Of a DNA stretch of 64,000 nucleotides, positions 1-64,000 are shown in pieces (positions within the stretch are counted from its first letter, which is position 1; each line of letters opens with the position of its first letter). The stretch spans positions 544,001 to 608,000 of the forward strand of contig OY969699.1 in NCBI GenBank assembly GCA_963702025.1, written 5' to 3'. Under the pieces are notes generated by a model, which saw only the letters and a list, made by a program, of their open reading frames with translations, had not been told where the DNA came from and did not search any database. This stretch comes from an uncultured bacterium. Lineage in GTDB: Bacteria > Babelota > Babeliae > Babelales > Vermiphilaceae. The translations under genes and the position numbers were made by a program.

Positions 1-800
1 AGAGCGGTTCGGCGTACTAGCGGCATTCCTGGTCTATAACGAATTGAACCACCAACCGCATCCAAATCCGCACCATAGCCTAAAAGGATTTCCGCGGCTT
101 CAACGTTATCGTCTGCACATGCATACATTAAAGGGGTAGTTTTAGATTCACCAATGCCATTCTGGCTCGCCTTATGATCCAGCAAAAGTGATAGCATCCT
201 TTGATCATCATTATCGATCGCTATAAATAATGCATTTTGACTAATTTTATTTACCTCGTTGATATCCGCAACAGAACGATCAAGCATATCTTTTACTAAT
301 GCATATTCTTTGTTTTTTATCAGATTCATCAATAATGTGTTGCCTTTGTCATCCCGTACACTGCGAATTTGAGGTACCTTTTTAAGAAAATCTACGATCT
401 CTGATTTTTTACCTTTGCGTGCTTTTTTAACTAACCATGAAATGGTTGAATCGCAATCGGACTGTTTAGCAAAAAAGTTTTCAAACCATTCTTTTGCGCC
501 TTTGGTACTTACTTGGTAAGCAACCTCTTCTATGCAATCAGCGGGGCAATATTTAAAAAGATAATTGATGAGAGCGCGCGTAGATTCCGTGTCATTGTAA
601 AGTGCATTAGTATCTTTAGACACGCAAGCAAGTGCTCTAAAATCTTTACCTATGGATTTTAGATCTCTACCTTTGACAAGATAATGCTCAATACTTGGGC
701 CTTCCAGTCTCTTTTTAAATTCTTCGTATTTTTTTTCCATGCCATGTGCAAATGGTATTAACACTGAGCAGGCAATTAAACTAATTCGTTTCAAATTCAT
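1..800 (-). CDS. Signal-peptide ankyrin-repeat protein, 3' end outside the window
   Basis: Own translation from the ATG at 800: MNLKRISLIACSVLIPFAHG-MEKKYEE, later ankyrin-like motifs (GNTLLMNLI, TTPLMYACADDNVEAAEILL). RBS GGAGG upstream. Not in the ORF track because it is truncated. Confidence 0.8.
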   Translation of the reverse strand, partial: MNLKRISLIACSVLIPFAHGMEKKYEEFKKRLEGPSIEHYLVKGRDLKSIGKDFRALACVSKDTNALYNDTESTRALINYLFKYCPADCIEEVAYQVSTKGAKEWFENFFAKQSDCDSTISWLVKKARKGKKSEIVDFLKKVPQIRSVRDDKGNTLLMNLIKNKEYALVKDMLDRSVADINEVNKISQNALFIAIDNDDQRMLSLLLDHKASQNGIGESKTTPLMYACADDNVEAAEILLGYGADLDAVGGSIRYRPGMPLVRRTA

Positions 801-814
801 TATATTTTCCTCCA

Positions 815-2560
815 TTATTCATTAATTAATTCTTCCAAAGTTACGTGCCATGCTTCATTATTCAGATACTCGTTAAGCAATTGCTCGGGAGATCTTTCTT
901 CAATGCAACGGTGGTAACATACCTTGTTTTCCGGATCGATTGCATAGCCGTAAATTACAAAAGTTTTTTGTCCATTTTTTTCAATATGGCCGGGCAATGC
1001 GATAAACCAGGTATCTTTGCCATTTTTATCTTTTATAATTTGGCATGATCCATATTCACGAGCGAATTTATCAATATCGATGCTAAAGCCATGATACGCG
1101 GCTGCTGTATCATGAAACTTATATTTTGGATTATTCGGATCATTATATCCTTGATTTTGTAATGCCAGTTTTGCATCTTTAAACCATGCAAAATTACGAG
1201 CATGATAGGCAAAATCAGGAATTTTATTTTTTTGTTTTACTGATAAATAAGCATACAAGTTTATATTATGCATGGGATCGTGGATGCATTGAATGTTTGT
1301 TTGAACAATCTTCTTTTTAGGTTCTTTTAGTTGCCCAATTTTTATTGGTTCAGTTACTGTCTGCACAGCTGGTGCAGTGAAGGATTGTTGTTGTTTTTTT
1401 TCTGGTTTTTTTCGACTATTTTTTTTCTTGCCTTTTGATTTTTTGATAGACGTAGCACTCCCACTTTCTTCTTTTTGTATTATTGAAGTAACTTTTTCTT
1501 TATTTTCTTCAAGAGATTCTAAAGGTGAAAAGTTGTTTGGCAGATTTTGCTGTCCATTGAGCGAAGGATAAATTTTTTTGTTAAGCTCCAATAGAAGTCT
1601 CATGCCATCCTTTGCTAATTTTATATTCCCTATCTTTTGATGCAATTTTGTATTTAATTCTTCTTTCATCGCGCGATATAAATTGGCTATTTTGGGTCTT
1701 TCTTTTACATATTCATCATAAAATTCACTTACCCTCTGTTTGCTTTCTTCATCCCATTTTTCTTGATCTGTTATAATGGGAACCTTATTGAACGTTGTCA
1801 AAAACTTGGATGAAGAAATATTTTTAAGCCTATTTTTTTCCGTTTCTGGGATGGAAAAAGGCACAGGCGAATTAGTGATTTTTACATAGTGATTAATTAA
1901 TGGGTTAAGTCCATCATGTTCCATATTGTTTTTTTTGTTTTCAATAATGGACACAAATGATTTATCAGAGAATAAAGCCCCGGCGAAATGACTATAATTT
2001 TCTTGAAGTCTATTTAATTCTTCATAATTATTGAAATAGTCTTGATAAGTAGTAAAAGCTGTTGCTATTTTTTTTGCCGCTGGAGTATTAACAATATCTA
2101 AATGAGCTATTATGCTACTTAATGATGAGGGATTTTTAATAAAGCTACTAATTGATTCCAAAGCCAATGAAATATATTCGGGTTCCTGCAGTGATTCCTT
2201 GTCTTGGCAAAAGTATCCGAATATATATTTTTCATATCTTTTCTCAGTACTAATCGATTGATTTGCATATGTTTCATTAATCGCTTTAATATGATTTGGT
2301 GCAATATCATTGATTTGAGATTTCATCTTATCACCTAATGATGTAGTTTTCTTAGAAAAAAAATAATATTCATCTTGTGCCGCAAGAAAATTTGTCTGCG
2401 TAACAAGATGAGCTATATATGTATCTAAATCATTTTTTTTGTATCCAATTATTTCCTGAATATCTTTTTGGGAATATGTTTTGGCCTCTGGCTTTTCCAT
2501 GCCAAAAGCTGGTGCGCCTAAAAGGGCGCCTAAAATAAGGGTATATTTGATACTTTTCAT
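815..2560 (-). CDS. Secreted hypothetical protein with Lys-rich NLS-like segment
   Basis: Long ORF. Likely start MKSIKY with GGAGG RBS. Signal peptide ending AFG-MEKP. Basic patch KKSKGKKKNSRKK. Confidence 0.75.
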   Translation of the reverse strand: MKSIKYTLILGALLGAPAFGMEKPEAKTYSQKDIQEIIGYKKNDLDTYIAHLVTQTNFLAAQDEYYFFSKKTTSLGDKMKSQINDIAPNHIKAINETYANQSISTEKRYEKYIFGYFCQDKESLQEPEYISLALESISSFIKNPSSLSSIIAHLDIVNTPAAKKIATAFTTYQDYFNNYEELNRLQENYSHFAGALFSDKSFVSIIENKKNNMEHDGLNPLINHYVKITNSPVPFSIPETEKNRLKNISSSKFLTTFNKVPIITDQEKWDEESKQRVSEFYDEYVKERPKIANLYRAMKEELNTKLHQKIGNIKLAKDGMRLLLELNKKIYPSLNGQQNLPNNFSPLESLEENKEKVTSIIQKEESGSATSIKKSKGKKKNSRKKPEKKQQQSFTAPAVQTVTEPIKIGQLKEPKKKIVQTNIQCIHDPMHNINLYAYLSVKQKNKIPDFAYHARNFAWFKDAKLALQNQGYNDPNNPKYKFHDTAAAYHGFSIDIDKFAREYGSCQIIKDKNGKDTWFIALPGHIEKNGQKTFVIYGYAIDPENKVCYHRCIEERSPEQLLNEYLNNEAWHVTLEELINE

Positions 2561-2653
2561 AAAATCCTCCATTTTCGTCAAAAACAGTATTTATTATTTA
2601 ATAATAGCAAATATTTTCTAATTGTAAAGTGGGGATTTTATAGGTAAATCAGA

Positions 2654-2680
2654 AAAAAAGGGGTCATTTTAGGACCCCTC
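2654..2680 (-). terminator. Intrinsic terminator
   Basis: AGGGGTC/GACCCCT hairpin with an A-tract on + (U-tract on -), downstream of the 2699..3331 gene. Confidence 0.6.
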
Positions 2681-2698
2681 CATATGATAAGTTATTGA

Positions 2699-3331
2699 TT
2701 AGAATTTCGGCAAAATAGGCTGGTTTTCGCCCTTATTATAGCCCTTAGGCTGGAATTTTACTGGTTTAGGTTCAACACGATAACGAATATCGCCCTGAAT
2801 ATTGATAAATACCTCGATACTATGCTCATCGCTGTTAAAAAGCTCGAATCTACGTGCAGGGGCCTGAACCCTGAAGGTATAGCTTTCCCCACGCCCTATA
2901 TTAACAACGTCTCCGGCAGGAATATCCTTGCTTTCGCCACCTTCTAGGCCTTGAACAGTGATAGTATTATTTGTTTTATTGCGAATTGCCCAATATCGAA
3001 CTCCTTTGGTGTCCCACCACATACCTTTATAGAGATATCCCCTAAATTGAGAATCATTGCGGGGTCCACAAGGGGGCAGGTACCAGAAATCTATTTTCGT
3101 GTTGTCTTTAAATGAGTCATAATCGCCGGGCAAAGGGCGAGGAAATGGGCCACAATAAGGATAGCTATTACAAAAACAGGGAGCGCATGCTGATACGCAC
3201 GGGGTGCATTTTGAGATGCAGGTTCTATTATTGCAGACTGTATTACGATAACGGGTTGCATGAATCATTGATGAGGTACCAATTATACTGATTAGTATCA
3301 TAAATCGGATTATGTTTTTTTTCATCCTCAT
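2699..3331 (-). CDS. Secreted hypothetical protein with Cys-rich N-terminus
   Basis: Signal peptide followed by a Cys cluster (CNNRTCISKCTPCVSACAPCFC). Confidence 0.7.
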   Translation of the reverse strand: MRMKKNIIRFMILISIIGTSSMIHATRYRNTVCNNRTCISKCTPCVSACAPCFCNSYPYCGPFPRPLPGDYDSFKDNTKIDFWYLPPCGPRNDSQFRGYLYKGMWWDTKGVRYWAIRNKTNNTITVQGLEGGESKDIPAGDVVNIGRGESYTFRVQAPARRFELFNSDEHSIEVFINIQGDIRYRVEPKPVKFQPKGYNKGENQPILPKF

Positions 3332-3336
3332 TCCTT

Positions 3337-3362
3337 AGGGTGGCTCTTTATAGCCACCCTAT
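3337..3362. terminator. Hairpin (terminator or attenuator) between two co-oriented genes
   Basis: TAGGGTGGCT-ctttat-AGCCACCCTA perfect 10-bp stem, directly adjacent to the start region of the 2699..3331 gene. Confidence 0.5.
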
Positions 3363-3374
3363 TTAACTATTTTT

Positions 3375-3650
3375 TTATCGTGGCGAGTTGTATACCTCTC
3401 GCTCAAATCCTGAAGTGTTTGGTTGTTCAGAGATTTCGGTTAAATTCGGCTTAACTCGGTAATCGGCGCCCATATCATATCGTATCCAAGCGCCCGGATC
3501 CACTTTGTTTGACCAGTAGAATTCCGGCATTGTATCACTTGATCGCTCAAAGCATTCACCATTAGGGCAATTTTCATATTCCATAGCGTTGCTTAGGAGC
3601 GATACCGACAGGAAGGCCAATAAGAGCGTTAAAGATATGCCCTTATTCAT
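3375..3650 (-). CDS. Small secreted hypothetical protein
   Basis: Signal peptide ending SNA-MEYE. Start overlaps the stop of the upstream gene. Confidence 0.7.
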   Translation of the reverse strand: MNKGISLTLLLAFLSVSLLSNAMEYENCPNGECFERSSDTMPEFYWSNKVDPGAWIRYDMGADYRVKPNLTEISEQPNTSGFEREVYNSPR

Positions 3651-3984
3651 TGATAACTCTTACAGCTGGTTGGTTATCATCGTAGTAGTCATCGTAGCCA
3701 TCATCTATTATTTCGTCAGCAATTATGCCGCCGGCCAATGCGCCACCATAGTAGCCACCGTAGCCACCACCGCGATAGTAGCCGCCACGTCCATAACCAC
3801 CATAGCCGCCGCGATTAAAGCCACCGCCATGACCAAAACCGCCATGCCCGCCACCAAAACCGCCATGTCCGCCGCCAAAATGTCCACCGCCGCCGTGTCC
3901 ACCGCCACCACGTGCAACAACCATACTGCTCATGCCCGCAACAAGTGCAAGCATCACTATCATTAATACTTTATTATTCTTCAT
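3643..3984 (-). CDS. Secreted glycine-rich protein
   Basis: Signal peptide, GGGHGG repeats, acidic Tyr/Asp tail, GGAG RBS. Confidence 0.75.
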   Translation of the reverse strand: MKNNKVLMIVMLALVAGMSSMVVARGGGGHGGGGHFGGGHGGFGGGHGGFGHGGGFNRGGYGGYGRGGYYRGGGYGGYYGGALAGGIIADEIIDDGYDDYYDDNQPAVRVINE

Positions 3985-4018
3985 TTTAGTTCTCCTTTTT
4001 CTTTTTTTTATTTAACAA

Positions 4019-4558
4019 TTAATCACTTATTCCGTCCGTGGTACCTTCTTCTGCGAGAATTTCTTGGTACTCAGGCGCTCCATATTGGTAGTAATAATCA
4101 GGGTAATTAGTTAACCACCATGAAACCGGGTAACCTGCTAATAGCCAAGCGCCGCCAAGGAAAGCCCATCCCCATCCATATCCCCAACCTGCAGGGAATC
4201 CACCCCATCCAGCTGGACCACGACCTGCGTGATTAAAGCGCCCGTTACGAGCTCTGTTGCCACGATTTCCGCGATTTCCTCTGTTGCCACGATTGGCACG
4301 ATTTTTACCCGCATTACTTCTACGGCTTTGTGTTCTGCCACCCGTTCTTCTGCTGCCTCGTGCTGAATGGCTTCCCATACGTCGTGCGCCGCCTCTGCGA
4401 GCGCCACCTCGGCCGCCGGCACGCATGCCGCCTCGGCCGCCACCACGACCTCCACCTCTACCGCCGCCGCCATGTCCACCGCCACCTCGTGCATCAAGCA
4501 AGCTGCATGATGCGATGAACATCATAAATGCTATAATTTTTCTCATTCTTGGATTCAT
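4019..4558 (-). CDS. Secreted Gly/Arg-rich (RGG/RGN) protein with Trp/Tyr-rich C-terminal domain
   Basis: Likely start MNPRMRK with AGGAG RBS. RGGG and RGN repeats. C-terminal FPAGWGYGW...NYPDYY. Confidence 0.75.
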   Translation of the reverse strand: MNPRMRKIIAFMMFIASCSLLDARGGGGHGGGGRGGGRGGGRGGMRAGGRGGARRGGARRMGSHSARGSRRTGGRTQSRRSNAGKNRANRGNRGNRGNRGNRARNGRFNHAGRGPAGWGGFPAGWGYGWGWAFLGGAWLLAGYPVSWWLTNYPDYYYQYGAPEYQEILAEEGTTDGISD

Positions 4559-4736
4559 GAATTTTTCTCCTTTTTTCAAATAAACACTTTATGAAATCGA
4601 TTACTCCTCATTAAATTTATAATAGCAATTATTAAGCCTGAAATTCAAGGGTTTTGACATCTTTTATTTAAGGGTAAAATATGGTAGTTTTTAGGGGTCT
4701 TTTCAGGTAAAAAGCAACATTTTTAAGGAGATTTTT

Positions 4737-5408
4737 ATGAATCCTAAGGTAAAGTTATTTTTGTTTGGAGCATGCATAGGCCTAGGTAGCTTGATTTACG
4801 CCCAAATTCCGGTCAAAAAGGCCCTTAAAACTGGCAGAAACACTAGTATTAACGGGGTAGATTCAGTTTTTATTGAACGCTGGTCGCCAAGAGCGATGGC
4901 GGGCAAAGCTATCTGTGATCAGGATTTGATGGCTCTTTTTGAGGCTGCGCGCTGGGCTCCCTCTTCATATAACGAGCAGCCTTGGCGATTTATTTATGCA
5001 AAACGAGGAACTCCTGCTTGGGATAGGCTGTTTAATTTATTGGTCCCTTTTAACCAAGAATGGTGTAAAAATGGTGCAGCATTAGTAGTCATGATATCCA
5101 AAAAAACAGCTTCGCGAGGCGGGCTCAACCAGTTGCATTCATTCGACACCGGATCTGCGTGGGAAAATCTTGCATTGCAAGGATCATTCAAGGGTTTAGT
5201 GGTTCATGGCATGGGCGGATTTGATTATGAAAAGGCGCGCGCCGTTCTTGGAATTCCCAGCGATTACGCTGTTGAGGCGATGTGTGTGATTGGCCATCCG
5301 GCACCCGCAGATGTTTTGCCCGATTATTTGCGCGAAATGGAAAAGCCATCGGATAGAAAATCACTTGATCAGATTGTGGCTGAAGGCAGTTTTGCTTTTA
5401 AGGAATAA
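4737..5408 (+). CDS. Nitroreductase family protein with signal-like N-terminus
   Basis: RWSPRAM, EAARWAPSSYNEQPWRF and HGMGGFD nitroreductase motifs. Confidence 0.9.
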   Translation: MNPKVKLFLFGACIGLGSLIYAQIPVKKALKTGRNTSINGVDSVFIERWSPRAMAGKAICDQDLMALFEAARWAPSSYNEQPWRFIYAKRGTPAWDRLFNLLVPFNQEWCKNGAALVVMISKKTASRGGLNQLHSFDTGSAWENLALQGSFKGLVVHGMGGFDYEKARAVLGIPSDYAVEAMCVIGHPAPADVLPDYLREMEKPSDRKSLDQIVAEGSFAFKE

Positions 5409-5467
5409 AAGGTTCCTAAATGCTAATTCGAGCTAAAAACTAAGAAAAAAACGCAAATTGAAAAAGG

Positions 5468-5652
5468 CCGCTCGTGGTGAGTGCGAGCCCTTCGACCTTG
5501 CTCAGGACAGGCTCCGCGAGCGTACCCGTCCGCCGAAGCTTTAGCGTAGGCTGGATCGAACCATGCGGCCTTAAAAAGAAATTTTGTTGATGAATATTTA
5601 TTAAACCCGCATGGTTCGATACGCAGCCTGCGGCTGCACTCACCACGAGCGG
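5468..5652. repeat. Inverted palindromic repeat doublet with nested repeat insertions
   Basis: Left arm CCGCTCGTGGTGAGTGC...TCGAACCATGCGG and right arm CCGCATGGTTCGATAC...CACTCACCACGAGCGG are reverse complements. The left arm carries two inserts (about 5488-5508 and 5530-5554). Confidence 0.85.
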
Positions 5653-5692
5653 GTTTTATGATTAACTTTTCAATTCTTAAGTTCGAAGTAAC

Positions 5693-6220
5693 TTACTTAC
5701 TCTGCAATTCCCGCACAATTGCATCAGCAAAATCATTGGCAGCACTTGGATCGGTCGCGGTAATAAAACCTTGATCTATCACCACCGGCGCGCTCTCATA
5801 GATCACGCCGTATTCATCATAGATTTCACCCAGTTCATCGTCGCCGTTCCAACCGGTTGCCGCAATGCCATCCAAAACACTTGCGTGTGCCAAAATTCGT
5901 GTCGCTATGCAAATAGCAGCAACCAGTTTGCCAAGATCAACTGCTTCGGTTATCAATTGATAGCTTATTTGGTTGTCTAAATTATCGAGAGTGCCTGGTC
6001 CGCCGACAAAAATTATTGCATCATAATCGCCGGCAATTACTTGTTCCACGGTGAGATCAACTTTTGTGGTGCTTTTATCTTTTGCAGTTGCCGTGCCGGG
6101 TTTATTGCTGGCAGTCACCACGAGAAAGCCGGCCTGCGTTAATGCTTTTTTGGGAATCTGATATTCGATTTGTTGATATCCGTCATGGGCTACTACTATC
6201 AAAACTTTGCGATGAGCCAT
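5693..6220 (-). CDS. DJ-1/PfpI family protein
   Basis: YDAIIFVGGPG and AAICIA (nucleophile Cys) motifs. Confidence 0.9.
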   Translation of the reverse strand: MAHRKVLIVVAHDGYQQIEYQIPKKALTQAGFLVVTASNKPGTATAKDKSTTKVDLTVEQVIAGDYDAIIFVGGPGTLDNLDNQISYQLITEAVDLGKLVAAICIATRILAHASVLDGIAATGWNGDDELGEIYDEYGVIYESAPVVIDQGFITATDPSAANDFADAIVRELQSK

Positions 6221-6291
6221 AGTTATCCTTTTTTGTGAGTTCCTCGAATTATATTCTGCATAATAATCGCATAGAATTTACTGTCAACCAT

Positions 6292-6325
6292 AAAAAAGGG
6301 CCGATTAATATCAGCCCTTTCTTTC
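6292..6325. terminator. Intrinsic terminator
   Basis: AAAAAAGGGCCGAT-taat-ATCAGCCCTTT hairpin flanked by A/T tracts, downstream of 6339..6917. Confidence 0.6.
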
Positions 6326-6338
6326 TTTAGGTTTTCAA

Positions 6339-6917
6339 CTATCTCTTCTTAATGAGCTTAGTAACTTCGTGAACTGGAACGCCTGCTTTAGTTGCTTCAG
6401 GACGAACTACGTCTCTATAATAAGCCGGATAATTTTCTTTCCACCAATTGAGATCATAACCGGCAAAGAGCCATTGACCATTTACCCATTTACCTACCCA
6501 ACCGTATGTCCAGTTTGCAGGGAAGTTATGTTTTTCAAAGAATTCTGCAGGTCCACGGTGATGCACTTCTCCAGCTACCGCTTTTGTAGTCACTGCGCTT
6601 GCTGCTGTCGCGCCACCAAGTCCGAGCCATTTTGACCAGCCAGCTTTAGTGGTTCCCGTTTGGGCTACCGGGGTGGCCTGTGTTCTTGGTGTATATTGTT
6701 TTACTGTTGTCGGTGCTTGTTTTGCATGAGATTTTGTGTAGTGATGTTTTTTGTCTTTTGCATTGTGTTCGTGATCTTTTTTGTGCGCATGCTTTTTATG
6801 TTCATGCATTTTATCTTTTGCATGTTTTTTATGTTTTACCGGTTCCTCTTGCCCTTGCGTAGGCAAAACTGCGCCACCTGCGATTGCTAGAGCGCTTATT
6901 AATAATAACTTCTTCAT
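6339..6917 (-). CDS. Secreted His/Lys-rich protein with Trp/Tyr-rich C-terminal domain
   Basis: Signal peptide, HKKHAK repeats, C-terminal domain similar to that of 4019..4558. Confidence 0.75.
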   Translation of the reverse strand: MKKLLLISALAIAGGAVLPTQGQEEPVKHKKHAKDKMHEHKKHAHKKDHEHNAKDKKHHYTKSHAKQAPTTVKQYTPRTQATPVAQTGTTKAGWSKWLGLGGATAASAVTTKAVAGEVHHRGPAEFFEKHNFPANWTYGWVGKWVNGQWLFAGYDLNWWKENYPAYYRDVVRPEATKAGVPVHEVTKLIKKR

Positions 6918-7035
6918 TTGTTCTCCTTTAGTTCTCTTATCTTTTGGGTTTATGATACTTATACTACAATTTCACAATAGCAATAAGTAGCAATAAAAAT
7001 CAATAGAATAATTGATTTTTATATCTTATTAATTG

Positions 7036-7065
7036 TTGACAGATAGAATCAGGATTCCTTATGCT
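7036..7065 (+). promoter_or_regulatory. Putative sigma70 promoter
   Basis: TTGACA-18 nt-TATGCT upstream of 7110. Confidence 0.4.
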
Positions 7066-7109
7066 TAAGATGTAGTAATTACCAAAAGTTGACCACAGGG
7101 GAAATAAAG

Positions 7110-7274
7110 ATGGCAAAAGCAAAAAAGCAGCGTAAAAAGACTGAGAAAAGAATTAAAAAAGTTTTATTTGATGAAGCACATCCAGTTGATGCAAAAACAG
7201 ACGCTCAAAAGAAAAAATATGCACGAGCTCTTCGGCGCAAGCGAGAAGAAGGATTTCCTCGCCGTTCGTCCTGA
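7110..7274 (+). CDS. Small basic hypothetical protein
   Basis: ATG at 7110 after a GGGG RBS-like run. Lys/Arg-rich. The stop codon lies inside a repeat unit. Confidence 0.55.
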   Translation: MAKAKKQRKKTEKRIKKVLFDEAHPVDAKTDAQKKKYARALRRKREEGFPRRSS

Positions 7275-7317
7275 GTAGCCCGTCGAAGTTTTAACGAAGG
7301 CTGGGCGTATCGAAGGA
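7262..7317 (+). repeat. Palindromic repeat unit with nested second-family insert
   Basis: CCGTTCGTCCTGAGTA-[GCCCGTCGAAGTTTTAACGAAGGCTGGGC]-GTATCGAAGGA. Confidence 0.8.
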
Positions 7318-8322
7318 TCAAAATTTACCGTTTTCAGGTTTTTTATAGCGCGCCGAATAGACTGTTACTGATTCATTGCCTAAGCTCGCAGTTACACAAA
7401 TTGCAGGGAAAGTAAAAGTGTCTTTACTAATAACCGTTTCTAAGGGTGTAAGTTGAATTGTAGCACTTTTTCCTAAAGAAATGGTTCGCTCATTCGCATA
7501 AATTCGAATCAGTTTGCATCCGGTGCGATTACACTGCTCCAGTAATTTTCTATAGCTGAACCACCAATAGCGGGGCAATGTGCCTTCCCACCAGACTAAA
7601 TAAATATTTTTTATCGTTATTTTTTCAAGCAGGCTAGTCAATGCATCAAAAATAATGCGATTCGGTTGAGCAATGATAAAATGATCAATGATGCTACAGC
7701 CATACTGTTTTGCCAAATGTGGCAATAATGTATATTCGCACCATGATGGCCCGGAAAGTCTTCTACCAATAACTCCTGGATCAATAATGCAGGTTTGCTT
7801 ATCCGTGTGTAGGATAGTTACTGCGCCATTATTGCAATCGAGTGTAGTAATAGCATCAGGTTGCTTATTGCACCAAGTGCCATAGGCAAAAATAATAGTT
7901 AAAAAGAGACCGTAACAAAGTATCGCAACAATGCGATGCTTGATAATTTTTGCATGCAATATTGCGAGCGCGCCCAGAGGGATAATAATGGCAACAAGGA
8001 GTGGTGGCATGGGAAGTGCCCACAACATGTGTGGCGTGCCCCAACTCATTGTTTTGAGCCAAAGATCGGTAACCCATTCAAGACACATAATTAAAATACC
8101 GTTAGGAACATGGAGTATTTCGAAGAAAAAAATAAGCGATGAGAAAAGTAAAAAAACAGATAAAAGCGGGCCAAAAAAGAAATTACCTGCAAAGGTGAGC
8201 AAAGAGATGGGCATGCCCCACGAGACCAAAATGGGCAGAGAAATCAGGGTAATAAAAAGTTGAATATGGACAAATTTGATGATATTTGTGCCGATTTTAT
8301 GCAGGTATTTTGCGAGTTTCAT
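7318..8322 (-). CDS. ComEC/Rec2-related membrane protein with degenerate beta-lactamase-like C-terminal domain
   Basis: Multi-TM N-terminus (QLFITLISLPIL...FAGNFF), then IIDPG...LLPHL...G...IDHFII as in ComEC. The HxDxDH motif is lost. Confidence 0.6.
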   Translation of the reverse strand: MKLAKYLHKIGTNIIKFVHIQLFITLISLPILVSWGMPISLLTFAGNFFFGPLLSVFLLFSSLIFFFEILHVPNGILIMCLEWVTDLWLKTMSWGTPHMLWALPMPPLLVAIIIPLGALAILHAKIIKHRIVAILCYGLFLTIIFAYGTWCNKQPDAITTLDCNNGAVTILHTDKQTCIIDPGVIGRRLSGPSWCEYTLLPHLAKQYGCSIIDHFIIAQPNRIIFDALTSLLEKITIKNIYLVWWEGTLPRYWWFSYRKLLEQCNRTGCKLIRIYANERTISLGKSATIQLTPLETVISKDTFTFPAICVTASLGNESVTVYSARYKKPENGKF

Positions 8323-8435
8323 GAATCAATTTTACCTTTCTTTTAGGCTATTGTCTTGTTTTTATTAAAATCATTGAATAAAAAGGAGTAACTCATCTAT
8401 AATTACAAGTAGAGTTAAACAATTGAGGAATAATA

Positions 8436-17042: not shown

Positions 17043-19046
17043 ATGTTACATGGATTAAAAAAATTTCTTGAATATAAAGCATATAAAATGCGGCTTGAAT
17101 CATTGCAAATGACCACCAAGGCCGGATCGGGGCATCCAACATCGGCGCTTTCATGTGCTGATATCGTTGCGGCGCTCTTTTTTTATGCGATGCGATTTGA
17201 TCCGGATAATTTTAACAATCCCAATAATGACCATTTTATTCTTTCAAAAGGGCATGCATCGCCCGTTTTATATGCTGCATGGAAAGAGTTGGGTAAAATC
17301 ACCGAACAAGAATTGATGACATACCGGCAGTTTGGTTCTCGGCTTGAAGGACACGCAACATTGCGCTTTGCGTATGCGGAGGCGGCAACCGGCTCATTGG
17401 GGATGGGACTTTCTATCGGCGCAGGCATGGCGCTTGCCGGACGGCTAGATGAGCGGGATTTTTATACGTATGTTTTGATGGGCGATAGTGAAATTACCGA
17501 AGGATCTATTTGGGAAGCTGCTGAAATCGCTGCCTATTATAAAATGTCACGGTTGGTTGGCATTGTTGATTGCAATCGCCTGGGACAAAGCACACAGACT
17601 ATTCATGGCTATCACGCGCAACGGTATGCACAAAAATTTGAAGCATTTGGTTGGAAAGCATTGGTGATAGATGGCCATGATATGCAGCAAATTGTGGGCG
17701 CATTGGATAAAGCGCGCAATAGCCAGGAGCATCCTACGGTGATTATTGCCAAAACAATAAAAGGATATGGCGTTGATCGTGTTGAAAATAAAGAAGGATT
17801 TCATGGCAAAGCATTTAGCCCAAAAGAATTAGAGGAAATTTTGCCCGCTTTTGAGCAACGCTTTGCGGCAGTTGCCAATAATGGGCTCTCCTACCAATGG
17901 GCGCCGAATTTGCCACCTTATGATAATAACCGTTCGAATCCTTCGACGAGCTCAGGACGAACGGTGAGGGGAAGTGACAATAAGTCCGCTCGTGGTGACC
18001 CTTCGGCTTTCGCCTCAGGAGTAAACGCCCAGCCTGGCCGCCGAAGCCTTGGCGAAGGCTGGCTCGAACCATTCGAGCACATATTATCCATTAAGGAATC
18101 GCACTACAAAAAAGGTGAAGAAATTCCCACGCGCAAAGCATACGGCCAATCACTCACACAACTAGGAGCGGCCAGCAAAGAAGTGGTAAGTTTGGATGCG
18201 GAAGTAAAAAATTCTACGTTCGCCGATATATTTGAAGCAAAATACCCTGAACGATTTTTTCAGTGTTTTGTTGCTGAGCAAAATATGGTGGGCATGGGAA
18301 TTGGCTTTGCGCGGCGCCATAAAATACCATTTATTTCTACCTTTGCTTGTTTTTTTTCACGCGCACATGACCAAATTCGTATGGGTGCGATCGGCATGAG
18401 CCCGTTGCGGTTGGTGGGTTCCCATGCAGGAGTATCAATTGGCCAAGATGGGCCATCACAAATGGGATTGGAAGATATTGCCATTATGCGCGCATTGCCC
18501 GAATCGATTGTGCTCTATCCCAGTGATGCGGCTAGCACTCACGCATTGGTTGAACAAATGGCAAATTATCATCAAGGAATTTCATATTTGCGCACCACAC
18601 GAGGCCCAACGCCGGTTATTTATAATAATGATGAGAAATTTCCTGTCGGCGGATGCAAAGTACTAAAATCAAGCGGTGCGGATAAAGCACTCATTGTTGC
18701 TGCCGGCATCACGTTGCATGAAGCACTCAAAGCATACGATATGTTACTTGCAGATGGAATCACCGTCGCCGTGATTGATTTATATAGCATTAAACCGCTT
18801 GATGCCAAAACGCTTGAACAAGTTGCCACGCAATCGGGCGATCGCATTATTACCGCTGAAGATCATTATATTCAAGGAGGATTGGGCGAATCGGTTGTTT
18901 ATGCTTTGCGTAATACTGCCATCGAGATTCATTGCCTTGCCGTGACACAATTGCCCATGTCCGGAAAACCTGATGAGTTGCTTGCGTGGGCAGGCATAGA
19001 TGCGGCTGCGATGGTGAAAAAAGTAAAAAGTTTGATCAAAAAATAA
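17043..19046 (+). CDS. tkt: Transketolase with in-frame repeat insertion in the interdomain linker
   Basis: SGHPTSALS, LSKGHA, TGSLGMG, GDSE...N (ThDP motif), AEQNMVG and GQDGPSQM motifs. Confidence 0.95.
   Translation: MLHGLKKFLEYKAYKMRLESLQMTTKAGSGHPTSALSCADIVAALFFYAMRFDPDNFNNPNNDHFILSKGHASPVLYAAWKELGKITEQELMTYRQFGSRLEGHATLRFAYAEAATGSLGMGLSIGAGMALAGRLDERDFYTYVLMGDSEITEGSIWEAAEIAAYYKMSRLVGIVDCNRLGQSTQTIHGYHAQRYAQKFEAFGWKALVIDGHDMQQIVGALDKARNSQEHPTVIIAKTIKGYGVDRVENKEGFHGKAFSPKELEEILPAFEQRFAAVANNGLSYQWAPNLPPYDNNRSNPSTSSGRTVRGSDNKSARGDPSAFASGVNAQPGRRSLGEGWLEPFEHILSIKESHYKKGEEIPTRKAYGQSLTQLGAASKEVVSLDAEVKNSTFADIFEAKYPERFFQCFVAEQNMVGMGIGFARRHKIPFISTFACFFSRAHDQIRMGAIGMSPLRLVGSHAGVSIGQDGPSQMGLEDIAIMRALPESIVLYPSDAASTHALVEQMANYHQGISYLRTTRGPTPVIYNNDEKFPVGGCKVLKSSGADKALIVAAGITLHEALKAYDMLLADGITVAVIDLYSIKPLDAKTLEQVATQSGDRIITAEDHYIQGGLGESVVYALRNTAIEIHCLAVTQLPMSGKPDELLAWAGIDAAAMVKKVKSLIKK
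17932..18078. repeat. 147-bp nested palindromic repeat translated inside transketolase
   Basis: TCCTTCGACGAGCTCAGGACGAACGG...CCGCTCGTGGTGA[nested]TCGAACCA, bounded by GTTCGAAT/ATTCGAGC. Confidence 0.85.
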
Positions 19047-19111
19047 TTTACTGCAGTTCACATTAATGATACGATTGGCTCAATTAATGGAACTTTTTCC
19101 AAAGGAGTATT

Positions 19112-19432
19112 ATGCAAATAAAAAAGTTATTTTTAGGACTTGGATTAATAGCAGCGTCTGCATTTGCTATGCAAGATGAAAAAATGAGAGAAATTGTTGA
19201 AATACACTACTTGACCCTGTGTCATGAACATCCGAGCCGTGTGCCAGGCAATGATGAAGAGGTTCATGATATTATTAAGCGATTTAAAGGTGAAGCGGGG
19301 CAAAAATATGTCTGGGGATTATCTGCTACGTTTAAGACACTTCAAGATGCCAAAGATGCGGTGCGCGAATTGAATGCACTGGAACATATCCTTGCGCGGG
19401 CCCATTGGCTCTATCCAAATTTATTTGAATAA
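19112..19432 (+). CDS. Small secreted hypothetical protein
   Basis: AGGAG RBS. Signal peptide AFA-MQDE. Confidence 0.7.
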   Translation: MQIKKLFLGLGLIAASAFAMQDEKMREIVEIHYLTLCHEHPSRVPGNDEEVHDIIKRFKGEAGQKYVWGLSATFKTLQDAKDAVRELNALEHILARAHWLYPNLFE

Positions 19433-19484
19433 TGGAACAAGCACAAAGCTTTTTTTGTAAAATAACAGTGCTGTTTTGGTGATA

Positions 19485-20432
19485 TTAGTTTTTAACGGAA
19501 GTACATTTATTAGTGTTTTTTGTATTAATGCACAAACATTTGTTGCGGCAATCCCAATCAGTCGCTTTTGCAGATGAATGCCATGATTCAATCTCGGCAA
19601 GAATCTGAGGAATTTGTGCAAGAAACTCAAGTTGCACAAATTCAATATGCATCAATGAGCGATCATTCTTCTTGATTGCAACTTGTTCTATTTTTTTATC
19701 ATGTGGAAAAAAGCGTTCTGAAAAAAGTGGCACATGCTGCGTGCTATCTTCTTTTTGTAAGCCTTGCGGATCAACCACTTGCATTACATCAAGGATGGAA
19801 TAGAGCGAATAGACTTTACCAAATAATGGTGCGCTCGCGTATTCCATCGTTTGTGTTTGCACCGGGCAGGCGAGTAAAATAAGATCTTTGATAAAAAAAG
19901 ATGTATCGGCGGGATCTTTCACTTTTTCAAGCAAGAGCGCAATGTTGCCGCCATGGCTATGTGAGATTATGCGAATTTCCGGTTCATGGCCATAGGATGC
20001 TACATATTCGAGACGCAGCAGTTTTAATTCATCGTAAAACTTACGTGCGGCAATCTCTCGTTCTTTAAAAGAGAGCATTCCCGACCAACCAAATAAATAA
20101 AATGTTTGCGCTGGAAATAAATAAGGATCATTGGTGCTTAACGTGGCAGCAATTTTATGAAGGTGAAATTTTGGATCTATCGTTGCGTAGTGATGGAGGC
20201 CCGGCTTGCTATAGAAGAATTTTTGAAACATGCCTTTTGGCAGCAGGCGAGTACCATGGATCCAGACGGTAATTGGTGGGTCTTTTGCAAGAGGGCGTGC
20301 AGTGTCGATTGAGGTTGTGATAGGCACAGTTTTTTTAAGGGTGACTCGTTTTATCAAAGGTTTTTGGGATATTTGCATACACCCGGGTATAAACGATAGA
20401 ATAAGCCCAACAAAAGCGATCTTTTTAGTCAT
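19485..20432 (-). CDS. Putative lipoprotein alpha/beta hydrolase
   Basis: Lipobox-like IPGC, VWIHGT, SHSHGG elbow. Confidence 0.7.
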   Translation of the reverse strand: MTKKIAFVGLILSFIPGCMQISQKPLIKRVTLKKTVPITTSIDTARPLAKDPPITVWIHGTRLLPKGMFQKFFYSKPGLHHYATIDPKFHLHKIAATLSTNDPYLFPAQTFYLFGWSGMLSFKEREIAARKFYDELKLLRLEYVASYGHEPEIRIISHSHGGNIALLLEKVKDPADTSFFIKDLILLACPVQTQTMEYASAPLFGKVYSLYSILDVMQVVDPQGLQKEDSTQHVPLFSERFFPHDKKIEQVAIKKNDRSLMHIEFVQLEFLAQIPQILAEIESWHSSAKATDWDCRNKCLCINTKNTNKCTSVKN

Positions 20433-20500
20433 GATTGTAGTCCCCCTGCTATTATTTTAAGTCTAGCAAGGAAACGTGGTAATGCAAAGATATGGACATT

Positions 20501-20592
20501 ACACATCCTGAGTAAAAAATCGAAGATTTTTGTATCGAAGGATATTTGAACATGGTTCGATATAGCCCCTTCGGGGCTTACTCACCATGTGT
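20501..20592. repeat. Palindromic repeat doublet
   Basis: ACACATCCTGAGTAAAAAATCGAAGATTTTTGTATCGAAGGA ... TGGTTCGATATAGCCCCTTCGGGGCTTACTCACCATGTGT. Confidence 0.8.
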
Positions 20593-20597
20593 ACCCT

Positions 20598-21065
20598 TTA
20601 ACTGTCTAGCTCTGCTCTGCTAAAAATATCGCCGACCTGGCGAATAAATCCGCCATTATCAACATAGCCTTCAAAGCGATCACTTTGTTCCTCTTTGCCA
20701 CTGTGCATGTGGTAAACGGGAACTTTCTTTTTGTCTCTAAAATAGATAAAGGTTGGGTAACTAGTTATATTAAATTCTTTATGAAGGCCTTTTCCTTGCA
20801 CCACGCTCACCTTTATAAATTTTACATGAGGTAGTGCCTTGGCCGCATCTTCAAAAATATGTTTATTTTTGAATGCCCGGCACACAGGGCAGTCAGGATT
20901 ATAGAATTGAGCTACCACTAATTTATTGCCGGATAAGACAGTATCAAGCTCGGCAGGAGTAGCAACCTCTAGAATTGGGCTTTCAACAGCGGCATAGAGT
21001 AAGGTAGCAACTATTAGCGCTGCCGCTCCAATGCCGGTGCCGCGTAAAATTCGTATAATATTCAT
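20598..21065 (-). CDS. Exported thioredoxin-family protein
   Basis: CPVC motif, YPTF cis-Pro loop, N-terminal hydrophobic segment. Confidence 0.85.
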   Translation of the reverse strand: MNIIRILRGTGIGAAALIVATLLYAAVESPILEVATPAELDTVLSGNKLVVAQFYNPDCPVCRAFKNKHIFEDAAKALPHVKFIKVSVVQGKGLHKEFNITSYPTFIYFRDKKKVPVYHMHSGKEEQSDRFEGYVDNGGFIRQVGDIFSRAELDS

Positions 21066-21730
21066 TTGATTTCCTTTTCTTTAAGATACAACTGTAAGCC
21101 TTCTTGGGTTGGCGTAATGCCTTTTTGACCTTTTTCCCAATTGGCCGGGCACACTTGGCCATGTTCTTGTGTGAAAATTAGTGCATCAAGAGCACGCAAT
21201 ACTTCATTAATATCGCGGCCAATACTCGTATTGTAGACTGAAAGTGCTTGCACAATGTTATTGGCGTCAACGATAAATATGCCTCGTAGATCGATTCCTT
21301 TTTGCTCGTCCAGGGTAATATAAGAGCGAGCGATATTTTTAGTAACATCCGAGGCTATAGGATAAGTAATTCCTTTGATTCCTCCTTGATCGCGTGGCTT
21401 TTCTAGCCACGCAACGTGGGAATATATTTGGTCAACAGAAAACGCTATTAAAACAGTATTGCGTTTTTCAAATTCAGGTAGTTTTTCTTGGAATGCAAAA
21501 AGTTCTGTGGGGCAGATAAATGAGAAATCGGCAGGGTAGAAAATAAGTATTTTGTTTTTACCCTCAAAATCAGCTAAAGAAATCTCTTTAATTTCCCCAT
21601 TTACCACTGCTTCTGCTTTAAAATCAGGTGCCTTCTTGCCTACCAAACTGGTACATTCAACTGCATTAATAAAAGCAGTAGAAAACCCTAGACATAGCAC
21701 AATGAGCATGATTTTTGAGTAATGCTTCAT
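21062..21730 (-). CDS. ahpC: 2-Cys peroxiredoxin (AhpC/Prx1) with signal peptide
   Basis: FYPADFSFICPTE and QVCPANW motifs. Confidence 0.9.
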   Translation of the reverse strand: MKHYSKIMLIVLCLGFSTAFINAVECTSLVGKKAPDFKAEAVVNGEIKEISLADFEGKNKILIFYPADFSFICPTELFAFQEKLPEFEKRNTVLIAFSVDQIYSHVAWLEKPRDQGGIKGITYPIASDVTKNIARSYITLDEQKGIDLRGIFIVDANNIVQALSVYNTSIGRDINEVLRALDALIFTQEHGQVCPANWEKGQKGITPTQEGLQLYLKEKEIK

Positions 21731-21930
21731 TACTCTCTCCTTCGTTTTAAAAAAGACCTTTAAAAGGGTCTTTTATACTTATTAATAGTTTACTATTTGT
21801 AATGTTATTAAGGCAATAGATTGAAAAAATGGCGTATTTATAAGGTTTTTTAAGCAATCGAAGCTGTTTTATTTTATTTACAAGCTGAAATGTAATATGA
21901 TAGGCTAAAGATAAATAAGGAGAGATTCTC

Positions 21931-22779
21931 ATGAAATCAATTTGGAAGGGCACTATTTCATTCGGTTTGGTTAGCATCCCTGTTCGTATCTATTCGGCAA
22001 TTCAAGAGCATGTGATTGGATTTAAACTGCTCTGTAAAAAATGTCATACGCCGATAGTTTATGAACGGTGGTGCAAAAAGTGTAACAAAGAAGTTGCCTG
22101 GGCCGATATTGTTAAGGGCCTTAAGCTTGAAGATGGTTCATATTTTATTCTTACCCAAGAAAAATTAAAAGAATTAAAACCGGAAACCACGGATCGTATT
22201 GATATTGTTGAGTTTGTGCAAGCGGATCAAATTAAGCCGATTTACTTAGAGCATCACTATTATCTTGGGCCCGAAGATGAAAATGAGAAAGCCTTTTTCT
22301 TGTTCAAGCAGGCGTTGGCACAATCGAATAAAGTAGCGATTGGCAATTTTGTGATGCGTGATAAAGAATATGTCTGTGTGATTAATCCGTATGAAAACAC
22401 CATGTTGCTCACCACGCTTAATTATGCCTATGAAATTCGACCGCTTGAAGAAGTTCCACAATTGCCCAAAAAAGCAATGGAACTCAATGCGTCTGAGTTA
22501 AAACTTGCTGATCAATTAATTGACCGGTTAACTGTAAAAAAATTTAATCTTGCTCAATTTAAAGATACCTTTGCCGAACAATTAAAAGCAGCAATCAAAA
22601 AAGGCAAAAAGGAAAAAATCAAAGAGAAACCCAAAGAAAGAGCTGTTGCAGCCAAGAAAAAGAAGGGTGAAAGCTCTATTATGACTGCATTGCGTGCGAG
22701 CTTGCAGGCGCCAGGCAAGAAAAGCGAAGTTGCTCATGCCAAGGGTTCGACACGTAAAAAACTGCCAAAAAGAGCTTAA
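21931..22779 (+). CDS. ku: Ku protein (prokaryotic NHEJ)
   Basis: IWKGTISFGLVSIPV, DIVKG, LM/IMxALRASL motif, basic C-terminal tail. Confidence 0.95.
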   Translation: MKSIWKGTISFGLVSIPVRIYSAIQEHVIGFKLLCKKCHTPIVYERWCKKCNKEVAWADIVKGLKLEDGSYFILTQEKLKELKPETTDRIDIVEFVQADQIKPIYLEHHYYLGPEDENEKAFFLFKQALAQSNKVAIGNFVMRDKEYVCVINPYENTMLLTTLNYAYEIRPLEEVPQLPKKAMELNASELKLADQLIDRLTVKKFNLAQFKDTFAEQLKAAIKKGKKEKIKEKPKERAVAAKKKKGESSIMTALRASLQAPGKKSEVAHAKGSTRKKLPKRA

Positions 22780-22876
22780 AACAGCTTAATTCTTATAAAC
22801 GCCTCCTTGACAAATAAATTCCTACCTGTAATATATTGTTTATAAGCATTTCAGGTTCAAGGTCATGAGGAGGTTT

Positions 22877-24217
22877 ATGAATATTATATTAAAGCGAGTG
22901 CAAAAGGGGCTATTTATAGCTCTTTTAGCTATTTTTCCAGCTTTTGCTATGCACCAATTGCCTCAGAAGCTGGAGGCCTATTTTGACCTCTTGCCTGTTG
23001 ATCTGCGAATAGAGTTGTGCTCGTATCTTGCTCAAACACCCACAAATCCTAGAGAAAATCAATCATTTCAGCTTGCATCGGCGGCATCAACATTGAGTGA
23101 TTTTTTAAAACTTCCAAGTAATGCCAATCTCTTGAATAACAAAGAATTAACCAAAAAACTTATACAAGAACTTGCTGATCGCTATACCAAAGATCCTATC
23201 GAGGCGGCATTATTTTTAAATACTCCTGAATCAACGCTTTTTTTAGTAAACCGTCTCGGTTTTAATTGGAACGTATCAAGCAAAATTTTAGATATAGTAC
23301 CTCATCTAGAAGGAACTACCCTTAAAAAAGCAGTTGGATTAGCTAAGCATTGCAAGAAAATGCTTGATTTGCCGATAGCATTGAACTACGGGTGGCATGG
23401 TGCACATGATATAAATTATACTATAGATTATTTGGCAGCAGGTTTAGCAGTGGATTTTGATCAAAAAGAAATGATAGGCTATTTAAAATCGTATTATTAC
23501 TCTAATGTGATGAAATACCCAGATGATTGGGGAAGAAAATTTAAATACGAGCTCCAGGCCGCGGCATTACTTGGCGAATACGGGATCGGATGGCTGAAAA
23601 GAAAATTGGAACTGTTTAAAAAAGAAATCGAACTAGATCCCAAGGCACATTCTTATTTTGGTGAAAGGCTTGTCGATCCAATTATTTGTTTGCTAGTAGA
23701 TAATCCACATGACATATCAAAATTTTTAATTGAATCGATTGATACAAAATATTGGCGAATATTATTAGAAGTCGATGCTCGATATTCGAAAGGAAAACTT
23801 GCACAAGCAAGCTTAAAAGCGATGGTATTATATCAGAATAATCCTGAATTGCTTAAAGCAATTATTGATATGCTTCCTGATAAGCATAACGTTAATTGCG
23901 CTGAAATATTTTTAAACTATGTAAAAAAACATTCTATTATTGATTTGGCTTTATGGAAGGTCTTAGTAGCTGCTCCTAACATAGATTGCAATATTCAAGG
24001 TGAAGGAAAGACTCTTTTAATGCTTGCAATAGAACGTGGTAATAAAGATTTAGTAAAAATTATTCTGAGTAATCCATCACTAAATTTAGCTCGGTGTGAT
24101 GACAAAGGCCATAATGCGCTGTGGTATGCGCAGCAATTAACTATCAATAAATTTGAGATTATGGAAATCTTGAAAAAAGCTGGTGCGCATGAGAGGGAAG
24201 CATGCGACATCCAATAA
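22877..24217 (+). CDS. Secreted F-box-like/ankyrin protein with CaaX-like end
   Basis: Signal peptide AFA-MHQ, FDLLPVDLRIELCSYL, ankyrin repeats (GKTLLMLA, GHNALWYA), C-terminus CDIQ. Confidence 0.75.
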   Translation: MNIILKRVQKGLFIALLAIFPAFAMHQLPQKLEAYFDLLPVDLRIELCSYLAQTPTNPRENQSFQLASAASTLSDFLKLPSNANLLNNKELTKKLIQELADRYTKDPIEAALFLNTPESTLFLVNRLGFNWNVSSKILDIVPHLEGTTLKKAVGLAKHCKKMLDLPIALNYGWHGAHDINYTIDYLAAGLAVDFDQKEMIGYLKSYYYSNVMKYPDDWGRKFKYELQAAALLGEYGIGWLKRKLELFKKEIELDPKAHSYFGERLVDPIICLLVDNPHDISKFLIESIDTKYWRILLEVDARYSKGKLAQASLKAMVLYQNNPELLKAIIDMLPDKHNVNCAEIFLNYVKKHSIIDLALWKVLVAAPNIDCNIQGEGKTLLMLAIERGNKDLVKIILSNPSLNLARCDDKGHNALWYAQQLTINKFEIMEILKKAGAHEREACDIQ

Positions 24218-24324
24218 CAATAGGATTTCTTACACTTATTTTTTATTTGTCACCAACGCTAGAATCAAATAGTATTAAATTACCTGCCAGCAATTTTGAG
24301 ATAAAAAAAGAAACCGGAGAAATA

Positions 24325-25227
24325 ATGAAGTTAAAACCAATGCTTGCCAAGTTCGGTACTCTTGCCGATCTTGAAAAGGAAGGGTATTTGTATGAACCTA
24401 AGCTCGATGGCATTCGTGCATTGTGCCATGTTGATAAAGGAATGAAATTTATCACGCGCAATGGATTGGATATAACCCATCAATTTCCTGAATTTGATTT
24501 TCGTAAACTTATTAATGCGCAAACATGCATATTAGATGGCGAAATTATTGCCCTTAATAAAAAGGGAAACCCGGATTTTAATCTTTTACAAAACCGCGCC
24601 AGCAACGATGTGGATGCAACCTTTGTAGTCTTTGATATTCTTTGGAAAAATGGTGTTTCATTGGTAAATAAGCCATTACATGAACGGAAAAAAATTCTTG
24701 ATACAACAATAAAACCAAAAGGGACGCTTGAAAAAATTGTCTCAGTTGATGATGGCAAAAAGTTGTGGAAACTTGTTCGCAAACATCAGCTTGAAGGGGT
24801 TGTTGCCAAGGAGATTAAAGGTATCTATCATCCGGGCAAGCGTACTAACTCTTGGATCAAAATTAAAGCAATTCATTCAGTTGATTGTGTTATTATTGGA
24901 TTTACGCAAGAAAAACGGCACGTTTCATCGTTGGCGCTCGGTCTTTATAAAGATCATCATCTGTATTATGTGGGCAAAGTGGGCACAGGATTTACTTCTG
25001 ATGACATTCACATGCTCTATCAAAAATTGCAAAAAATAACGGTAAAAACTCCTCATGTGATTAATGCTGGTGATGCTGCCAAAGATATTATTTGGGCCAA
25101 GCCAAAAATGGTCGCTGAAATTGAGTATCTTATGCTGACCAAAGATAAACGTTTGCGCGCACCGGTATATCTTCACTTGCGGCTTGATAAAGAGCCCGCG
25201 CAATGCACATTCACACAAATTAGCTGA
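24325..25227 (+). CDS. ligD: ATP-dependent DNA ligase (LigD ligase domain only)
   Basis: LKPMLA, EPKLDGIR, LDGEI, VFDIL, EGVVAK, WIKIK, VGKVGTGF and LRAP motifs. Likely start at 24325 (GGAG RBS); the frame is open from 24202. Confidence 0.9.
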   Translation: MKLKPMLAKFGTLADLEKEGYLYEPKLDGIRALCHVDKGMKFITRNGLDITHQFPEFDFRKLINAQTCILDGEIIALNKKGNPDFNLLQNRASNDVDATFVVFDILWKNGVSLVNKPLHERKKILDTTIKPKGTLEKIVSVDDGKKLWKLVRKHQLEGVVAKEIKGIYHPGKRTNSWIKIKAIHSVDCVIIGFTQEKRHVSSLALGLYKDHHLYYVGKVGTGFTSDDIHMLYQKLQKITVKTPHVINAGDAAKDIIWAKPKMVAEIEYLMLTKDKRLRAPVYLHLRLDKEPAQCTFTQIS

Positions 25228-25229
25228 AT

Positions 25230-26567
25230 TTACGGGGTCTTTAATTCTTGATTGACCATCTGCTTAATGGCATCAAGCAAATCCCGTTCGGATGCCGGAA
25301 CGGCAGTTTCTAATTGATCCTTAACTCTTTGCCACGTACTCTTTTTGGATCCGTCTTGCTGCAAGAGCCAATTAAGAAGCATTGTTATTGCATTTTTAGA
25401 TTTACCTGTGAGATTTCCCTGCAAAACTTGAAGGAAATCAATAATCGTTTGCTGATTCGATGTCCATTCCGGGTATGCGGTTACTGCTGGCGGTTGTGCG
25501 GCAGGATTTGAGGGTTGTACAGTTGTTTTTTTTCCGGTTAATTCATCTCGAATCACCATCAATGTTTTTCCTAGGTTGTTGCCGCCATTATAATCTGCCC
25601 CGGCTCCCCAATCAGCGTCATTTGCGCCCGCATCTTCAACCAATATTTTATCACCGGTTCCAATAAGCAGTTTCTTTAAGTTATCATCTTGGGTGAATTT
25701 TGCCCGCACCGCTTTTTTCATCACATCATATTTATTAACGTCCCAGTTGCGATCCTTATATTGCGCATTCTGGTTATCTCTGCCAATATCAAACGCTTCT
25801 CGGGGCGTTTGCGCTGCACGTATTTTATCTTGCAGCCACGGTGTGTTGGGATATTTTTGGGCCTGGAAATAATGTTCAGTGGTTGCCCATTTTTTGCCAT
25901 CAATTTCTACCGGCTTTGGCAGGGCATAATAATTAGTAAATTCATAGTAAGGAGCACCTTTTTGATAAAAATAAAGATGGTTTGCATAATTTGGCCCCCA
26001 TGTGCCACCCGTTTTGGTGGTTGACGGCGTGCTTGCTTGACGCGTTTTATTGAGTTGGGCAACTATATCGGGCAAATTGTGTCGTAAAAAATTATACAGG
26101 CCACCGGAAATACTAATTTCTTGGCCCCTATGCATTATTGGATTTTGATTAATGATATCGGAAGCTGGCACCCATATAAAATCATCTTTGATGCGATTCT
26201 TTGCTTGGCTGTACAGTTCTGATCCGGGCTTAAAGTGAACTTGCACAAAATGAAAGAAATCACCCGCATCACTTTTTTTAAATGGCACGCCAATAAAGCT
26301 GACGTCATAGACATTATTTGTTTGTTCAGCCAATGCCTTTTGCGCAACGTCATTAGCTTTCTGGCCGCTTGCAGCGTCTTGTGCAAAATCGCTCCAATAA
26401 CTGGTGCCCTTATTATGTGCCAGTAAAATGTTCCATTGATTGGAATTTCTATCAAATGCCATCGGAATGGCGCGACCTTGCCAACGGCGCTCCATACAAT
26501 TATTCGCGGTGATCAGTGCCAGAAAATTAAGAAAAATGAGAATATGAGATATCCGTTTTGAAATCAT
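25230..26567 (-). CDS. Secreted protein with Nudix-like N-terminal domain and NADAR (YbiA) domain
   Basis: NADAR motifs FTNYY, TEHYFQAQK, KFTQ...LIGTG, LVED...DxDWG and GxNNLG. Confidence 0.85.
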   Translation of the reverse strand: MISKRISHILIFLNFLALITANNCMERRWQGRAIPMAFDRNSNQWNILLAHNKGTSYWSDFAQDAASGQKANDVAQKALAEQTNNVYDVSFIGVPFKKSDAGDFFHFVQVHFKPGSELYSQAKNRIKDDFIWVPASDIINQNPIMHRGQEISISGGLYNFLRHNLPDIVAQLNKTRQASTPSTTKTGGTWGPNYANHLYFYQKGAPYYEFTNYYALPKPVEIDGKKWATTEHYFQAQKYPNTPWLQDKIRAAQTPREAFDIGRDNQNAQYKDRNWDVNKYDVMKKAVRAKFTQDDNLKKLLIGTGDKILVEDAGANDADWGAGADYNGGNNLGKTLMVIRDELTGKKTTVQPSNPAAQPPAVTAYPEWTSNQQTIIDFLQVLQGNLTGKSKNAITMLLNWLLQQDGSKKSTWQRVKDQLETAVPASERDLLDAIKQMVNQELKTP

Positions 26568-27991
26568 GGTTTCTCCTTAATAAGTTCTTCCATAGTTTTT
26601 GCGCCATATTTTTTGAGTAATGTTACTGCAAGGTCTCTGTTCGCTTGCGGGATAGCAAGCTCGCCACCATCACGAACGCCAATCGCTTGGTCGAGCAATG
26701 TGCCCTGGCCCCAATCCCAGGTGTGATATTTTTTATTTATATCTCTTCCTTGGGCAAGAAGCAATTTTATTACCTCTTCATCTCCCATGCTAGCAGCAAT
26801 ATAAAGCGGGTCAAAATATGGTTGCGTGCCGCCTTCAATTTCCTCGGGATTAGCTTGCGCAAGAGCAATTAAATTATTGGCAATATCTTGTGCGGTTATT
26901 TTTTTTGCTTTTCTAAGTTCATCGAGCGTCTTAGCACCGTATTTTTTAAGAAGTTCCACGGCTTTTTGTTTCTTTTCAGGAAAACCGTAACTTTGATCTT
27001 TCAATATTGCTTGAGCAAAATCAAGAAGAGTGCCGTAGCCAAACTCATGTGTATAATAAAATTTATTACTATTGGCACCAGCTGCCAGTAAGATTTTTAG
27101 TGTGTCTTCATGATTGTCAAATGCTGCCTGATACAATGGATCATAGGATGGCCTTGTCCCCGGTTGCAGGCGTGCTCCATGGGCAATGAGATCTTGTACC
27201 AAGGTATTGAATCCGCCGCCTGCCGCACTGGCGAGCGCGCTCAATTCCCCCGGATTGCTTCGATTGGGATCAGCCCCGCTTTCTAATAAAAAATGAATTA
27301 CGGTGGTGTTATTAAACCCTCTATGGCGCATTTCATAAATTGCTTGTTGTAATATTGAGAGAGCCGGTTCACCGCCTTGCATAGGCTCATTGATCAGATT
27401 AATTCCTTGAGTATAGAGTCTTTGTGGATGATACGTAAGAAAATCTTCATTACGCAGTAAGTATCGGGCAAAGAATAGGCTTAAGTCTGTATCTGCTCGG
27501 TTTTTATAAAGATTGCCAGAATTTATGAGAGCTTCCTTTTCATTCATCGAAAGTTTTTTATTTTTAAAGATAATTGCAAAAGTGATGAGTGGACTGTCCG
27601 GGAGTGGAAAATCTTTTATTTCTATCGCTTGTTTCGCATCTATTTGACTGGATGTTCCATCTAATGCTGTTATCAAATAAGAAAGAAAAATATCTTCTCC
27701 TCCCGGCATTTTGTTGATCATTGCCTTTATAATGGTGATAATATCCTGATTTGTTATTTTTTTATTTTTAATAATAATTGCGTTAATTAAATCGTAATAT
27801 ACATCAACTGGTAGTAAAGGAAGTTTTTGTAAGATTTGATCGGCCGGGAGTTGCGCTATTGCTTGTAATGCTTGTGATCTCAGTGATGCGGGTTCATTGA
27901 CGATTTTTTCGCATACCGGTGGTTTTTCCATGCTAGTAACTAGTTGGCCGTATGCTACTGTTATTAGAACAATAATTGTTACTTTTTTCAT
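26564..27991 (-). CDS. Secreted ankyrin-repeat protein with BC/SOCS-box-like N-terminus
   Basis: VTS-MEKP, PASLRSQALQAI...LPLLPVD, ankyrin repeats including a duplicated DPLY...GTLLD...LLKKYGAKT module. Confidence 0.8.
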   Translation of the reverse strand: MKKVTIIVLITVAYGQLVTSMEKPPVCEKIVNEPASLRSQALQAIAQLPADQILQKLPLLPVDVYYDLINAIIIKNKKITNQDIITIIKAMINKMPGGEDIFLSYLITALDGTSSQIDAKQAIEIKDFPLPDSPLITFAIIFKNKKLSMNEKEALINSGNLYKNRADTDLSLFFARYLLRNEDFLTYHPQRLYTQGINLINEPMQGGEPALSILQQAIYEMRHRGFNNTTVIHFLLESGADPNRSNPGELSALASAAGGGFNTLVQDLIAHGARLQPGTRPSYDPLYQAAFDNHEDTLKILLAAGANSNKFYYTHEFGYGTLLDFAQAILKDQSYGFPEKKQKAVELLKKYGAKTLDELRKAKKITAQDIANNLIALAQANPEEIEGGTQPYFDPLYIAASMGDEEVIKLLLAQGRDINKKYHTWDWGQGTLLDQAIGVRDGGELAIPQANRDLAVTLLKKYGAKTMEELIKEKP

Positions 27992-29004
27992 TATCGTGCT
28001 CCATTAGATTCAGGTGTTGGTAAGTTTGGATATTCATCAGTGGGTGTTATGCTATGAATGAATACTGTTGCTCCCTGATTAATAACAAATTCAGTGGCCC
28101 CGAATTTTTTATCCGTAGTGCTTCCCCAATCATAGGTGTACCCAAGCCGCGTCCAGGGAAATGGCCGATTGCCAGTATAAGTAGTTGCTCGGCGTTCGCG
28201 GAACCATTTTTTGTACTCCGGTTTTACCGGAACGTAGGTGAAAAGATCTTTATACGATTCGGGTAAAGTCGCCGGATTAGGGTTGGGCACGCAGCTTTTG
28301 CTCACAATATCAGTATTTATGCACGGTCTAAAGATATCTTGTGGCCGCACCCACATTTCCACAAAGGCATATTCATCTTTACTTTCTGGTAATCCTAAAT
28401 ATTGTTTTAAGCGTTCGCTCAGACTAATGCCCGGTGTTGGTTTTTTTAGATAGTTTTGCGCAAAGCTCTTTAATTGTGGCACCGCGGTGACCCAGATATA
28501 GACGTTTTCCATGATTGGTGTTTTAAATTCTTTGCCGACATATGCTTTATAGAACATGTTAACGGCCCACAGTGGCATCCAGGAAACCATTAAGACATGG
28601 GATTTTTGTGCATCTTTCCAAATGAGATTCTTGTTCCATGGCGAGATATCAATTAAGGCATGATCCACCTGGTCTGGGACTCCTCCTTGCTGAGTGGCAT
28701 AAACGGCGCGTAAATAGTTTTCATTGGGAATTGGGTTTAGGGGTTGGCCCTCAAAAGCCCGGCGTACATTATCAACAGTAATACGAATTTTTTCTGTGGT
28801 AATTGCTGCTTGTTCACTTACTTTTTGTTCCGATGTCTTAGCAGCTTGTTCCACTTTTTGCGCGGCTTCTTCTCCCGCTTTTTCAGCACCTTTTCTTGCT
28901 TGTTCCGCTGATTGCTTAAGGCGCTCTTCAAAAGATTGCTTTTCTAGGGCTAAAGTGCCAAAAGAGAATGCTAAACAAAATAAAAATAGTGCTTTTTTCA
29001 TCAC
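27991..29004 (-). CDS. Secreted hypothetical protein (PWTRLGYTYDWG motif)
   Basis: Signal peptide. RLKQYLGLP, FVEMWVRPQDIFRPC and PWTRLGYTYDWG look like conserved family motifs. Confidence 0.75.
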   Translation of the reverse strand: MMKKALFLFCLAFSFGTLALEKQSFEERLKQSAEQARKGAEKAGEEAAQKVEQAAKTSEQKVSEQAAITTEKIRITVDNVRRAFEGQPLNPIPNENYLRAVYATQQGGVPDQVDHALIDISPWNKNLIWKDAQKSHVLMVSWMPLWAVNMFYKAYVGKEFKTPIMENVYIWVTAVPQLKSFAQNYLKKPTPGISLSERLKQYLGLPESKDEYAFVEMWVRPQDIFRPCINTDIVSKSCVPNPNPATLPESYKDLFTYVPVKPEYKKWFRERRATTYTGNRPFPWTRLGYTYDWGSTTDKKFGATEFVINQGATVFIHSITPTDEYPNLPTPESNGAR

Positions 29005-29105
29005 GGTACCTTAAATAATAATTTCCTATTTGAAATTATAGCAGGGAGACGTAGAAAAAAGCAAAAAAATACTTTTTTGGTGGTAAAAGGAGCTAGAATA
29101 AAGGG

Positions 29106-29540
29106 TTAAAACGGGCTACTTTTTTTCAATGTCTGGGCATACGCAGTCAAAAGCCTAATCATTTCGATCTTGGTAGAATCGGGTAAATTGTTAAACCAGT
29201 CTTCTACTTGTTTATGAGTCACCTGACCGCGAATCTCTATGCCTTTGAATGCCTGGACAATAATATTAACCACATTGGCTGCTGCTTGAAAAAGTGCCGG
29301 ACCGGCAACGGCCGGATTATGGGGATCAGTAGTAAAAGTGCCCAGTGCGGCAAGCATGCCGCCAAAATTAGTCAGAATTACTGCCTCATCTTCATCATAG
29401 TCATCATCATCTTCTTCTTCATCGTGGGCTTGGACAACAACAGGCTTTTCTTGAGGTTTTGGTTTTTTGCGGTATGGTGTGGTCGGTGGTATCGCAATGG
29501 CAGCAGCAGTTATAAGTGATAATAAAAGATAGAGCTTCAT
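29106..29540 (-). CDS. Secreted hypothetical protein with acidic tract
   Basis: AGGAG RBS before MKLYLL. Signal peptide. Confidence 0.7.
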   Translation of the reverse strand: MKLYLLLSLITAAAIAIPPTTPYRKKPKPQEKPVVVQAHDEEEDDDDYDEDEAVILTNFGGMLAALGTFTTDPHNPAVAGPALFQAAANVVNIIVQAFKGIEIRGQVTHKQVEDWFNNLPDSTKIEMIRLLTAYAQTLKKSSPF

Positions 29541-29550
29541 TTTTTCTCCT

Positions 29551-29967
29551 TTATAGTTGTATTCGATCAATTATCTTTTGCATTAACTGGCAATAACTTG
29601 GTAAATGTGTAGAAATTTCTTGCGCGAGTGGTTCATTGTAGGTATGGGATGTTAGATTCCGATCAGCAACCATTTTATTAATTTTTTCAAGTTCTTCCTT
29701 GGAAACAAGATTTACTGCTAAAGCCTCTCTAAAAACTGACCGTGGCGTTGGCGTTTGAACTATAATCCCGTGCTTGTACTCTAAATAATCTTTTACGAGT
29801 TTCCACAGGGTGTCAATAGAAAATTCAAAAGACTGAATTGCTGAATTTCGAAACTGACAATGGTATTTTTTATGTTCAGGATCATTTGATGCTAGAAGAA
29901 TAATATCTTCTTTTAATCTTTTAAGTGCATTACTCGCAGCCAAATATCGTGCCTTTATTGCTTCCAT
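29551..29967 (-). CDS. HEPN-type nucleotidyltransferase substrate-binding protein (HI0074 family), putative toxin
   Basis: IQSFEFS...WK and DRNLTSHTY (RX4HXY) motifs. Confidence 0.85.
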   Translation of the reverse strand: MEAIKARYLAASNALKRLKEDIILLASNDPEHKKYHCQFRNSAIQSFEFSIDTLWKLVKDYLEYKHGIIVQTPTPRSVFREALAVNLVSKEELEKINKMVADRNLTSHTYNEPLAQEISTHLPSYCQLMQKIIDRIQL

Positions 29968-30263
29968 ACTATTTTTTCTTTTTTTATTATTTCTTGCATA
30001 GTGTCAGATACATGATGAAAATCAACAATATCAACCTTATAGGGAATATTTAAAGAGGACATCACCGCATTGGCCTCATCTATATTTTCTATGGGAAGCT
30101 GTTTGTCGGCATCGATTGCAATATCAATATCTGAAAAGGGACTATTTTTACCGGTTGCTCGAGATCCAAAAAGATATATTTTTGCCGTTGGGAAAAGAAC
30201 AATCAATAATGCAATAATCTTATTTTTTATTGATTGTTCAAGTTGTTTGTCATTGTTATTCAT
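29955..30263 (-). CDS. Minimal nucleotidyltransferase (MNT), putative antitoxin
   Basis: LFGSRATG...SDIDIA and VDIVD motifs. Overlaps the HEPN gene. Confidence 0.9.
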   Translation of the reverse strand: MNNNDKQLEQSIKNKIIALLIVLFPTAKIYLFGSRATGKNSPFSDIDIAIDADKQLPIENIDEANAVMSSLNIPYKVDIVDFHHVSDTMQEIIKKEKIVWKQ

Positions 30264-30314
30264 AGTCTATTTCCTTTTTTATTGAAAAATAGTGCTTTAG
30301 TTTTTGCGCGACAT

Positions 30315-31652
30315 TTATTCATCAATTAAAGGGGCTTGATCATCTTTACTTTCGGCATTTTTTTCTTCAAAAATCAATACCTGCAATACTCGTTTGTTGC
30401 TCGCCTTTTGCACTTGGAAATAATATTTTTTATATAAAAAGCGCTCACCTTTTTTAGGCAAGTGTTGCAACTGTTCGGTTATAAAACCGCCTAAGGTAAC
30501 TGAATCTTCCGTTTCAAAGGTGATGTGTAATAGATCAGTAATATCTTCAAGGGGTGTGCTTGCGTCAACCAACCAGCCACCTTGCTTGAGTTGTACAATA
30601 TGTTCAGTTTTTGGTTCAAGCTCGTCGCGCAATTCGCCCACAATTTCTTCGAGCACGTCTTCAAGGGTAATCAGGCCGGTGATGCTGCCATGCTCGTTGA
30701 TCACAATAGCAATATGCATATGCTTATTCTTAAATTCACGCAACATTTGGCTCACTTTGATGCTTTCGGGAATAAATAAAATCGGCCGCAAAATATCTTG
30801 CAGCGGTTTATGTTCACTTTTTTCATCTTTGGTGAGCAGCATAAAGACATCTTTTAAGTGGACCATACCGATGATATTATCAGTCTTTTTTTCATAGACC
30901 GGTAACCGGGTAAATGGATGATCGGCAAAAACGGCCAATGCATCTTTAATGGTTGAATCCGAGGTGATCATAACAATATCAGTGGCTGGCACCATAATCT
31001 CTTTAACCGGCGTTTTGCCTAATTCAAAAATGTTTTGGAGCATCTCATTTTTTTCTTCTTCAATAAGACCTTTACCATAAATATAGTCGATCAAAAATTG
31101 AATTTCGCGCTCGGATGACACCCATTCGCTGGCAGCCTCCATATCCTTTTGTCCACCAATTTTTGCAACTACAAATGAGGTGAAGCGATTGAGGAAAGTG
31201 ACCAAGGGATAAAAGAGATAAAAAATTATATTAATGAGCCATAGCGTTGATTTAAATAAGCGTTCACTGCGTCCTTTTGCCAGATTTTTGGGAATTATTT
31301 CACCGAATATTAAAATGGCGATGGTTGCCACCGCAATACCAAAGGTAAATCCGAGCCCACCCGCAAGATTAAATCGTTTGAAAATGGTTTCCATAATCAT
31401 GGTGGCAAGTGCGGCAGTAGTTACATCGGCAAGACTATTGCAGATTAAAATAGTAATGAGTACGCGATGAGGGCTTGTTTCTAATGATTTGAATAGATCC
31501 GAATAGCGTCCGTAAGTATTGGCAAGCTCTTTCAGTTTAAAAAGCCTTAGTGCGGTTATGCTTGTCTCTAAAAATGAAAAGAGGGCGCGCAAACTCAACG
31601 CAATAAAAAAACAGATTATCGGTAATGTTAAAGAGGTACTCAGACTATCCAT
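30315..31652 (-). CDS. CNNM/CBS/CorC-HlyC hemolysin-family membrane protein
   Basis: FSFLETSI, IFGEIIPK, TRLPVY and GLITLEDVLEEIVGE motifs. Confidence 0.9.
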   Translation of the reverse strand: MDSLSTSLTLPIICFFIALSLRALFSFLETSITALRLFKLKELANTYGRYSDLFKSLETSPHRVLITILICNSLADVTTAALATMIMETIFKRFNLAGGLGFTFGIAVATIAILIFGEIIPKNLAKGRSERLFKSTLWLINIIFYLFYPLVTFLNRFTSFVVAKIGGQKDMEAASEWVSSEREIQFLIDYIYGKGLIEEEKNEMLQNIFELGKTPVKEIMVPATDIVMITSDSTIKDALAVFADHPFTRLPVYEKKTDNIIGMVHLKDVFMLLTKDEKSEHKPLQDILRPILFIPESIKVSQMLREFKNKHMHIAIVINEHGSITGLITLEDVLEEIVGELRDELEPKTEHIVQLKQGGWLVDASTPLEDITDLLHITFETEDSVTLGGFITEQLQHLPKKGERFLYKKYYFQVQKASNKRVLQVLIFEEKNAESKDDQAPLIDE

Positions 31653-31684
31653 ATAATTATTTTTTTCCTTTTAAAAATGCTTCA

Positions 31685-33850
31685 TTATTCTTTATCTAAT
31701 GATGAGTCATCATCACTTGTTTCAGGTTCATTATCGTCAAAAAATTCTTGATCAAACTCTTTCTCAAAGAATGTCTTGAGTTTTTTGCTGCGTGAAGGGT
31801 GACGAAGTTTGCGTAATGCTTTAACTTCTATCTGGCGAATGCGTTCACGAGTAACAGAAAAATCCTTACCCACTTCTTCCAAAGTATGCTCGGAAGCAAC
31901 ATCTATGCCAAAACGCATTTTCAATACTTTTTCTTCGCGCGGTGTTAATGATTTTAACACTTCCCGCACACGTTCTTTAAGATCATTATTAGCTACTGTA
32001 TCCGATGGTGAAAAATCAGTATCACTTTCTATAAAATCCTTAATAGAGGCATCTTCACTATCGCCGACCGGTGTTTCCAGTGAAATTGGCTCTTTAGAGA
32101 TTTTGATAATATTCTTGATCTTTTTCTCATCAATATTAAGCTCTTTGGCCAACTCGGCATAGCTTGGTTCTCGGCCATGTTCTTGAATAAAGGTACGCTT
32201 AATTTTATTGATTTTATTTAAGGTTTCTACCATGTGGACCGGTACACGAATAGTACGTGATTGGTCGGCAATGGCACGCGTAATTGCTTGGCGGATCCAC
32301 CACGTTGCGTAGGTTGAGAATTTAAATCCTCGTTCGAACTCAAACTTTTCAACCGCTTTCATAAGACCGATGTTGCCTTCTTGGATCAAATCAAGGAAAT
32401 GCAATCCGCGGTTAACATATTTTTTGGCTATATTTACCACAAGGCGGAGGTTTGCTTTTGCAAGATCATCTTTGGCGCGTTTATCTTTAATCTGTGCTGT
32501 CATTAAAAGATTAAACGTTTTGAACATCTGATTTTGTGGCATGCCAACTTCTGTTTCTATCTTTTTAATGCTTTTGATAGAGCTGCGCAAGTTACGTTCA
32601 AGCTCTTCCATCACCGAGTTATCTTCTGCGCTCAACGTGGTCATACCTTGGTATGCCTTAAGCTGGTCCTGAGAAAATCTGATAATATCTTCTTTTTCTC
32701 TAATTTTCTTAATATATTTTTCAATTTTTTTGGCAAGCTTTTTAATAAGCTTGTTTGATAATTTGATGGTGCGAATGGTCTCGCCGATTTTTTCTTTATT
32801 TTGGCGAACCTTCTTTAACATCTCGTCTTTTTTAGCTTCAGAATCGAGCTTGCCACGATAACTGTGATAGATCTTTTCTTCGTTAGAAATCAGATCTTTA
32901 ATGGCATTGATGGTGATTAAGAGAGCCTTTTTTTCCTCTTCGATATTGGGGGAGTTTTCTTCATCAAATTCAGAGAACTGTATGATATCTTTGAGGGGCA
33001 TGCTATTTTGTTGGAGCTTTTCGCCAATGGTTACAAACTCTTTATGAATTACCGGGAAGCGCGAAAGCGAATCAATAGATTCTTTTTTACTGGAAGCTAT
33101 TTTTTCAGCGATTACTGTTTCTGTTTTTTTATTCAGTAGTGGAATTTTACCAATATCGCGCAAATAACATTTTACCGGGTCGGTAATTTGAGAATTGCCA
33201 ATTTCGCGGACCGTGTCTTTTTCATCTTCTTCTTCTTCCGATTCATCTTCATCGTATTGATCGGTTTGAAGATCCAAAGAACTTTCTAATTTTGTTTTGG
33301 CATCAAGACGTGCGCCTTCTGCTTCATCTTCCAATACTAAAGATCCGGCCTCAACATCAAGCTCATCTTGCATGATAAGATCAATATGTTCTCTTTCGAG
33401 CGTTTTAAGGATATCGTTGATCTCTTGTTCGCTCAGATGATTCTTATCACCAAATTCTATTATTTCTTCGTAGGTTAAGAAATTGGTTCGTTTTCCTTTT
33501 TCAATTAACTCTTCGGTTAATTCTTTCTTTAAATCAGTAATTTGTGCGCTTGTTGCGGTTGTTTTTTCGGTGGGCGGTGCCGCTTTTGGGCGCGCCTTTA
33601 CGGCCTTTACGGGAGCCTGTTTTTTTTGTGGTGCTGCAACGGGAGTAGCCGGGGCTGCCGCTTTGTGATCAACCTCTTTTTTTGGTGCAACAAAGGAAGA
33701 TTTTTTTTCAGTTTTTTCAACTGTTTGTTTAGGCTTTGCAGCTTTAGCTATCGGCTTTGGCTTTTTTTCTATTGTTTCTTTTTTAACGGGTTTTGCAACC
33801 GGTTTTTTACCTTTTACGATCTCAGTGATTTTTTCTAGTAATTTTCTCAT
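31685..33850 (-). CDS. rpoD: RNA polymerase primary sigma factor RpoD
   Basis: [37 protein letters not shown] and TRERIRQIE motifs. Confidence 0.97.
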
Positions 33851-33859
33851 AGTACCCCC

Positions 33860-35626
33860 TTACTCAGGTAATAGATTTCCAATAATCTTTTTTTTCAAAG
33901 CGGCAAAATCATGCATAATGGTAGTAATCTGCGCATGATCACCCATCTGTTTTGCAGCCTCTAATTTTATTTTTATAGTATTTACAATCACTTTCCAATG
34001 TTTCTTTTGTAATTGTATTACCAACTGCTCAAACTGTGCAGATGAAATTTCCTCTTGAGTGGTCAAGAGTGTTTTGCTAACATACGTTTTTTCATGCTCT
34101 TCAAGCGATTCAAAGAATTGAATGAACCCTAATTCGGGAGCTCGTTTTTTTTCTTCCTGTAGTCGTTTAAGTATATCGTTTATTGGATAGGGAAGATAGG
34201 TTATCAGGAATTCTTCATTTTCTTCAGTTATCAAATGTATGTTATTTATTATACTAAAAAATATTTTATTTTCTAGTGTAGTTATTGTCTTCCCGAGGCT
34301 TTTACCATCCCCCAGGACAGGTTCCGGAGCCAGTTTTAGTGGTTTTGATTTGGTCAAGAGGCGATTGAGCTCATTTTTTAGGGATTCAACGGGAATTTGC
34401 AGATGTTTGCTGCTTTCCTGCAGTAGAATATCGTGCTTAAGGGGTTCCTCAACTTTACTGATCATTTCAAGTATTTTATGGGTAAGCTGCATCTTATGGC
34501 CAAGCCCTTTCTGGGCAAACCCAGTCCCCAATGTTTCAATGAAAAAGCTAAATATGTCTTTTGATTCAATTATCAGGGGGTTAAGATCCAACCCTTTTGT
34601 TAAATACGAGGCGGGATCCTCTCCCGAGGGCAAGCAAACTACTTGTAGATCAAGGCTAGCTTGCCAGGCTAACTGACCAATGCGCAGTATGGCCTGTTGG
34701 CCAGCGTTATCCCCATCATAGAGTACATACAAGCGTGATGTATAGCGCGCAAGAATCTCTAGGTGATCGAGGGTGCAGGCAGTGCCCAGGGTGGCCACCG
34801 TGTTGGCAAACCCATACTGGGCCATGGCAATACAATCGGTATAGCCTTCAACTAAAAATACTGCCTCTTTTGTTTGAATTTCTTTTTTTGCTCTGTCTAG
34901 CCCAAAAAGAAGCTTTCCTTTTAAAAATGACTCGTTTTCGTGCGAATTGTAATACTTGGGCCGAGTGTCATGAGCGGCAAAAGTTCTACCCCCAAAGCCG
35001 CAGTATCTCCCCAAATGGTCGGCTATGGGAAAAATAATGCGTTCTTCAAAGGGAGAAAAGAGGATATTCTTGCCCCGTGAAAGAATATGGGTTTCTAAAA
35101 GGTCATCCACTAAAATATTTTGTTTGCCCAGATCGGTGGTCAATTTTTTGATATTACTCAACCCGCCCGGCAGATAACCGATCATAAACTGTTCAATGCT
35201 TTTTTTGGAAAGACCACGTTTAGTGAGATACGATAACGCGGCAGTCGAATTTAACACCTGTTTGTTGCACCATTGGGCAAATGTTTGGCAAATCAGGAAA
35301 TAATGTTGATCATTTTTATGTGATGCGCCAAAATCGCTGGCCAGAGTTGAAGGTAGCTCGATTTGATATCGATCAATGAGCTGTTTTGCTGCTTCCATTT
35401 GCGAGCAATTCTCTTTGCGTGCAATAAAGGCGATAACGTCCCCGCCAACATGGCAGCCAAAGCAATAAAAGATTTCTTTGTGCGGGCTTACAGTGAATGA
35501 TGCGGTTTTTTCTGCGTGAAAAGGACATTGCCCTTTCCAATAGAGGCCCGCTTTTTTTAGGGTTGCATATTCACTGACTACATCAAGAATGGCTATGCGT
35601 GTCTTTAAATAACTAAAAAGGTTCAT
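33860..35626 (-). CDS. dnaG: DNA primase
   Basis: CPFH...CFGC zinc finger, KYYNS, VEGYTD, YDGDNAG. Likely start MNLFSY overlapping the lgt stop (ATGA). Confidence 0.95.
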   Translation of the reverse strand: MNLFSYLKTRIAILDVVSEYATLKKAGLYWKGQCPFHAEKTASFTVSPHKEIFYCFGCHVGGDVIAFIARKENCSQMEAAKQLIDRYQIELPSTLASDFGASHKNDQHYFLICQTFAQWCNKQVLNSTAALSYLTKRGLSKKSIEQFMIGYLPGGLSNIKKLTTDLGKQNILVDDLLETHILSRGKNILFSPFEERIIFPIADHLGRYCGFGGRTFAAHDTRPKYYNSHENESFLKGKLLFGLDRAKKEIQTKEAVFLVEGYTDCIAMAQYGFANTVATLGTACTLDHLEILARYTSRLYVLYDGDNAGQQAILRIGQLAWQASLDLQVVCLPSGEDPASYLTKGLDLNPLIIESKDIFSFFIETLGTGFAQKGLGHKMQLTHKILEMISKVEEPLKHDILLQESSKHLQIPVESLKNELNRLLTKSKPLKLAPEPVLGDGKSLGKTITTLENKIFFSIINNIHLITEENEEFLITYLPYPINDILKRLQEEKKRAPELGFIQFFESLEEHEKTYVSKTLLTTQEEISSAQFEQLVIQLQKKHWKVIVNTIKIKLEAAKQMGDHAQITTIMHDFAALKKKIIGNLLPE

Positions 35627-36408
35627 GATGGTGCAAATTTTTTGGAGAGTTTCAGATATATAAAAGTAACGCCGGATAAAATCATAATAATAAGTGCCAA
35701 AAGTTGCGGCACGGAAATTGATGATAGTAACCAAAGATGTAAAAATTCACGATCCGCGCGCCAGAAATCAATGATAAATCGTTCGGCACTCGAGAGCACT
35801 AGGTATAAACAGGCAAGTTGCCCCGGCACTTTGCATTGATATTGTGCGTAAAAAAACATAAAAAGAAAGATTACAAAAAGAGCGAAAGCGCTATAGAGTT
35901 GCGTGGGATGAAGCGGTTGATGGGCCAGTTCCTCAATGGGGCATGATGGATTGATGACCCCAATCCATAACCCGGTTGGCAGACCAAAACAACAACCGGC
36001 AAAAAAACAACCGACGCGTGATACTGATTGCAACAACGGAATATAAATTGCAGCAACATCCAAAAACGGAACAATAGGAATTTTAAGCTTTTTTAAATAA
36101 AATGGTGCCACTAGTAAAAGAGCAATAACTGCTCCCATTAAAGAAAAGCCACCTTCCCAGATCTTAAAAATTGCACTAAAAGATTCAAGAGATTGCCAGT
36201 TACTTGCCAGAAAGAGTAATCTGCCGCCGATGATGCTTGCGATTATTGCCAGCGATAACAGGTTAAAATACTCGTCAACGCTCATCATCTTTTTGATGCG
36301 GCGATCTTTAAGCAGGAGTGTGCTAAAGAGTATTATCCCGATAACAATAAAAACGCCGAAGCTTTTTATGGAAAAAGGACCATATAAATGAATAATATCC
36401 GGTCGCAT
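35623..36408 (-). CDS. lgt: Prolipoprotein diacylglyceryl transferase
   Basis: GGRL, IWEGG, RVGCFFAGCCFG, HPTQLY and RFIIDFWR motifs. Confidence 0.92.
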   Translation of the reverse strand: MRPDIIHLYGPFSIKSFGVFIVIGIILFSTLLLKDRRIKKMMSVDEYFNLLSLAIIASIIGGRLLFLASNWQSLESFSAIFKIWEGGFSLMGAVIALLLVAPFYLKKLKIPIVPFLDVAAIYIPLLQSVSRVGCFFAGCCFGLPTGLWIGVINPSCPIEELAHQPLHPTQLYSAFALFVIFLFMFFYAQYQCKVPGQLACLYLVLSSAERFIIDFWRADREFLHLWLLSSISVPQLLALIIMILSGVTFIYLKLSKKFAPS

Positions 36409-36532
36409 ATTAGTCTCTTATAAAACGGTTGGGTGCTGTATGTTTCACTATAGACCAATTTATAGATTTTAACGAATATTTATTTATTTTTTTGTTGCTT
36501 TAGCGGGAAATAATTACGCCAGAGTGTAGTTC

Positions 36533-37282
36533 TTAGTTGGTTTCTGTGTTGTTGGTAAGTTTTGGCAAATGAATATAAACATCCGACCAGGTTGGCATAC
36601 TTTTTCTATGGGATAGCAAGAAACGGATAAAACCCATACATTTATCAACTACGCCGCATTCTTTAAATAACGGGTGCAATGCTTCTTGTTTATATACCAG
36701 TTCTGCCACCGCATGTTGACCTTGATGGTCAAGATCGGAAGCATTATAATGGCAATCATAGACAAAGTGGAGCGAAGGAAATATATTCAACATGGATTTT
36801 ATCCATTCGGGCATGCGCAATAATGCTGCAACAGTTCTTAAGCTTAGCTTGCCGTCAAAGGTGAATTTATCATTGTGAACCGGTACTTGATTAATGTCAT
36901 TGAAAGGAATTTTTTCGCCATTGATGTGGATGGTTAAAAATTCCAGGATCTCTTTTCTTGTATTTTCGTCTTTTTCTAGTTCGTTAATAAGTTTTAGCCA
37001 GTCTTCGATATCATTTTGGAAGACAACTTGTGATAATTTAGGGCGTTCTTGTGTTGCTGGCTTTTGATGCAACAATTGCTTAATTTTGTTTTCCAGCTGA
37101 TTAGAATATGCGCCTTCTTGCGTGTGATTTTCTTGCGAGTTGATCAATGATGTTGGATGTGTTTTGCCATTTGAATTTTTGGTTTCAATTGTTTGATCGT
37201 TGGGGGTTGCTAGGGTGATGCAGGCGCAGAATAACAGACTAAGACTTAATATTCTATATATAAAACTATCAGTTACTTTCAT
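36533..37282 (-). CDS. Secreted hypothetical protein
   Basis: Signal peptide, GGAG RBS, 249-aa ORF. Confidence 0.65.
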   Translation of the reverse strand: MKVTDSFIYRILSLSLLFCACITLATPNDQTIETKNSNGKTHPTSLINSQENHTQEGAYSNQLENKIKQLLHQKPATQERPKLSQVVFQNDIEDWLKLINELEKDENTRKEILEFLTIHINGEKIPFNDINQVPVHNDKFTFDGKLSLRTVAALLRMPEWIKSMLNIFPSLHFVYDCHYNASDLDHQGQHAVAELVYKQEALHPLFKECGVVDKCMGFIRFLLSHRKSMPTWSDVYIHLPKLTNNTETN

Positions 37283-37478
37283 AATGGGTCTCCAGTGTTA
37301 AATAGAGATTCATGTATGTGATTATTTCTGTTCATTAACCCTATTATAGCATAATACGGGGAAATAACCAAAAATAGGACCCGTAATGCACAAATATTAT
37401 TGATAAATGTGCCATTTGTAAATATTAAATTGTCATGACCCGTGCCATTCAAGAGTTTCGGGAAAGGAGGGGATTCTT

Positions 37479-39329
37479 CTATTTTCTATCTGAATCGCAG
37501 AGGGGGCAGGATTGATGGTGGTCCCTGGCCTTAAAAATAAGTAGAGAAAGGGCAGCTGGCGTAATCCCCGGAATAAGCGCAGCCTGGGCAATAGTGCCGG
37601 GTTTGTGTCGTTTGAGTTTCTCTTGCAACTCTTTGGAAAGCCCTGGCATTGCATCATAATTGAGGCAGGAGGGTAGAATCAGTTCTTTATAAGTTTGTGC
37701 TTTTTGAGCTTCTTTTGCTTCGCGAGCAAGATACGGCTCGTATCTAATTTCGGCATGGATTGTGAGAGCAGCGCGATCGGGGATATCTTTTTGAGTGACT
37801 TCTTTCACTTTGGCAACGTCACATTCCAGGTCGCCAAAAAGCTTAAGCAGTGTTGCATTGTTATTGCCCGCGCGCAATTCTTGCAACGTGGTATCTATTA
37901 ATTCTTTTTCAGACTTAAAGTCATCGTAGAGTGTTTGTTCAATGAGGCCTAAATTATACGCTCGATCAGTTAATCGTAAAAACGCGTTATCTTGCCGCAA
38001 GGAAAGTCTGCGTTCAGCGCGGGATGTAAACATGCGATATGGCTCGTCCACGCTGAGCGTTACTAGATCATCAACCATGACGCCGATATAGCCCTCGGTT
38101 CTTTCAATAATAAATGGTTCTTGGCCAGCTTGTTTAAGATGAGCATTAATCCCGGCAATGATACCTTGTCCTGCTGCTTCTTCATAACCGGTGGTGCCGT
38201 TTATTTGTCCGGCAAGAAAAAGCCCGGGAACAGTTTTAAGTTCCATGGTGTGTTTTAATTGATTGGGTAAAATAAAATCATATTCGATGGCGTATCCCGG
38301 ACGCGTAATGATTGCCTGTTCAAATCCTTTAATGGTTTGTACATATGCTTTTTGCACATCGTAGGGTAATGACGTTGAGATTCCATTCGGATAAATTTCT
38401 TCTGTTGATGCTCCTTCGGGCTCAACAAAAATATGGTGTGATGTTTTATCGGCAAATCGGCCGATTTTATCTTCAATGGAAGGGCAATAACGAGGACCAA
38501 TGCCTTGTATGTTGCCGCTATACATTGCTGAAAGATGTAGATTTTTTCTGATTATTTCATGTGTTTTTGCATTGGTGTGCGTGATGTAACAAGCATGGGA
38601 ACTATTTACTTTATGGGGATAAAACTCAAACAAATAGTTTAAGTTATCAGGTTGCTGATATTCAAGGGCAGAAAAATCGATTGATGATTTTAAAAGTCGT
38701 GGCGGTGTTCCGGTTTTAAGGCGCCCCATGCGAAGACCCAAACTATGTAACACTGCCGAAAGATTGGTAACCGCCTCTTCACCCTGACGGCCGGCCGAAT
38801 AATTTACCTGCCCGATGTGCACTTTACCATTCAAAAAAGTACCGGTGGTTAAAATAACGTTTGGGGCTAAAAATTCTGCACCGTCTCTAGTGATTACGCC
38901 ACGCACTTGGTTAGTTGCCGGATCACGCAGGATATCTTGCACCATGCCCATGCGCAGGGTGAGATTGGGCATAGTTTCTAAAACTTGTTTGCTGAGTTTG
39001 TTATAGGCATATTTATCGATTTGTAAACGCAAGCCATGAACTGCTGAACCCTTGCTGGTATTGAGCATGCGGGCTTGGATGTATGTTTTGGTGCATAATT
39101 TAGGCATTAAGCCGCCCAAAGCACTAATCTCATACACAATATGCCCTTTGCCCACACCGCCAATAGCGGGGTTGCAGGGCATGAGCCCAATAGTATCGAG
39201 ATTGAGGGTGATCATGAGAGTTTTTGAGCCCATCTTGGCAGCGGCATGAGCGGCTTCTATACCCGCGTGCCCGCCTCCAACAACAATAACATCAAAATCG
39301 TGCGAAAAACTGTTTGCCATAACAACCAT
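37479..39329 (-). CDS. mnmG: tRNA uridine-5-carboxymethylaminomethyl synthesis enzyme MnmG
   Basis: GGGHAG, MPCNPAIGG, RLKTGTPPR, GPRYCPSIEDK and GTTGYEEAAGQG motifs. Confidence 0.97.
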   Translation of the reverse strand: MVVMANSFSHDFDVIVVGGGHAGIEAAHAAAKMGSKTLMITLNLDTIGLMPCNPAIGGVGKGHIVYEISALGGLMPKLCTKTYIQARMLNTSKGSAVHGLRLQIDKYAYNKLSKQVLETMPNLTLRMGMVQDILRDPATNQVRGVITRDGAEFLAPNVILTTGTFLNGKVHIGQVNYSAGRQGEEAVTNLSAVLHSLGLRMGRLKTGTPPRLLKSSIDFSALEYQQPDNLNYLFEFYPHKVNSSHACYITHTNAKTHEIIRKNLHLSAMYSGNIQGIGPRYCPSIEDKIGRFADKTSHHIFVEPEGASTEEIYPNGISTSLPYDVQKAYVQTIKGFEQAIITRPGYAIEYDFILPNQLKHTMELKTVPGLFLAGQINGTTGYEEAAGQGIIAGINAHLKQAGQEPFIIERTEGYIGVMVDDLVTLSVDEPYRMFTSRAERRLSLRQDNAFLRLTDRAYNLGLIEQTLYDDFKSEKELIDTTLQELRAGNNNATLLKLFGDLECDVAKVKEVTQKDIPDRAALTIHAEIRYEPYLAREAKEAQKAQTYKELILPSCLNYDAMPGLSKELQEKLKRHKPGTIAQAALIPGITPAALSLLIFKARDHHQSCPLCDSDRK

Positions 39330-39429
39330 TTAAGGAGCTTTTAACAATTAAAAAAAGATTACCAGATGCACACAGCACCTGGTAATTAAGTTTATGTGAG
39401 TTTATAGTATTCAGCAAGAGTTTAAGAGC

Positions 39430-40059
39430 TTAACTACGGCTCTGCCAGAATTGAGACCAATTTTCACGCTCCTTGAGCAAAGACTCAAGAATTTCTTCAT
39501 GGCCATTTGGCTCTGCAAGTACATATTCTTGTTCCAATCGTTGAAAATGCTGTTGCGCGGCTTGCCCTGTTTGCTTCATGCAATTGCCATGAAAAATATA
39601 GGTGCCATCAGAATTTTTATAGGCGCTTTGTGCCAACCATGGATTGCGTGGATAGGTTTTGTGGAACGATTGGCTTTCTTTTGTTTGATATTTTATTAAT
39701 GCGGCGCCATCTTTTGTTTTAACTGCCGTTATCTCTTTGCTGGTATTATTTTCCGGTGATGACGCAGGAGAAATTGTTTTTACCAGGTCCATTCTCACGA
39801 CATATGGCTGCTTATCGATTATTGCCAGTAGGTCATCCAATGTATAATTTGTTTGCGCGGATATATCCCAAAGATTTGTTGTAGGATTAAATGTTGATTT
39901 GATGGTCTCAATGTTATCTAATTTTTTCCACGCTTCAATATCATTAACCAATACACGAAATCTTTGTTTTTCCCAGGGGATATAAGCGGGGGGCGGGTAA
40001 TCGGCTATGAGTGGAGTTATCAAAAACAGTATGAGTGAATAGGTAAGAATATTTTTCAT
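39430..40059 (-). CDS. Secreted hypothetical protein
   Basis: Signal peptide, GAGG RBS. Confidence 0.65.
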   Translation of the reverse strand: MKNILTYSLILFLITPLIADYPPPAYIPWEKQRFRVLVNDIEAWKKLDNIETIKSTFNPTTNLWDISAQTNYTLDDLLAIIDKQPYVVRMDLVKTISPASSPENNTSKEITAVKTKDGAALIKYQTKESQSFHKTYPRNPWLAQSAYKNSDGTYIFHGNCMKQTGQAAQQHFQRLEQEYVLAEPNGHEEILESLLKERENWSQFWQSRS

Positions 40060-40092
40060 ATTTTAACCTCAAATTTATTGATCGTAATAAGG

Positions 40093-40126
40093 TTGTCAGA
40101 TGCGAATATTGAATCGCATCTGACAA
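40093..40126. terminator. Hairpin, possible terminator or operator
   Basis: TTGTCAGATGCGA-atattgaa-TCGCATCTGACAA 13-bp perfect inverted repeat. Confidence 0.5.
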
Positions 40127-40189
40127 TATATTTCAAAAAAGTGTTCAAGATGATGCTTCAAAGCTACTTTTGGTAACCTCGATTTCCCC

Positions 40190-40900
40190 TTAGAGCGTTT
40201 TGAGCTTATTGGTGATTGCCGTTAAAGCGGCAAGTTTATCAAAAGCGGGCGGGTTGCTTTTAATATCTTTAATGAGCTTTTTAAGCCCTTCAACTTCTTC
40301 TTTAACTCGCACACCTTGTGCCGGAGTGATAAAGTTAGAAAGGGTGATTATTTTATTCTCAAGATCGGTTAAAGCTTTCGGTGAGGTTAAGCTTGAGAAT
40401 TGTTTTAACTTGTCAATAAACTTTGGTGCCTTTTTGGCATCAGGTGATGTTCTATGCTTATCAAGCAATTCAACAAGCTTTTCCATCTCCTCATACATTT
40501 CCTTGGCGAGTTTATAGGTCCCTTCCAACAATTTATGAAATGGTGAGTTGGGTTGGTTGGCTTGGATAATTTCAAGCTTTCTGCGTAAAGGTTTTAGGAT
40601 TTTGATTTCTAGGATAATGAGCCGATCTTTGCAGCGCTTGAGATAGGCCATATAGGTTTCTTTGCTGTTTTTATCAACAAAGCTGTCGATCAGATTGATG
40701 ACAGATTTTACCGCATCTTCTTTGACGCGCATAACTATGAACTCGAAAAATCGATTATCGTCAAGTGACATCAAATTATCAAGGTCATCACTGTTTTGAT
40801 GGTGAGAATCGGGGACTGCTACTAACTGATTTTGGCTGCCCAAACATACCAAACCAGCTGCGAGCATTACTACTTTGAGTTTCAATGTATCTGTTTTCAT
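40190..40900 (-). CDS. Secreted helical hypothetical protein
   Basis: Signal peptide, Lys/Leu-rich helical composition. Confidence 0.65.
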   Translation of the reverse strand: MKTDTLKLKVVMLAAGLVCLGSQNQLVAVPDSHHQNSDDLDNLMSLDDNRFFEFIVMRVKEDAVKSVINLIDSFVDKNSKETYMAYLKRCKDRLIILEIKILKPLRRKLEIIQANQPNSPFHKLLEGTYKLAKEMYEEMEKLVELLDKHRTSPDAKKAPKFIDKLKQFSSLTSPKALTDLENKIITLSNFITPAQGVRVKEEVEGLKKLIKDIKSNPPAFDKLAALTAITNKLKTL

Positions 40901-41088
40901 GTCAAAACCTCTTTGTCTATAGGTTTAATGGTTTTTTAGACATATTTCATCTTGACAATATTAAGTCTAGACGAGCCTTTTTTTTAGTCAAATGGGTGGT
41001 CAATATATTGATTTACTCGAGATATTGGTTATTCTGGGGAAGTTCGGTTAAAAGACCTTAAACCCATGCTGACATTTTAGGATTGCTT

Positions 41089-42153
41089 ATGTTTTATTTT
41101 TTATCAACATACCTTAAAGATACTCTATTTTTTGCAAATGTATTCCATTATACCAGTTTTCGAGCGATTGCAGCATTTTTAACAGCTCTTTTGGTTGCCC
41201 TTATCTTTGGTGACAGGTTCATTCGGTATTCAGGAACCCTTTTTTTCTCTGGACCCAGAGAGTTCACCCCCGAGACTCATCAAACAAAAAACAAGGTGCC
41301 AACGATGGGCGGAATATTTATTATTGCCTCATTCCTGGTTGCCATAGCCTTCTGGGCAGATTGGGCCAATCCGTTAGTATGGGCTTTTGTGCTTTGCATG
41401 ACAGGGTTCGGGGCTATTGGGTTTTGGGATGATTGGAAAAAAATTACGCAAGGAAAAGGAGTTTCGGCATTTCAGAAGTTTATCGCTCAATGGTCAATGG
41501 CGGCGCTCGTTTGTCTGGTTTGGATCTATTATGGCCATGCACAGACTACCATATCATTTCCCTTTTTTAAGCACATGAACATTGATATTGGGTTATTTTT
41601 TATCCTCTGGGCCATGTTTGTCATAGTGAGCTGCAGCAATGCGGTTAATTTGACTGATGGACTTGATGGGCTTGCTATCAGCTGCTTAATGCCCAATATT
41701 CTTCTATATTCACTTCTTGCATATTTAGCAGGACATTTTATAATTGCGCTTTATCTGCATATTCCCTTTGCTCAAAGCAGTGAAGTTGCTGTTCTTGGGG
41801 CTGCTTTGATAGGTTCAGCTTTTGGTTTTTTTTGGTACAATGCCTACCCTGCCCAAGTATTTATGGGGGACGTTGGTTCGCTCTCGCTGGGTGCCTGCCT
41901 AGCATTGATGGCACTGATGGCAAAGCAAGAAGTGCTACTTGTTATTTCTGGCGGCATTTTTATTGCCGAAACAGTTTCAGTGATGCTGCAAATATTCACT
42001 TATAAACGTTGGAAGAAAAGAATATTTAAAATGGCTCCGTTGCATCACCATTTTGAGTTGATAGGATGGCCCGAATCAAAAATAACTACTCGTTTTAGCA
42101 TTATTTCTGTGGTGCTTTGTTTACTTGCTTTGGTCACCATCAAGCTCAGGTAA
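41089..42153 (+). CDS. mraY: Phospho-N-acetylmuramoyl-pentapeptide transferase
   Basis: PTMGG, NAVNLTDGLDGL, FMGDVGS and MAPLHHHFEL motifs. Confidence 0.97.
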   Translation: MFYFLSTYLKDTLFFANVFHYTSFRAIAAFLTALLVALIFGDRFIRYSGTLFFSGPREFTPETHQTKNKVPTMGGIFIIASFLVAIAFWADWANPLVWAFVLCMTGFGAIGFWDDWKKITQGKGVSAFQKFIAQWSMAALVCLVWIYYGHAQTTISFPFFKHMNIDIGLFFILWAMFVIVSCSNAVNLTDGLDGLAISCLMPNILLYSLLAYLAGHFIIALYLHIPFAQSSEVAVLGAALIGSAFGFFWYNAYPAQVFMGDVGSLSLGACLALMALMAKQEVLLVISGGIFIAETVSVMLQIFTYKRWKKRIFKMAPLHHHFELIGWPESKITTRFSIISVVLCLLALVTIKLR

Positions 42154-42765
42154 TTTTGATGTATAAAATAGTATTTTATGAAGTTGCTTGGCACAGACAT
42201 AAAGATGCGCCGCTTGAGGCATCTGTGCTATGGCTAAGATGTCTTGATAGGTAAGATTATCATTATTCTGCGCATCAGCGGGTATCCCAAAATCCTTTAA
42301 GTATTCTATTAATTCTTTATTTTCCAGACTTGCTGCTTCATGAAGTAATGTGTTGTTGTACATATCGGTGAGACTAAAGTCGGCATCATATTGTTTTAAT
42401 AATTCCAGCATGGCCAGTGTATTATCATTATTTGCCTGGACGGCTTTATGCGCTGCGGTTTTTCCATACCAATTTTGCACATTGGCCGGAGCGCCTGCCT
42501 GTAGCAAGATTTCTGCGGCCTTAAGATTGCCACAAAATGCAGCTCGGTGAAGGGCATTATTCCCGCACTCATCACCATGATAAAGTGTAAAATTGGTTTG
42601 ACACAATCGCGCAATAACTTCTCCCTCCATATCATGCTGGGCCAAAAAATAGAGACGATTGCGGCGGTATTCTTGAGAACGTTTTTTTGATACAGCAAGT
42701 TGATTCATTGCCACTACATTGCTGCCATAGAGAACAAGTAACACGGTCCATTTTAATGATTTCAT
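42121..42765 (-). CDS. Secreted ankyrin-repeat protein
   Basis: VVA-MNQ, GNNALHRAA, GKTAAHKA and NTLLHEAA. Confidence 0.85.
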   Translation of the reverse strand: MKSLKWTVLLVLYGSNVVAMNQLAVSKKRSQEYRRNRLYFLAQHDMEGEVIARLCQTNFTLYHGDECGNNALHRAAFCGNLKAAEILLQAGAPANVQNWYGKTAAHKAVQANNDNTLAMLELLKQYDADFSLTDMYNNTLLHEAASLENKELIEYLKDFGIPADAQNNDNLTYQDILAIAQMPQAAHLYVCAKQLHKILFYTSKLPELDGDQSK

Positions 42766-42785
42766 TGGTCTCTTTGATAAAGAGG

Positions 42786-44081
42786 TTAAGATTTGTTATT
42801 AGTGTAAATCAAAAGACCAAAAAGAAGTAAAGTGCCAAAACCAATCAGCGGTAAAATGCCTGTTAACAATAAGCTTCTTATGCAAAAAGCAATAAAAAGG
42901 GTGCAACTTGCAAGTGCTGCCCAGGGTATTAATTGTTTTTTTAAAGTGGAATGATTTTTTCTATACGCATAGACAAGTGCAACCACGCTGAGGGTATAGG
43001 TGATGGTTGTCCCCAGAGCTGCCAACGGTTGTAAAATGAGTTGGTTGCCGGCAGTAGTTATCAAATAGAGAATGCAAAACGCCCATTCGGCAAATAAGCA
43101 AAGATAGGGAATGGCATGTTTATTGAGCCGTGTGAATAATTGCCATCCACGCATTATTTTGTGATTGGCCAAGATGTAAAGATTCCAGTTGTTGCTGTAT
43201 AAAATGCCATAACAGCCACCCAGCGCAGAAGAGGCAATTGCAAGATGGAAGAATGCCTGAAATTTTAAAGCAAGCCCGGGGCTTGCAGGGAATAATTTTG
43301 CAAGAAGGGCAGGAAATGCGCACAAATAACTTGCTTGTTGGGCCAGCGTGTTGCCCAAAGAAGTATAAAAGAGAAACTGAAAGAGAAACACGAGCGCCAT
43401 CATGATGGCAAATGAGATAATCACGGCACGCGGACCGTTTTTTTGCCCGTCTTGAATTTTGTTGCTCAAGGCGCAGGTGGCCTCAAAGCCTGTTGCCGCG
43501 TAGAGTACAAAAGGCAAGCTGCCGGGAATGCCATCCCATAGAATTGGAAGTGAAATAATTTCTGACGGAGAAAACAGTAAAATGCCTGCCCCGATTACAA
43601 AAAGTACCGGAATTAATTTAAATCCTAAAAACCCAAACTGGATGCGGCTGCCCGTTTGCATATTCAAAAGATTGAGGCAAATAAATAATGTTAAAATTAA
43701 GATATCGTAAAATAATACTGGGCCCAAAGAAAGTAGTGCCGGAAAGATTTGTGTCAGTAATGACATTGAGACATGGATCATTAAGCTGGCCGAGGCGAGC
43801 TTTGCAATAAAATAACTCCAAGTGCTCACAAAGCCCACAAAGGGATTAATTTCTTTTTGCCCAAAAACGTAAAAACCTCCCGATGGATGCAACTCAATTA
43901 AACGGGAGATAGCAATAATGAGTGGCAAAATTAAAAGACCAACAAGCGGATACATAAAACCACTGAGTAAACCGGTTCGCTTGGCAAGCTCTACGGTATT
44001 AATAAAAATACCGCCGCCCATCATAATATTAACGTTAATAAGTATTGCTGTGGGAAGAGATAGTTTCTTTTCAGTGGTCAT
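42786..44081 (-). CDS. APC-family amino acid permease
   Basis: About 12 TM segments. NIMMGGGIF, GGFYVF and GFE motifs. Confidence 0.85.
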   Translation of the reverse strand: MTTEKKLSLPTAILINVNIMMGGGIFINTVELAKRTGLLSGFMYPLVGLLILPLIIAISRLIELHPSGGFYVFGQKEINPFVGFVSTWSYFIAKLASASLMIHVSMSLLTQIFPALLSLGPVLFYDILILTLFICLNLLNMQTGSRIQFGFLGFKLIPVLFVIGAGILLFSPSEIISLPILWDGIPGSLPFVLYAATGFEATCALSNKIQDGQKNGPRAVIISFAIMMALVFLFQFLFYTSLGNTLAQQASYLCAFPALLAKLFPASPGLALKFQAFFHLAIASSALGGCYGILYSNNWNLYILANHKIMRGWQLFTRLNKHAIPYLCLFAEWAFCILYLITTAGNQLILQPLAALGTTITYTLSVVALVYAYRKNHSTLKKQLIPWAALASCTLFIAFCIRSLLLTGILPLIGFGTLLLFGLLIYTNNKS

Positions 44082-44146
44082 AGGTTTGCTTTCTTTATTT
44101 GAATTCAATGCAATAATGCCAGCATAGCAAAAAGTGCGGAGTTACA

Positions 44147-44902
44147 TCAAATGCAAAACGTAAGATACAATCCCAATGAACCGGCAACGGCAGCATTAAG
44201 GCTTTCTGCGTGGCCAGGCATTGGTATTGTCATAAAACCATTGCAATCGCGTAACCAATCTTTGGGAATACCGGTGGCTTCATTGCCTACAACCAATAAA
44301 ATATTTTTATTTTCAATCTCTTGCGGGGATTTGCCACCTTTGACCACGAGCGCATAGAGTTGGAAATCTTTTTTCCATTTTAATAGTGCCGGCCATGTTG
44401 GCGTTAATATGTTTACACTGCCAATCATTCCAGCGCTTGCTTGTACCACTTTGGGGCTCCAGATATCGGCACCGTCAACAATTACTACGCTTTTCACATT
44501 GAGTGCTGCGCAGCTACGAATCAGTGTGCCCATGTTGCCCGGATCGGTAATATTTGCCATCACCAAGCCCGCAGTTAATTCTGAAAATGATGGTTGTGAA
44601 GGGATCTCAAAGACCGCTAAGATGCCACTTGGTGTGGTTGCCGCGCTCATCTTTTGCATTACGTGGTCTTCGACGATCGTAATAAAATAGTTTTTAACAA
44701 ATTCTTGTACTTCTTCCAGATGTTCTTGGGTGGTATACATCTGCACCAATTTCATGCCTGATTTTGCCAGCGTGGAACAGGTGCGCAATCCTTCCGCGAT
44801 AAATCGCTTTTGCTCTTCACGGGCTTGTTTATCTTTTAGTGCTGCTACAAGTTTTATTTCTTCATTAGTTCGGGAGGTGATTGTTTTTATTGGCGTTGAC
44901 AT
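44147..44902 (-). CDS. TrmH/SpoU family RNA methyltransferase
   Basis: DPGNMGTLIRS, GNEATGI and ESLNAAVAG motifs. Confidence 0.92.
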   Translation of the reverse strand: MSTPIKTITSRTNEEIKLVAALKDKQAREEQKRFIAEGLRTCSTLAKSGMKLVQMYTTQEHLEEVQEFVKNYFITIVEDHVMQKMSAATTPSGILAVFEIPSQPSFSELTAGLVMANITDPGNMGTLIRSCAALNVKSVVIVDGADIWSPKVVQASAGMIGSVNILTPTWPALLKWKKDFQLYALVVKGGKSPQEIENKNILLVVGNEATGIPKDWLRDCNGFMTIPMPGHAESLNAAVAGSLGLYLTFCI

Positions 44903-44905
44903 AGT

Positions 44906-46036
44906 TTATATCTCATTATTAAGAATTTTTTGGCGGTAACCTGCCATTAATTGGACCATAAAATGAATGTTGTGAATGCTCGCTAAGCTATAACCGGTCA
45001 TCTCATTTGCTTTAAAAAGGTGATGCAGGTATGCGCGGGTATATTTTTGGCACACCATACAGCTGCAAGTGCGATCGATCGGTTCAAAGGAGGTGCGATT
45101 GGCGCTATTGAGTATTTTCATGTTGCCGGTATTGGTAAATAATAATCCATGGCGAGCACAGCGAGTTGGGTGCGAACTATCAAAAGTATCAATGCCCAGT
45201 TCGATGCATGTTTGCAAAGATTCTAAATCGCCAATCCCTAACAAATGATTGGGTTTATCAGTAGGGATTTGGGGCATAAGGTGCTTAAGCATTTCAAACA
45301 TCTGTTCTCTTGTTTTGCCGAGTGAACCTCCAATAGCAAAACCATCAAAGGGAAGGCTAGTGAGGTATTGGGCACTTTTTGAACGTAAAACCGGATCAAT
45401 GCCGCCATGAATAACAGCATACATAGCCTGATTATTGGGATTTGCCAAATGGGCATCGAGGGAACGCTTTTCCCAGCGATGGGTGCGTTCTAAGGATTCA
45501 ACAAGGGCTTTTTTATCAATGTGATAGGGGGGCAATTCATCAAAAGGAATGATTATATCTGCTCCTAGATCTTTTTGTGCCTGTACTGAAGTTTCGGGGG
45601 TTAATAGTACTTTTTGACCATCCCTATAGGATCGAAAAAGGACTCCTTCTTCAGTAATCTTTAATACATTCGTATCTGTCTTCTTTTTGCCCTTGCTTTT
45701 GAGTTCATCCTTAACTGTGCCATAGGCAAGACTAAAAACCTGAAATCCACCCGAATCAGTGATAATTGGAGCATTTCTATTGATAAATTTATGCAGGCCC
45801 CCTGCATTTTTTATTATCTGGCTACCGGGTTGGAGCATCAAATGATAGGTATTGCAAAACATGAGCTGCAGGCCCAAAGAATCGGTCATATGAGTGTCTA
45901 CCCCTTTTAGGGTGCCATTAGTGCCCACTCCGACGAAATTTGGGGTATCTATGACCCCATGGGGGGTATGGATCCGCCCAACGCGGGCTCTTGATTTACG
46001 AGATTGATGAATGAGTTCAAAGCGAAATTGGTTCAT
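44906..46036 (-). CDS. tgt: tRNA-guanine transglycosylase, likely queuine-inserting variant
   Basis: NTYHL, TDSGGFQVFSL, HLLGIG, and CSCMVC...H zinc site. Confidence 0.95.
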   Translation of the reverse strand: MNQFRFELIHQSRKSRARVGRIHTPHGVIDTPNFVGVGTNGTLKGVDTHMTDSLGLQLMFCNTYHLMLQPGSQIIKNAGGLHKFINRNAPIITDSGGFQVFSLAYGTVKDELKSKGKKKTDTNVLKITEEGVLFRSYRDGQKVLLTPETSVQAQKDLGADIIIPFDELPPYHIDKKALVESLERTHRWEKRSLDAHLANPNNQAMYAVIHGGIDPVLRSKSAQYLTSLPFDGFAIGGSLGKTREQMFEMLKHLMPQIPTDKPNHLLGIGDLESLQTCIELGIDTFDSSHPTRCARHGLLFTNTGNMKILNSANRTSFEPIDRTCSCMVCQKYTRAYLHHLFKANEMTGYSLASIHNIHFMVQLMAGYRQKILNNEI

Positions 46037-46106
46037 ATTTTTACCTAAAAATGGCTATTTTACTAGTATAGCAGCTAACAGGTTATACAAAAAGCCATTT
46101 TTAATG

Positions 46107-46134
46107 TTGACAAATAGAAATTAATAGATAGAAT
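46107..46134 (+). promoter_or_regulatory. Putative sigma70 promoter
   Basis: TTGACA-16 nt-TAGAAT upstream of 46179. Confidence 0.45.
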
Positions 46135-46178
46135 TAAAGTTGAATAAATAGTTTTATTAATCAGAAATGGAGGAATTT

Positions 46179-47246
46179 ATGAATAAAATTAGTAAGTTAT
46201 TACTTATTTCAGTATTAGGTTCATTATCGCTACACGCGATGGAACAAGATGCATTTAAAAATTGGGTCAATAAAAAAAGAAAAGAAGTAACCCTTGCTGC
46301 TCCAAAGTCATTATTAACAAATGATCAGATATATAAAGAAGCTGAACAAAATGAGCACGCTGTGGCTATCATTAATGCAACAACACAAAGAAGTGCCAAA
46401 AGAACAAGAAAGTTTGCTCAAAGCGATCCGGGATCAGCAAAAAATATGATGACTTTTATTAACCAAAAACAAAAAAGTGTTGATTTTGAAGATCCTGAAT
46501 TGAATCGATTTGCAGCAGTCGTTGCTTTAACGGAATTTGCTAAGCCATCAAATGATTTAGTTCTTGCTATGTTGGAATATGCTAAGCTGGAAGAATCTAA
46601 AACTAATAATAAACCAATCGAAAAAACCGATGAAATCTCGGATAGTGAACCAGTCCAAGAGAGTAATGCGATCCCGGTTAAGGTAGCCGCACAAAATAGG
46701 TCGCCAGTTGTTGAAAAAGATGGTGATGAGATCATGAGCGTAATATCTGATGAAGAAGCGCCACTCTACGATTTTAGTAACTATGATGAAGATTTATTCA
46801 CTGCAGTTCCAACGATAGCAGAACCAAATTTTGCGGCGGAAATTGCTCAAATTGAAGAGATCAATCAAATCAAAGAAGCATCTCCAGTTAAGGCGGAAAT
46901 TGAGTTAGTTCTAGCTCCTATAGAAGCGATTGCACTAAATCCTCTTGAAGTTGCTCCTCGTCAGAAGCAAACTATTTCTCCAGCTGCTTTAGTTCAAAAT
47001 CCTATTGAAGAGATAGCGCCAAGCCCTTTTGAAGTTATAGCACCAAGACGACCTTTTCAAGGTGAAATTGACACATTTAATCAGGCATTGAAAAAACATT
47101 GCAGACTTAAAGGGAAAGAATTGCTTGATGCTCTTGCGAGTGAAATAACCTTGAATGATCCGACATCTTTCTTAAGTGTTGCACAGGCAATCAATTCGAA
47201 AGAGGCTGTTGATTTTGCACAGTATTGTATAGCAAAACAAAAATAA
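46179..47246 (+). CDS. Secreted hypothetical protein
   Basis: GGAGG RBS, signal peptide LHA-MEQD, acidic/Pro-rich central region. Confidence 0.7.
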   Translation: MNKISKLLLISVLGSLSLHAMEQDAFKNWVNKKRKEVTLAAPKSLLTNDQIYKEAEQNEHAVAIINATTQRSAKRTRKFAQSDPGSAKNMMTFINQKQKSVDFEDPELNRFAAVVALTEFAKPSNDLVLAMLEYAKLEESKTNNKPIEKTDEISDSEPVQESNAIPVKVAAQNRSPVVEKDGDEIMSVISDEEAPLYDFSNYDEDLFTAVPTIAEPNFAAEIAQIEEINQIKEASPVKAEIELVLAPIEAIALNPLEVAPRQKQTISPAALVQNPIEEIAPSPFEVIAPRRPFQGEIDTFNQALKKHCRLKGKELLDALASEITLNDPTSFLSVAQAINSKEAVDFAQYCIAKQK

Positions 47247-47287
47247 GCTTAAAAGCTGATAAGTTAGCTATTTTTAATCAATAAAAT

Positions 47288-47356
47288 GGTTCGACAAGCT
47301 CACCACGAACGGTTTAAAGTTTCTTTATCCCCGTTCGTCCTGAGCTTGTCGAAGGA
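47288..47356. repeat. Palindromic repeat doublet, short form
   Basis: TGGTTCGACAAGCTCACCACGAACGG ... CCGTTCGTCCTGAGCTTGTCGAAGGA. Confidence 0.85.
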
Positions 47357-47527
47357 TCTTTCTACCCCCTGGGCGCCAGGTATGCTCCAGGGGTAGATTC
47401 TTCTTATAGGAAACTTTCTTCGTAAAACCATTGATTATAAAGGCTTTTTTGTCTTATAATTAAATTACAGATAGAAATATATCATGGTGGTATATAGCTA
47501 CAGGATTCTGTAAAAAAGGAGAATATT

Positions 47528-48058
47528 ATGAAGAATATAAATATTTTATCAGTATTATTAGTGCTGGGCCTTTCAATGGGGCAAATGAATGCTGGTATTG
47601 CCGATTATTTTGGTTTAACAGATAATACCGCTAACACCGCAGCAGTTACTGCACCTTCGACTGCAGTAATGCCGCAAACAGACAGTCAAGCTGCTTTGAA
47701 TACCATTCAAAAAAACGTGCCGGTCATTCTTGAACAAGCGAAATTAATTGTTGCTGGCATTCAAAAATTGGCTGATACGGCGGCAACGGGTGGATTTTGG
47801 AGTTCATTAAAAACAGCTGTTAGTGATACTACTACTCGTGGTGCACTTACTACATTAATAAGCACCCTTGCAGCTACTGTTCCAGCAGTTACTACTATAG
47901 CTACGGCTGACCAAAGTATTAAAACAAAAGCATTTGCTGCATTGTCTGCTTTAAAGAATGACCCGAACGTTCAAAAGCTTTTAGAACAACTTCAACAATT
48001 GCCATTTGGTGGCAGCACGATATCTAGTGAACTTCAACAAGTAATGAACCCGAAATAA
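47528..48058 (+). CDS. Secreted Ala/Thr-rich hypothetical protein
   Basis: AGGAG RBS, signal peptide. Confidence 0.7.
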   Translation: MKNINILSVLLVLGLSMGQMNAGIADYFGLTDNTANTAAVTAPSTAVMPQTDSQAALNTIQKNVPVILEQAKLIVAGIQKLADTAATGGFWSSLKTAVSDTTTRGALTTLISTLAATVPAVTTIATADQSIKTKAFAALSALKNDPNVQKLLEQLQQLPFGGSTISSELQQVMNPK

Positions 48059-48103
48059 TCTCCAGGTAGGACAAGGTAAAAATAGGGCAGGTAATATCCT
48101 GCC

Positions 48104-48763
48104 TTATTTTTTTATGGATTTTTTGACTAACAAAAGCATTGGTGTTAAGAAGAGCATCGTTACCATTTTAATAGCAAAACTTACTATCATTATTTCTCCC
48201 AGATTTTCAATAATGCCATAAAGGCCTAAAAAGCTAAAAAGAATGGTATCAAATGCCTGCGAAACGGTGATGCTCATTACATTTCGAGCAAATAAATAAT
48301 GTCCATCAAATCGTTTTTTAAGCAGTCCGTAAAAGAAGGTATCAAAATGTTGAACAATCAAATAAACAATAATTGAAGCGCTTGTTAATCGGGGCATAAA
48401 GGAGAGCAGGGCATGATAATATGGCTGCGAAAAATCAGTGCTGGCGGGAATATAAAATAAATGTATCTGCGAAACAATAGTATAAAAAACGAGCATGCAA
48501 AAGCTTATCCATATAGCCTTACGTGCTTCATCTTTTCCATAATATTCTTGTAATAAATTCAAGGTTAACACCGAACCAACAATATAGATATCTGATGCCG
48601 TTGCAGTGAACCCCAGGAGCGTTATTTGTTTAATTACAAAAAGATTTGCAAGGATAGCCTGTACGCATAAAAACGAGCATAATGCCTGATTGCCGATTCT
48701 GAGCATTATAAGGGTGGTTATTATAATGCAAATAAGGTGAAATAAAAATAATAATTCATTCAT
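48104..48763 (-). CDS. yhhQ: Queuosine precursor transporter (YhhQ/QPTR family)
   Basis: LANLFVIKQI, LLQEYYGKDEARKAI, RLTSASI and RNVMSITVSQAFDT motifs. Confidence 0.85.
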   Translation of the reverse strand: MNELLFLFHLICIIITTLIMLRIGNQALCSFLCVQAILANLFVIKQITLLGFTATASDIYIVGSVLTLNLLQEYYGKDEARKAIWISFCMLVFYTIVSQIHLFYIPASTDFSQPYYHALLSFMPRLTSASIIVYLIVQHFDTFFYGLLKKRFDGHYLFARNVMSITVSQAFDTILFSFLGLYGIIENLGEIMIVSFAIKMVTMLFLTPMLLLVKKSIKK

Positions 48764-48845
48764 TTTCAAAACTCTTGTGCTTGGGCGGATCATAATATGA
48801 TAATGCTAGATTAGCAGAGTGCTTTTGTTTTAAAAAGAGGGTGCC

Positions 48846-49742
48846 ATGAATAAGAGAATCTTTACTCCATTAATATTAAATACGATTGCCATATGCGCAA
48901 TGGAAAAGCCATATGTTGCACCGTCAAAGATCCAGGATTTGGATGCAGTTAAAAAGGTGGTTGTTGATTATCTTAACAGAAATACGGCACCATTTTACAA
49001 AGTGGGGAGCCCTTATTGCCGACCAGAAGTTGATTTATCAAAGTCTCATGAAGAAGAAGTTAACAAAGGATTATTCTGCTTTTATGAAGATAAGGCTGTT
49101 GTATGTGCTCATGGCAGTGCCCATTTTGTAGATCTTTTTCAAAAAAAGGTAGTTAGAGTAATTCCGATTGGTAGGAAGCTTGAAGAAAGTGATAGAACAA
49201 ATCCCATGTTTACCAGTGCTGGCTGTGGAAAAATAGCAGGTTCGGATAAGGTACAAGTATTTTTAGGAGAACAAAGTGGAAGGATTTCAGCCTTCAGCCT
49301 TAAAAATGAATTTGAAGTAGATTCACCCAGAGAAATAGAAGCAACGCCGGAGATTCCTAAAACATTTGGCATTGTTCCTGGTAAAGTTCTTTCGTTCCAT
49401 TTTGCACCCGATGGTAAACAGGTTGCTGTGAAGTATGTAACTAATGTTCCGTGTATGGCACTCAGCGTTGCGTTTTTAAAGCTCTTATCGTCATCGCAAA
49501 AAAGTGGTTCATACTTAGCTGCCGAATCTAAAAAAAATAATCGCCGATCATGGATGCCATCTGCTACCAATTATGATTGGTCTGTTTTTGCAACCCGCGA
49601 ATGCATAAATGGCATTGAAGATATTCGGTTTGAGAATGAATTTTGCATAACAAAATGTGCACTTACCAAAAATGAAGAGAAATGGAAATTGATAAATCCA
49701 GAAACTACCCGTCCTGAATTAGTAAAAATAGAAGAAAAATAA
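48846..49742 (+). CDS. Secreted hypothetical protein
   Basis: GAGG RBS, short signal peptide ICA-MEKP. Confidence 0.65.
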   Translation: MNKRIFTPLILNTIAICAMEKPYVAPSKIQDLDAVKKVVVDYLNRNTAPFYKVGSPYCRPEVDLSKSHEEEVNKGLFCFYEDKAVVCAHGSAHFVDLFQKKVVRVIPIGRKLEESDRTNPMFTSAGCGKIAGSDKVQVFLGEQSGRISAFSLKNEFEVDSPREIEATPEIPKTFGIVPGKVLSFHFAPDGKQVAVKYVTNVPCMALSVAFLKLLSSSQKSGSYLAAESKKNNRRSWMPSATNYDWSVFATRECINGIEDIRFENEFCITKCALTKNEEKWKLINPETTRPELVKIEEK

Positions 49743-49780
49743 GAATAATTTAGGTATAATTGGCAGCATATAAAATAACG

Positions 49781-49977
49781 GACCTTATGCGTAATTAGCT
49801 GCATAAAAAATGAATTCGCCAGAAACCGCTCATGGTGAGTGATTGCGAAGCAATCGTATCGAACCATAATTTGAAAAATTTAAATCATAAGAACCCTTCG
49901 ATACACCGCTCTGCGAGCGGCACTCAGGGCGAGCGGGCTAAGCGTACTTTTTTGTTAAAATAATTACGCATAAGGCC
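49781..49977. mobile_element. MITE-like element containing a repeat doublet
   Basis: Terminal inverted repeats GACCTTATGCGTAATTA / TAATTACGCATAAGGCC (16 of 17 match). The internal doublet is near-identical to 15565..15688. Confidence 0.7.
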
Positions 49978-50005
49978 TAATGGACCATACGCAGTGAGGG
50001 ATTAT

Positions 50006-50317
50006 ATGAAATTCTTAGCACTTTCTATTCTTATGAGTACACCAATTATCGTTTCGATGGAAAAACATCCATCATTTGAGGAACTTCAACAGGTAGTTTA
50101 CCCAAGTAAACTCGTTAAAGTTCCGTCTTTAAATGGCTATATTACTGAAGTTGAGATTCCTACGGAAACGGAAGAATATATTTATAAGGGTAAAGATATT
50201 GGTTTTGAATTAGTGAAAATAAAAGAAATCAAAACCAGATATCATCTTACTCTTGACCAGAAGCAACTTGTAGTGGCATGTGTTCAAATTTTTGATCGTC
50301 CTGTGTCACCATGGTAA
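50006..50317 (+). CDS. Small secreted hypothetical protein
   Basis: GAGG RBS, signal peptide IVS-MEKH. Confidence 0.65.
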   Translation: MKFLALSILMSTPIIVSMEKHPSFEELQQVVYPSKLVKVPSLNGYITEVEIPTETEEYIYKGKDIGFELVKIKEIKTRYHLTLDQKQLVVACVQIFDRPVSPW

Positions 50318-50318
50318 T

Positions 50319-51260
50319 TTAAAGCAAGGGATTCTTGGCAAATCCAATTAGCCGACATTCGGGTTGTGGCAGAACGCCAAATTCTTTATAAACTAATTCT
50401 TGCATGGTTCGTGCAAGAGTGATGATATCGGTGCTGGTGGCATTGCCTTGATTAACGATCATATTGGCATGTTGATGTGAAACAATTGCATTGCCGATCC
50501 GTAAATGTCCTTTTACACCAATTTTATCCAGATAGTAGGCAACATAAATTATTTTTTTGTTATTGCTTACGAGCGTTACTTCATGGTCAAGAAAATTCCT
50601 AAAAAAACTTCCGCAGGTATTTTTTGCCGGATACCGTTTTTCGCGATGACGAATAATTTCTTTTCGTCGTCCGCGGGCAAATGCAGTTTCTAAATCGGTT
50701 GCCTTTTTTAAGATAAACGTTGCGTCAACTAAATAAAATTGTTCTTCTTGTAACTTAGATTTGTTGTAGCCAAATGCAAACCAATCCGGCGCAATGGTAG
50801 AATATTGATTGGTTTTTTTATCAAGCACCGTTGCATTAAACAAAAACTGCTCTAACAAAAATTCATAATAGTGGAGATTGATATACAAAGAACCGCCAAC
50901 CGTGCCAGGAATGCCGCTAAATTCTTCAAGTCCAATAATAGAATGATCCAAGCAAAAGAGAATGAGATCGTGCATAGATGCGCCGGCGCCAGCTTTTACT
51001 AATATATGTTCTTGCGAAGGCAAAATTGATATTTCATTTAACTGAGGTTGAATCACCAGTCCGTCAAAGCCCTCATCACTAATAAGAATGTTGGCGCCTT
51101 TTCCTAAAATAAAAATTGGTAATTCTTTTTGACTGGCATATTCAACGGCATACTGAAACTCTTGAGCGGTTTGAGGCTGCGCAAAATAACGGGCGCTACC
51201 ACCGGTGTTGAACCAATTTTTATCTTTAAGCGGAACATTTGTTTGAATGAGATGATTCAT
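50319..51260 (-). CDS. murB: UDP-N-acetylmuramate dehydrogenase
   Basis: ILGKGANIL, GIPGTVGG, GSFFRN and HANMIVN motifs. Confidence 0.95.
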   Translation of the reverse strand: MNHLIQTNVPLKDKNWFNTGGSARYFAQPQTAQEFQYAVEYASQKELPIFILGKGANILISDEGFDGLVIQPQLNEISILPSQEHILVKAGAGASMHDLILFCLDHSIIGLEEFSGIPGTVGGSLYINLHYYEFLLEQFLFNATVLDKKTNQYSTIAPDWFAFGYNKSKLQEEQFYLVDATFILKKATDLETAFARGRRKEIIRHREKRYPAKNTCGSFFRNFLDHEVTLVSNNKKIIYVAYYLDKIGVKGHLRIGNAIVSHQHANMIVNQGNATSTDIITLARTMQELVYKEFGVLPQPECRLIGFAKNPLL

Positions 51261-52161
51261 ATATTTTGGTTGGTTCAGGTCTTTTTTGAGCATGGCCACT
51301 CGTTATTAAATCCAAACATTGATTACTGCAAGTATTTTGATACTTTTCTAAGCATGCAGCGCAACAAATAAAATGTCTATTACAGGCTGCACGCAAACAA
51401 TTAGTGTAATCATCACACGGTGCACAGCAAATATAACAGCTGCCTAAAATGTCGTCAGTAACTTTTACTGTAATTCGTCCATCAAAAACATAATTTTTGC
51501 CTTTAAAAAATCCATTGGGAAATTGTTCAACATACCGGTGGATGCCACCCTTAATCTGATAAACTTTTTTTGTTACTCCTTTCAATGCAACGTAGGCCGA
51601 TGCGCGTTCACAACGAATGCCGCCGGTGCAAAACATGAGAACATCTTTTTCTTTCAGCTTATCGAGGTTGTTGTCTACATAGGTAGGAAAATCTCTAAAA
51701 TGGGTTATATCGGGCCTCAGTGCACCCGGAATGGTGCCAATAGCAGATTCATAAGGATTGCGGCAATCAATAATAACCAGATCTTTATTTTTTTGCGCAA
51801 GAAGTTCATGGGCTTGTGCCGGTTCTAAATGAATGCCTCCTTGATCAGCTGTTGCCGTTGCCGGATCGAGGCCAATATTTACAATTTCTTTTTTAACAAC
51901 AATACGAAGGCGCGGAAAGCGGCTATGTTCAGTGTTACTTTCTTTAAAATCTATTCCGTCAAACAACGGATGATTATTCATCGCTTTTTTGTAGAGCTGG
52001 ATATTTTCATTTTCTCCGCCCAGTGTTGCATTGATTCCTTCATGCGCAAGAATAACGCGCCCTTTAAGAGCGAGTTTGTAACAAAGATCTTTTTGCCATT
52101 GTAAAATTTTATTTGGATATTCTATGTAAACATATTTGTAGAATAAAATTATTGTTTGCAT
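51226..52161 (-). CDS. trhO: Rhodanese-domain tRNA uridine(34) hydroxylase TrhO (UPF0176)
   Basis: LFYKY, EGINATL, DCRNPYE, FCTGGIRCE and YVFDGR motifs. Confidence 0.9.
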   Translation of the reverse strand: MQTIILFYKYVYIEYPNKILQWQKDLCYKLALKGRVILAHEGINATLGGENENIQLYKKAMNNHPLFDGIDFKESNTEHSRFPRLRIVVKKEIVNIGLDPATATADQGGIHLEPAQAHELLAQKNKDLVIIDCRNPYESAIGTIPGALRPDITHFRDFPTYVDNNLDKLKEKDVLMFCTGGIRCERASAYVALKGVTKKVYQIKGGIHRYVEQFPNGFFKGKNYVFDGRITVKVTDDILGSCYICCAPCDDYTNCLRAACNRHFICCAACLEKYQNTCSNQCLDLITSGHAQKRPEPTKIYESSHSNKCSA

Positions 52162-53066
52162 TGTTGCTGCTCTTGTATACCTGAGCTAAGAGTTATTTTC
52201 CGATTGTTTTTAGTTTCAACTTTACAGCCCAGTGCTTTTAAAATTTGTTGCTTCTTTTCCGATATATTTAATGATATCCCATAGGCAAGTGGGGTCAACT
52301 TCTGTGTATTCAAACAATTGAACCCCAGATCATTGTGAATCAAAAAATGAGAAACAGTTTCAAATTCTATGTCGTCGAGCTTTTGCTCGCAGAGAGCATG
52401 AAGTAAAGAGTTGCCATTATTCTTTTGTTTATAGTTTTCATTTAACATAATGAGCGAATAAAGGGATAAACTGCGAGACAGTTCTTTATTTGTTTTTTTT
52501 GAAAGTTCTTTGATGTGTTCAAATGGTTGGGCCTCAAAGGCTTCAATGCTATCATGGTGCGAACATATTTTAATGCCATGTTGGGCAATTTGTACATAGG
52601 TATTTATGCAATCAACGTAATTTTTAAACGTTTGATTGTTTTTGTCACCTTCATCCATAGTTTCTTGTGCGTCAGTAAGAAATTCGTTAATGGTATTCAA
52701 TGAACAGCAATGTTGCTCTAATTCTTGAATAACAGAAATGAGCACCCATTTTTTTTCAAATTCATCTTTATTTATAGCGCATAATGAGAGCTTGCCATAG
52801 TTTGAAATTTTTTTTGATAGAGTAGCTAGCGAATTTGGTGGAATCATTGATGAGGGACGTTCATAAAAATAGGTGTGTGCTCGTTGCAACAGGCGCACCG
52901 GGTTATTGTCGTCACAAATGGCCAGTAAAAATTTATTAATTTTTAATTCTTTAAACAACGAGTTTGTATAGCTTAAGATTTGCTTCACTCGGCCCGACGC
53001 TTTTTCCATGGGCTGGCACGTGCAAGAGATTAATAACAATAATGAAAAAACAAAAGATAGATTCAT
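52149..53066 (-). CDS. Secreted hypothetical protein with degenerate ankyrin-like C-terminus
   Basis: CQP-MEKA, GNSLLHAL and LTPLAY. Confidence 0.65.
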   Translation of the reverse strand: MNLSFVFSLLLLISCTCQPMEKASGRVKQILSYTNSLFKELKINKFLLAICDDNNPVRLLQRAHTYFYERPSSMIPPNSLATLSKKISNYGKLSLCAINKDEFEKKWVLISVIQELEQHCCSLNTINEFLTDAQETMDEGDKNNQTFKNYVDCINTYVQIAQHGIKICSHHDSIEAFEAQPFEHIKELSKKTNKELSRSLSLYSLIMLNENYKQKNNGNSLLHALCEQKLDDIEFETVSHFLIHNDLGFNCLNTQKLTPLAYGISLNISEKKQQILKALGCKVETKNNRKITLSSGIQEQQQCKQ

Positions 53067-53081
53067 AAAAATCTCGTGAAG

Positions 53082-53339
53082 TTATTTTTCGCTTGGAATA
53101 TAAGGACGTTCGTAAAAGCTTTTGAGTAAGTATTTAGGATCAACCTCTGTTACTTGTTGGAGTGGTTTATCTTGTTCGAATTGCTTTTTTATGCTGGGAT
53201 CTTGCGTGCCATCATACTCATCTTGCAAAAAATAAATAAAATGCGAGTGGTATGAAAGGGCAGGGATGGAATTTAACATCCCGTTGGCAGCACAAGCGGT
53301 AAGTAGGCTCAATATCGGTATAAAAAATAGTTTCTCCAT
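53082..53339 (-). CDS. Small secreted hypothetical protein
   Basis: Signal peptide. Translationally coupled to the ABC permease gene. Confidence 0.55.
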   Translation of the reverse strand: MEKLFFIPILSLLTACAANGMLNSIPALSYHSHFIYFLQDEYDGTQDPSIKKQFEQDKPLQQVTEVDPKYLLKSFYERPYIPSEK

Positions 53340-54133
53340 TAGACATGATCCATCTTTTTTTTAAAAAAATACAACGCCACTATATTAAATACACCAGAAA
53401 AAAATATTAAGGCAAGGATACAAATTGGATATGCAATAAATTGATCATTGCCAACGAGGGCAGAACGTAATCCTTCAGTAATATAGGTATATGGATTCAG
53501 GAGCGCAAGCCATGAATAGATTTTAAAGCGTGAATTAAGCAACGCCCATGGCACCCAAAAACCGCCAAGGACTACCAATGGCCAGTTGATACGAATCCAG
53601 AAATAACGCACATTAAATGAACGTTTAATGAAACACATTACCGTAAGCACATATGAAGCAAAAAAATATGAGCTTACTACATTCATGAGCACTAAACCTA
53701 ACCAAGATGTATTGAGCGCATCAAAATATGAGGGCAATAAAAACCGCGCTAATGGAAAAAATGGCATAGCAATTATGAAACTAAATAATGCCGGAAATGC
53801 GAGCAGTTCAAAAAATAAAACTCGAGGGGGCAAGAGCATCATTTGATAATCGATAAAACGATCGCCCTCAATATCATACATAAGTGGTGAAATAAGCGAG
53901 AAGCAAATTTGAACGCTGTTCAATGCAAAAGTTCCCACCATCAAAATAATACTCGCCTTTGCACTTCCTGCGCCGAAAATTACTCCTGGTTGCATATAGC
54001 CAAAAATAAGAATCGCAAGTAACGGATAAATAATTAAATAATTGATGCCGTAGGTTTTTAGGCGCTTACCAAAAATATAAAAATCACGATGTAATAACTG
54101 AAAAAAAGTTTTACAAATCTCAAGGTTAAACAT
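53339..54133 (-). CDS. ABC-2 type transporter permease
   Basis: About 6 TM segments, NPYTYITEGLR motif. Confidence 0.85.
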   Translation of the reverse strand: MFNLEICKTFFQLLHRDFYIFGKRLKTYGINYLIIYPLLAILIFGYMQPGVIFGAGSAKASIILMVGTFALNSVQICFSLISPLMYDIEGDRFIDYQMMLLPPRVLFFELLAFPALFSFIIAMPFFPLARFLLPSYFDALNTSWLGLVLMNVVSSYFFASYVLTVMCFIKRSFNVRYFWIRINWPLVVLGGFWVPWALLNSRFKIYSWLALLNPYTYITEGLRSALVGNDQFIAYPICILALIFFSGVFNIVALYFFKKKMDHV

Positions 54134-54141
54134 TATTATTC

Positions 54142-54924
54142 CTAAATGGGATCAAGTCGGCGCCTGATTGCGCGCTGTAACAAAACGATCAATGCTGCGC
54201 TGCAGCTTAAAATAACGGTAACACAGATCCAGAGTGGTAAGTAATTGCTTTGGCCCAACATAGCAGCGCGCATACCTTCGTGAACATACGTGACGGGGCA
54301 TAATAAAAATAGTTTTGCAAAAAATGGAGAAAAAGCATACGCCTGTTTCCAGGTAAAGAATGTGCAGCCTAATAGAAACATTGGTCCTAAACGGCGAACC
54401 CAAACGTTATCTAAAAACCAAAAATAATTTAAAGAAAATGCAAAATAAATGAATATTAGCGAATAGAAGAAGACCATTAAAACAAACATTCCAATGCTTG
54501 GTATTATACGCATTTGATCTAATGGAAAGGAAGTTCCTAGAAGTAAGGTTCCTATACAAAATACCGGGATTAAGATACTAAAAATTTCTAGCATAAAGGT
54601 AAAAATATATTCAGCAAATAATAACGTTTTAGGTAACGGTAGACTCATTTGATAACGAAAGAATCTCACTTTTTCAATGTCATAGACATATCTAAATGCC
54701 ACTGCGAATGAAGTAGAAAAAATTACTTGCGTAGTAGTCCCGATGTATAGTGGTGCAATCATTGAGATAGGCATACCGAGTAACGGCAAAAATTGCCCGA
54801 TTGCAAGTGTTTGCAAAAAGACAATGATGCATCCATCAATTAGGCGCCCTGTAATATTAGCAGTGATTAAGCGAAGGTCACGATGCGCTAAGACACAAAA
54901 CGTTTGAAAATATTCACTATACAT
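54142..54924 (-). CDS. ABC-2 type transporter permease
   Basis: About 6 TM segments, PVTYVHEGMR motif. Confidence 0.85.
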   Translation of the reverse strand: MYSEYFQTFCVLAHRDLRLITANITGRLIDGCIIVFLQTLAIGQFLPLLGMPISMIAPLYIGTTTQVIFSTSFAVAFRYVYDIEKVRFFRYQMSLPLPKTLLFAEYIFTFMLEIFSILIPVFCIGTLLLGTSFPLDQMRIIPSIGMFVLMVFFYSLIFIYFAFSLNYFWFLDNVWVRRLGPMFLLGCTFFTWKQAYAFSPFFAKLFLLCPVTYVHEGMRAAMLGQSNYLPLWICVTVILSCSAALIVLLQRAIRRRLDPI

Positions 54925-55666
54925 TTTCAGCTTCCTTAGTAAGTGTTAGAAAGATATCTTCAAGCGAAGCCATGGCATGTTGCGCTTTGAGTTCTTTTAC
55001 AGAAGCTATTAATTGAATTTTGCCTTTATTCAAAATGCATACGCGATCAGAAAGATGTTCTGCTTCATCCAGATAATGGGTGGTGAGAATAATAGTGACA
55101 CCTTGTTTTTTTAATTCTTTGATAATCTGCCATAATTTTCGTCTGATATCAGGATCCAATCCAACGGTTGGTTCATCGAGTAATACGAGTTCAGGGCTAT
55201 GCATAAGTGCACGCGCAATGAGAACACGTTGTTTTGTGCCACCTGAAAGTTGATCAATTTCAAAGGAGGCATAACGTGTTAGTTCAAGTTTATCCATTAA
55301 GACAGCTGCACGTTCTTGAATTACTGATTCGGGCAATAAAAAGTATCTGCCGGCAAAAATAAGATTATCTTTGACATTTAAGTAGGTATCAAGATTTTGT
55401 TTTTGGGGGCAAAAGCCTAATGAGCGGCGATAATTGATAATATCTTCGTAGATTGATTCACCCTTGAAAAGAATGTCACCAGCAGTTGGCGGATGGAGGG
55501 TAGCAATAATAGATGAGAGGGTGCTTTTGCCTGCACCATTGACCCCTAAAAGGCTAAAAATTTCACCATGATGAATGTCAAAGCTGACATCATCCAAAGC
55601 GCGGACAGTATTATTTCTATCAGTATAATATTTACTGATATTTTTGATTTGAAGAAAGTGGTGCAT
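54917..55666 (-). CDS. ABC transporter ATP-binding protein
   Basis: GVNGAGKS, LSGG, LLDEPT and TTH motifs. Confidence 0.95.
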   Translation of the reverse strand: MHHFLQIKNISKYYTDRNNTVRALDDVSFDIHHGEIFSLLGVNGAGKSTLSSIIATLHPPTAGDILFKGESIYEDIINYRRSLGFCPQKQNLDTYLNVKDNLIFAGRYFLLPESVIQERAAVLMDKLELTRYASFEIDQLSGGTKQRVLIARALMHSPELVLLDEPTVGLDPDIRRKLWQIIKELKKQGVTIILTTHYLDEAEHLSDRVCILNKGKIQLIASVKELKAQHAMASLEDIFLTLTKEAENV

Positions 55667-55795
55667 GAAGATAATCCTCTTTGAAGAAGAAAAGGTACCT
55701 TCATAATTTATCACATTTTGTCAAAAAAACCATTGTTAAAAATATTTTTTACCTTAGACAGCGATTTTCTGAGCTCTTTTGAATGAGCATCAAGA

Positions 55796-56446
55796 TTATT
55801 TTTTCTTGATAATTAATGCGTCTAATTTCTGGTGTAAATCCACTGGTAATGTGCGTTTCGCTTCTTCCAGTTTCATGCGACCTTCATTTATTTCCTTGGC
55901 AATGCGAAGTAAGGCTTGCTCTCCAAGTGACGGTACTTGCGCAAGGGCAATCGTTAAGCGAATAGACTCACCCTGAGTATTTGGTGACAGTTGCGTAGAG
56001 ATTCTGTCGCTTTTATATGCAATTCGCAATCTATCATGGGGAGCAGCAGTGACTTTGAAAGATTTCTGGAGCTCGGCATTTTTTTGATTGCCTTCAAGGA
56101 TGATTGAGGAATTACTATCAGGAATCTCTTTATCATTGAGCAGTGCAAAGAGGGTATATTCGGCTTGCTTAGAATCTACATTTTTTACATTTGCATCATA
56201 TGTCACTTGGTAGTTGCCGCCCGTAAGAGCTTCAAATGTTTGATTTTTTGAGTTATAATTCCATCCATTTATTGATTCGATCTTATCAAATAGTATGTTT
56301 ACTGGTGTCTGTGGTATAACTGTCATCTGAGTGCTCCGTGAATATGCTTTTACACCCATTGGCTGTACTGTTTGCGCCATTGTCGTGCTGATAAATACTG
56401 CGCCGACACTTAAAAATGCTATTATCTTTATTATAAAAATATTCAT
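55796..56446 (-). CDS. Secreted protein with C1q/BclA-C-terminal-like beta domain
   Basis: Signal peptide. ILFD...F...GNYQVTYDANV pattern of a TNF/C1q-like jelly roll (judged by eye). Confidence 0.55.
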   Translation of the reverse strand: MNIFIIKIIAFLSVGAVFISTTMAQTVQPMGVKAYSRSTQMTVIPQTPVNILFDKIESINGWNYNSKNQTFEALTGGNYQVTYDANVKNVDSKQAEYTLFALLNDKEIPDSNSSIILEGNQKNAELQKSFKVTAAPHDRLRIAYKSDRISTQLSPNTQGESIRLTIALAQVPSLGEQALLRIAKEINEGRMKLEEAKRTLPVDLHQKLDALIIKKK

Positions 56447-56596
56447 TACTTTCACTTAAACAGCTCCTATTAAATCTCATTCGATATTTTATTTCTAATA
56501 GAATTATATCAAATGGGCATTTATTATGAAAGAATATTTATAAAAATGCGCAAAAACCTTTATTTTATGCTTTTTAGAGCAACTTCTCAGCGTGCT

Positions 56597-57754
56597 TCAT
56601 TTTTGTTTCTTTTTTTCAAACTTGGCATGTTTTGCCTTTTTGACTTTAAACTGTTTTTCAAGCGATTCAACTACATCTCTAAAGCCACTATATTCAAGTT
56701 CTGTATAAGGGAGCATTGCCGGGCCGGACCAACCTTGTGATCGCATTTCCAGCGCTTTTTCTTGTGCCTTAAGCCGAATTGCATCCCAAGCGGGATTATC
56801 AAAAAAATCAACATAAAATTCTGCAAATTGTCCCTTTTTATTCATTGAAAAGCCGAGTGCTGAAATAATCGGCAGGCAATAAAACCCCGTAACTGCCGTA
56901 TTTATCGGCACTGGCATAAGTGGCATAGTATGAGATCCGCGCGAATCTCCTCCTACATAGTGAGCTTTGGTAAACGGCATTAATAGTTCTTCAGGAGCGG
57001 GGAAAATGCCTTGATTGCGCACGCTAGCAATTGGATCATCTTTTCCACTATATTTTCCTGCTATGGTGTGAAGGCGATCGGTGGATATAGAAACAACCTG
57101 TTCATTGAAACTTCGTGAATGAATTGCTTTGATGCCAAAGCGTTCATTATCGCGCAAAAGCAATGCAATTTTATAGTAATCTTCCGGCGCATTAAGGGTG
57201 ATTACCAAATCTTCATGGGGATGATTCATATCAATAATTTCAAAGGAAAAGCCTTTGATAAGTTTGGGAAGCATAAGTCCAGCGCAATACATGGGATCTG
57301 CAAAAGCGAGAAAGAATGGTAAATTAAAACAGCCCGGATCAGTTTTATCACAGGCAAAAATCATAAAGGATTCAGCGGATCGGGGATCTTTAAGAGTGTG
57401 ATCAAAGGTAATTTCTGCTACACCGGGGCCTGCGCCGCGCACATTGCCTGATGGCGCATTGGCTAAAAGATCTTGTCCGGCTCCATAGCAGCCATATCCA
57501 TGAGCAATTTTAGTAATTTTTAAAAAAGTATCCCAAGCAAAATTATGTATAGCGGGGTTATCCGTGCCATGGGCATGAGACATAATGAGCGCAATGTCAT
57601 CACCCGTATGGGTTACTAAACCATCAATGAGAAGCCCCTTTTTTATGGCTGCTCTTACTTCATGGCGAGCCATATCGAGCATTTTTAAATTAGGGGTAGT
57701 GTGTCCGCCAATGGAACCTACATCTGCCTTAATTGCGGAAATTGTTATTTTCAT
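56597..57754 (-). CDS. fbp: Bifunctional fructose-1,6-bisphosphate aldolase/phosphatase (class V FBPase)
   Basis: IKADVGSIGGH, GDDIAL, YGAGQDLL, GNVRGAGPGVAE, GKYSGKDDP and RGSHTMPLMPV motifs. Confidence 0.93.
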   Translation of the reverse strand: MKITISAIKADVGSIGGHTTPNLKMLDMARHEVRAAIKKGLLIDGLVTHTGDDIALIMSHAHGTDNPAIHNFAWDTFLKITKIAHGYGCYGAGQDLLANAPSGNVRGAGPGVAEITFDHTLKDPRSAESFMIFACDKTDPGCFNLPFFLAFADPMYCAGLMLPKLIKGFSFEIIDMNHPHEDLVITLNAPEDYYKIALLLRDNERFGIKAIHSRSFNEQVVSISTDRLHTIAGKYSGKDDPIASVRNQGIFPAPEELLMPFTKAHYVGGDSRGSHTMPLMPVPINTAVTGFYCLPIISALGFSMNKKGQFAEFYVDFFDNPAWDAIRLKAQEKALEMRSQGWSGPAMLPYTELEYSGFRDVVESLEKQFKVKKAKHAKFEKKKQK

Positions 57755-57839
57755 TATGAAATCCTTTTTTTCTTCTACTTAATCTTTATATGGTGATACC
57801 AAGAAAACAAAATGCTGTCATCTTACTTTTGGTTAAACT

Positions 57840-58370
57840 ATGAAGAAAAAAATAACTATTTTTACTATAGGCCATTCAACGCATACCATTGACGATTTTG
57901 TTACGATTTTGCGTGCGCATAACATTCAGCAAGTTATCGATGTTCGCACTATACCAAAATCACGCCATAACCCACAGTTTAATCAAGCAGTAGTGCGGCA
58001 AGATTTAAAAAATAGGCGTATTGCTTATCGCCATATGAAAGGTCTTGGCGGATTGCGCCATGCGCACAAAGATTCAATAAATCAAGGATGGCACAATGCT
58101 TCATTTCGTGGTTTTGCTGATTATATGCAAACCGACGAGTTTAAAAAAAATATTGAAAAACTCATTGCTTACGCGAGAAAAAAAAGAGTAGCAATTATGT
58201 GTGCCGAAGCGGTGCCGTGGCGATGCCATCGTTCATTAATTGGTGATGCATTATTGGTTCGTGGAGTTAATGTTGAAGATATCATAAGTAAATCTGAAAC
58301 AAAGCCGCATACCTTAACTCCATGGGCACGAGTAAAAGGTGCTGCTATCATCTATCCTGAAGAAAATTAA
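57840..58370 (+). CDS. DUF488 family protein
   Basis: IFTIGHS, DVRTIPKSR and MCAEAVPWRCHRSLI motifs. Confidence 0.9.
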   Translation: MKKKITIFTIGHSTHTIDDFVTILRAHNIQQVIDVRTIPKSRHNPQFNQAVVRQDLKNRRIAYRHMKGLGGLRHAHKDSINQGWHNASFRGFADYMQTDEFKKNIEKLIAYARKKRVAIMCAEAVPWRCHRSLIGDALLVRGVNVEDIISKSETKPHTLTPWARVKGAAIIYPEEN

Positions 58371-58379
58371 GGAATAGAT

Positions 58380-58895
58380 ATGGAATTGAGATTTCATAAA
58401 GAACTGTTTTTCTTGATACTTTCCTTTTTCCCAACCGTCGGCATGAGTAGCAAAGACAAAGTGCTCGCGTTACTCTTAAAAAATGCCACACAAGGATCTT
58501 TGGGTATTAAATTGCATAATTCACAGATTCTGTCTCGCGAAAAAGCACAGTACGATAAAACAACAGATATTGCGTATCAAAAAATTCATTTATCTTGGCA
58601 TGAATTTGCTGAAGATGTTCAGACAATCCATTTTTCGTTGATTGAGCCAAATGATCAGGAAGAAAAAGCACCCATTAATATATCAGTTATTTTTTTTCGT
58701 AAATTCCTTTTGCAATCTCGAAATGACAGCCAAAAGTTGCGCATGCATGTTATGAATACAAAGGGCCCTCGAGATTTTAACAGTTTTGATATACCCATAT
58801 CAGAATCTGATGAAACTCGCTCGGCCCTCGAGCTTTTTGTTGATGGCCCACATCTAGATATGGCCAAAATTAAGGTTCAGCTGACATCAGAATAA
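58380..58895 (+). CDS. Secreted hypothetical protein
   Basis: Signal-like N-terminus TVG-MSSK, AGGA RBS. Confidence 0.6.
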   Translation: MELRFHKELFFLILSFFPTVGMSSKDKVLALLLKNATQGSLGIKLHNSQILSREKAQYDKTTDIAYQKIHLSWHEFAEDVQTIHFSLIEPNDQEEKAPINISVIFFRKFLLQSRNDSQKLRMHVMNTKGPRDFNSFDIPISESDETRSALELFVDGPHLDMAKIKVQLTSE

Positions 58896-58998
58896 TAAAA
58901 ACTCTTGCAAAACCATTTCCCTTTTTATATAATTACAATTAGAAATATATTTTAACTGACAGCAAGCCAATAAAGTGCTTAGCTAAAAGGGATTTTTT

Positions 58999-59559
58999 AT
59001 GAAGAGAGAAGCTGTTACTCACTGTTTATTTTCAATTGTTGCGCTTGTTTTGGGCGCATCAAGCTTTGCAATGGAAAAGCCGCGACCCACTAGTTTAAAA
59101 AAACCGAATGACATAGTGGTTACCATCGATAACACTACCGGCAAAAAGAACTATGTGTTAATCGGCAAAAAGAACTATGTGTTAATTCCAAAAAATTTTC
59201 CGCCAGATTATAGAGGTGGAGACAAAGTGTTGTTGGAGATTCCTGCGGGCCAGATTGCCAATACAGAAGTTGAATGGGCGTCACGTGTTCGAGGTCCTGC
59301 CACTACGGGTGTCTGGGAAATAGTGGATCAATCAAATAGGTCTCGTGAATTGATAGGCATGAGATTAACTTTTGGGGTTTTTGGAGAGAATGTTGAATTG
59401 AGCATAGCAGCCACCCAGATCGATGAAATAGCAACCATTCCTGTTGCAAAACAAGAAGATGCTACTTTTACTGTTGCTATAAAACTTAATAATGATGATC
59501 CTGCTCAAACAACAATTAAATTATCAACAACGATACACGAAAAAGAAAAACTAGAATAA
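58999..59559 (+). CDS. Secreted hypothetical protein
   Basis: Signal peptide SFA-MEKP. Internal 24-bp duplication. Confidence 0.7.
   Translation: MKREAVTHCLFSIVALVLGASSFAMEKPRPTSLKKPNDIVVTIDNTTGKKNYVLIGKKNYVLIPKNFPPDYRGGDKVLLEIPAGQIANTEVEWASRVRGPATTGVWEIVDQSNRSRELIGMRLTFGVFGENVELSIAATQIDEIATIPVAKQEDATFTVAIKLNNDDPAQTTIKLSTTIHEKEKLE
59139..59186 (+). repeat. Perfect 24-bp tandem duplication
   Basis: CGGCAAAAAGAACTATGTGTTAAT twice, encoding GKKNYVLI twice. Confidence 0.95.
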
Positions 59560-59583
59560 TTTTAGGAAATAAGGAAATATTCG

Positions 59584-60138
59584 ATGAATAATAATAAGAT
59601 GTTAAAAAATATTTTTGCCTCAATTCTCATTTTTTGCTTGCAGTGTAGCGCGATGGAACAGGGTCAAATTAGTCAACAATCAAGCTTTATGGCAACTATT
59701 GGATCAAATGATATTGCTGAGATTGAACAAGAATTGAAAGCGGGAATGAATCCCAATTTTGTTTTCTACGGCTATTCTCCCTTAACTTTAGCCGCAGATG
59801 ACGTTGCTGCTGATGATGCCGACGAAAAAGTAGTTGAATTACTTTTAAGATATAATGCGGACGTTAATATGCCTAATTGGGATACTATGACACCCTTAAT
59901 GTATGCTGCTAAAAGGGGCAATGCAAGCATGGTGCAATTACTATTGGCTCATAAAGCCAAAGTAAATATTGCAGATCAATTTAATAATACTGCGTTAACT
60001 TTTGCTGCACAAAATGGGGATAAAAAGATCTATAATATGTTAGTTGCAGCTGGTGCCACTCAAGATGCCAGAAGTAAGCAATTCCACCGAACGCCCCGGG
60101 AAATAATGCAAGAGCGGTCTGGCCGAAGTCGGGAATAA
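59584..60138 (+). CDS. Secreted ankyrin-repeat protein
   Basis: CSA-MEQG, TPLMYAA and TALTFAA. Confidence 0.88.
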   Translation: MNNNKMLKNIFASILIFCLQCSAMEQGQISQQSSFMATIGSNDIAEIEQELKAGMNPNFVFYGYSPLTLAADDVAADDADEKVVELLLRYNADVNMPNWDTMTPLMYAAKRGNASMVQLLLAHKAKVNIADQFNNTALTFAAQNGDKKIYNMLVAAGATQDARSKQFHRTPREIMQERSGRSRE

Positions 60139-60288
60139 GTTTTAACCCCTCTTCTTTGCCAGGTTAGTACAGGTTCAAATCTCTATATAATTTATATCTG
60201 AACTTATATATTCCAATTTGATAGACAAAATTGCATATTTTGCTATTATTAGGGAGAAATAGCAAGTTAACCCTAAAATGACGTTTTT

Positions 60289-61188
60289 ATGAAATATACC
60301 TATTTATTATCATTTTTGATGGCGACATGGCTTGTTTTGCCCGTAATTGCAATGGAAATGCCCGAAAAAGAGCTGGCGCAAAAAGAATTACATAATAATT
60401 CAACACAATTAGCGATCATCCAAGAATCACCTAAGAGCAGATTAAAAACAGAAGATGGTGAAGATCTTAATGAGCAACTTCTTCAGGCTGTCGGCAGGGG
60501 TACGGTAAAGGAAGTTCGAAAGCTCTTGGCTCGAGGTGCTGACGTTAATACAAGGAATAGTTGTAAGGACACGCCACTTTACATAGCGATAAAACGTGAC
60601 AATCCAGAAATCATTAAACTGTTATTAGAGCAACCTGATATTAAGGTGAACTTAAAAGGAGGATACTCCAATACTACGCCGCTTGTTGAAGCAGTTTATA
60701 ATAATAAGCAAGAAATAGTTAAATTGCTTCTTGCTAAACAAGACATTGATGTAAATATGCTTCCAGATTATTATCAATGGGCGCCGCTGTATTGCGCAGT
60801 AATGAATAATAATCTTGAAATAGCAAATCTGTTGCTTGTTCGACCTGATATTAATTTGAATAAAAAATCTTCATATGGTTTTCGTGCTCTTGATCGGGCT
60901 CTAATCAGAAATAATCCAAACATGATTAAGTTGCTTCTCAACCATCAATCAACACCACCGCAAGTAGCCGCCGCATTGCGAACATTGCATAAAGACGGAA
61001 GTACCTATTTTTCATGTTTACCACGGGATCTTATTGAGATGCTAATGCTCTATCATCGCACTTATAGCATTAGCAAAAAACAGGCAAAAAAGCCATTTAT
61101 ACAAAACAAAAAAATGAAAGAATTAATCGCATCGGAATTGGCAAAACGATCACAGGATAATAAAAAAGATAAGTGTATAATTTCATAA
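60289..61188 (+). CDS. Secreted ankyrin protein with C-terminal F-box-like motif and CaaX box
   Basis: VIA-MEMP, 5 ankyrin repeats, YFSCLPRDLIEML, C-terminus KKDKCIIS. Confidence 0.88.
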   Translation: MKYTYLLSFLMATWLVLPVIAMEMPEKELAQKELHNNSTQLAIIQESPKSRLKTEDGEDLNEQLLQAVGRGTVKEVRKLLARGADVNTRNSCKDTPLYIAIKRDNPEIIKLLLEQPDIKVNLKGGYSNTTPLVEAVYNNKQEIVKLLLAKQDIDVNMLPDYYQWAPLYCAVMNNNLEIANLLLVRPDINLNKKSSYGFRALDRALIRNNPNMIKLLLNHQSTPPQVAAALRTLHKDGSTYFSCLPRDLIEMLMLYHRTYSISKKQAKKPFIQNKKMKELIASELAKRSQDNKKDKCIIS

Positions 61189-61319
61189 ATACTTGTAGCG
61201 TCAAGACTGTTCAAGCCCGTCCCCATAAAATCGGCTAAATTGTTATAATTGCACCATTTTTAGTTTTGCCGTATTCTAAAATTCATATCGTCTTATTTTA
61301 ATCAAAGGTGCTGTTTACC

Positions 61320-63641
61320 ATGAAAATTTCCCTTTCTTGGCTTTTTGATCATATTGATGCTGATTGGCGCACAATCGATGTTGCTCAGTTGGTACGTTTG
61401 TTTAACAAAACCACTGCCGAGATTGAAGGATTTAGCACGCTCAAACTGGATCTTAAAAAAGTAGCTGCAGCACAGATAAAAACAATGAATGATCGCGCCA
61501 TTGTGGTTGATGTTCCTGAATGGAAGCAGACTATCGATATGCCACTGCGAGAAGGAATTGTAAAAGATCATATTTATTTGATTGCCAAAGATGGTGACGT
61601 CTATTCATGGGCCAAACTTTCCCATTTAGGTTCAGAAAAAGAAGGTCTGGTGCCGGCGTTGCATATTGCCCAAAAAGAGCTTGCTGGCGATTGGAAAAAA
61701 TTGATTGATGAGCATGATGTGATTCTTCACCTTGATAATAAATCAGTTAACCATCGCCCGGATATGTGGGGCCATCGTGGAGTAGCGCGCGAGGTTGCTG
61801 CGATGCTCAATCTACCGTTCAAAGCGATTGATCATCTTTTGGTGCCCCGTGACATAAAAGAATATGAAAAAAAATCAACGTTGGGCACAGAGCAGACCTT
61901 TACGGTTGCCGTGGAAAATCCTGCATCATGCAGACGCTTTACGGGGTTATATATTGAAAAAATTGATGCGGTTGCCAGTGTGCCCTGGATGGCGGCGCGG
62001 CTTGCAAGGGTTGATAGCAGACCAATCAATGCAATTGTTGACAGCACCAATTATGTGATGCTTGATATTAGCCAACCGATGCATGCATTTGATGCGGGCC
62101 ACTTAGCTGATAAATCGATAGTGGTGCGCAACGCAAAAAATAAAGAAACTATTACGGTGCTTGATGGGCAAACATTAGAATTGAGCGCTGATGATTGCGT
62201 GATAACTGATGGTAAAAAACCGATCGCTTTAGCCGGTATTATGGGTGGCAAAGAAAGCGGCGTGAGTTTCACCACGAAATCAATTTTACTTGAATCGGCC
62301 AATTTTGATCCGGCAGTGATTCGTAAAGCGGCGCTCCGATTAAAAAAGAGAACCGATTCTTCAGCCCGTTTTGAAAAAGATCTTGATCCTCATCAAACTG
62401 TTATAGCTATCGAGCGATTCTTACAATTAATTACCGATGCAAAAATTCCCATGACTGTTCAAGATCAGATTATTGCTATCGGCAAAACTGTTATGCAAAA
62501 AAAAGTGACCGTTTCTCATGTTTACATTGAACAACAACTTGGCGTGAGCATGGACCCACAATTTGTGACTCAAACATTACAAAAATTAGAATTTGCCGTT
62601 GAAAATAAAAATGGTGCATATCAGATTGTAATTCCCTCATTGCGTGCCACAAAAGATATTGGCATCAAACAGGATATTGTGGAAGAGGTTGGCCGCTTTT
62701 ATGGGTATGACAATATCCCCGAGCAATTGCCCGCGCGCATTGCGGCGCCATTTGATTTGACCGCTTTTAATAGATCCCGCCGCATCAAAAGGCTTTTGGC
62801 TTCAGCATGGAGCATGCAAGAAGTGTATACGTATGCTTTTTTTGATGAATCATTTTTGCATTCTTTAGGTTGGCAGCCGAACGCAACACTCAAAGTGCAG
62901 GAGGCCGTTTCAGAAAATTGGCAGCGCTTGGTTACCACGCTTGTTCCCAATCTTTTGAAGGCGGTTCACTCTCACGCGAGTGAATTTGATACGATGAACT
63001 TTTTTGAGTGGGCAAAAATCTGGCCATTGGGCACACCGGCAAGTGAACAATCGAGTTTAGCAGGTATTTTTGTTAATCAAAAAAAACCGGTCGATTTTTA
63101 CGAGATAAAACAAAAAATGTGCGCCATAGCAAAGATGTTGGGTGTTCATTTTGACTGGGTTCAAGTGCCGCCGGCGGAATTGCAGCCCTGGTATTTGCCG
63201 TTTCAGACTGCCTATTTGATGTGCCAAGGAAACAAGATTGGCATAGCAGGAAAAGCAAACCCGGCGATGCTTTCTAAAATAGTAACCGGTGACGCATTTA
63301 TTTTTGAATTGGATGGTAATTTTCTGCTTACGCATCATAAAGAAATTAAAAAATATGTGCCGGCCTCAAAATATCCGGCTATTTCTCGTGATGTGAGCAT
63401 GCTGATTCCATTAAGCATTACGGTGAAAGAGCTGCGAGATGGATTACAAGCAATCGATACAAAAATTACCGGCATTGATTTAGTTGATTTTTTCCACAAA
63501 GCTGAATGGCAGGATCAAAAATCATTAACCTTTAGAATCACGATGGCGGATCACACTGCAACGATGACCACGGCGCAAGCTGATGCCATTATGCACAAAG
63601 TTGACGCGTTTTTAAAAGAGCATAAAGCGGTGATCCGATAA
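61320..63641 (+). CDS. pheT: Phenylalanine--tRNA ligase beta subunit
   Basis: MKISLSWL, HRPDMWGHRGVARE, NYVML, PMHAFD, ALAGIMGG, DIVEEVGRFYGY and the FDX-ACB SLTFRI motif. Confidence 0.95.
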   Translation: MKISLSWLFDHIDADWRTIDVAQLVRLFNKTTAEIEGFSTLKLDLKKVAAAQIKTMNDRAIVVDVPEWKQTIDMPLREGIVKDHIYLIAKDGDVYSWAKLSHLGSEKEGLVPALHIAQKELAGDWKKLIDEHDVILHLDNKSVNHRPDMWGHRGVAREVAAMLNLPFKAIDHLLVPRDIKEYEKKSTLGTEQTFTVAVENPASCRRFTGLYIEKIDAVASVPWMAARLARVDSRPINAIVDSTNYVMLDISQPMHAFDAGHLADKSIVVRNAKNKETITVLDGQTLELSADDCVITDGKKPIALAGIMGGKESGVSFTTKSILLESANFDPAVIRKAALRLKKRTDSSARFEKDLDPHQTVIAIERFLQLITDAKIPMTVQDQIIAIGKTVMQKKVTVSHVYIEQQLGVSMDPQFVTQTLQKLEFAVENKNGAYQIVIPSLRATKDIGIKQDIVEEVGRFYGYDNIPEQLPARIAAPFDLTAFNRSRRIKRLLASAWSMQEVYTYAFFDESFLHSLGWQPNATLKVQEAVSENWQRLVTTLVPNLLKAVHSHASEFDTMNFFEWAKIWPLGTPASEQSSLAGIFVNQKKPVDFYEIKQKMCAIAKMLGVHFDWVQVPPAELQPWYLPFQTAYLMCQGNKIGIAGKANPAMLSKIVTGDAFIFELDGNFLLTHHKEIKKYVPASKYPAISRDVSMLIPLSITVKELRDGLQAIDTKITGIDLVDFFHKAEWQDQKSLTFRITMADHTATMTTAQADAIMHKVDAFLKEHKAVIR

Positions 63642-64000
63642 TGGACAAAAAAAAGCTATTCTATTTCTCTTTGGTTGGTATAGGTATAGCAATTATAGTC
63701 ATTGATAGAATCACCAAATCCTGGGCATTAGGATTAACAAAGCAAGAATTCCTGAATCCTTATATTTCATTCGGCCTCACTTTTAATCGCGGTATTAATT
63801 GGGGATTTTTTAGCGCGGAAAATAGTCTGCAATATGTTATCATTAATGGATTGATCGCGCTGGTGATTGTCGGCATGGTTTATTACACGTATCTTTGCTG
63901 GCGCCAACAGCAATCAATAGTGCCCAATGTGTTGGTGCTTGCCGGTGCCGTTTCAAATTATTACGATCGCATTACGCACGGCGGGGTGATAGATTTTATA
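63641..64000 (+). CDS. lspA: Lipoprotein signal peptidase II, 3' end outside the window
   Basis: Own translation from the TAATG overlap: IDRITK, FNRGINWG, GAVSNYYDR and GGVIDFI. Confidence 0.9.
   Translation, partial: MDKKKLFYFSLVGIGIAIIVIDRITKSWALGLTKQEFLNPYISFGLTFNRGINWGFFSAENSLQYVIINGLIALVIVGMVYYTYLCWRQQQSIVPNVLVLAGAVSNYYDRITHGGVIDFI

Follow-up and report, generated by a model that had tools for sequence, protein, structure and literature searches.

In the genome of a member of the Babelota (Dependentiae/TM6), a parasite of protists, about 300 unrelated proteins begin with a Sec-type leader that stops just ahead of a conserved methionine. This pattern is real, genome-wide and under selection. 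Our best reading, held tentatively and at somewhat less than even confidence, is that the new Met end would be a host-compatible N-terminus resisting N-degron or peptidase attack after export by the type II secretion system (T2SS). Signal peptidase would expose mature ends predicted to read Met-Glu/Gln/Asp/Asn, the tagged proteins would probably exit through the T2SS, and the Met would likely shield them from the N-degron and peptidase machinery of the host; lineages whose ankyrin proteins begin with Ser or Ala would arrive at the same end via the other common eukaryotic start. Cleavage before the Met, T2SS export, arrival in the host cytosol and the stabilising role are what we infer from sequence. 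The original prediction had placed this host-like N-terminus beside an undescribed export route and a dual translation start; of these options it is the one that fared best. If true, it would mean a secretome-wide match to the host N-terminal code by members of a phylum of protist parasites that is widespread and hardly cultured; host mimicry or a short linear T2SS signal would either way be notable.

The window, that is the whole 64-kb stretch of DNA analysed, belongs to this source genome (G000). Leaders and cleavage sites were called with our own heuristic predictor, which is blind to Met. All 22 gene starts first proposed to carry the motif are in-frame ORFs encoding an n-h-c leader, the tripeptide given for them and then a Met at residue 18-31 (Table 1); 13/22 read ME and 4/22 MEKP, as originally counted. 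The predicted cut fell exactly at the Met in 14/22 and 1-5 residues off in 8/22. Every Pfam ankyrin (6/6), LRR (2/2) and NADAR (1/1) protein of the window carries the tag, as had been claimed, but the Skp1 label given to the genes starting at 8436 and 10069 has to be dropped, Pfam finding no Skp1 domain in either. A paralogue gave a weak Skp1_POZ match. The envelope-type proteins of the window (VanX, peroxiredoxin, thioredoxin and the Gly-rich proteins) lack the Met tag, as predicted. The leader DNA of 815..2560 is similar to that of unrelated genes at other places in the genome. An Rfam search of the window returned no RNA family, and an ESM Atlas search with one leader no feature match.

Table 1. 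Genes of the window encoding a leader followed by Met (a hyphen marks the residue pair flanking the putative cut).
Product	Position	Strand	Junction	Met codon	Remarks
Ankyrin protein	1..800	-	AHG-MEKK	from 740	extends beyond window; 295 aa in genome
Orphan, 581 aa	815..2560	-	AFG-MEKP	2500	
Orphan, 91 aa	3375..3650	-	SNA-MEYE	3584	
LRR protein	8436..10049	+	LGA-MKRV	8499	
LRR protein	10069..11514	+	LLA-MKRS	10159	
Metallo-beta-lactamase-fold protein	11751..13208	-	LFG-MTVT	13142	
Orphan, 195 aa	15701..16288	-	IHA-MENA	16222	
Orphan, 218 aa	16285..16941	-	NGA-MNKD	16875	
Orphan, 106 aa	19112..19432	+	AFA-MQDE	19169	
Ankyrin protein	22877..24217	+	AFA-MHQL	22949	C-terminus CDIQ (CaaX-like)
NADAR protein	25230..26567	-	NNC-MERR	26495	
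Ankyrin protein	26564..27991	-	VTS-MEKP	27931	
Ankyrin protein	42121..42765	-	VVA-MNQL	42708	
Orphan, 355 aa	46179..47246	+	LHA-MEQD	46239	
Orphan, 298 aa	48846..49742	+	ICA-MEKP	48900	
Orphan, 103 aa	50006..50317	+	IVS-MEKH	50057	
Orphan, 305 aa	52149..53066	-	CQP-MEKA	53009	Pro at -1
Orphan, 85 aa	53082..53339	-	ANG-MLNS	53279	weakest case; lipoprotein-like Cys close by
Orphan, 171 aa	58380..58895	+	TVG-MSSK	58443	
Orphan, 186 aa	58999..59559	+	SFA-MEKP	59071	
Ankyrin protein	59584..60138	+	CSA-MEQG	59653	
Ankyrin protein	60289..61188	+	VIA-MEMP	60352	C-terminus CIIS (CaaX box)

Genome-wide, of 643 proteins with a signal-peptide-like leader, 183 had Met at the blind +1 position (28.5%; background 1.85%, binomial p 3e-156), compared to 0.9-6.7% at other free offsets, and 40/643 had Gln there. 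The same heuristic found +1 Met in 0/25 proteins of E. coli, where Ala stood in 7/25, and in 0/17 of Bizionia, where it recovered the Q-rule (Gln 9/17). A relaxed leader-plus-Met set comprised 304 of 1504 genes (~20%) in 192 unrelated clusters, mostly orphans. When a Met followed an h-region, A, G or S preceded it in 65% of 446 cases, versus 26% of 179 in proteins without a leader. The bias extends beyond the Met: +2 was E, D, N or Q in 218/304 Met proteins versus 92/314 non-Met proteins and bulky hydrophobic in 15/304 versus 81/314, while +3 Lys (24% vs 8%) and +4 Pro (28% vs 7%) were also raised over the comparison set. Hydrophobic stand-ins for Met (L/I/V/F followed by Glu) were not enriched (8/33 vs 84/281). 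Between paralogues of a strict set the tag Met was kept in 36/47 pairs versus 54/165 for internal Mets; in a looser set of 250 pairs, blurred by ankyrin alignments, conservation was 0.41 versus 0.18-0.35 nearby.

These data bear on whether the Met could be a relic, left from the original start of genes to which a leader was later added, or a second start yielding a cytoplasmic form, which we regard as very improbable. The domain of 11751-13208 does start at the Met, and our own gene caller picked the tag Met for some genes, a trap by which starts may be set at the second Met. Nevertheless, only 2/304 second Mets (0.7%) have a ribosome-binding site ahead of them, compared to 6.1% of 6915 internal Mets, which leaves the dual translation start of the original prediction unsupported. 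The synonymous null gave 5.6 such sites (range 1-12); as the 2 observed are not below it, no selection against initiation is claimed. Ahead of the first ATG the site was found in 84%, a figure inflated by starts having been chosen partly by ribosome-binding-site score. Homologues keep their leaders: those of 11751..13208 (38-46% identity) retain leader and Met in 3/3, there as ME. A relic would be expected to decay, yet the tag Met is the most conserved position locally in the paralogue comparison.

Pro or Thr at -1 and Leu at -3 are unusual for signal peptidase I. Among 196 proteins with an h-region followed by ME, 14 have Pro and 9 Thr at -1, and 49 have Leu at -3, as if Met-Glu served to fix the LepB cut on weak leaders that, through a founder effect, spread to new genes by N-terminal reshuffling. 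A few unrelated genes do have leader DNA in common (e.g. 84 nt at 73%). We nonetheless consider this explanation unlikely: the same single LepB must cut ~314 non-Met leaders, the -1 profile is equal at blind-predicted Met and non-Met sites (Ala 67% vs 69%), most cross-family DNA matches span just 17-45 nt, and the link with host-like domains is left unexplained. A recent leader cassette was rejected as well; beyond a few pairs, no long DNA is common to unrelated genes.

The tag marks likely host-directed proteins, in agreement with the effector claim of the original prediction. In a hand tally, eukaryote-like domains were enriched in the Met set (42/110 vs 4/68, p 5e-7), whereas envelope-type proteins were mostly untagged (3/110 vs 12/68). 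CaaX-like C-termini, which require host prenyltransferases, were found in 12/304 Met proteins versus 1/339 (p 0.001). Nuclear-localisation motifs after the Met were not significantly enriched (12/304 vs 5/314, p 0.09). The split between host-like and envelope proteins is strong across the genome but not absolute: 14/113 G000 ankyrin proteins, read by eye, have a leader without Met, and a VanX paralogue has the tag Met. Many leader-bearing enzymes needing cytosolic cofactors also lack it. Leader-bearing GNATs are present in G000. As a rule of one line, it picks out the bulk of the likely effectors, about one gene in five and mostly orphans.

Among 120 relatives the Met rule was strong in 32 and patchy across the phylum, even inside one family (f1, 18/44). 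The MEKP form is local to G000, with 19 occurrences of [AG]-MEKP versus 0-2 in each relative. Some lineages favour Ser or Ala over Met at +1: relative G082 had Ser in 20/67 and Met in 0/67, and G054 Ser in 16/82. Held-out regions repeated the Ser enrichment in both (10/36 and 10/47, respectively) but not in G017 (2/20); a search pattern for Ser at the DNA level had too much noise to be mapped. Leader-bearing ankyrins start with S or G in G082 (5/5) and with A or S in G017 (3/3); read by eye, members of a single G054 family begin variously with A, S or M. In G016 they are untagged (3/3); many of the tagless ankyrins of G000 and G016 begin with destabilising residues. Unrelated endosymbiont-like loci from metagenomes, gathered around relatives of a gene from a Paracaedibacter plasmid and forming a small sample of unverified taxonomy, showed no enrichment (1/62). 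We found no paper on a Met-at-+1 rule.

G000 encodes a single SecA, a single LepB and a complete T2SS: GspC (with PDZ), two GspD, GspE over cut-off, F, G, three N-methyl pseudopilins, L, M, and a GspK placed by position, with no Pfam match. There are also a second GspE/PilB-like ATPase and extra pilins. Neither a TolC-family channel (PF02321) nor ClpS, a candidate reader, was found in this 95% complete genome. According to passages of PMC4378268, Babela has no secretion system other than a type II system; the second step out of the cell, predicted to be undescribed, would be of this known type. Babela lives inside a vacuole and cytosolic delivery is therefore not given. T2SS substrate recognition is called poorly understood in parts of PMC10120004. 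A free Met-Glu-x-Pro end with its flexible stretch might be an export tag by which a putative T2SS or pilus component, or a vacuole-crossing step, picks periplasmic cargo; this is possible, though less probable than the host-compatible end. Put more broadly, and with the same limited credence, signal peptidase would unmask a code of 2-4 residues (Met-Glu-x-Pro, or Ser/Ala-acidic in sister lineages) read by the T2SS or a vacuole-crossing translocon for hundreds of unrelated effectors, which if true would amount either to a linear signal for the T2SS or to the bacterial equivalent of PEXEL. Such a tag would fit the four-residue, Met-specific consensus of G000 (in x-E-(K or x-P) after a small residue, x was Met in 83/97, Ser in 1, Val in 1, Thr and Ala in 0), the presence of MEKP in 14 unrelated clusters, the scarcity of Met on envelope-type proteins, the full T2SS with its additional ATPase and pilins, and the composition of the stretch from +5 to +24, where disorder-promoting residues are more frequent (0.515 vs 0.454, p 3e-11; 0.459 vs 0.436 further in; composition only). 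It is at odds with the patchiness within f1, the confinement of MEKP to G000, the coexistence of Met, Ser and Ala in one genome, and the untagged cofactor-dependent enzymes. All Met-poor genomes tested (5/5) encode secretins, indicating that Met is not a universal requirement of the machine.

For the host-compatible N-terminus we count the +1 Met rate, the controls, the +2 bias, the eukaryote-like domains, the CaaX ends, the paralogues, the Ser/Ala lineages and the secretins. Against it we count the specificity for Met in G000, although an N-terminal Thr, Val, Ser or Ala would stabilise a protein too; the +3 Lys/+4 Pro bias; the co-translational action of NatB; the tagless ankyrins; the fact that Ala/Ser at +1 is ordinary signal-peptidase consensus, as in the E. 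coli control; the held-out G017 and endosymbiont-like results; and the vacuolar life of Babela. NatB, according to passages of PMC7782713, works for the most part at the ribosome and recognises two residues, so the +3/+4 bias is left unexplained by it; the original NatB claim stands as regards the Met-E/D/N/Q ends, while acetylation itself is just plausible. The same passages give SESS and MDEL as canonical NatA and NatB substrates, and part of PMC3755998 offers a precedent for the host N-end rule acting on a secreted bacterial protein.

Plasmodium PEXEL leaves a mature end x-Glu/Gln/Asp. There, as with the diatom plastid +1 Phe, what follows is directed by an N-terminus that a protease has created; these are eukaryotic ER systems and their likeness to the Babelota tag is by analogy only. 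The diatom Phe is mentioned in a section of a bioRxiv paper. Earlier accounts of Babelota Sec and T2SS ankyrins (PMC4378268, PMC4776705, PMC6561590) concern the same phylum, with two gspD and many leader-bearing ankyrin proteins; their main texts contain 0 occurrences of 'methionine', and passages of the three disclosed no +1 rule. TcpF and CofJ of type IVb pili also have a Sec leader and a secretin-based second step, and their mature N-terminal segment is flexible, as the composition of +5 to +24 may suggest for the Babelota proteins, but in excerpts of PMC10120004 each machine exports a single substrate through a signal of ~24 residues that includes an aromatic one, whereas here a 1-4 residue motif, known from sequence alone, would serve hundreds of substrates. 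The Bacteroidetes Q-rule likewise skews, throughout a lineage, which residue signal peptidase I exposes, with stability of exported proteins as its proposed function (portions of PMC5837995 and PMC10653852); in Babelota the residue is Met (or Ser/Ala) instead of Gln, its carriers are largely lineage-specific host-like proteins, and the rule is patchy in the phylum.

Genes were called with a purpose-written caller (n = 1504) on the genome from which the window comes (G000; 1,596,033 bases, one contig, with ATP/ADP-translocase genes). Proteins related to its GspF, at 83% identity or less, bear the labels Candidatus Babeliales or Dependentiae, apart from one 66% match with a different label; together with the single order of the sampled relatives and the translocase genes, this places G000 in Babelota (TM6). 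Signal-like leaders were predicted by a heuristic whose score depends on the h-region and on residues -1 and -3; apart from forbidding Pro, it is blind to the +1 residue. Its false positives include some membrane anchors and cytoplasmic enzymes. Controls on E. coli (+1 Ala 7/25, Met 0/25) and Bizionia (+1 Gln 9/17, Met 0/17) validate it. As originally noted, a leader directly followed by Met (the Met tag) was read in 22/22 window genes, and the blind cleavage site fell on this Met in 14 of them. Of 643 soluble proteins with a leader across the genome, 183 had Met at +1, a one-position peak over a background of 1.85%. Ala, Gly or Ser stood at -1 before 65% of 446 Mets downstream of an h-region, compared to 26% of 179 in leaderless proteins. 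A relaxed definition yielded 304 tagged genes, at most about one tenth of them estimated to be chance members; their products fall into 192 clusters whose mature regions are unrelated. The +1 to +4 consensus was Met, Glu (53%), Lys (24%) and Pro (28%), while 314 non-Met leader proteins had 11% Glu, 8% Lys and 7% Pro at the same positions. The tag Met is under selection, because it was kept in 36/47 paralogue pairs (mean identity 44%) versus 54/165 internal Mets, and in 3/3 distant homologues of one window gene despite differing leaders. That cleavage register or a founder effect explains the Met appears improbable.

Of the 304 genes, 84% had a Shine-Dalgarno-like site ahead of their first ATG, a figure inflated by the caller's own use of a Shine-Dalgarno score. 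The alternative of a dual translation start did not hold: such a site lay upstream of the tag Met in only 2/304 genes, compared to 6.1% of 6915 internal Mets, and this value is within the synonymous-codon null (mean 5.6, range 1-12). The tag Met was therefore rejected as a second start, and we consider it very improbable that it is a relic start. Our caller began at the tag Met in three genes, losing the leader, and standard annotation may do the same. A few non-Met variants of the MEK-type start occur elsewhere in G000 (LEKA, IEKL, FEPP), one of them in a family otherwise starting with Met. Among 196 leader-ME proteins, -1 was Pro in 14 and -3 was Leu in 49; the signal peptidase I (LepB) motif reads NLTKR, where E. 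coli LepB has DYIKR, together hinting at relaxed specificity.

Seventy of the 113 ankyrin proteins were assigned to the Met set by script; by eye, the other 43 comprised 26 with leader and Met, 14 with leader but without Met and 3 fragments. Pfam was run on leader-bearing proteins from 400 kb of hand-chosen, partly Met-dense regions, giving 110 Met proteins (84 non-ankyrin, 26 ankyrin by local profile) and 68 non-Met proteins. In line with the association first proposed, eukaryote-like domains (ankyrin, LRR, WD40, RING, zinc finger, tyrosine phosphatase) were found in 42/110 Met versus 4/68 non-Met proteins, and envelope-type families in 3/110 versus 12/68; both categories are our own, and several hits lie below curated cut-offs. 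CaaX-like C-termini, by a loose pattern, ended 12/304 Met proteins versus 1/339, and Met was mostly lacking where a leader protein had homologues in other families. On these grounds, the tag marks the fast-evolving, host-like portion of the secretome, with exceptions in both directions. Ankyrin proteins at loci L283-L284 of another Babelota genome, G054, end in CTIS, CVIS and CLIS; CaaX ends on many ankyrin proteins suggest that host prenylation may operate across families. Leaders were also seen on nitroreductase, peroxiredoxin, at least nine GNATs, MutS-like proteins, Fic and short-chain dehydrogenases.

Features of the window, of G000 and of a relative
Location	Observation
window 4737-5408; 21062-21730	leaders on normally cytoplasmic enzyme types
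window 11751-13208	tagged gene with distant homologues
window 21931-22779; 24202-25227	genes for Ku and an ATP-dependent DNA ligase (Pfam), non-homologous end-joining pair; Met-tagged ankyrin gene between
window 27991-29001 (-)	leader then LEKQ, Leu variant of MEK start
window 60289-61188	ends CIIS, CaaX box
G000 431908; 1060601; 1151352	called from tag Met
G000:C1:365535-373997; 226250-231089; 835530-837271; 868071-870145	second pilin set alongside type II secretion system; two secretins within one operon; two GspE/PilB-like ATPases
L250 (G095:C1:300001-320000)	tandem family, nine leader-bearing proteins of ~500 aa; six start Thr-Glu or Thr-Thr

We sampled 120 relatives, all of one order. In a blind tally covering 24 genomes, +1 Met reached 21/30 in sampled stretches of G006 (same genus), 8/26 in G009, 4/17 in G021, 2/38 in G016, 0/32 in G060 and 0/67 in G082; six further genera of the G000 family gave 6/45, two of the six being doubtful. 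A DNA pattern (h-region, Ala/Gly, Met, Asp/Glu) gave 37 matches in G000, and 32/120 relatives had 10 or more (families f1 18/44, f10 7/7, f3 3/15, f5 2/5, f6 1/11, f13 1/7; ten further families had no such relative), counts that are descriptive and not a test owing to kinship. A control with an Ile codon for Met never exceeded 7 matches. The MEKP extension, run with a permuted control, is local to G000 (19, versus 0-2 per relative). Ser at +1, spotted post hoc and retested in fresh regions, replaced Met in G082 (10/36) and was enriched in G054 (10/47), with no enrichment in fresh G017 regions (2/20). Leader-bearing ankyrins started with Ser/Gly in G082 (5/5) and Ala/Ser in G017 (3/3); leader-bearing ankyrin counts elsewhere were 0/3 (G016), 1/3 (G010), 1/2 (G019) and 0/1 (G079). 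Blind calls in G054 were M/S/A/T/G/V in 21/29, but 8/9 Met calls were mis-sited; by eye, Ala-Gln is the main start in its family, where Ser, Met and Phe starts also occur. Secretins were found in 5/5 Met-poor genomes.

G000 encodes one SecA, one LepB and BamA, with no detectable TolC, and a type II secretion system (T2SS: GspC with PDZ, two GspD, GspE, F, G, pseudopilins, L, M), as well as a second GspE/PilB-like ATPase and further pilins; one of the two ATPases is apparently split over two genes. Given these genes, the T2SS as the only secretion system reported for Babela (PMC4378268), and the two gspD reported in every TM6 genome then studied (PMC4776705), the outer-membrane step probably uses this known machine. 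That the second step out of the cell uses an undescribed route, as proposed, is thus not supported. Because Babela grows inside a vacuole, another crossing may be needed.

Searches of titles and abstracts found no published Met +1 rule, and 'methionine' has no occurrence in the main texts of PMC6561590, PMC12172432, PMC4378268 and PMC4776705. The nearest rule described so far is the Bacteroidetes Q-rule. The Met rule is real, selected and lineage-variable, and concerns the likely effectors of Babelota. It belongs with the +1-residue rules, and the mechanism that we infer for it can be tested.

Many arbitrary N-terminal ends are degrons in the eukaryotic cytosol. Such an arbitrary new end is the usual outcome of Sec export. 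The tag Met would supply a host-style N-terminus, an explanation we favour tentatively, at just under an even chance. Chemically unlike residues stand in for one another from genome to genome and inside single genomes, with the T2SS retained, as a host-side code predicts. In at least one case, the host N-end rule is described as controlling a protein that a bacterium secretes (PMC3755998), and Met-acidic ends are given as canonical NatB substrates and Ser-acidic ends as NatA substrates in PMC7782713. Against a host-style N-terminus stand the near-exclusive use of Met in G000 (83/97 x-Glu-Lys or x-Glu-x-Pro ends), the mostly co-translational action of NatB (PMC7782713), the unexplained +3 Lys and +4 Pro, and the fact that Ala/Ser are also ordinary peptidase consensus. 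An export tag, ranked lower and rather unlikely although compatible with the former, would be comparable to TcpF, whose own mature N-terminal segment is described as binding a minor pilin (PMC10120004). The patchy distribution of the tag and the leader-bearing enzymes without it argue against such a tag; Met specificity in G000 and the polar, likely flexible stretch after the Met argue for it.
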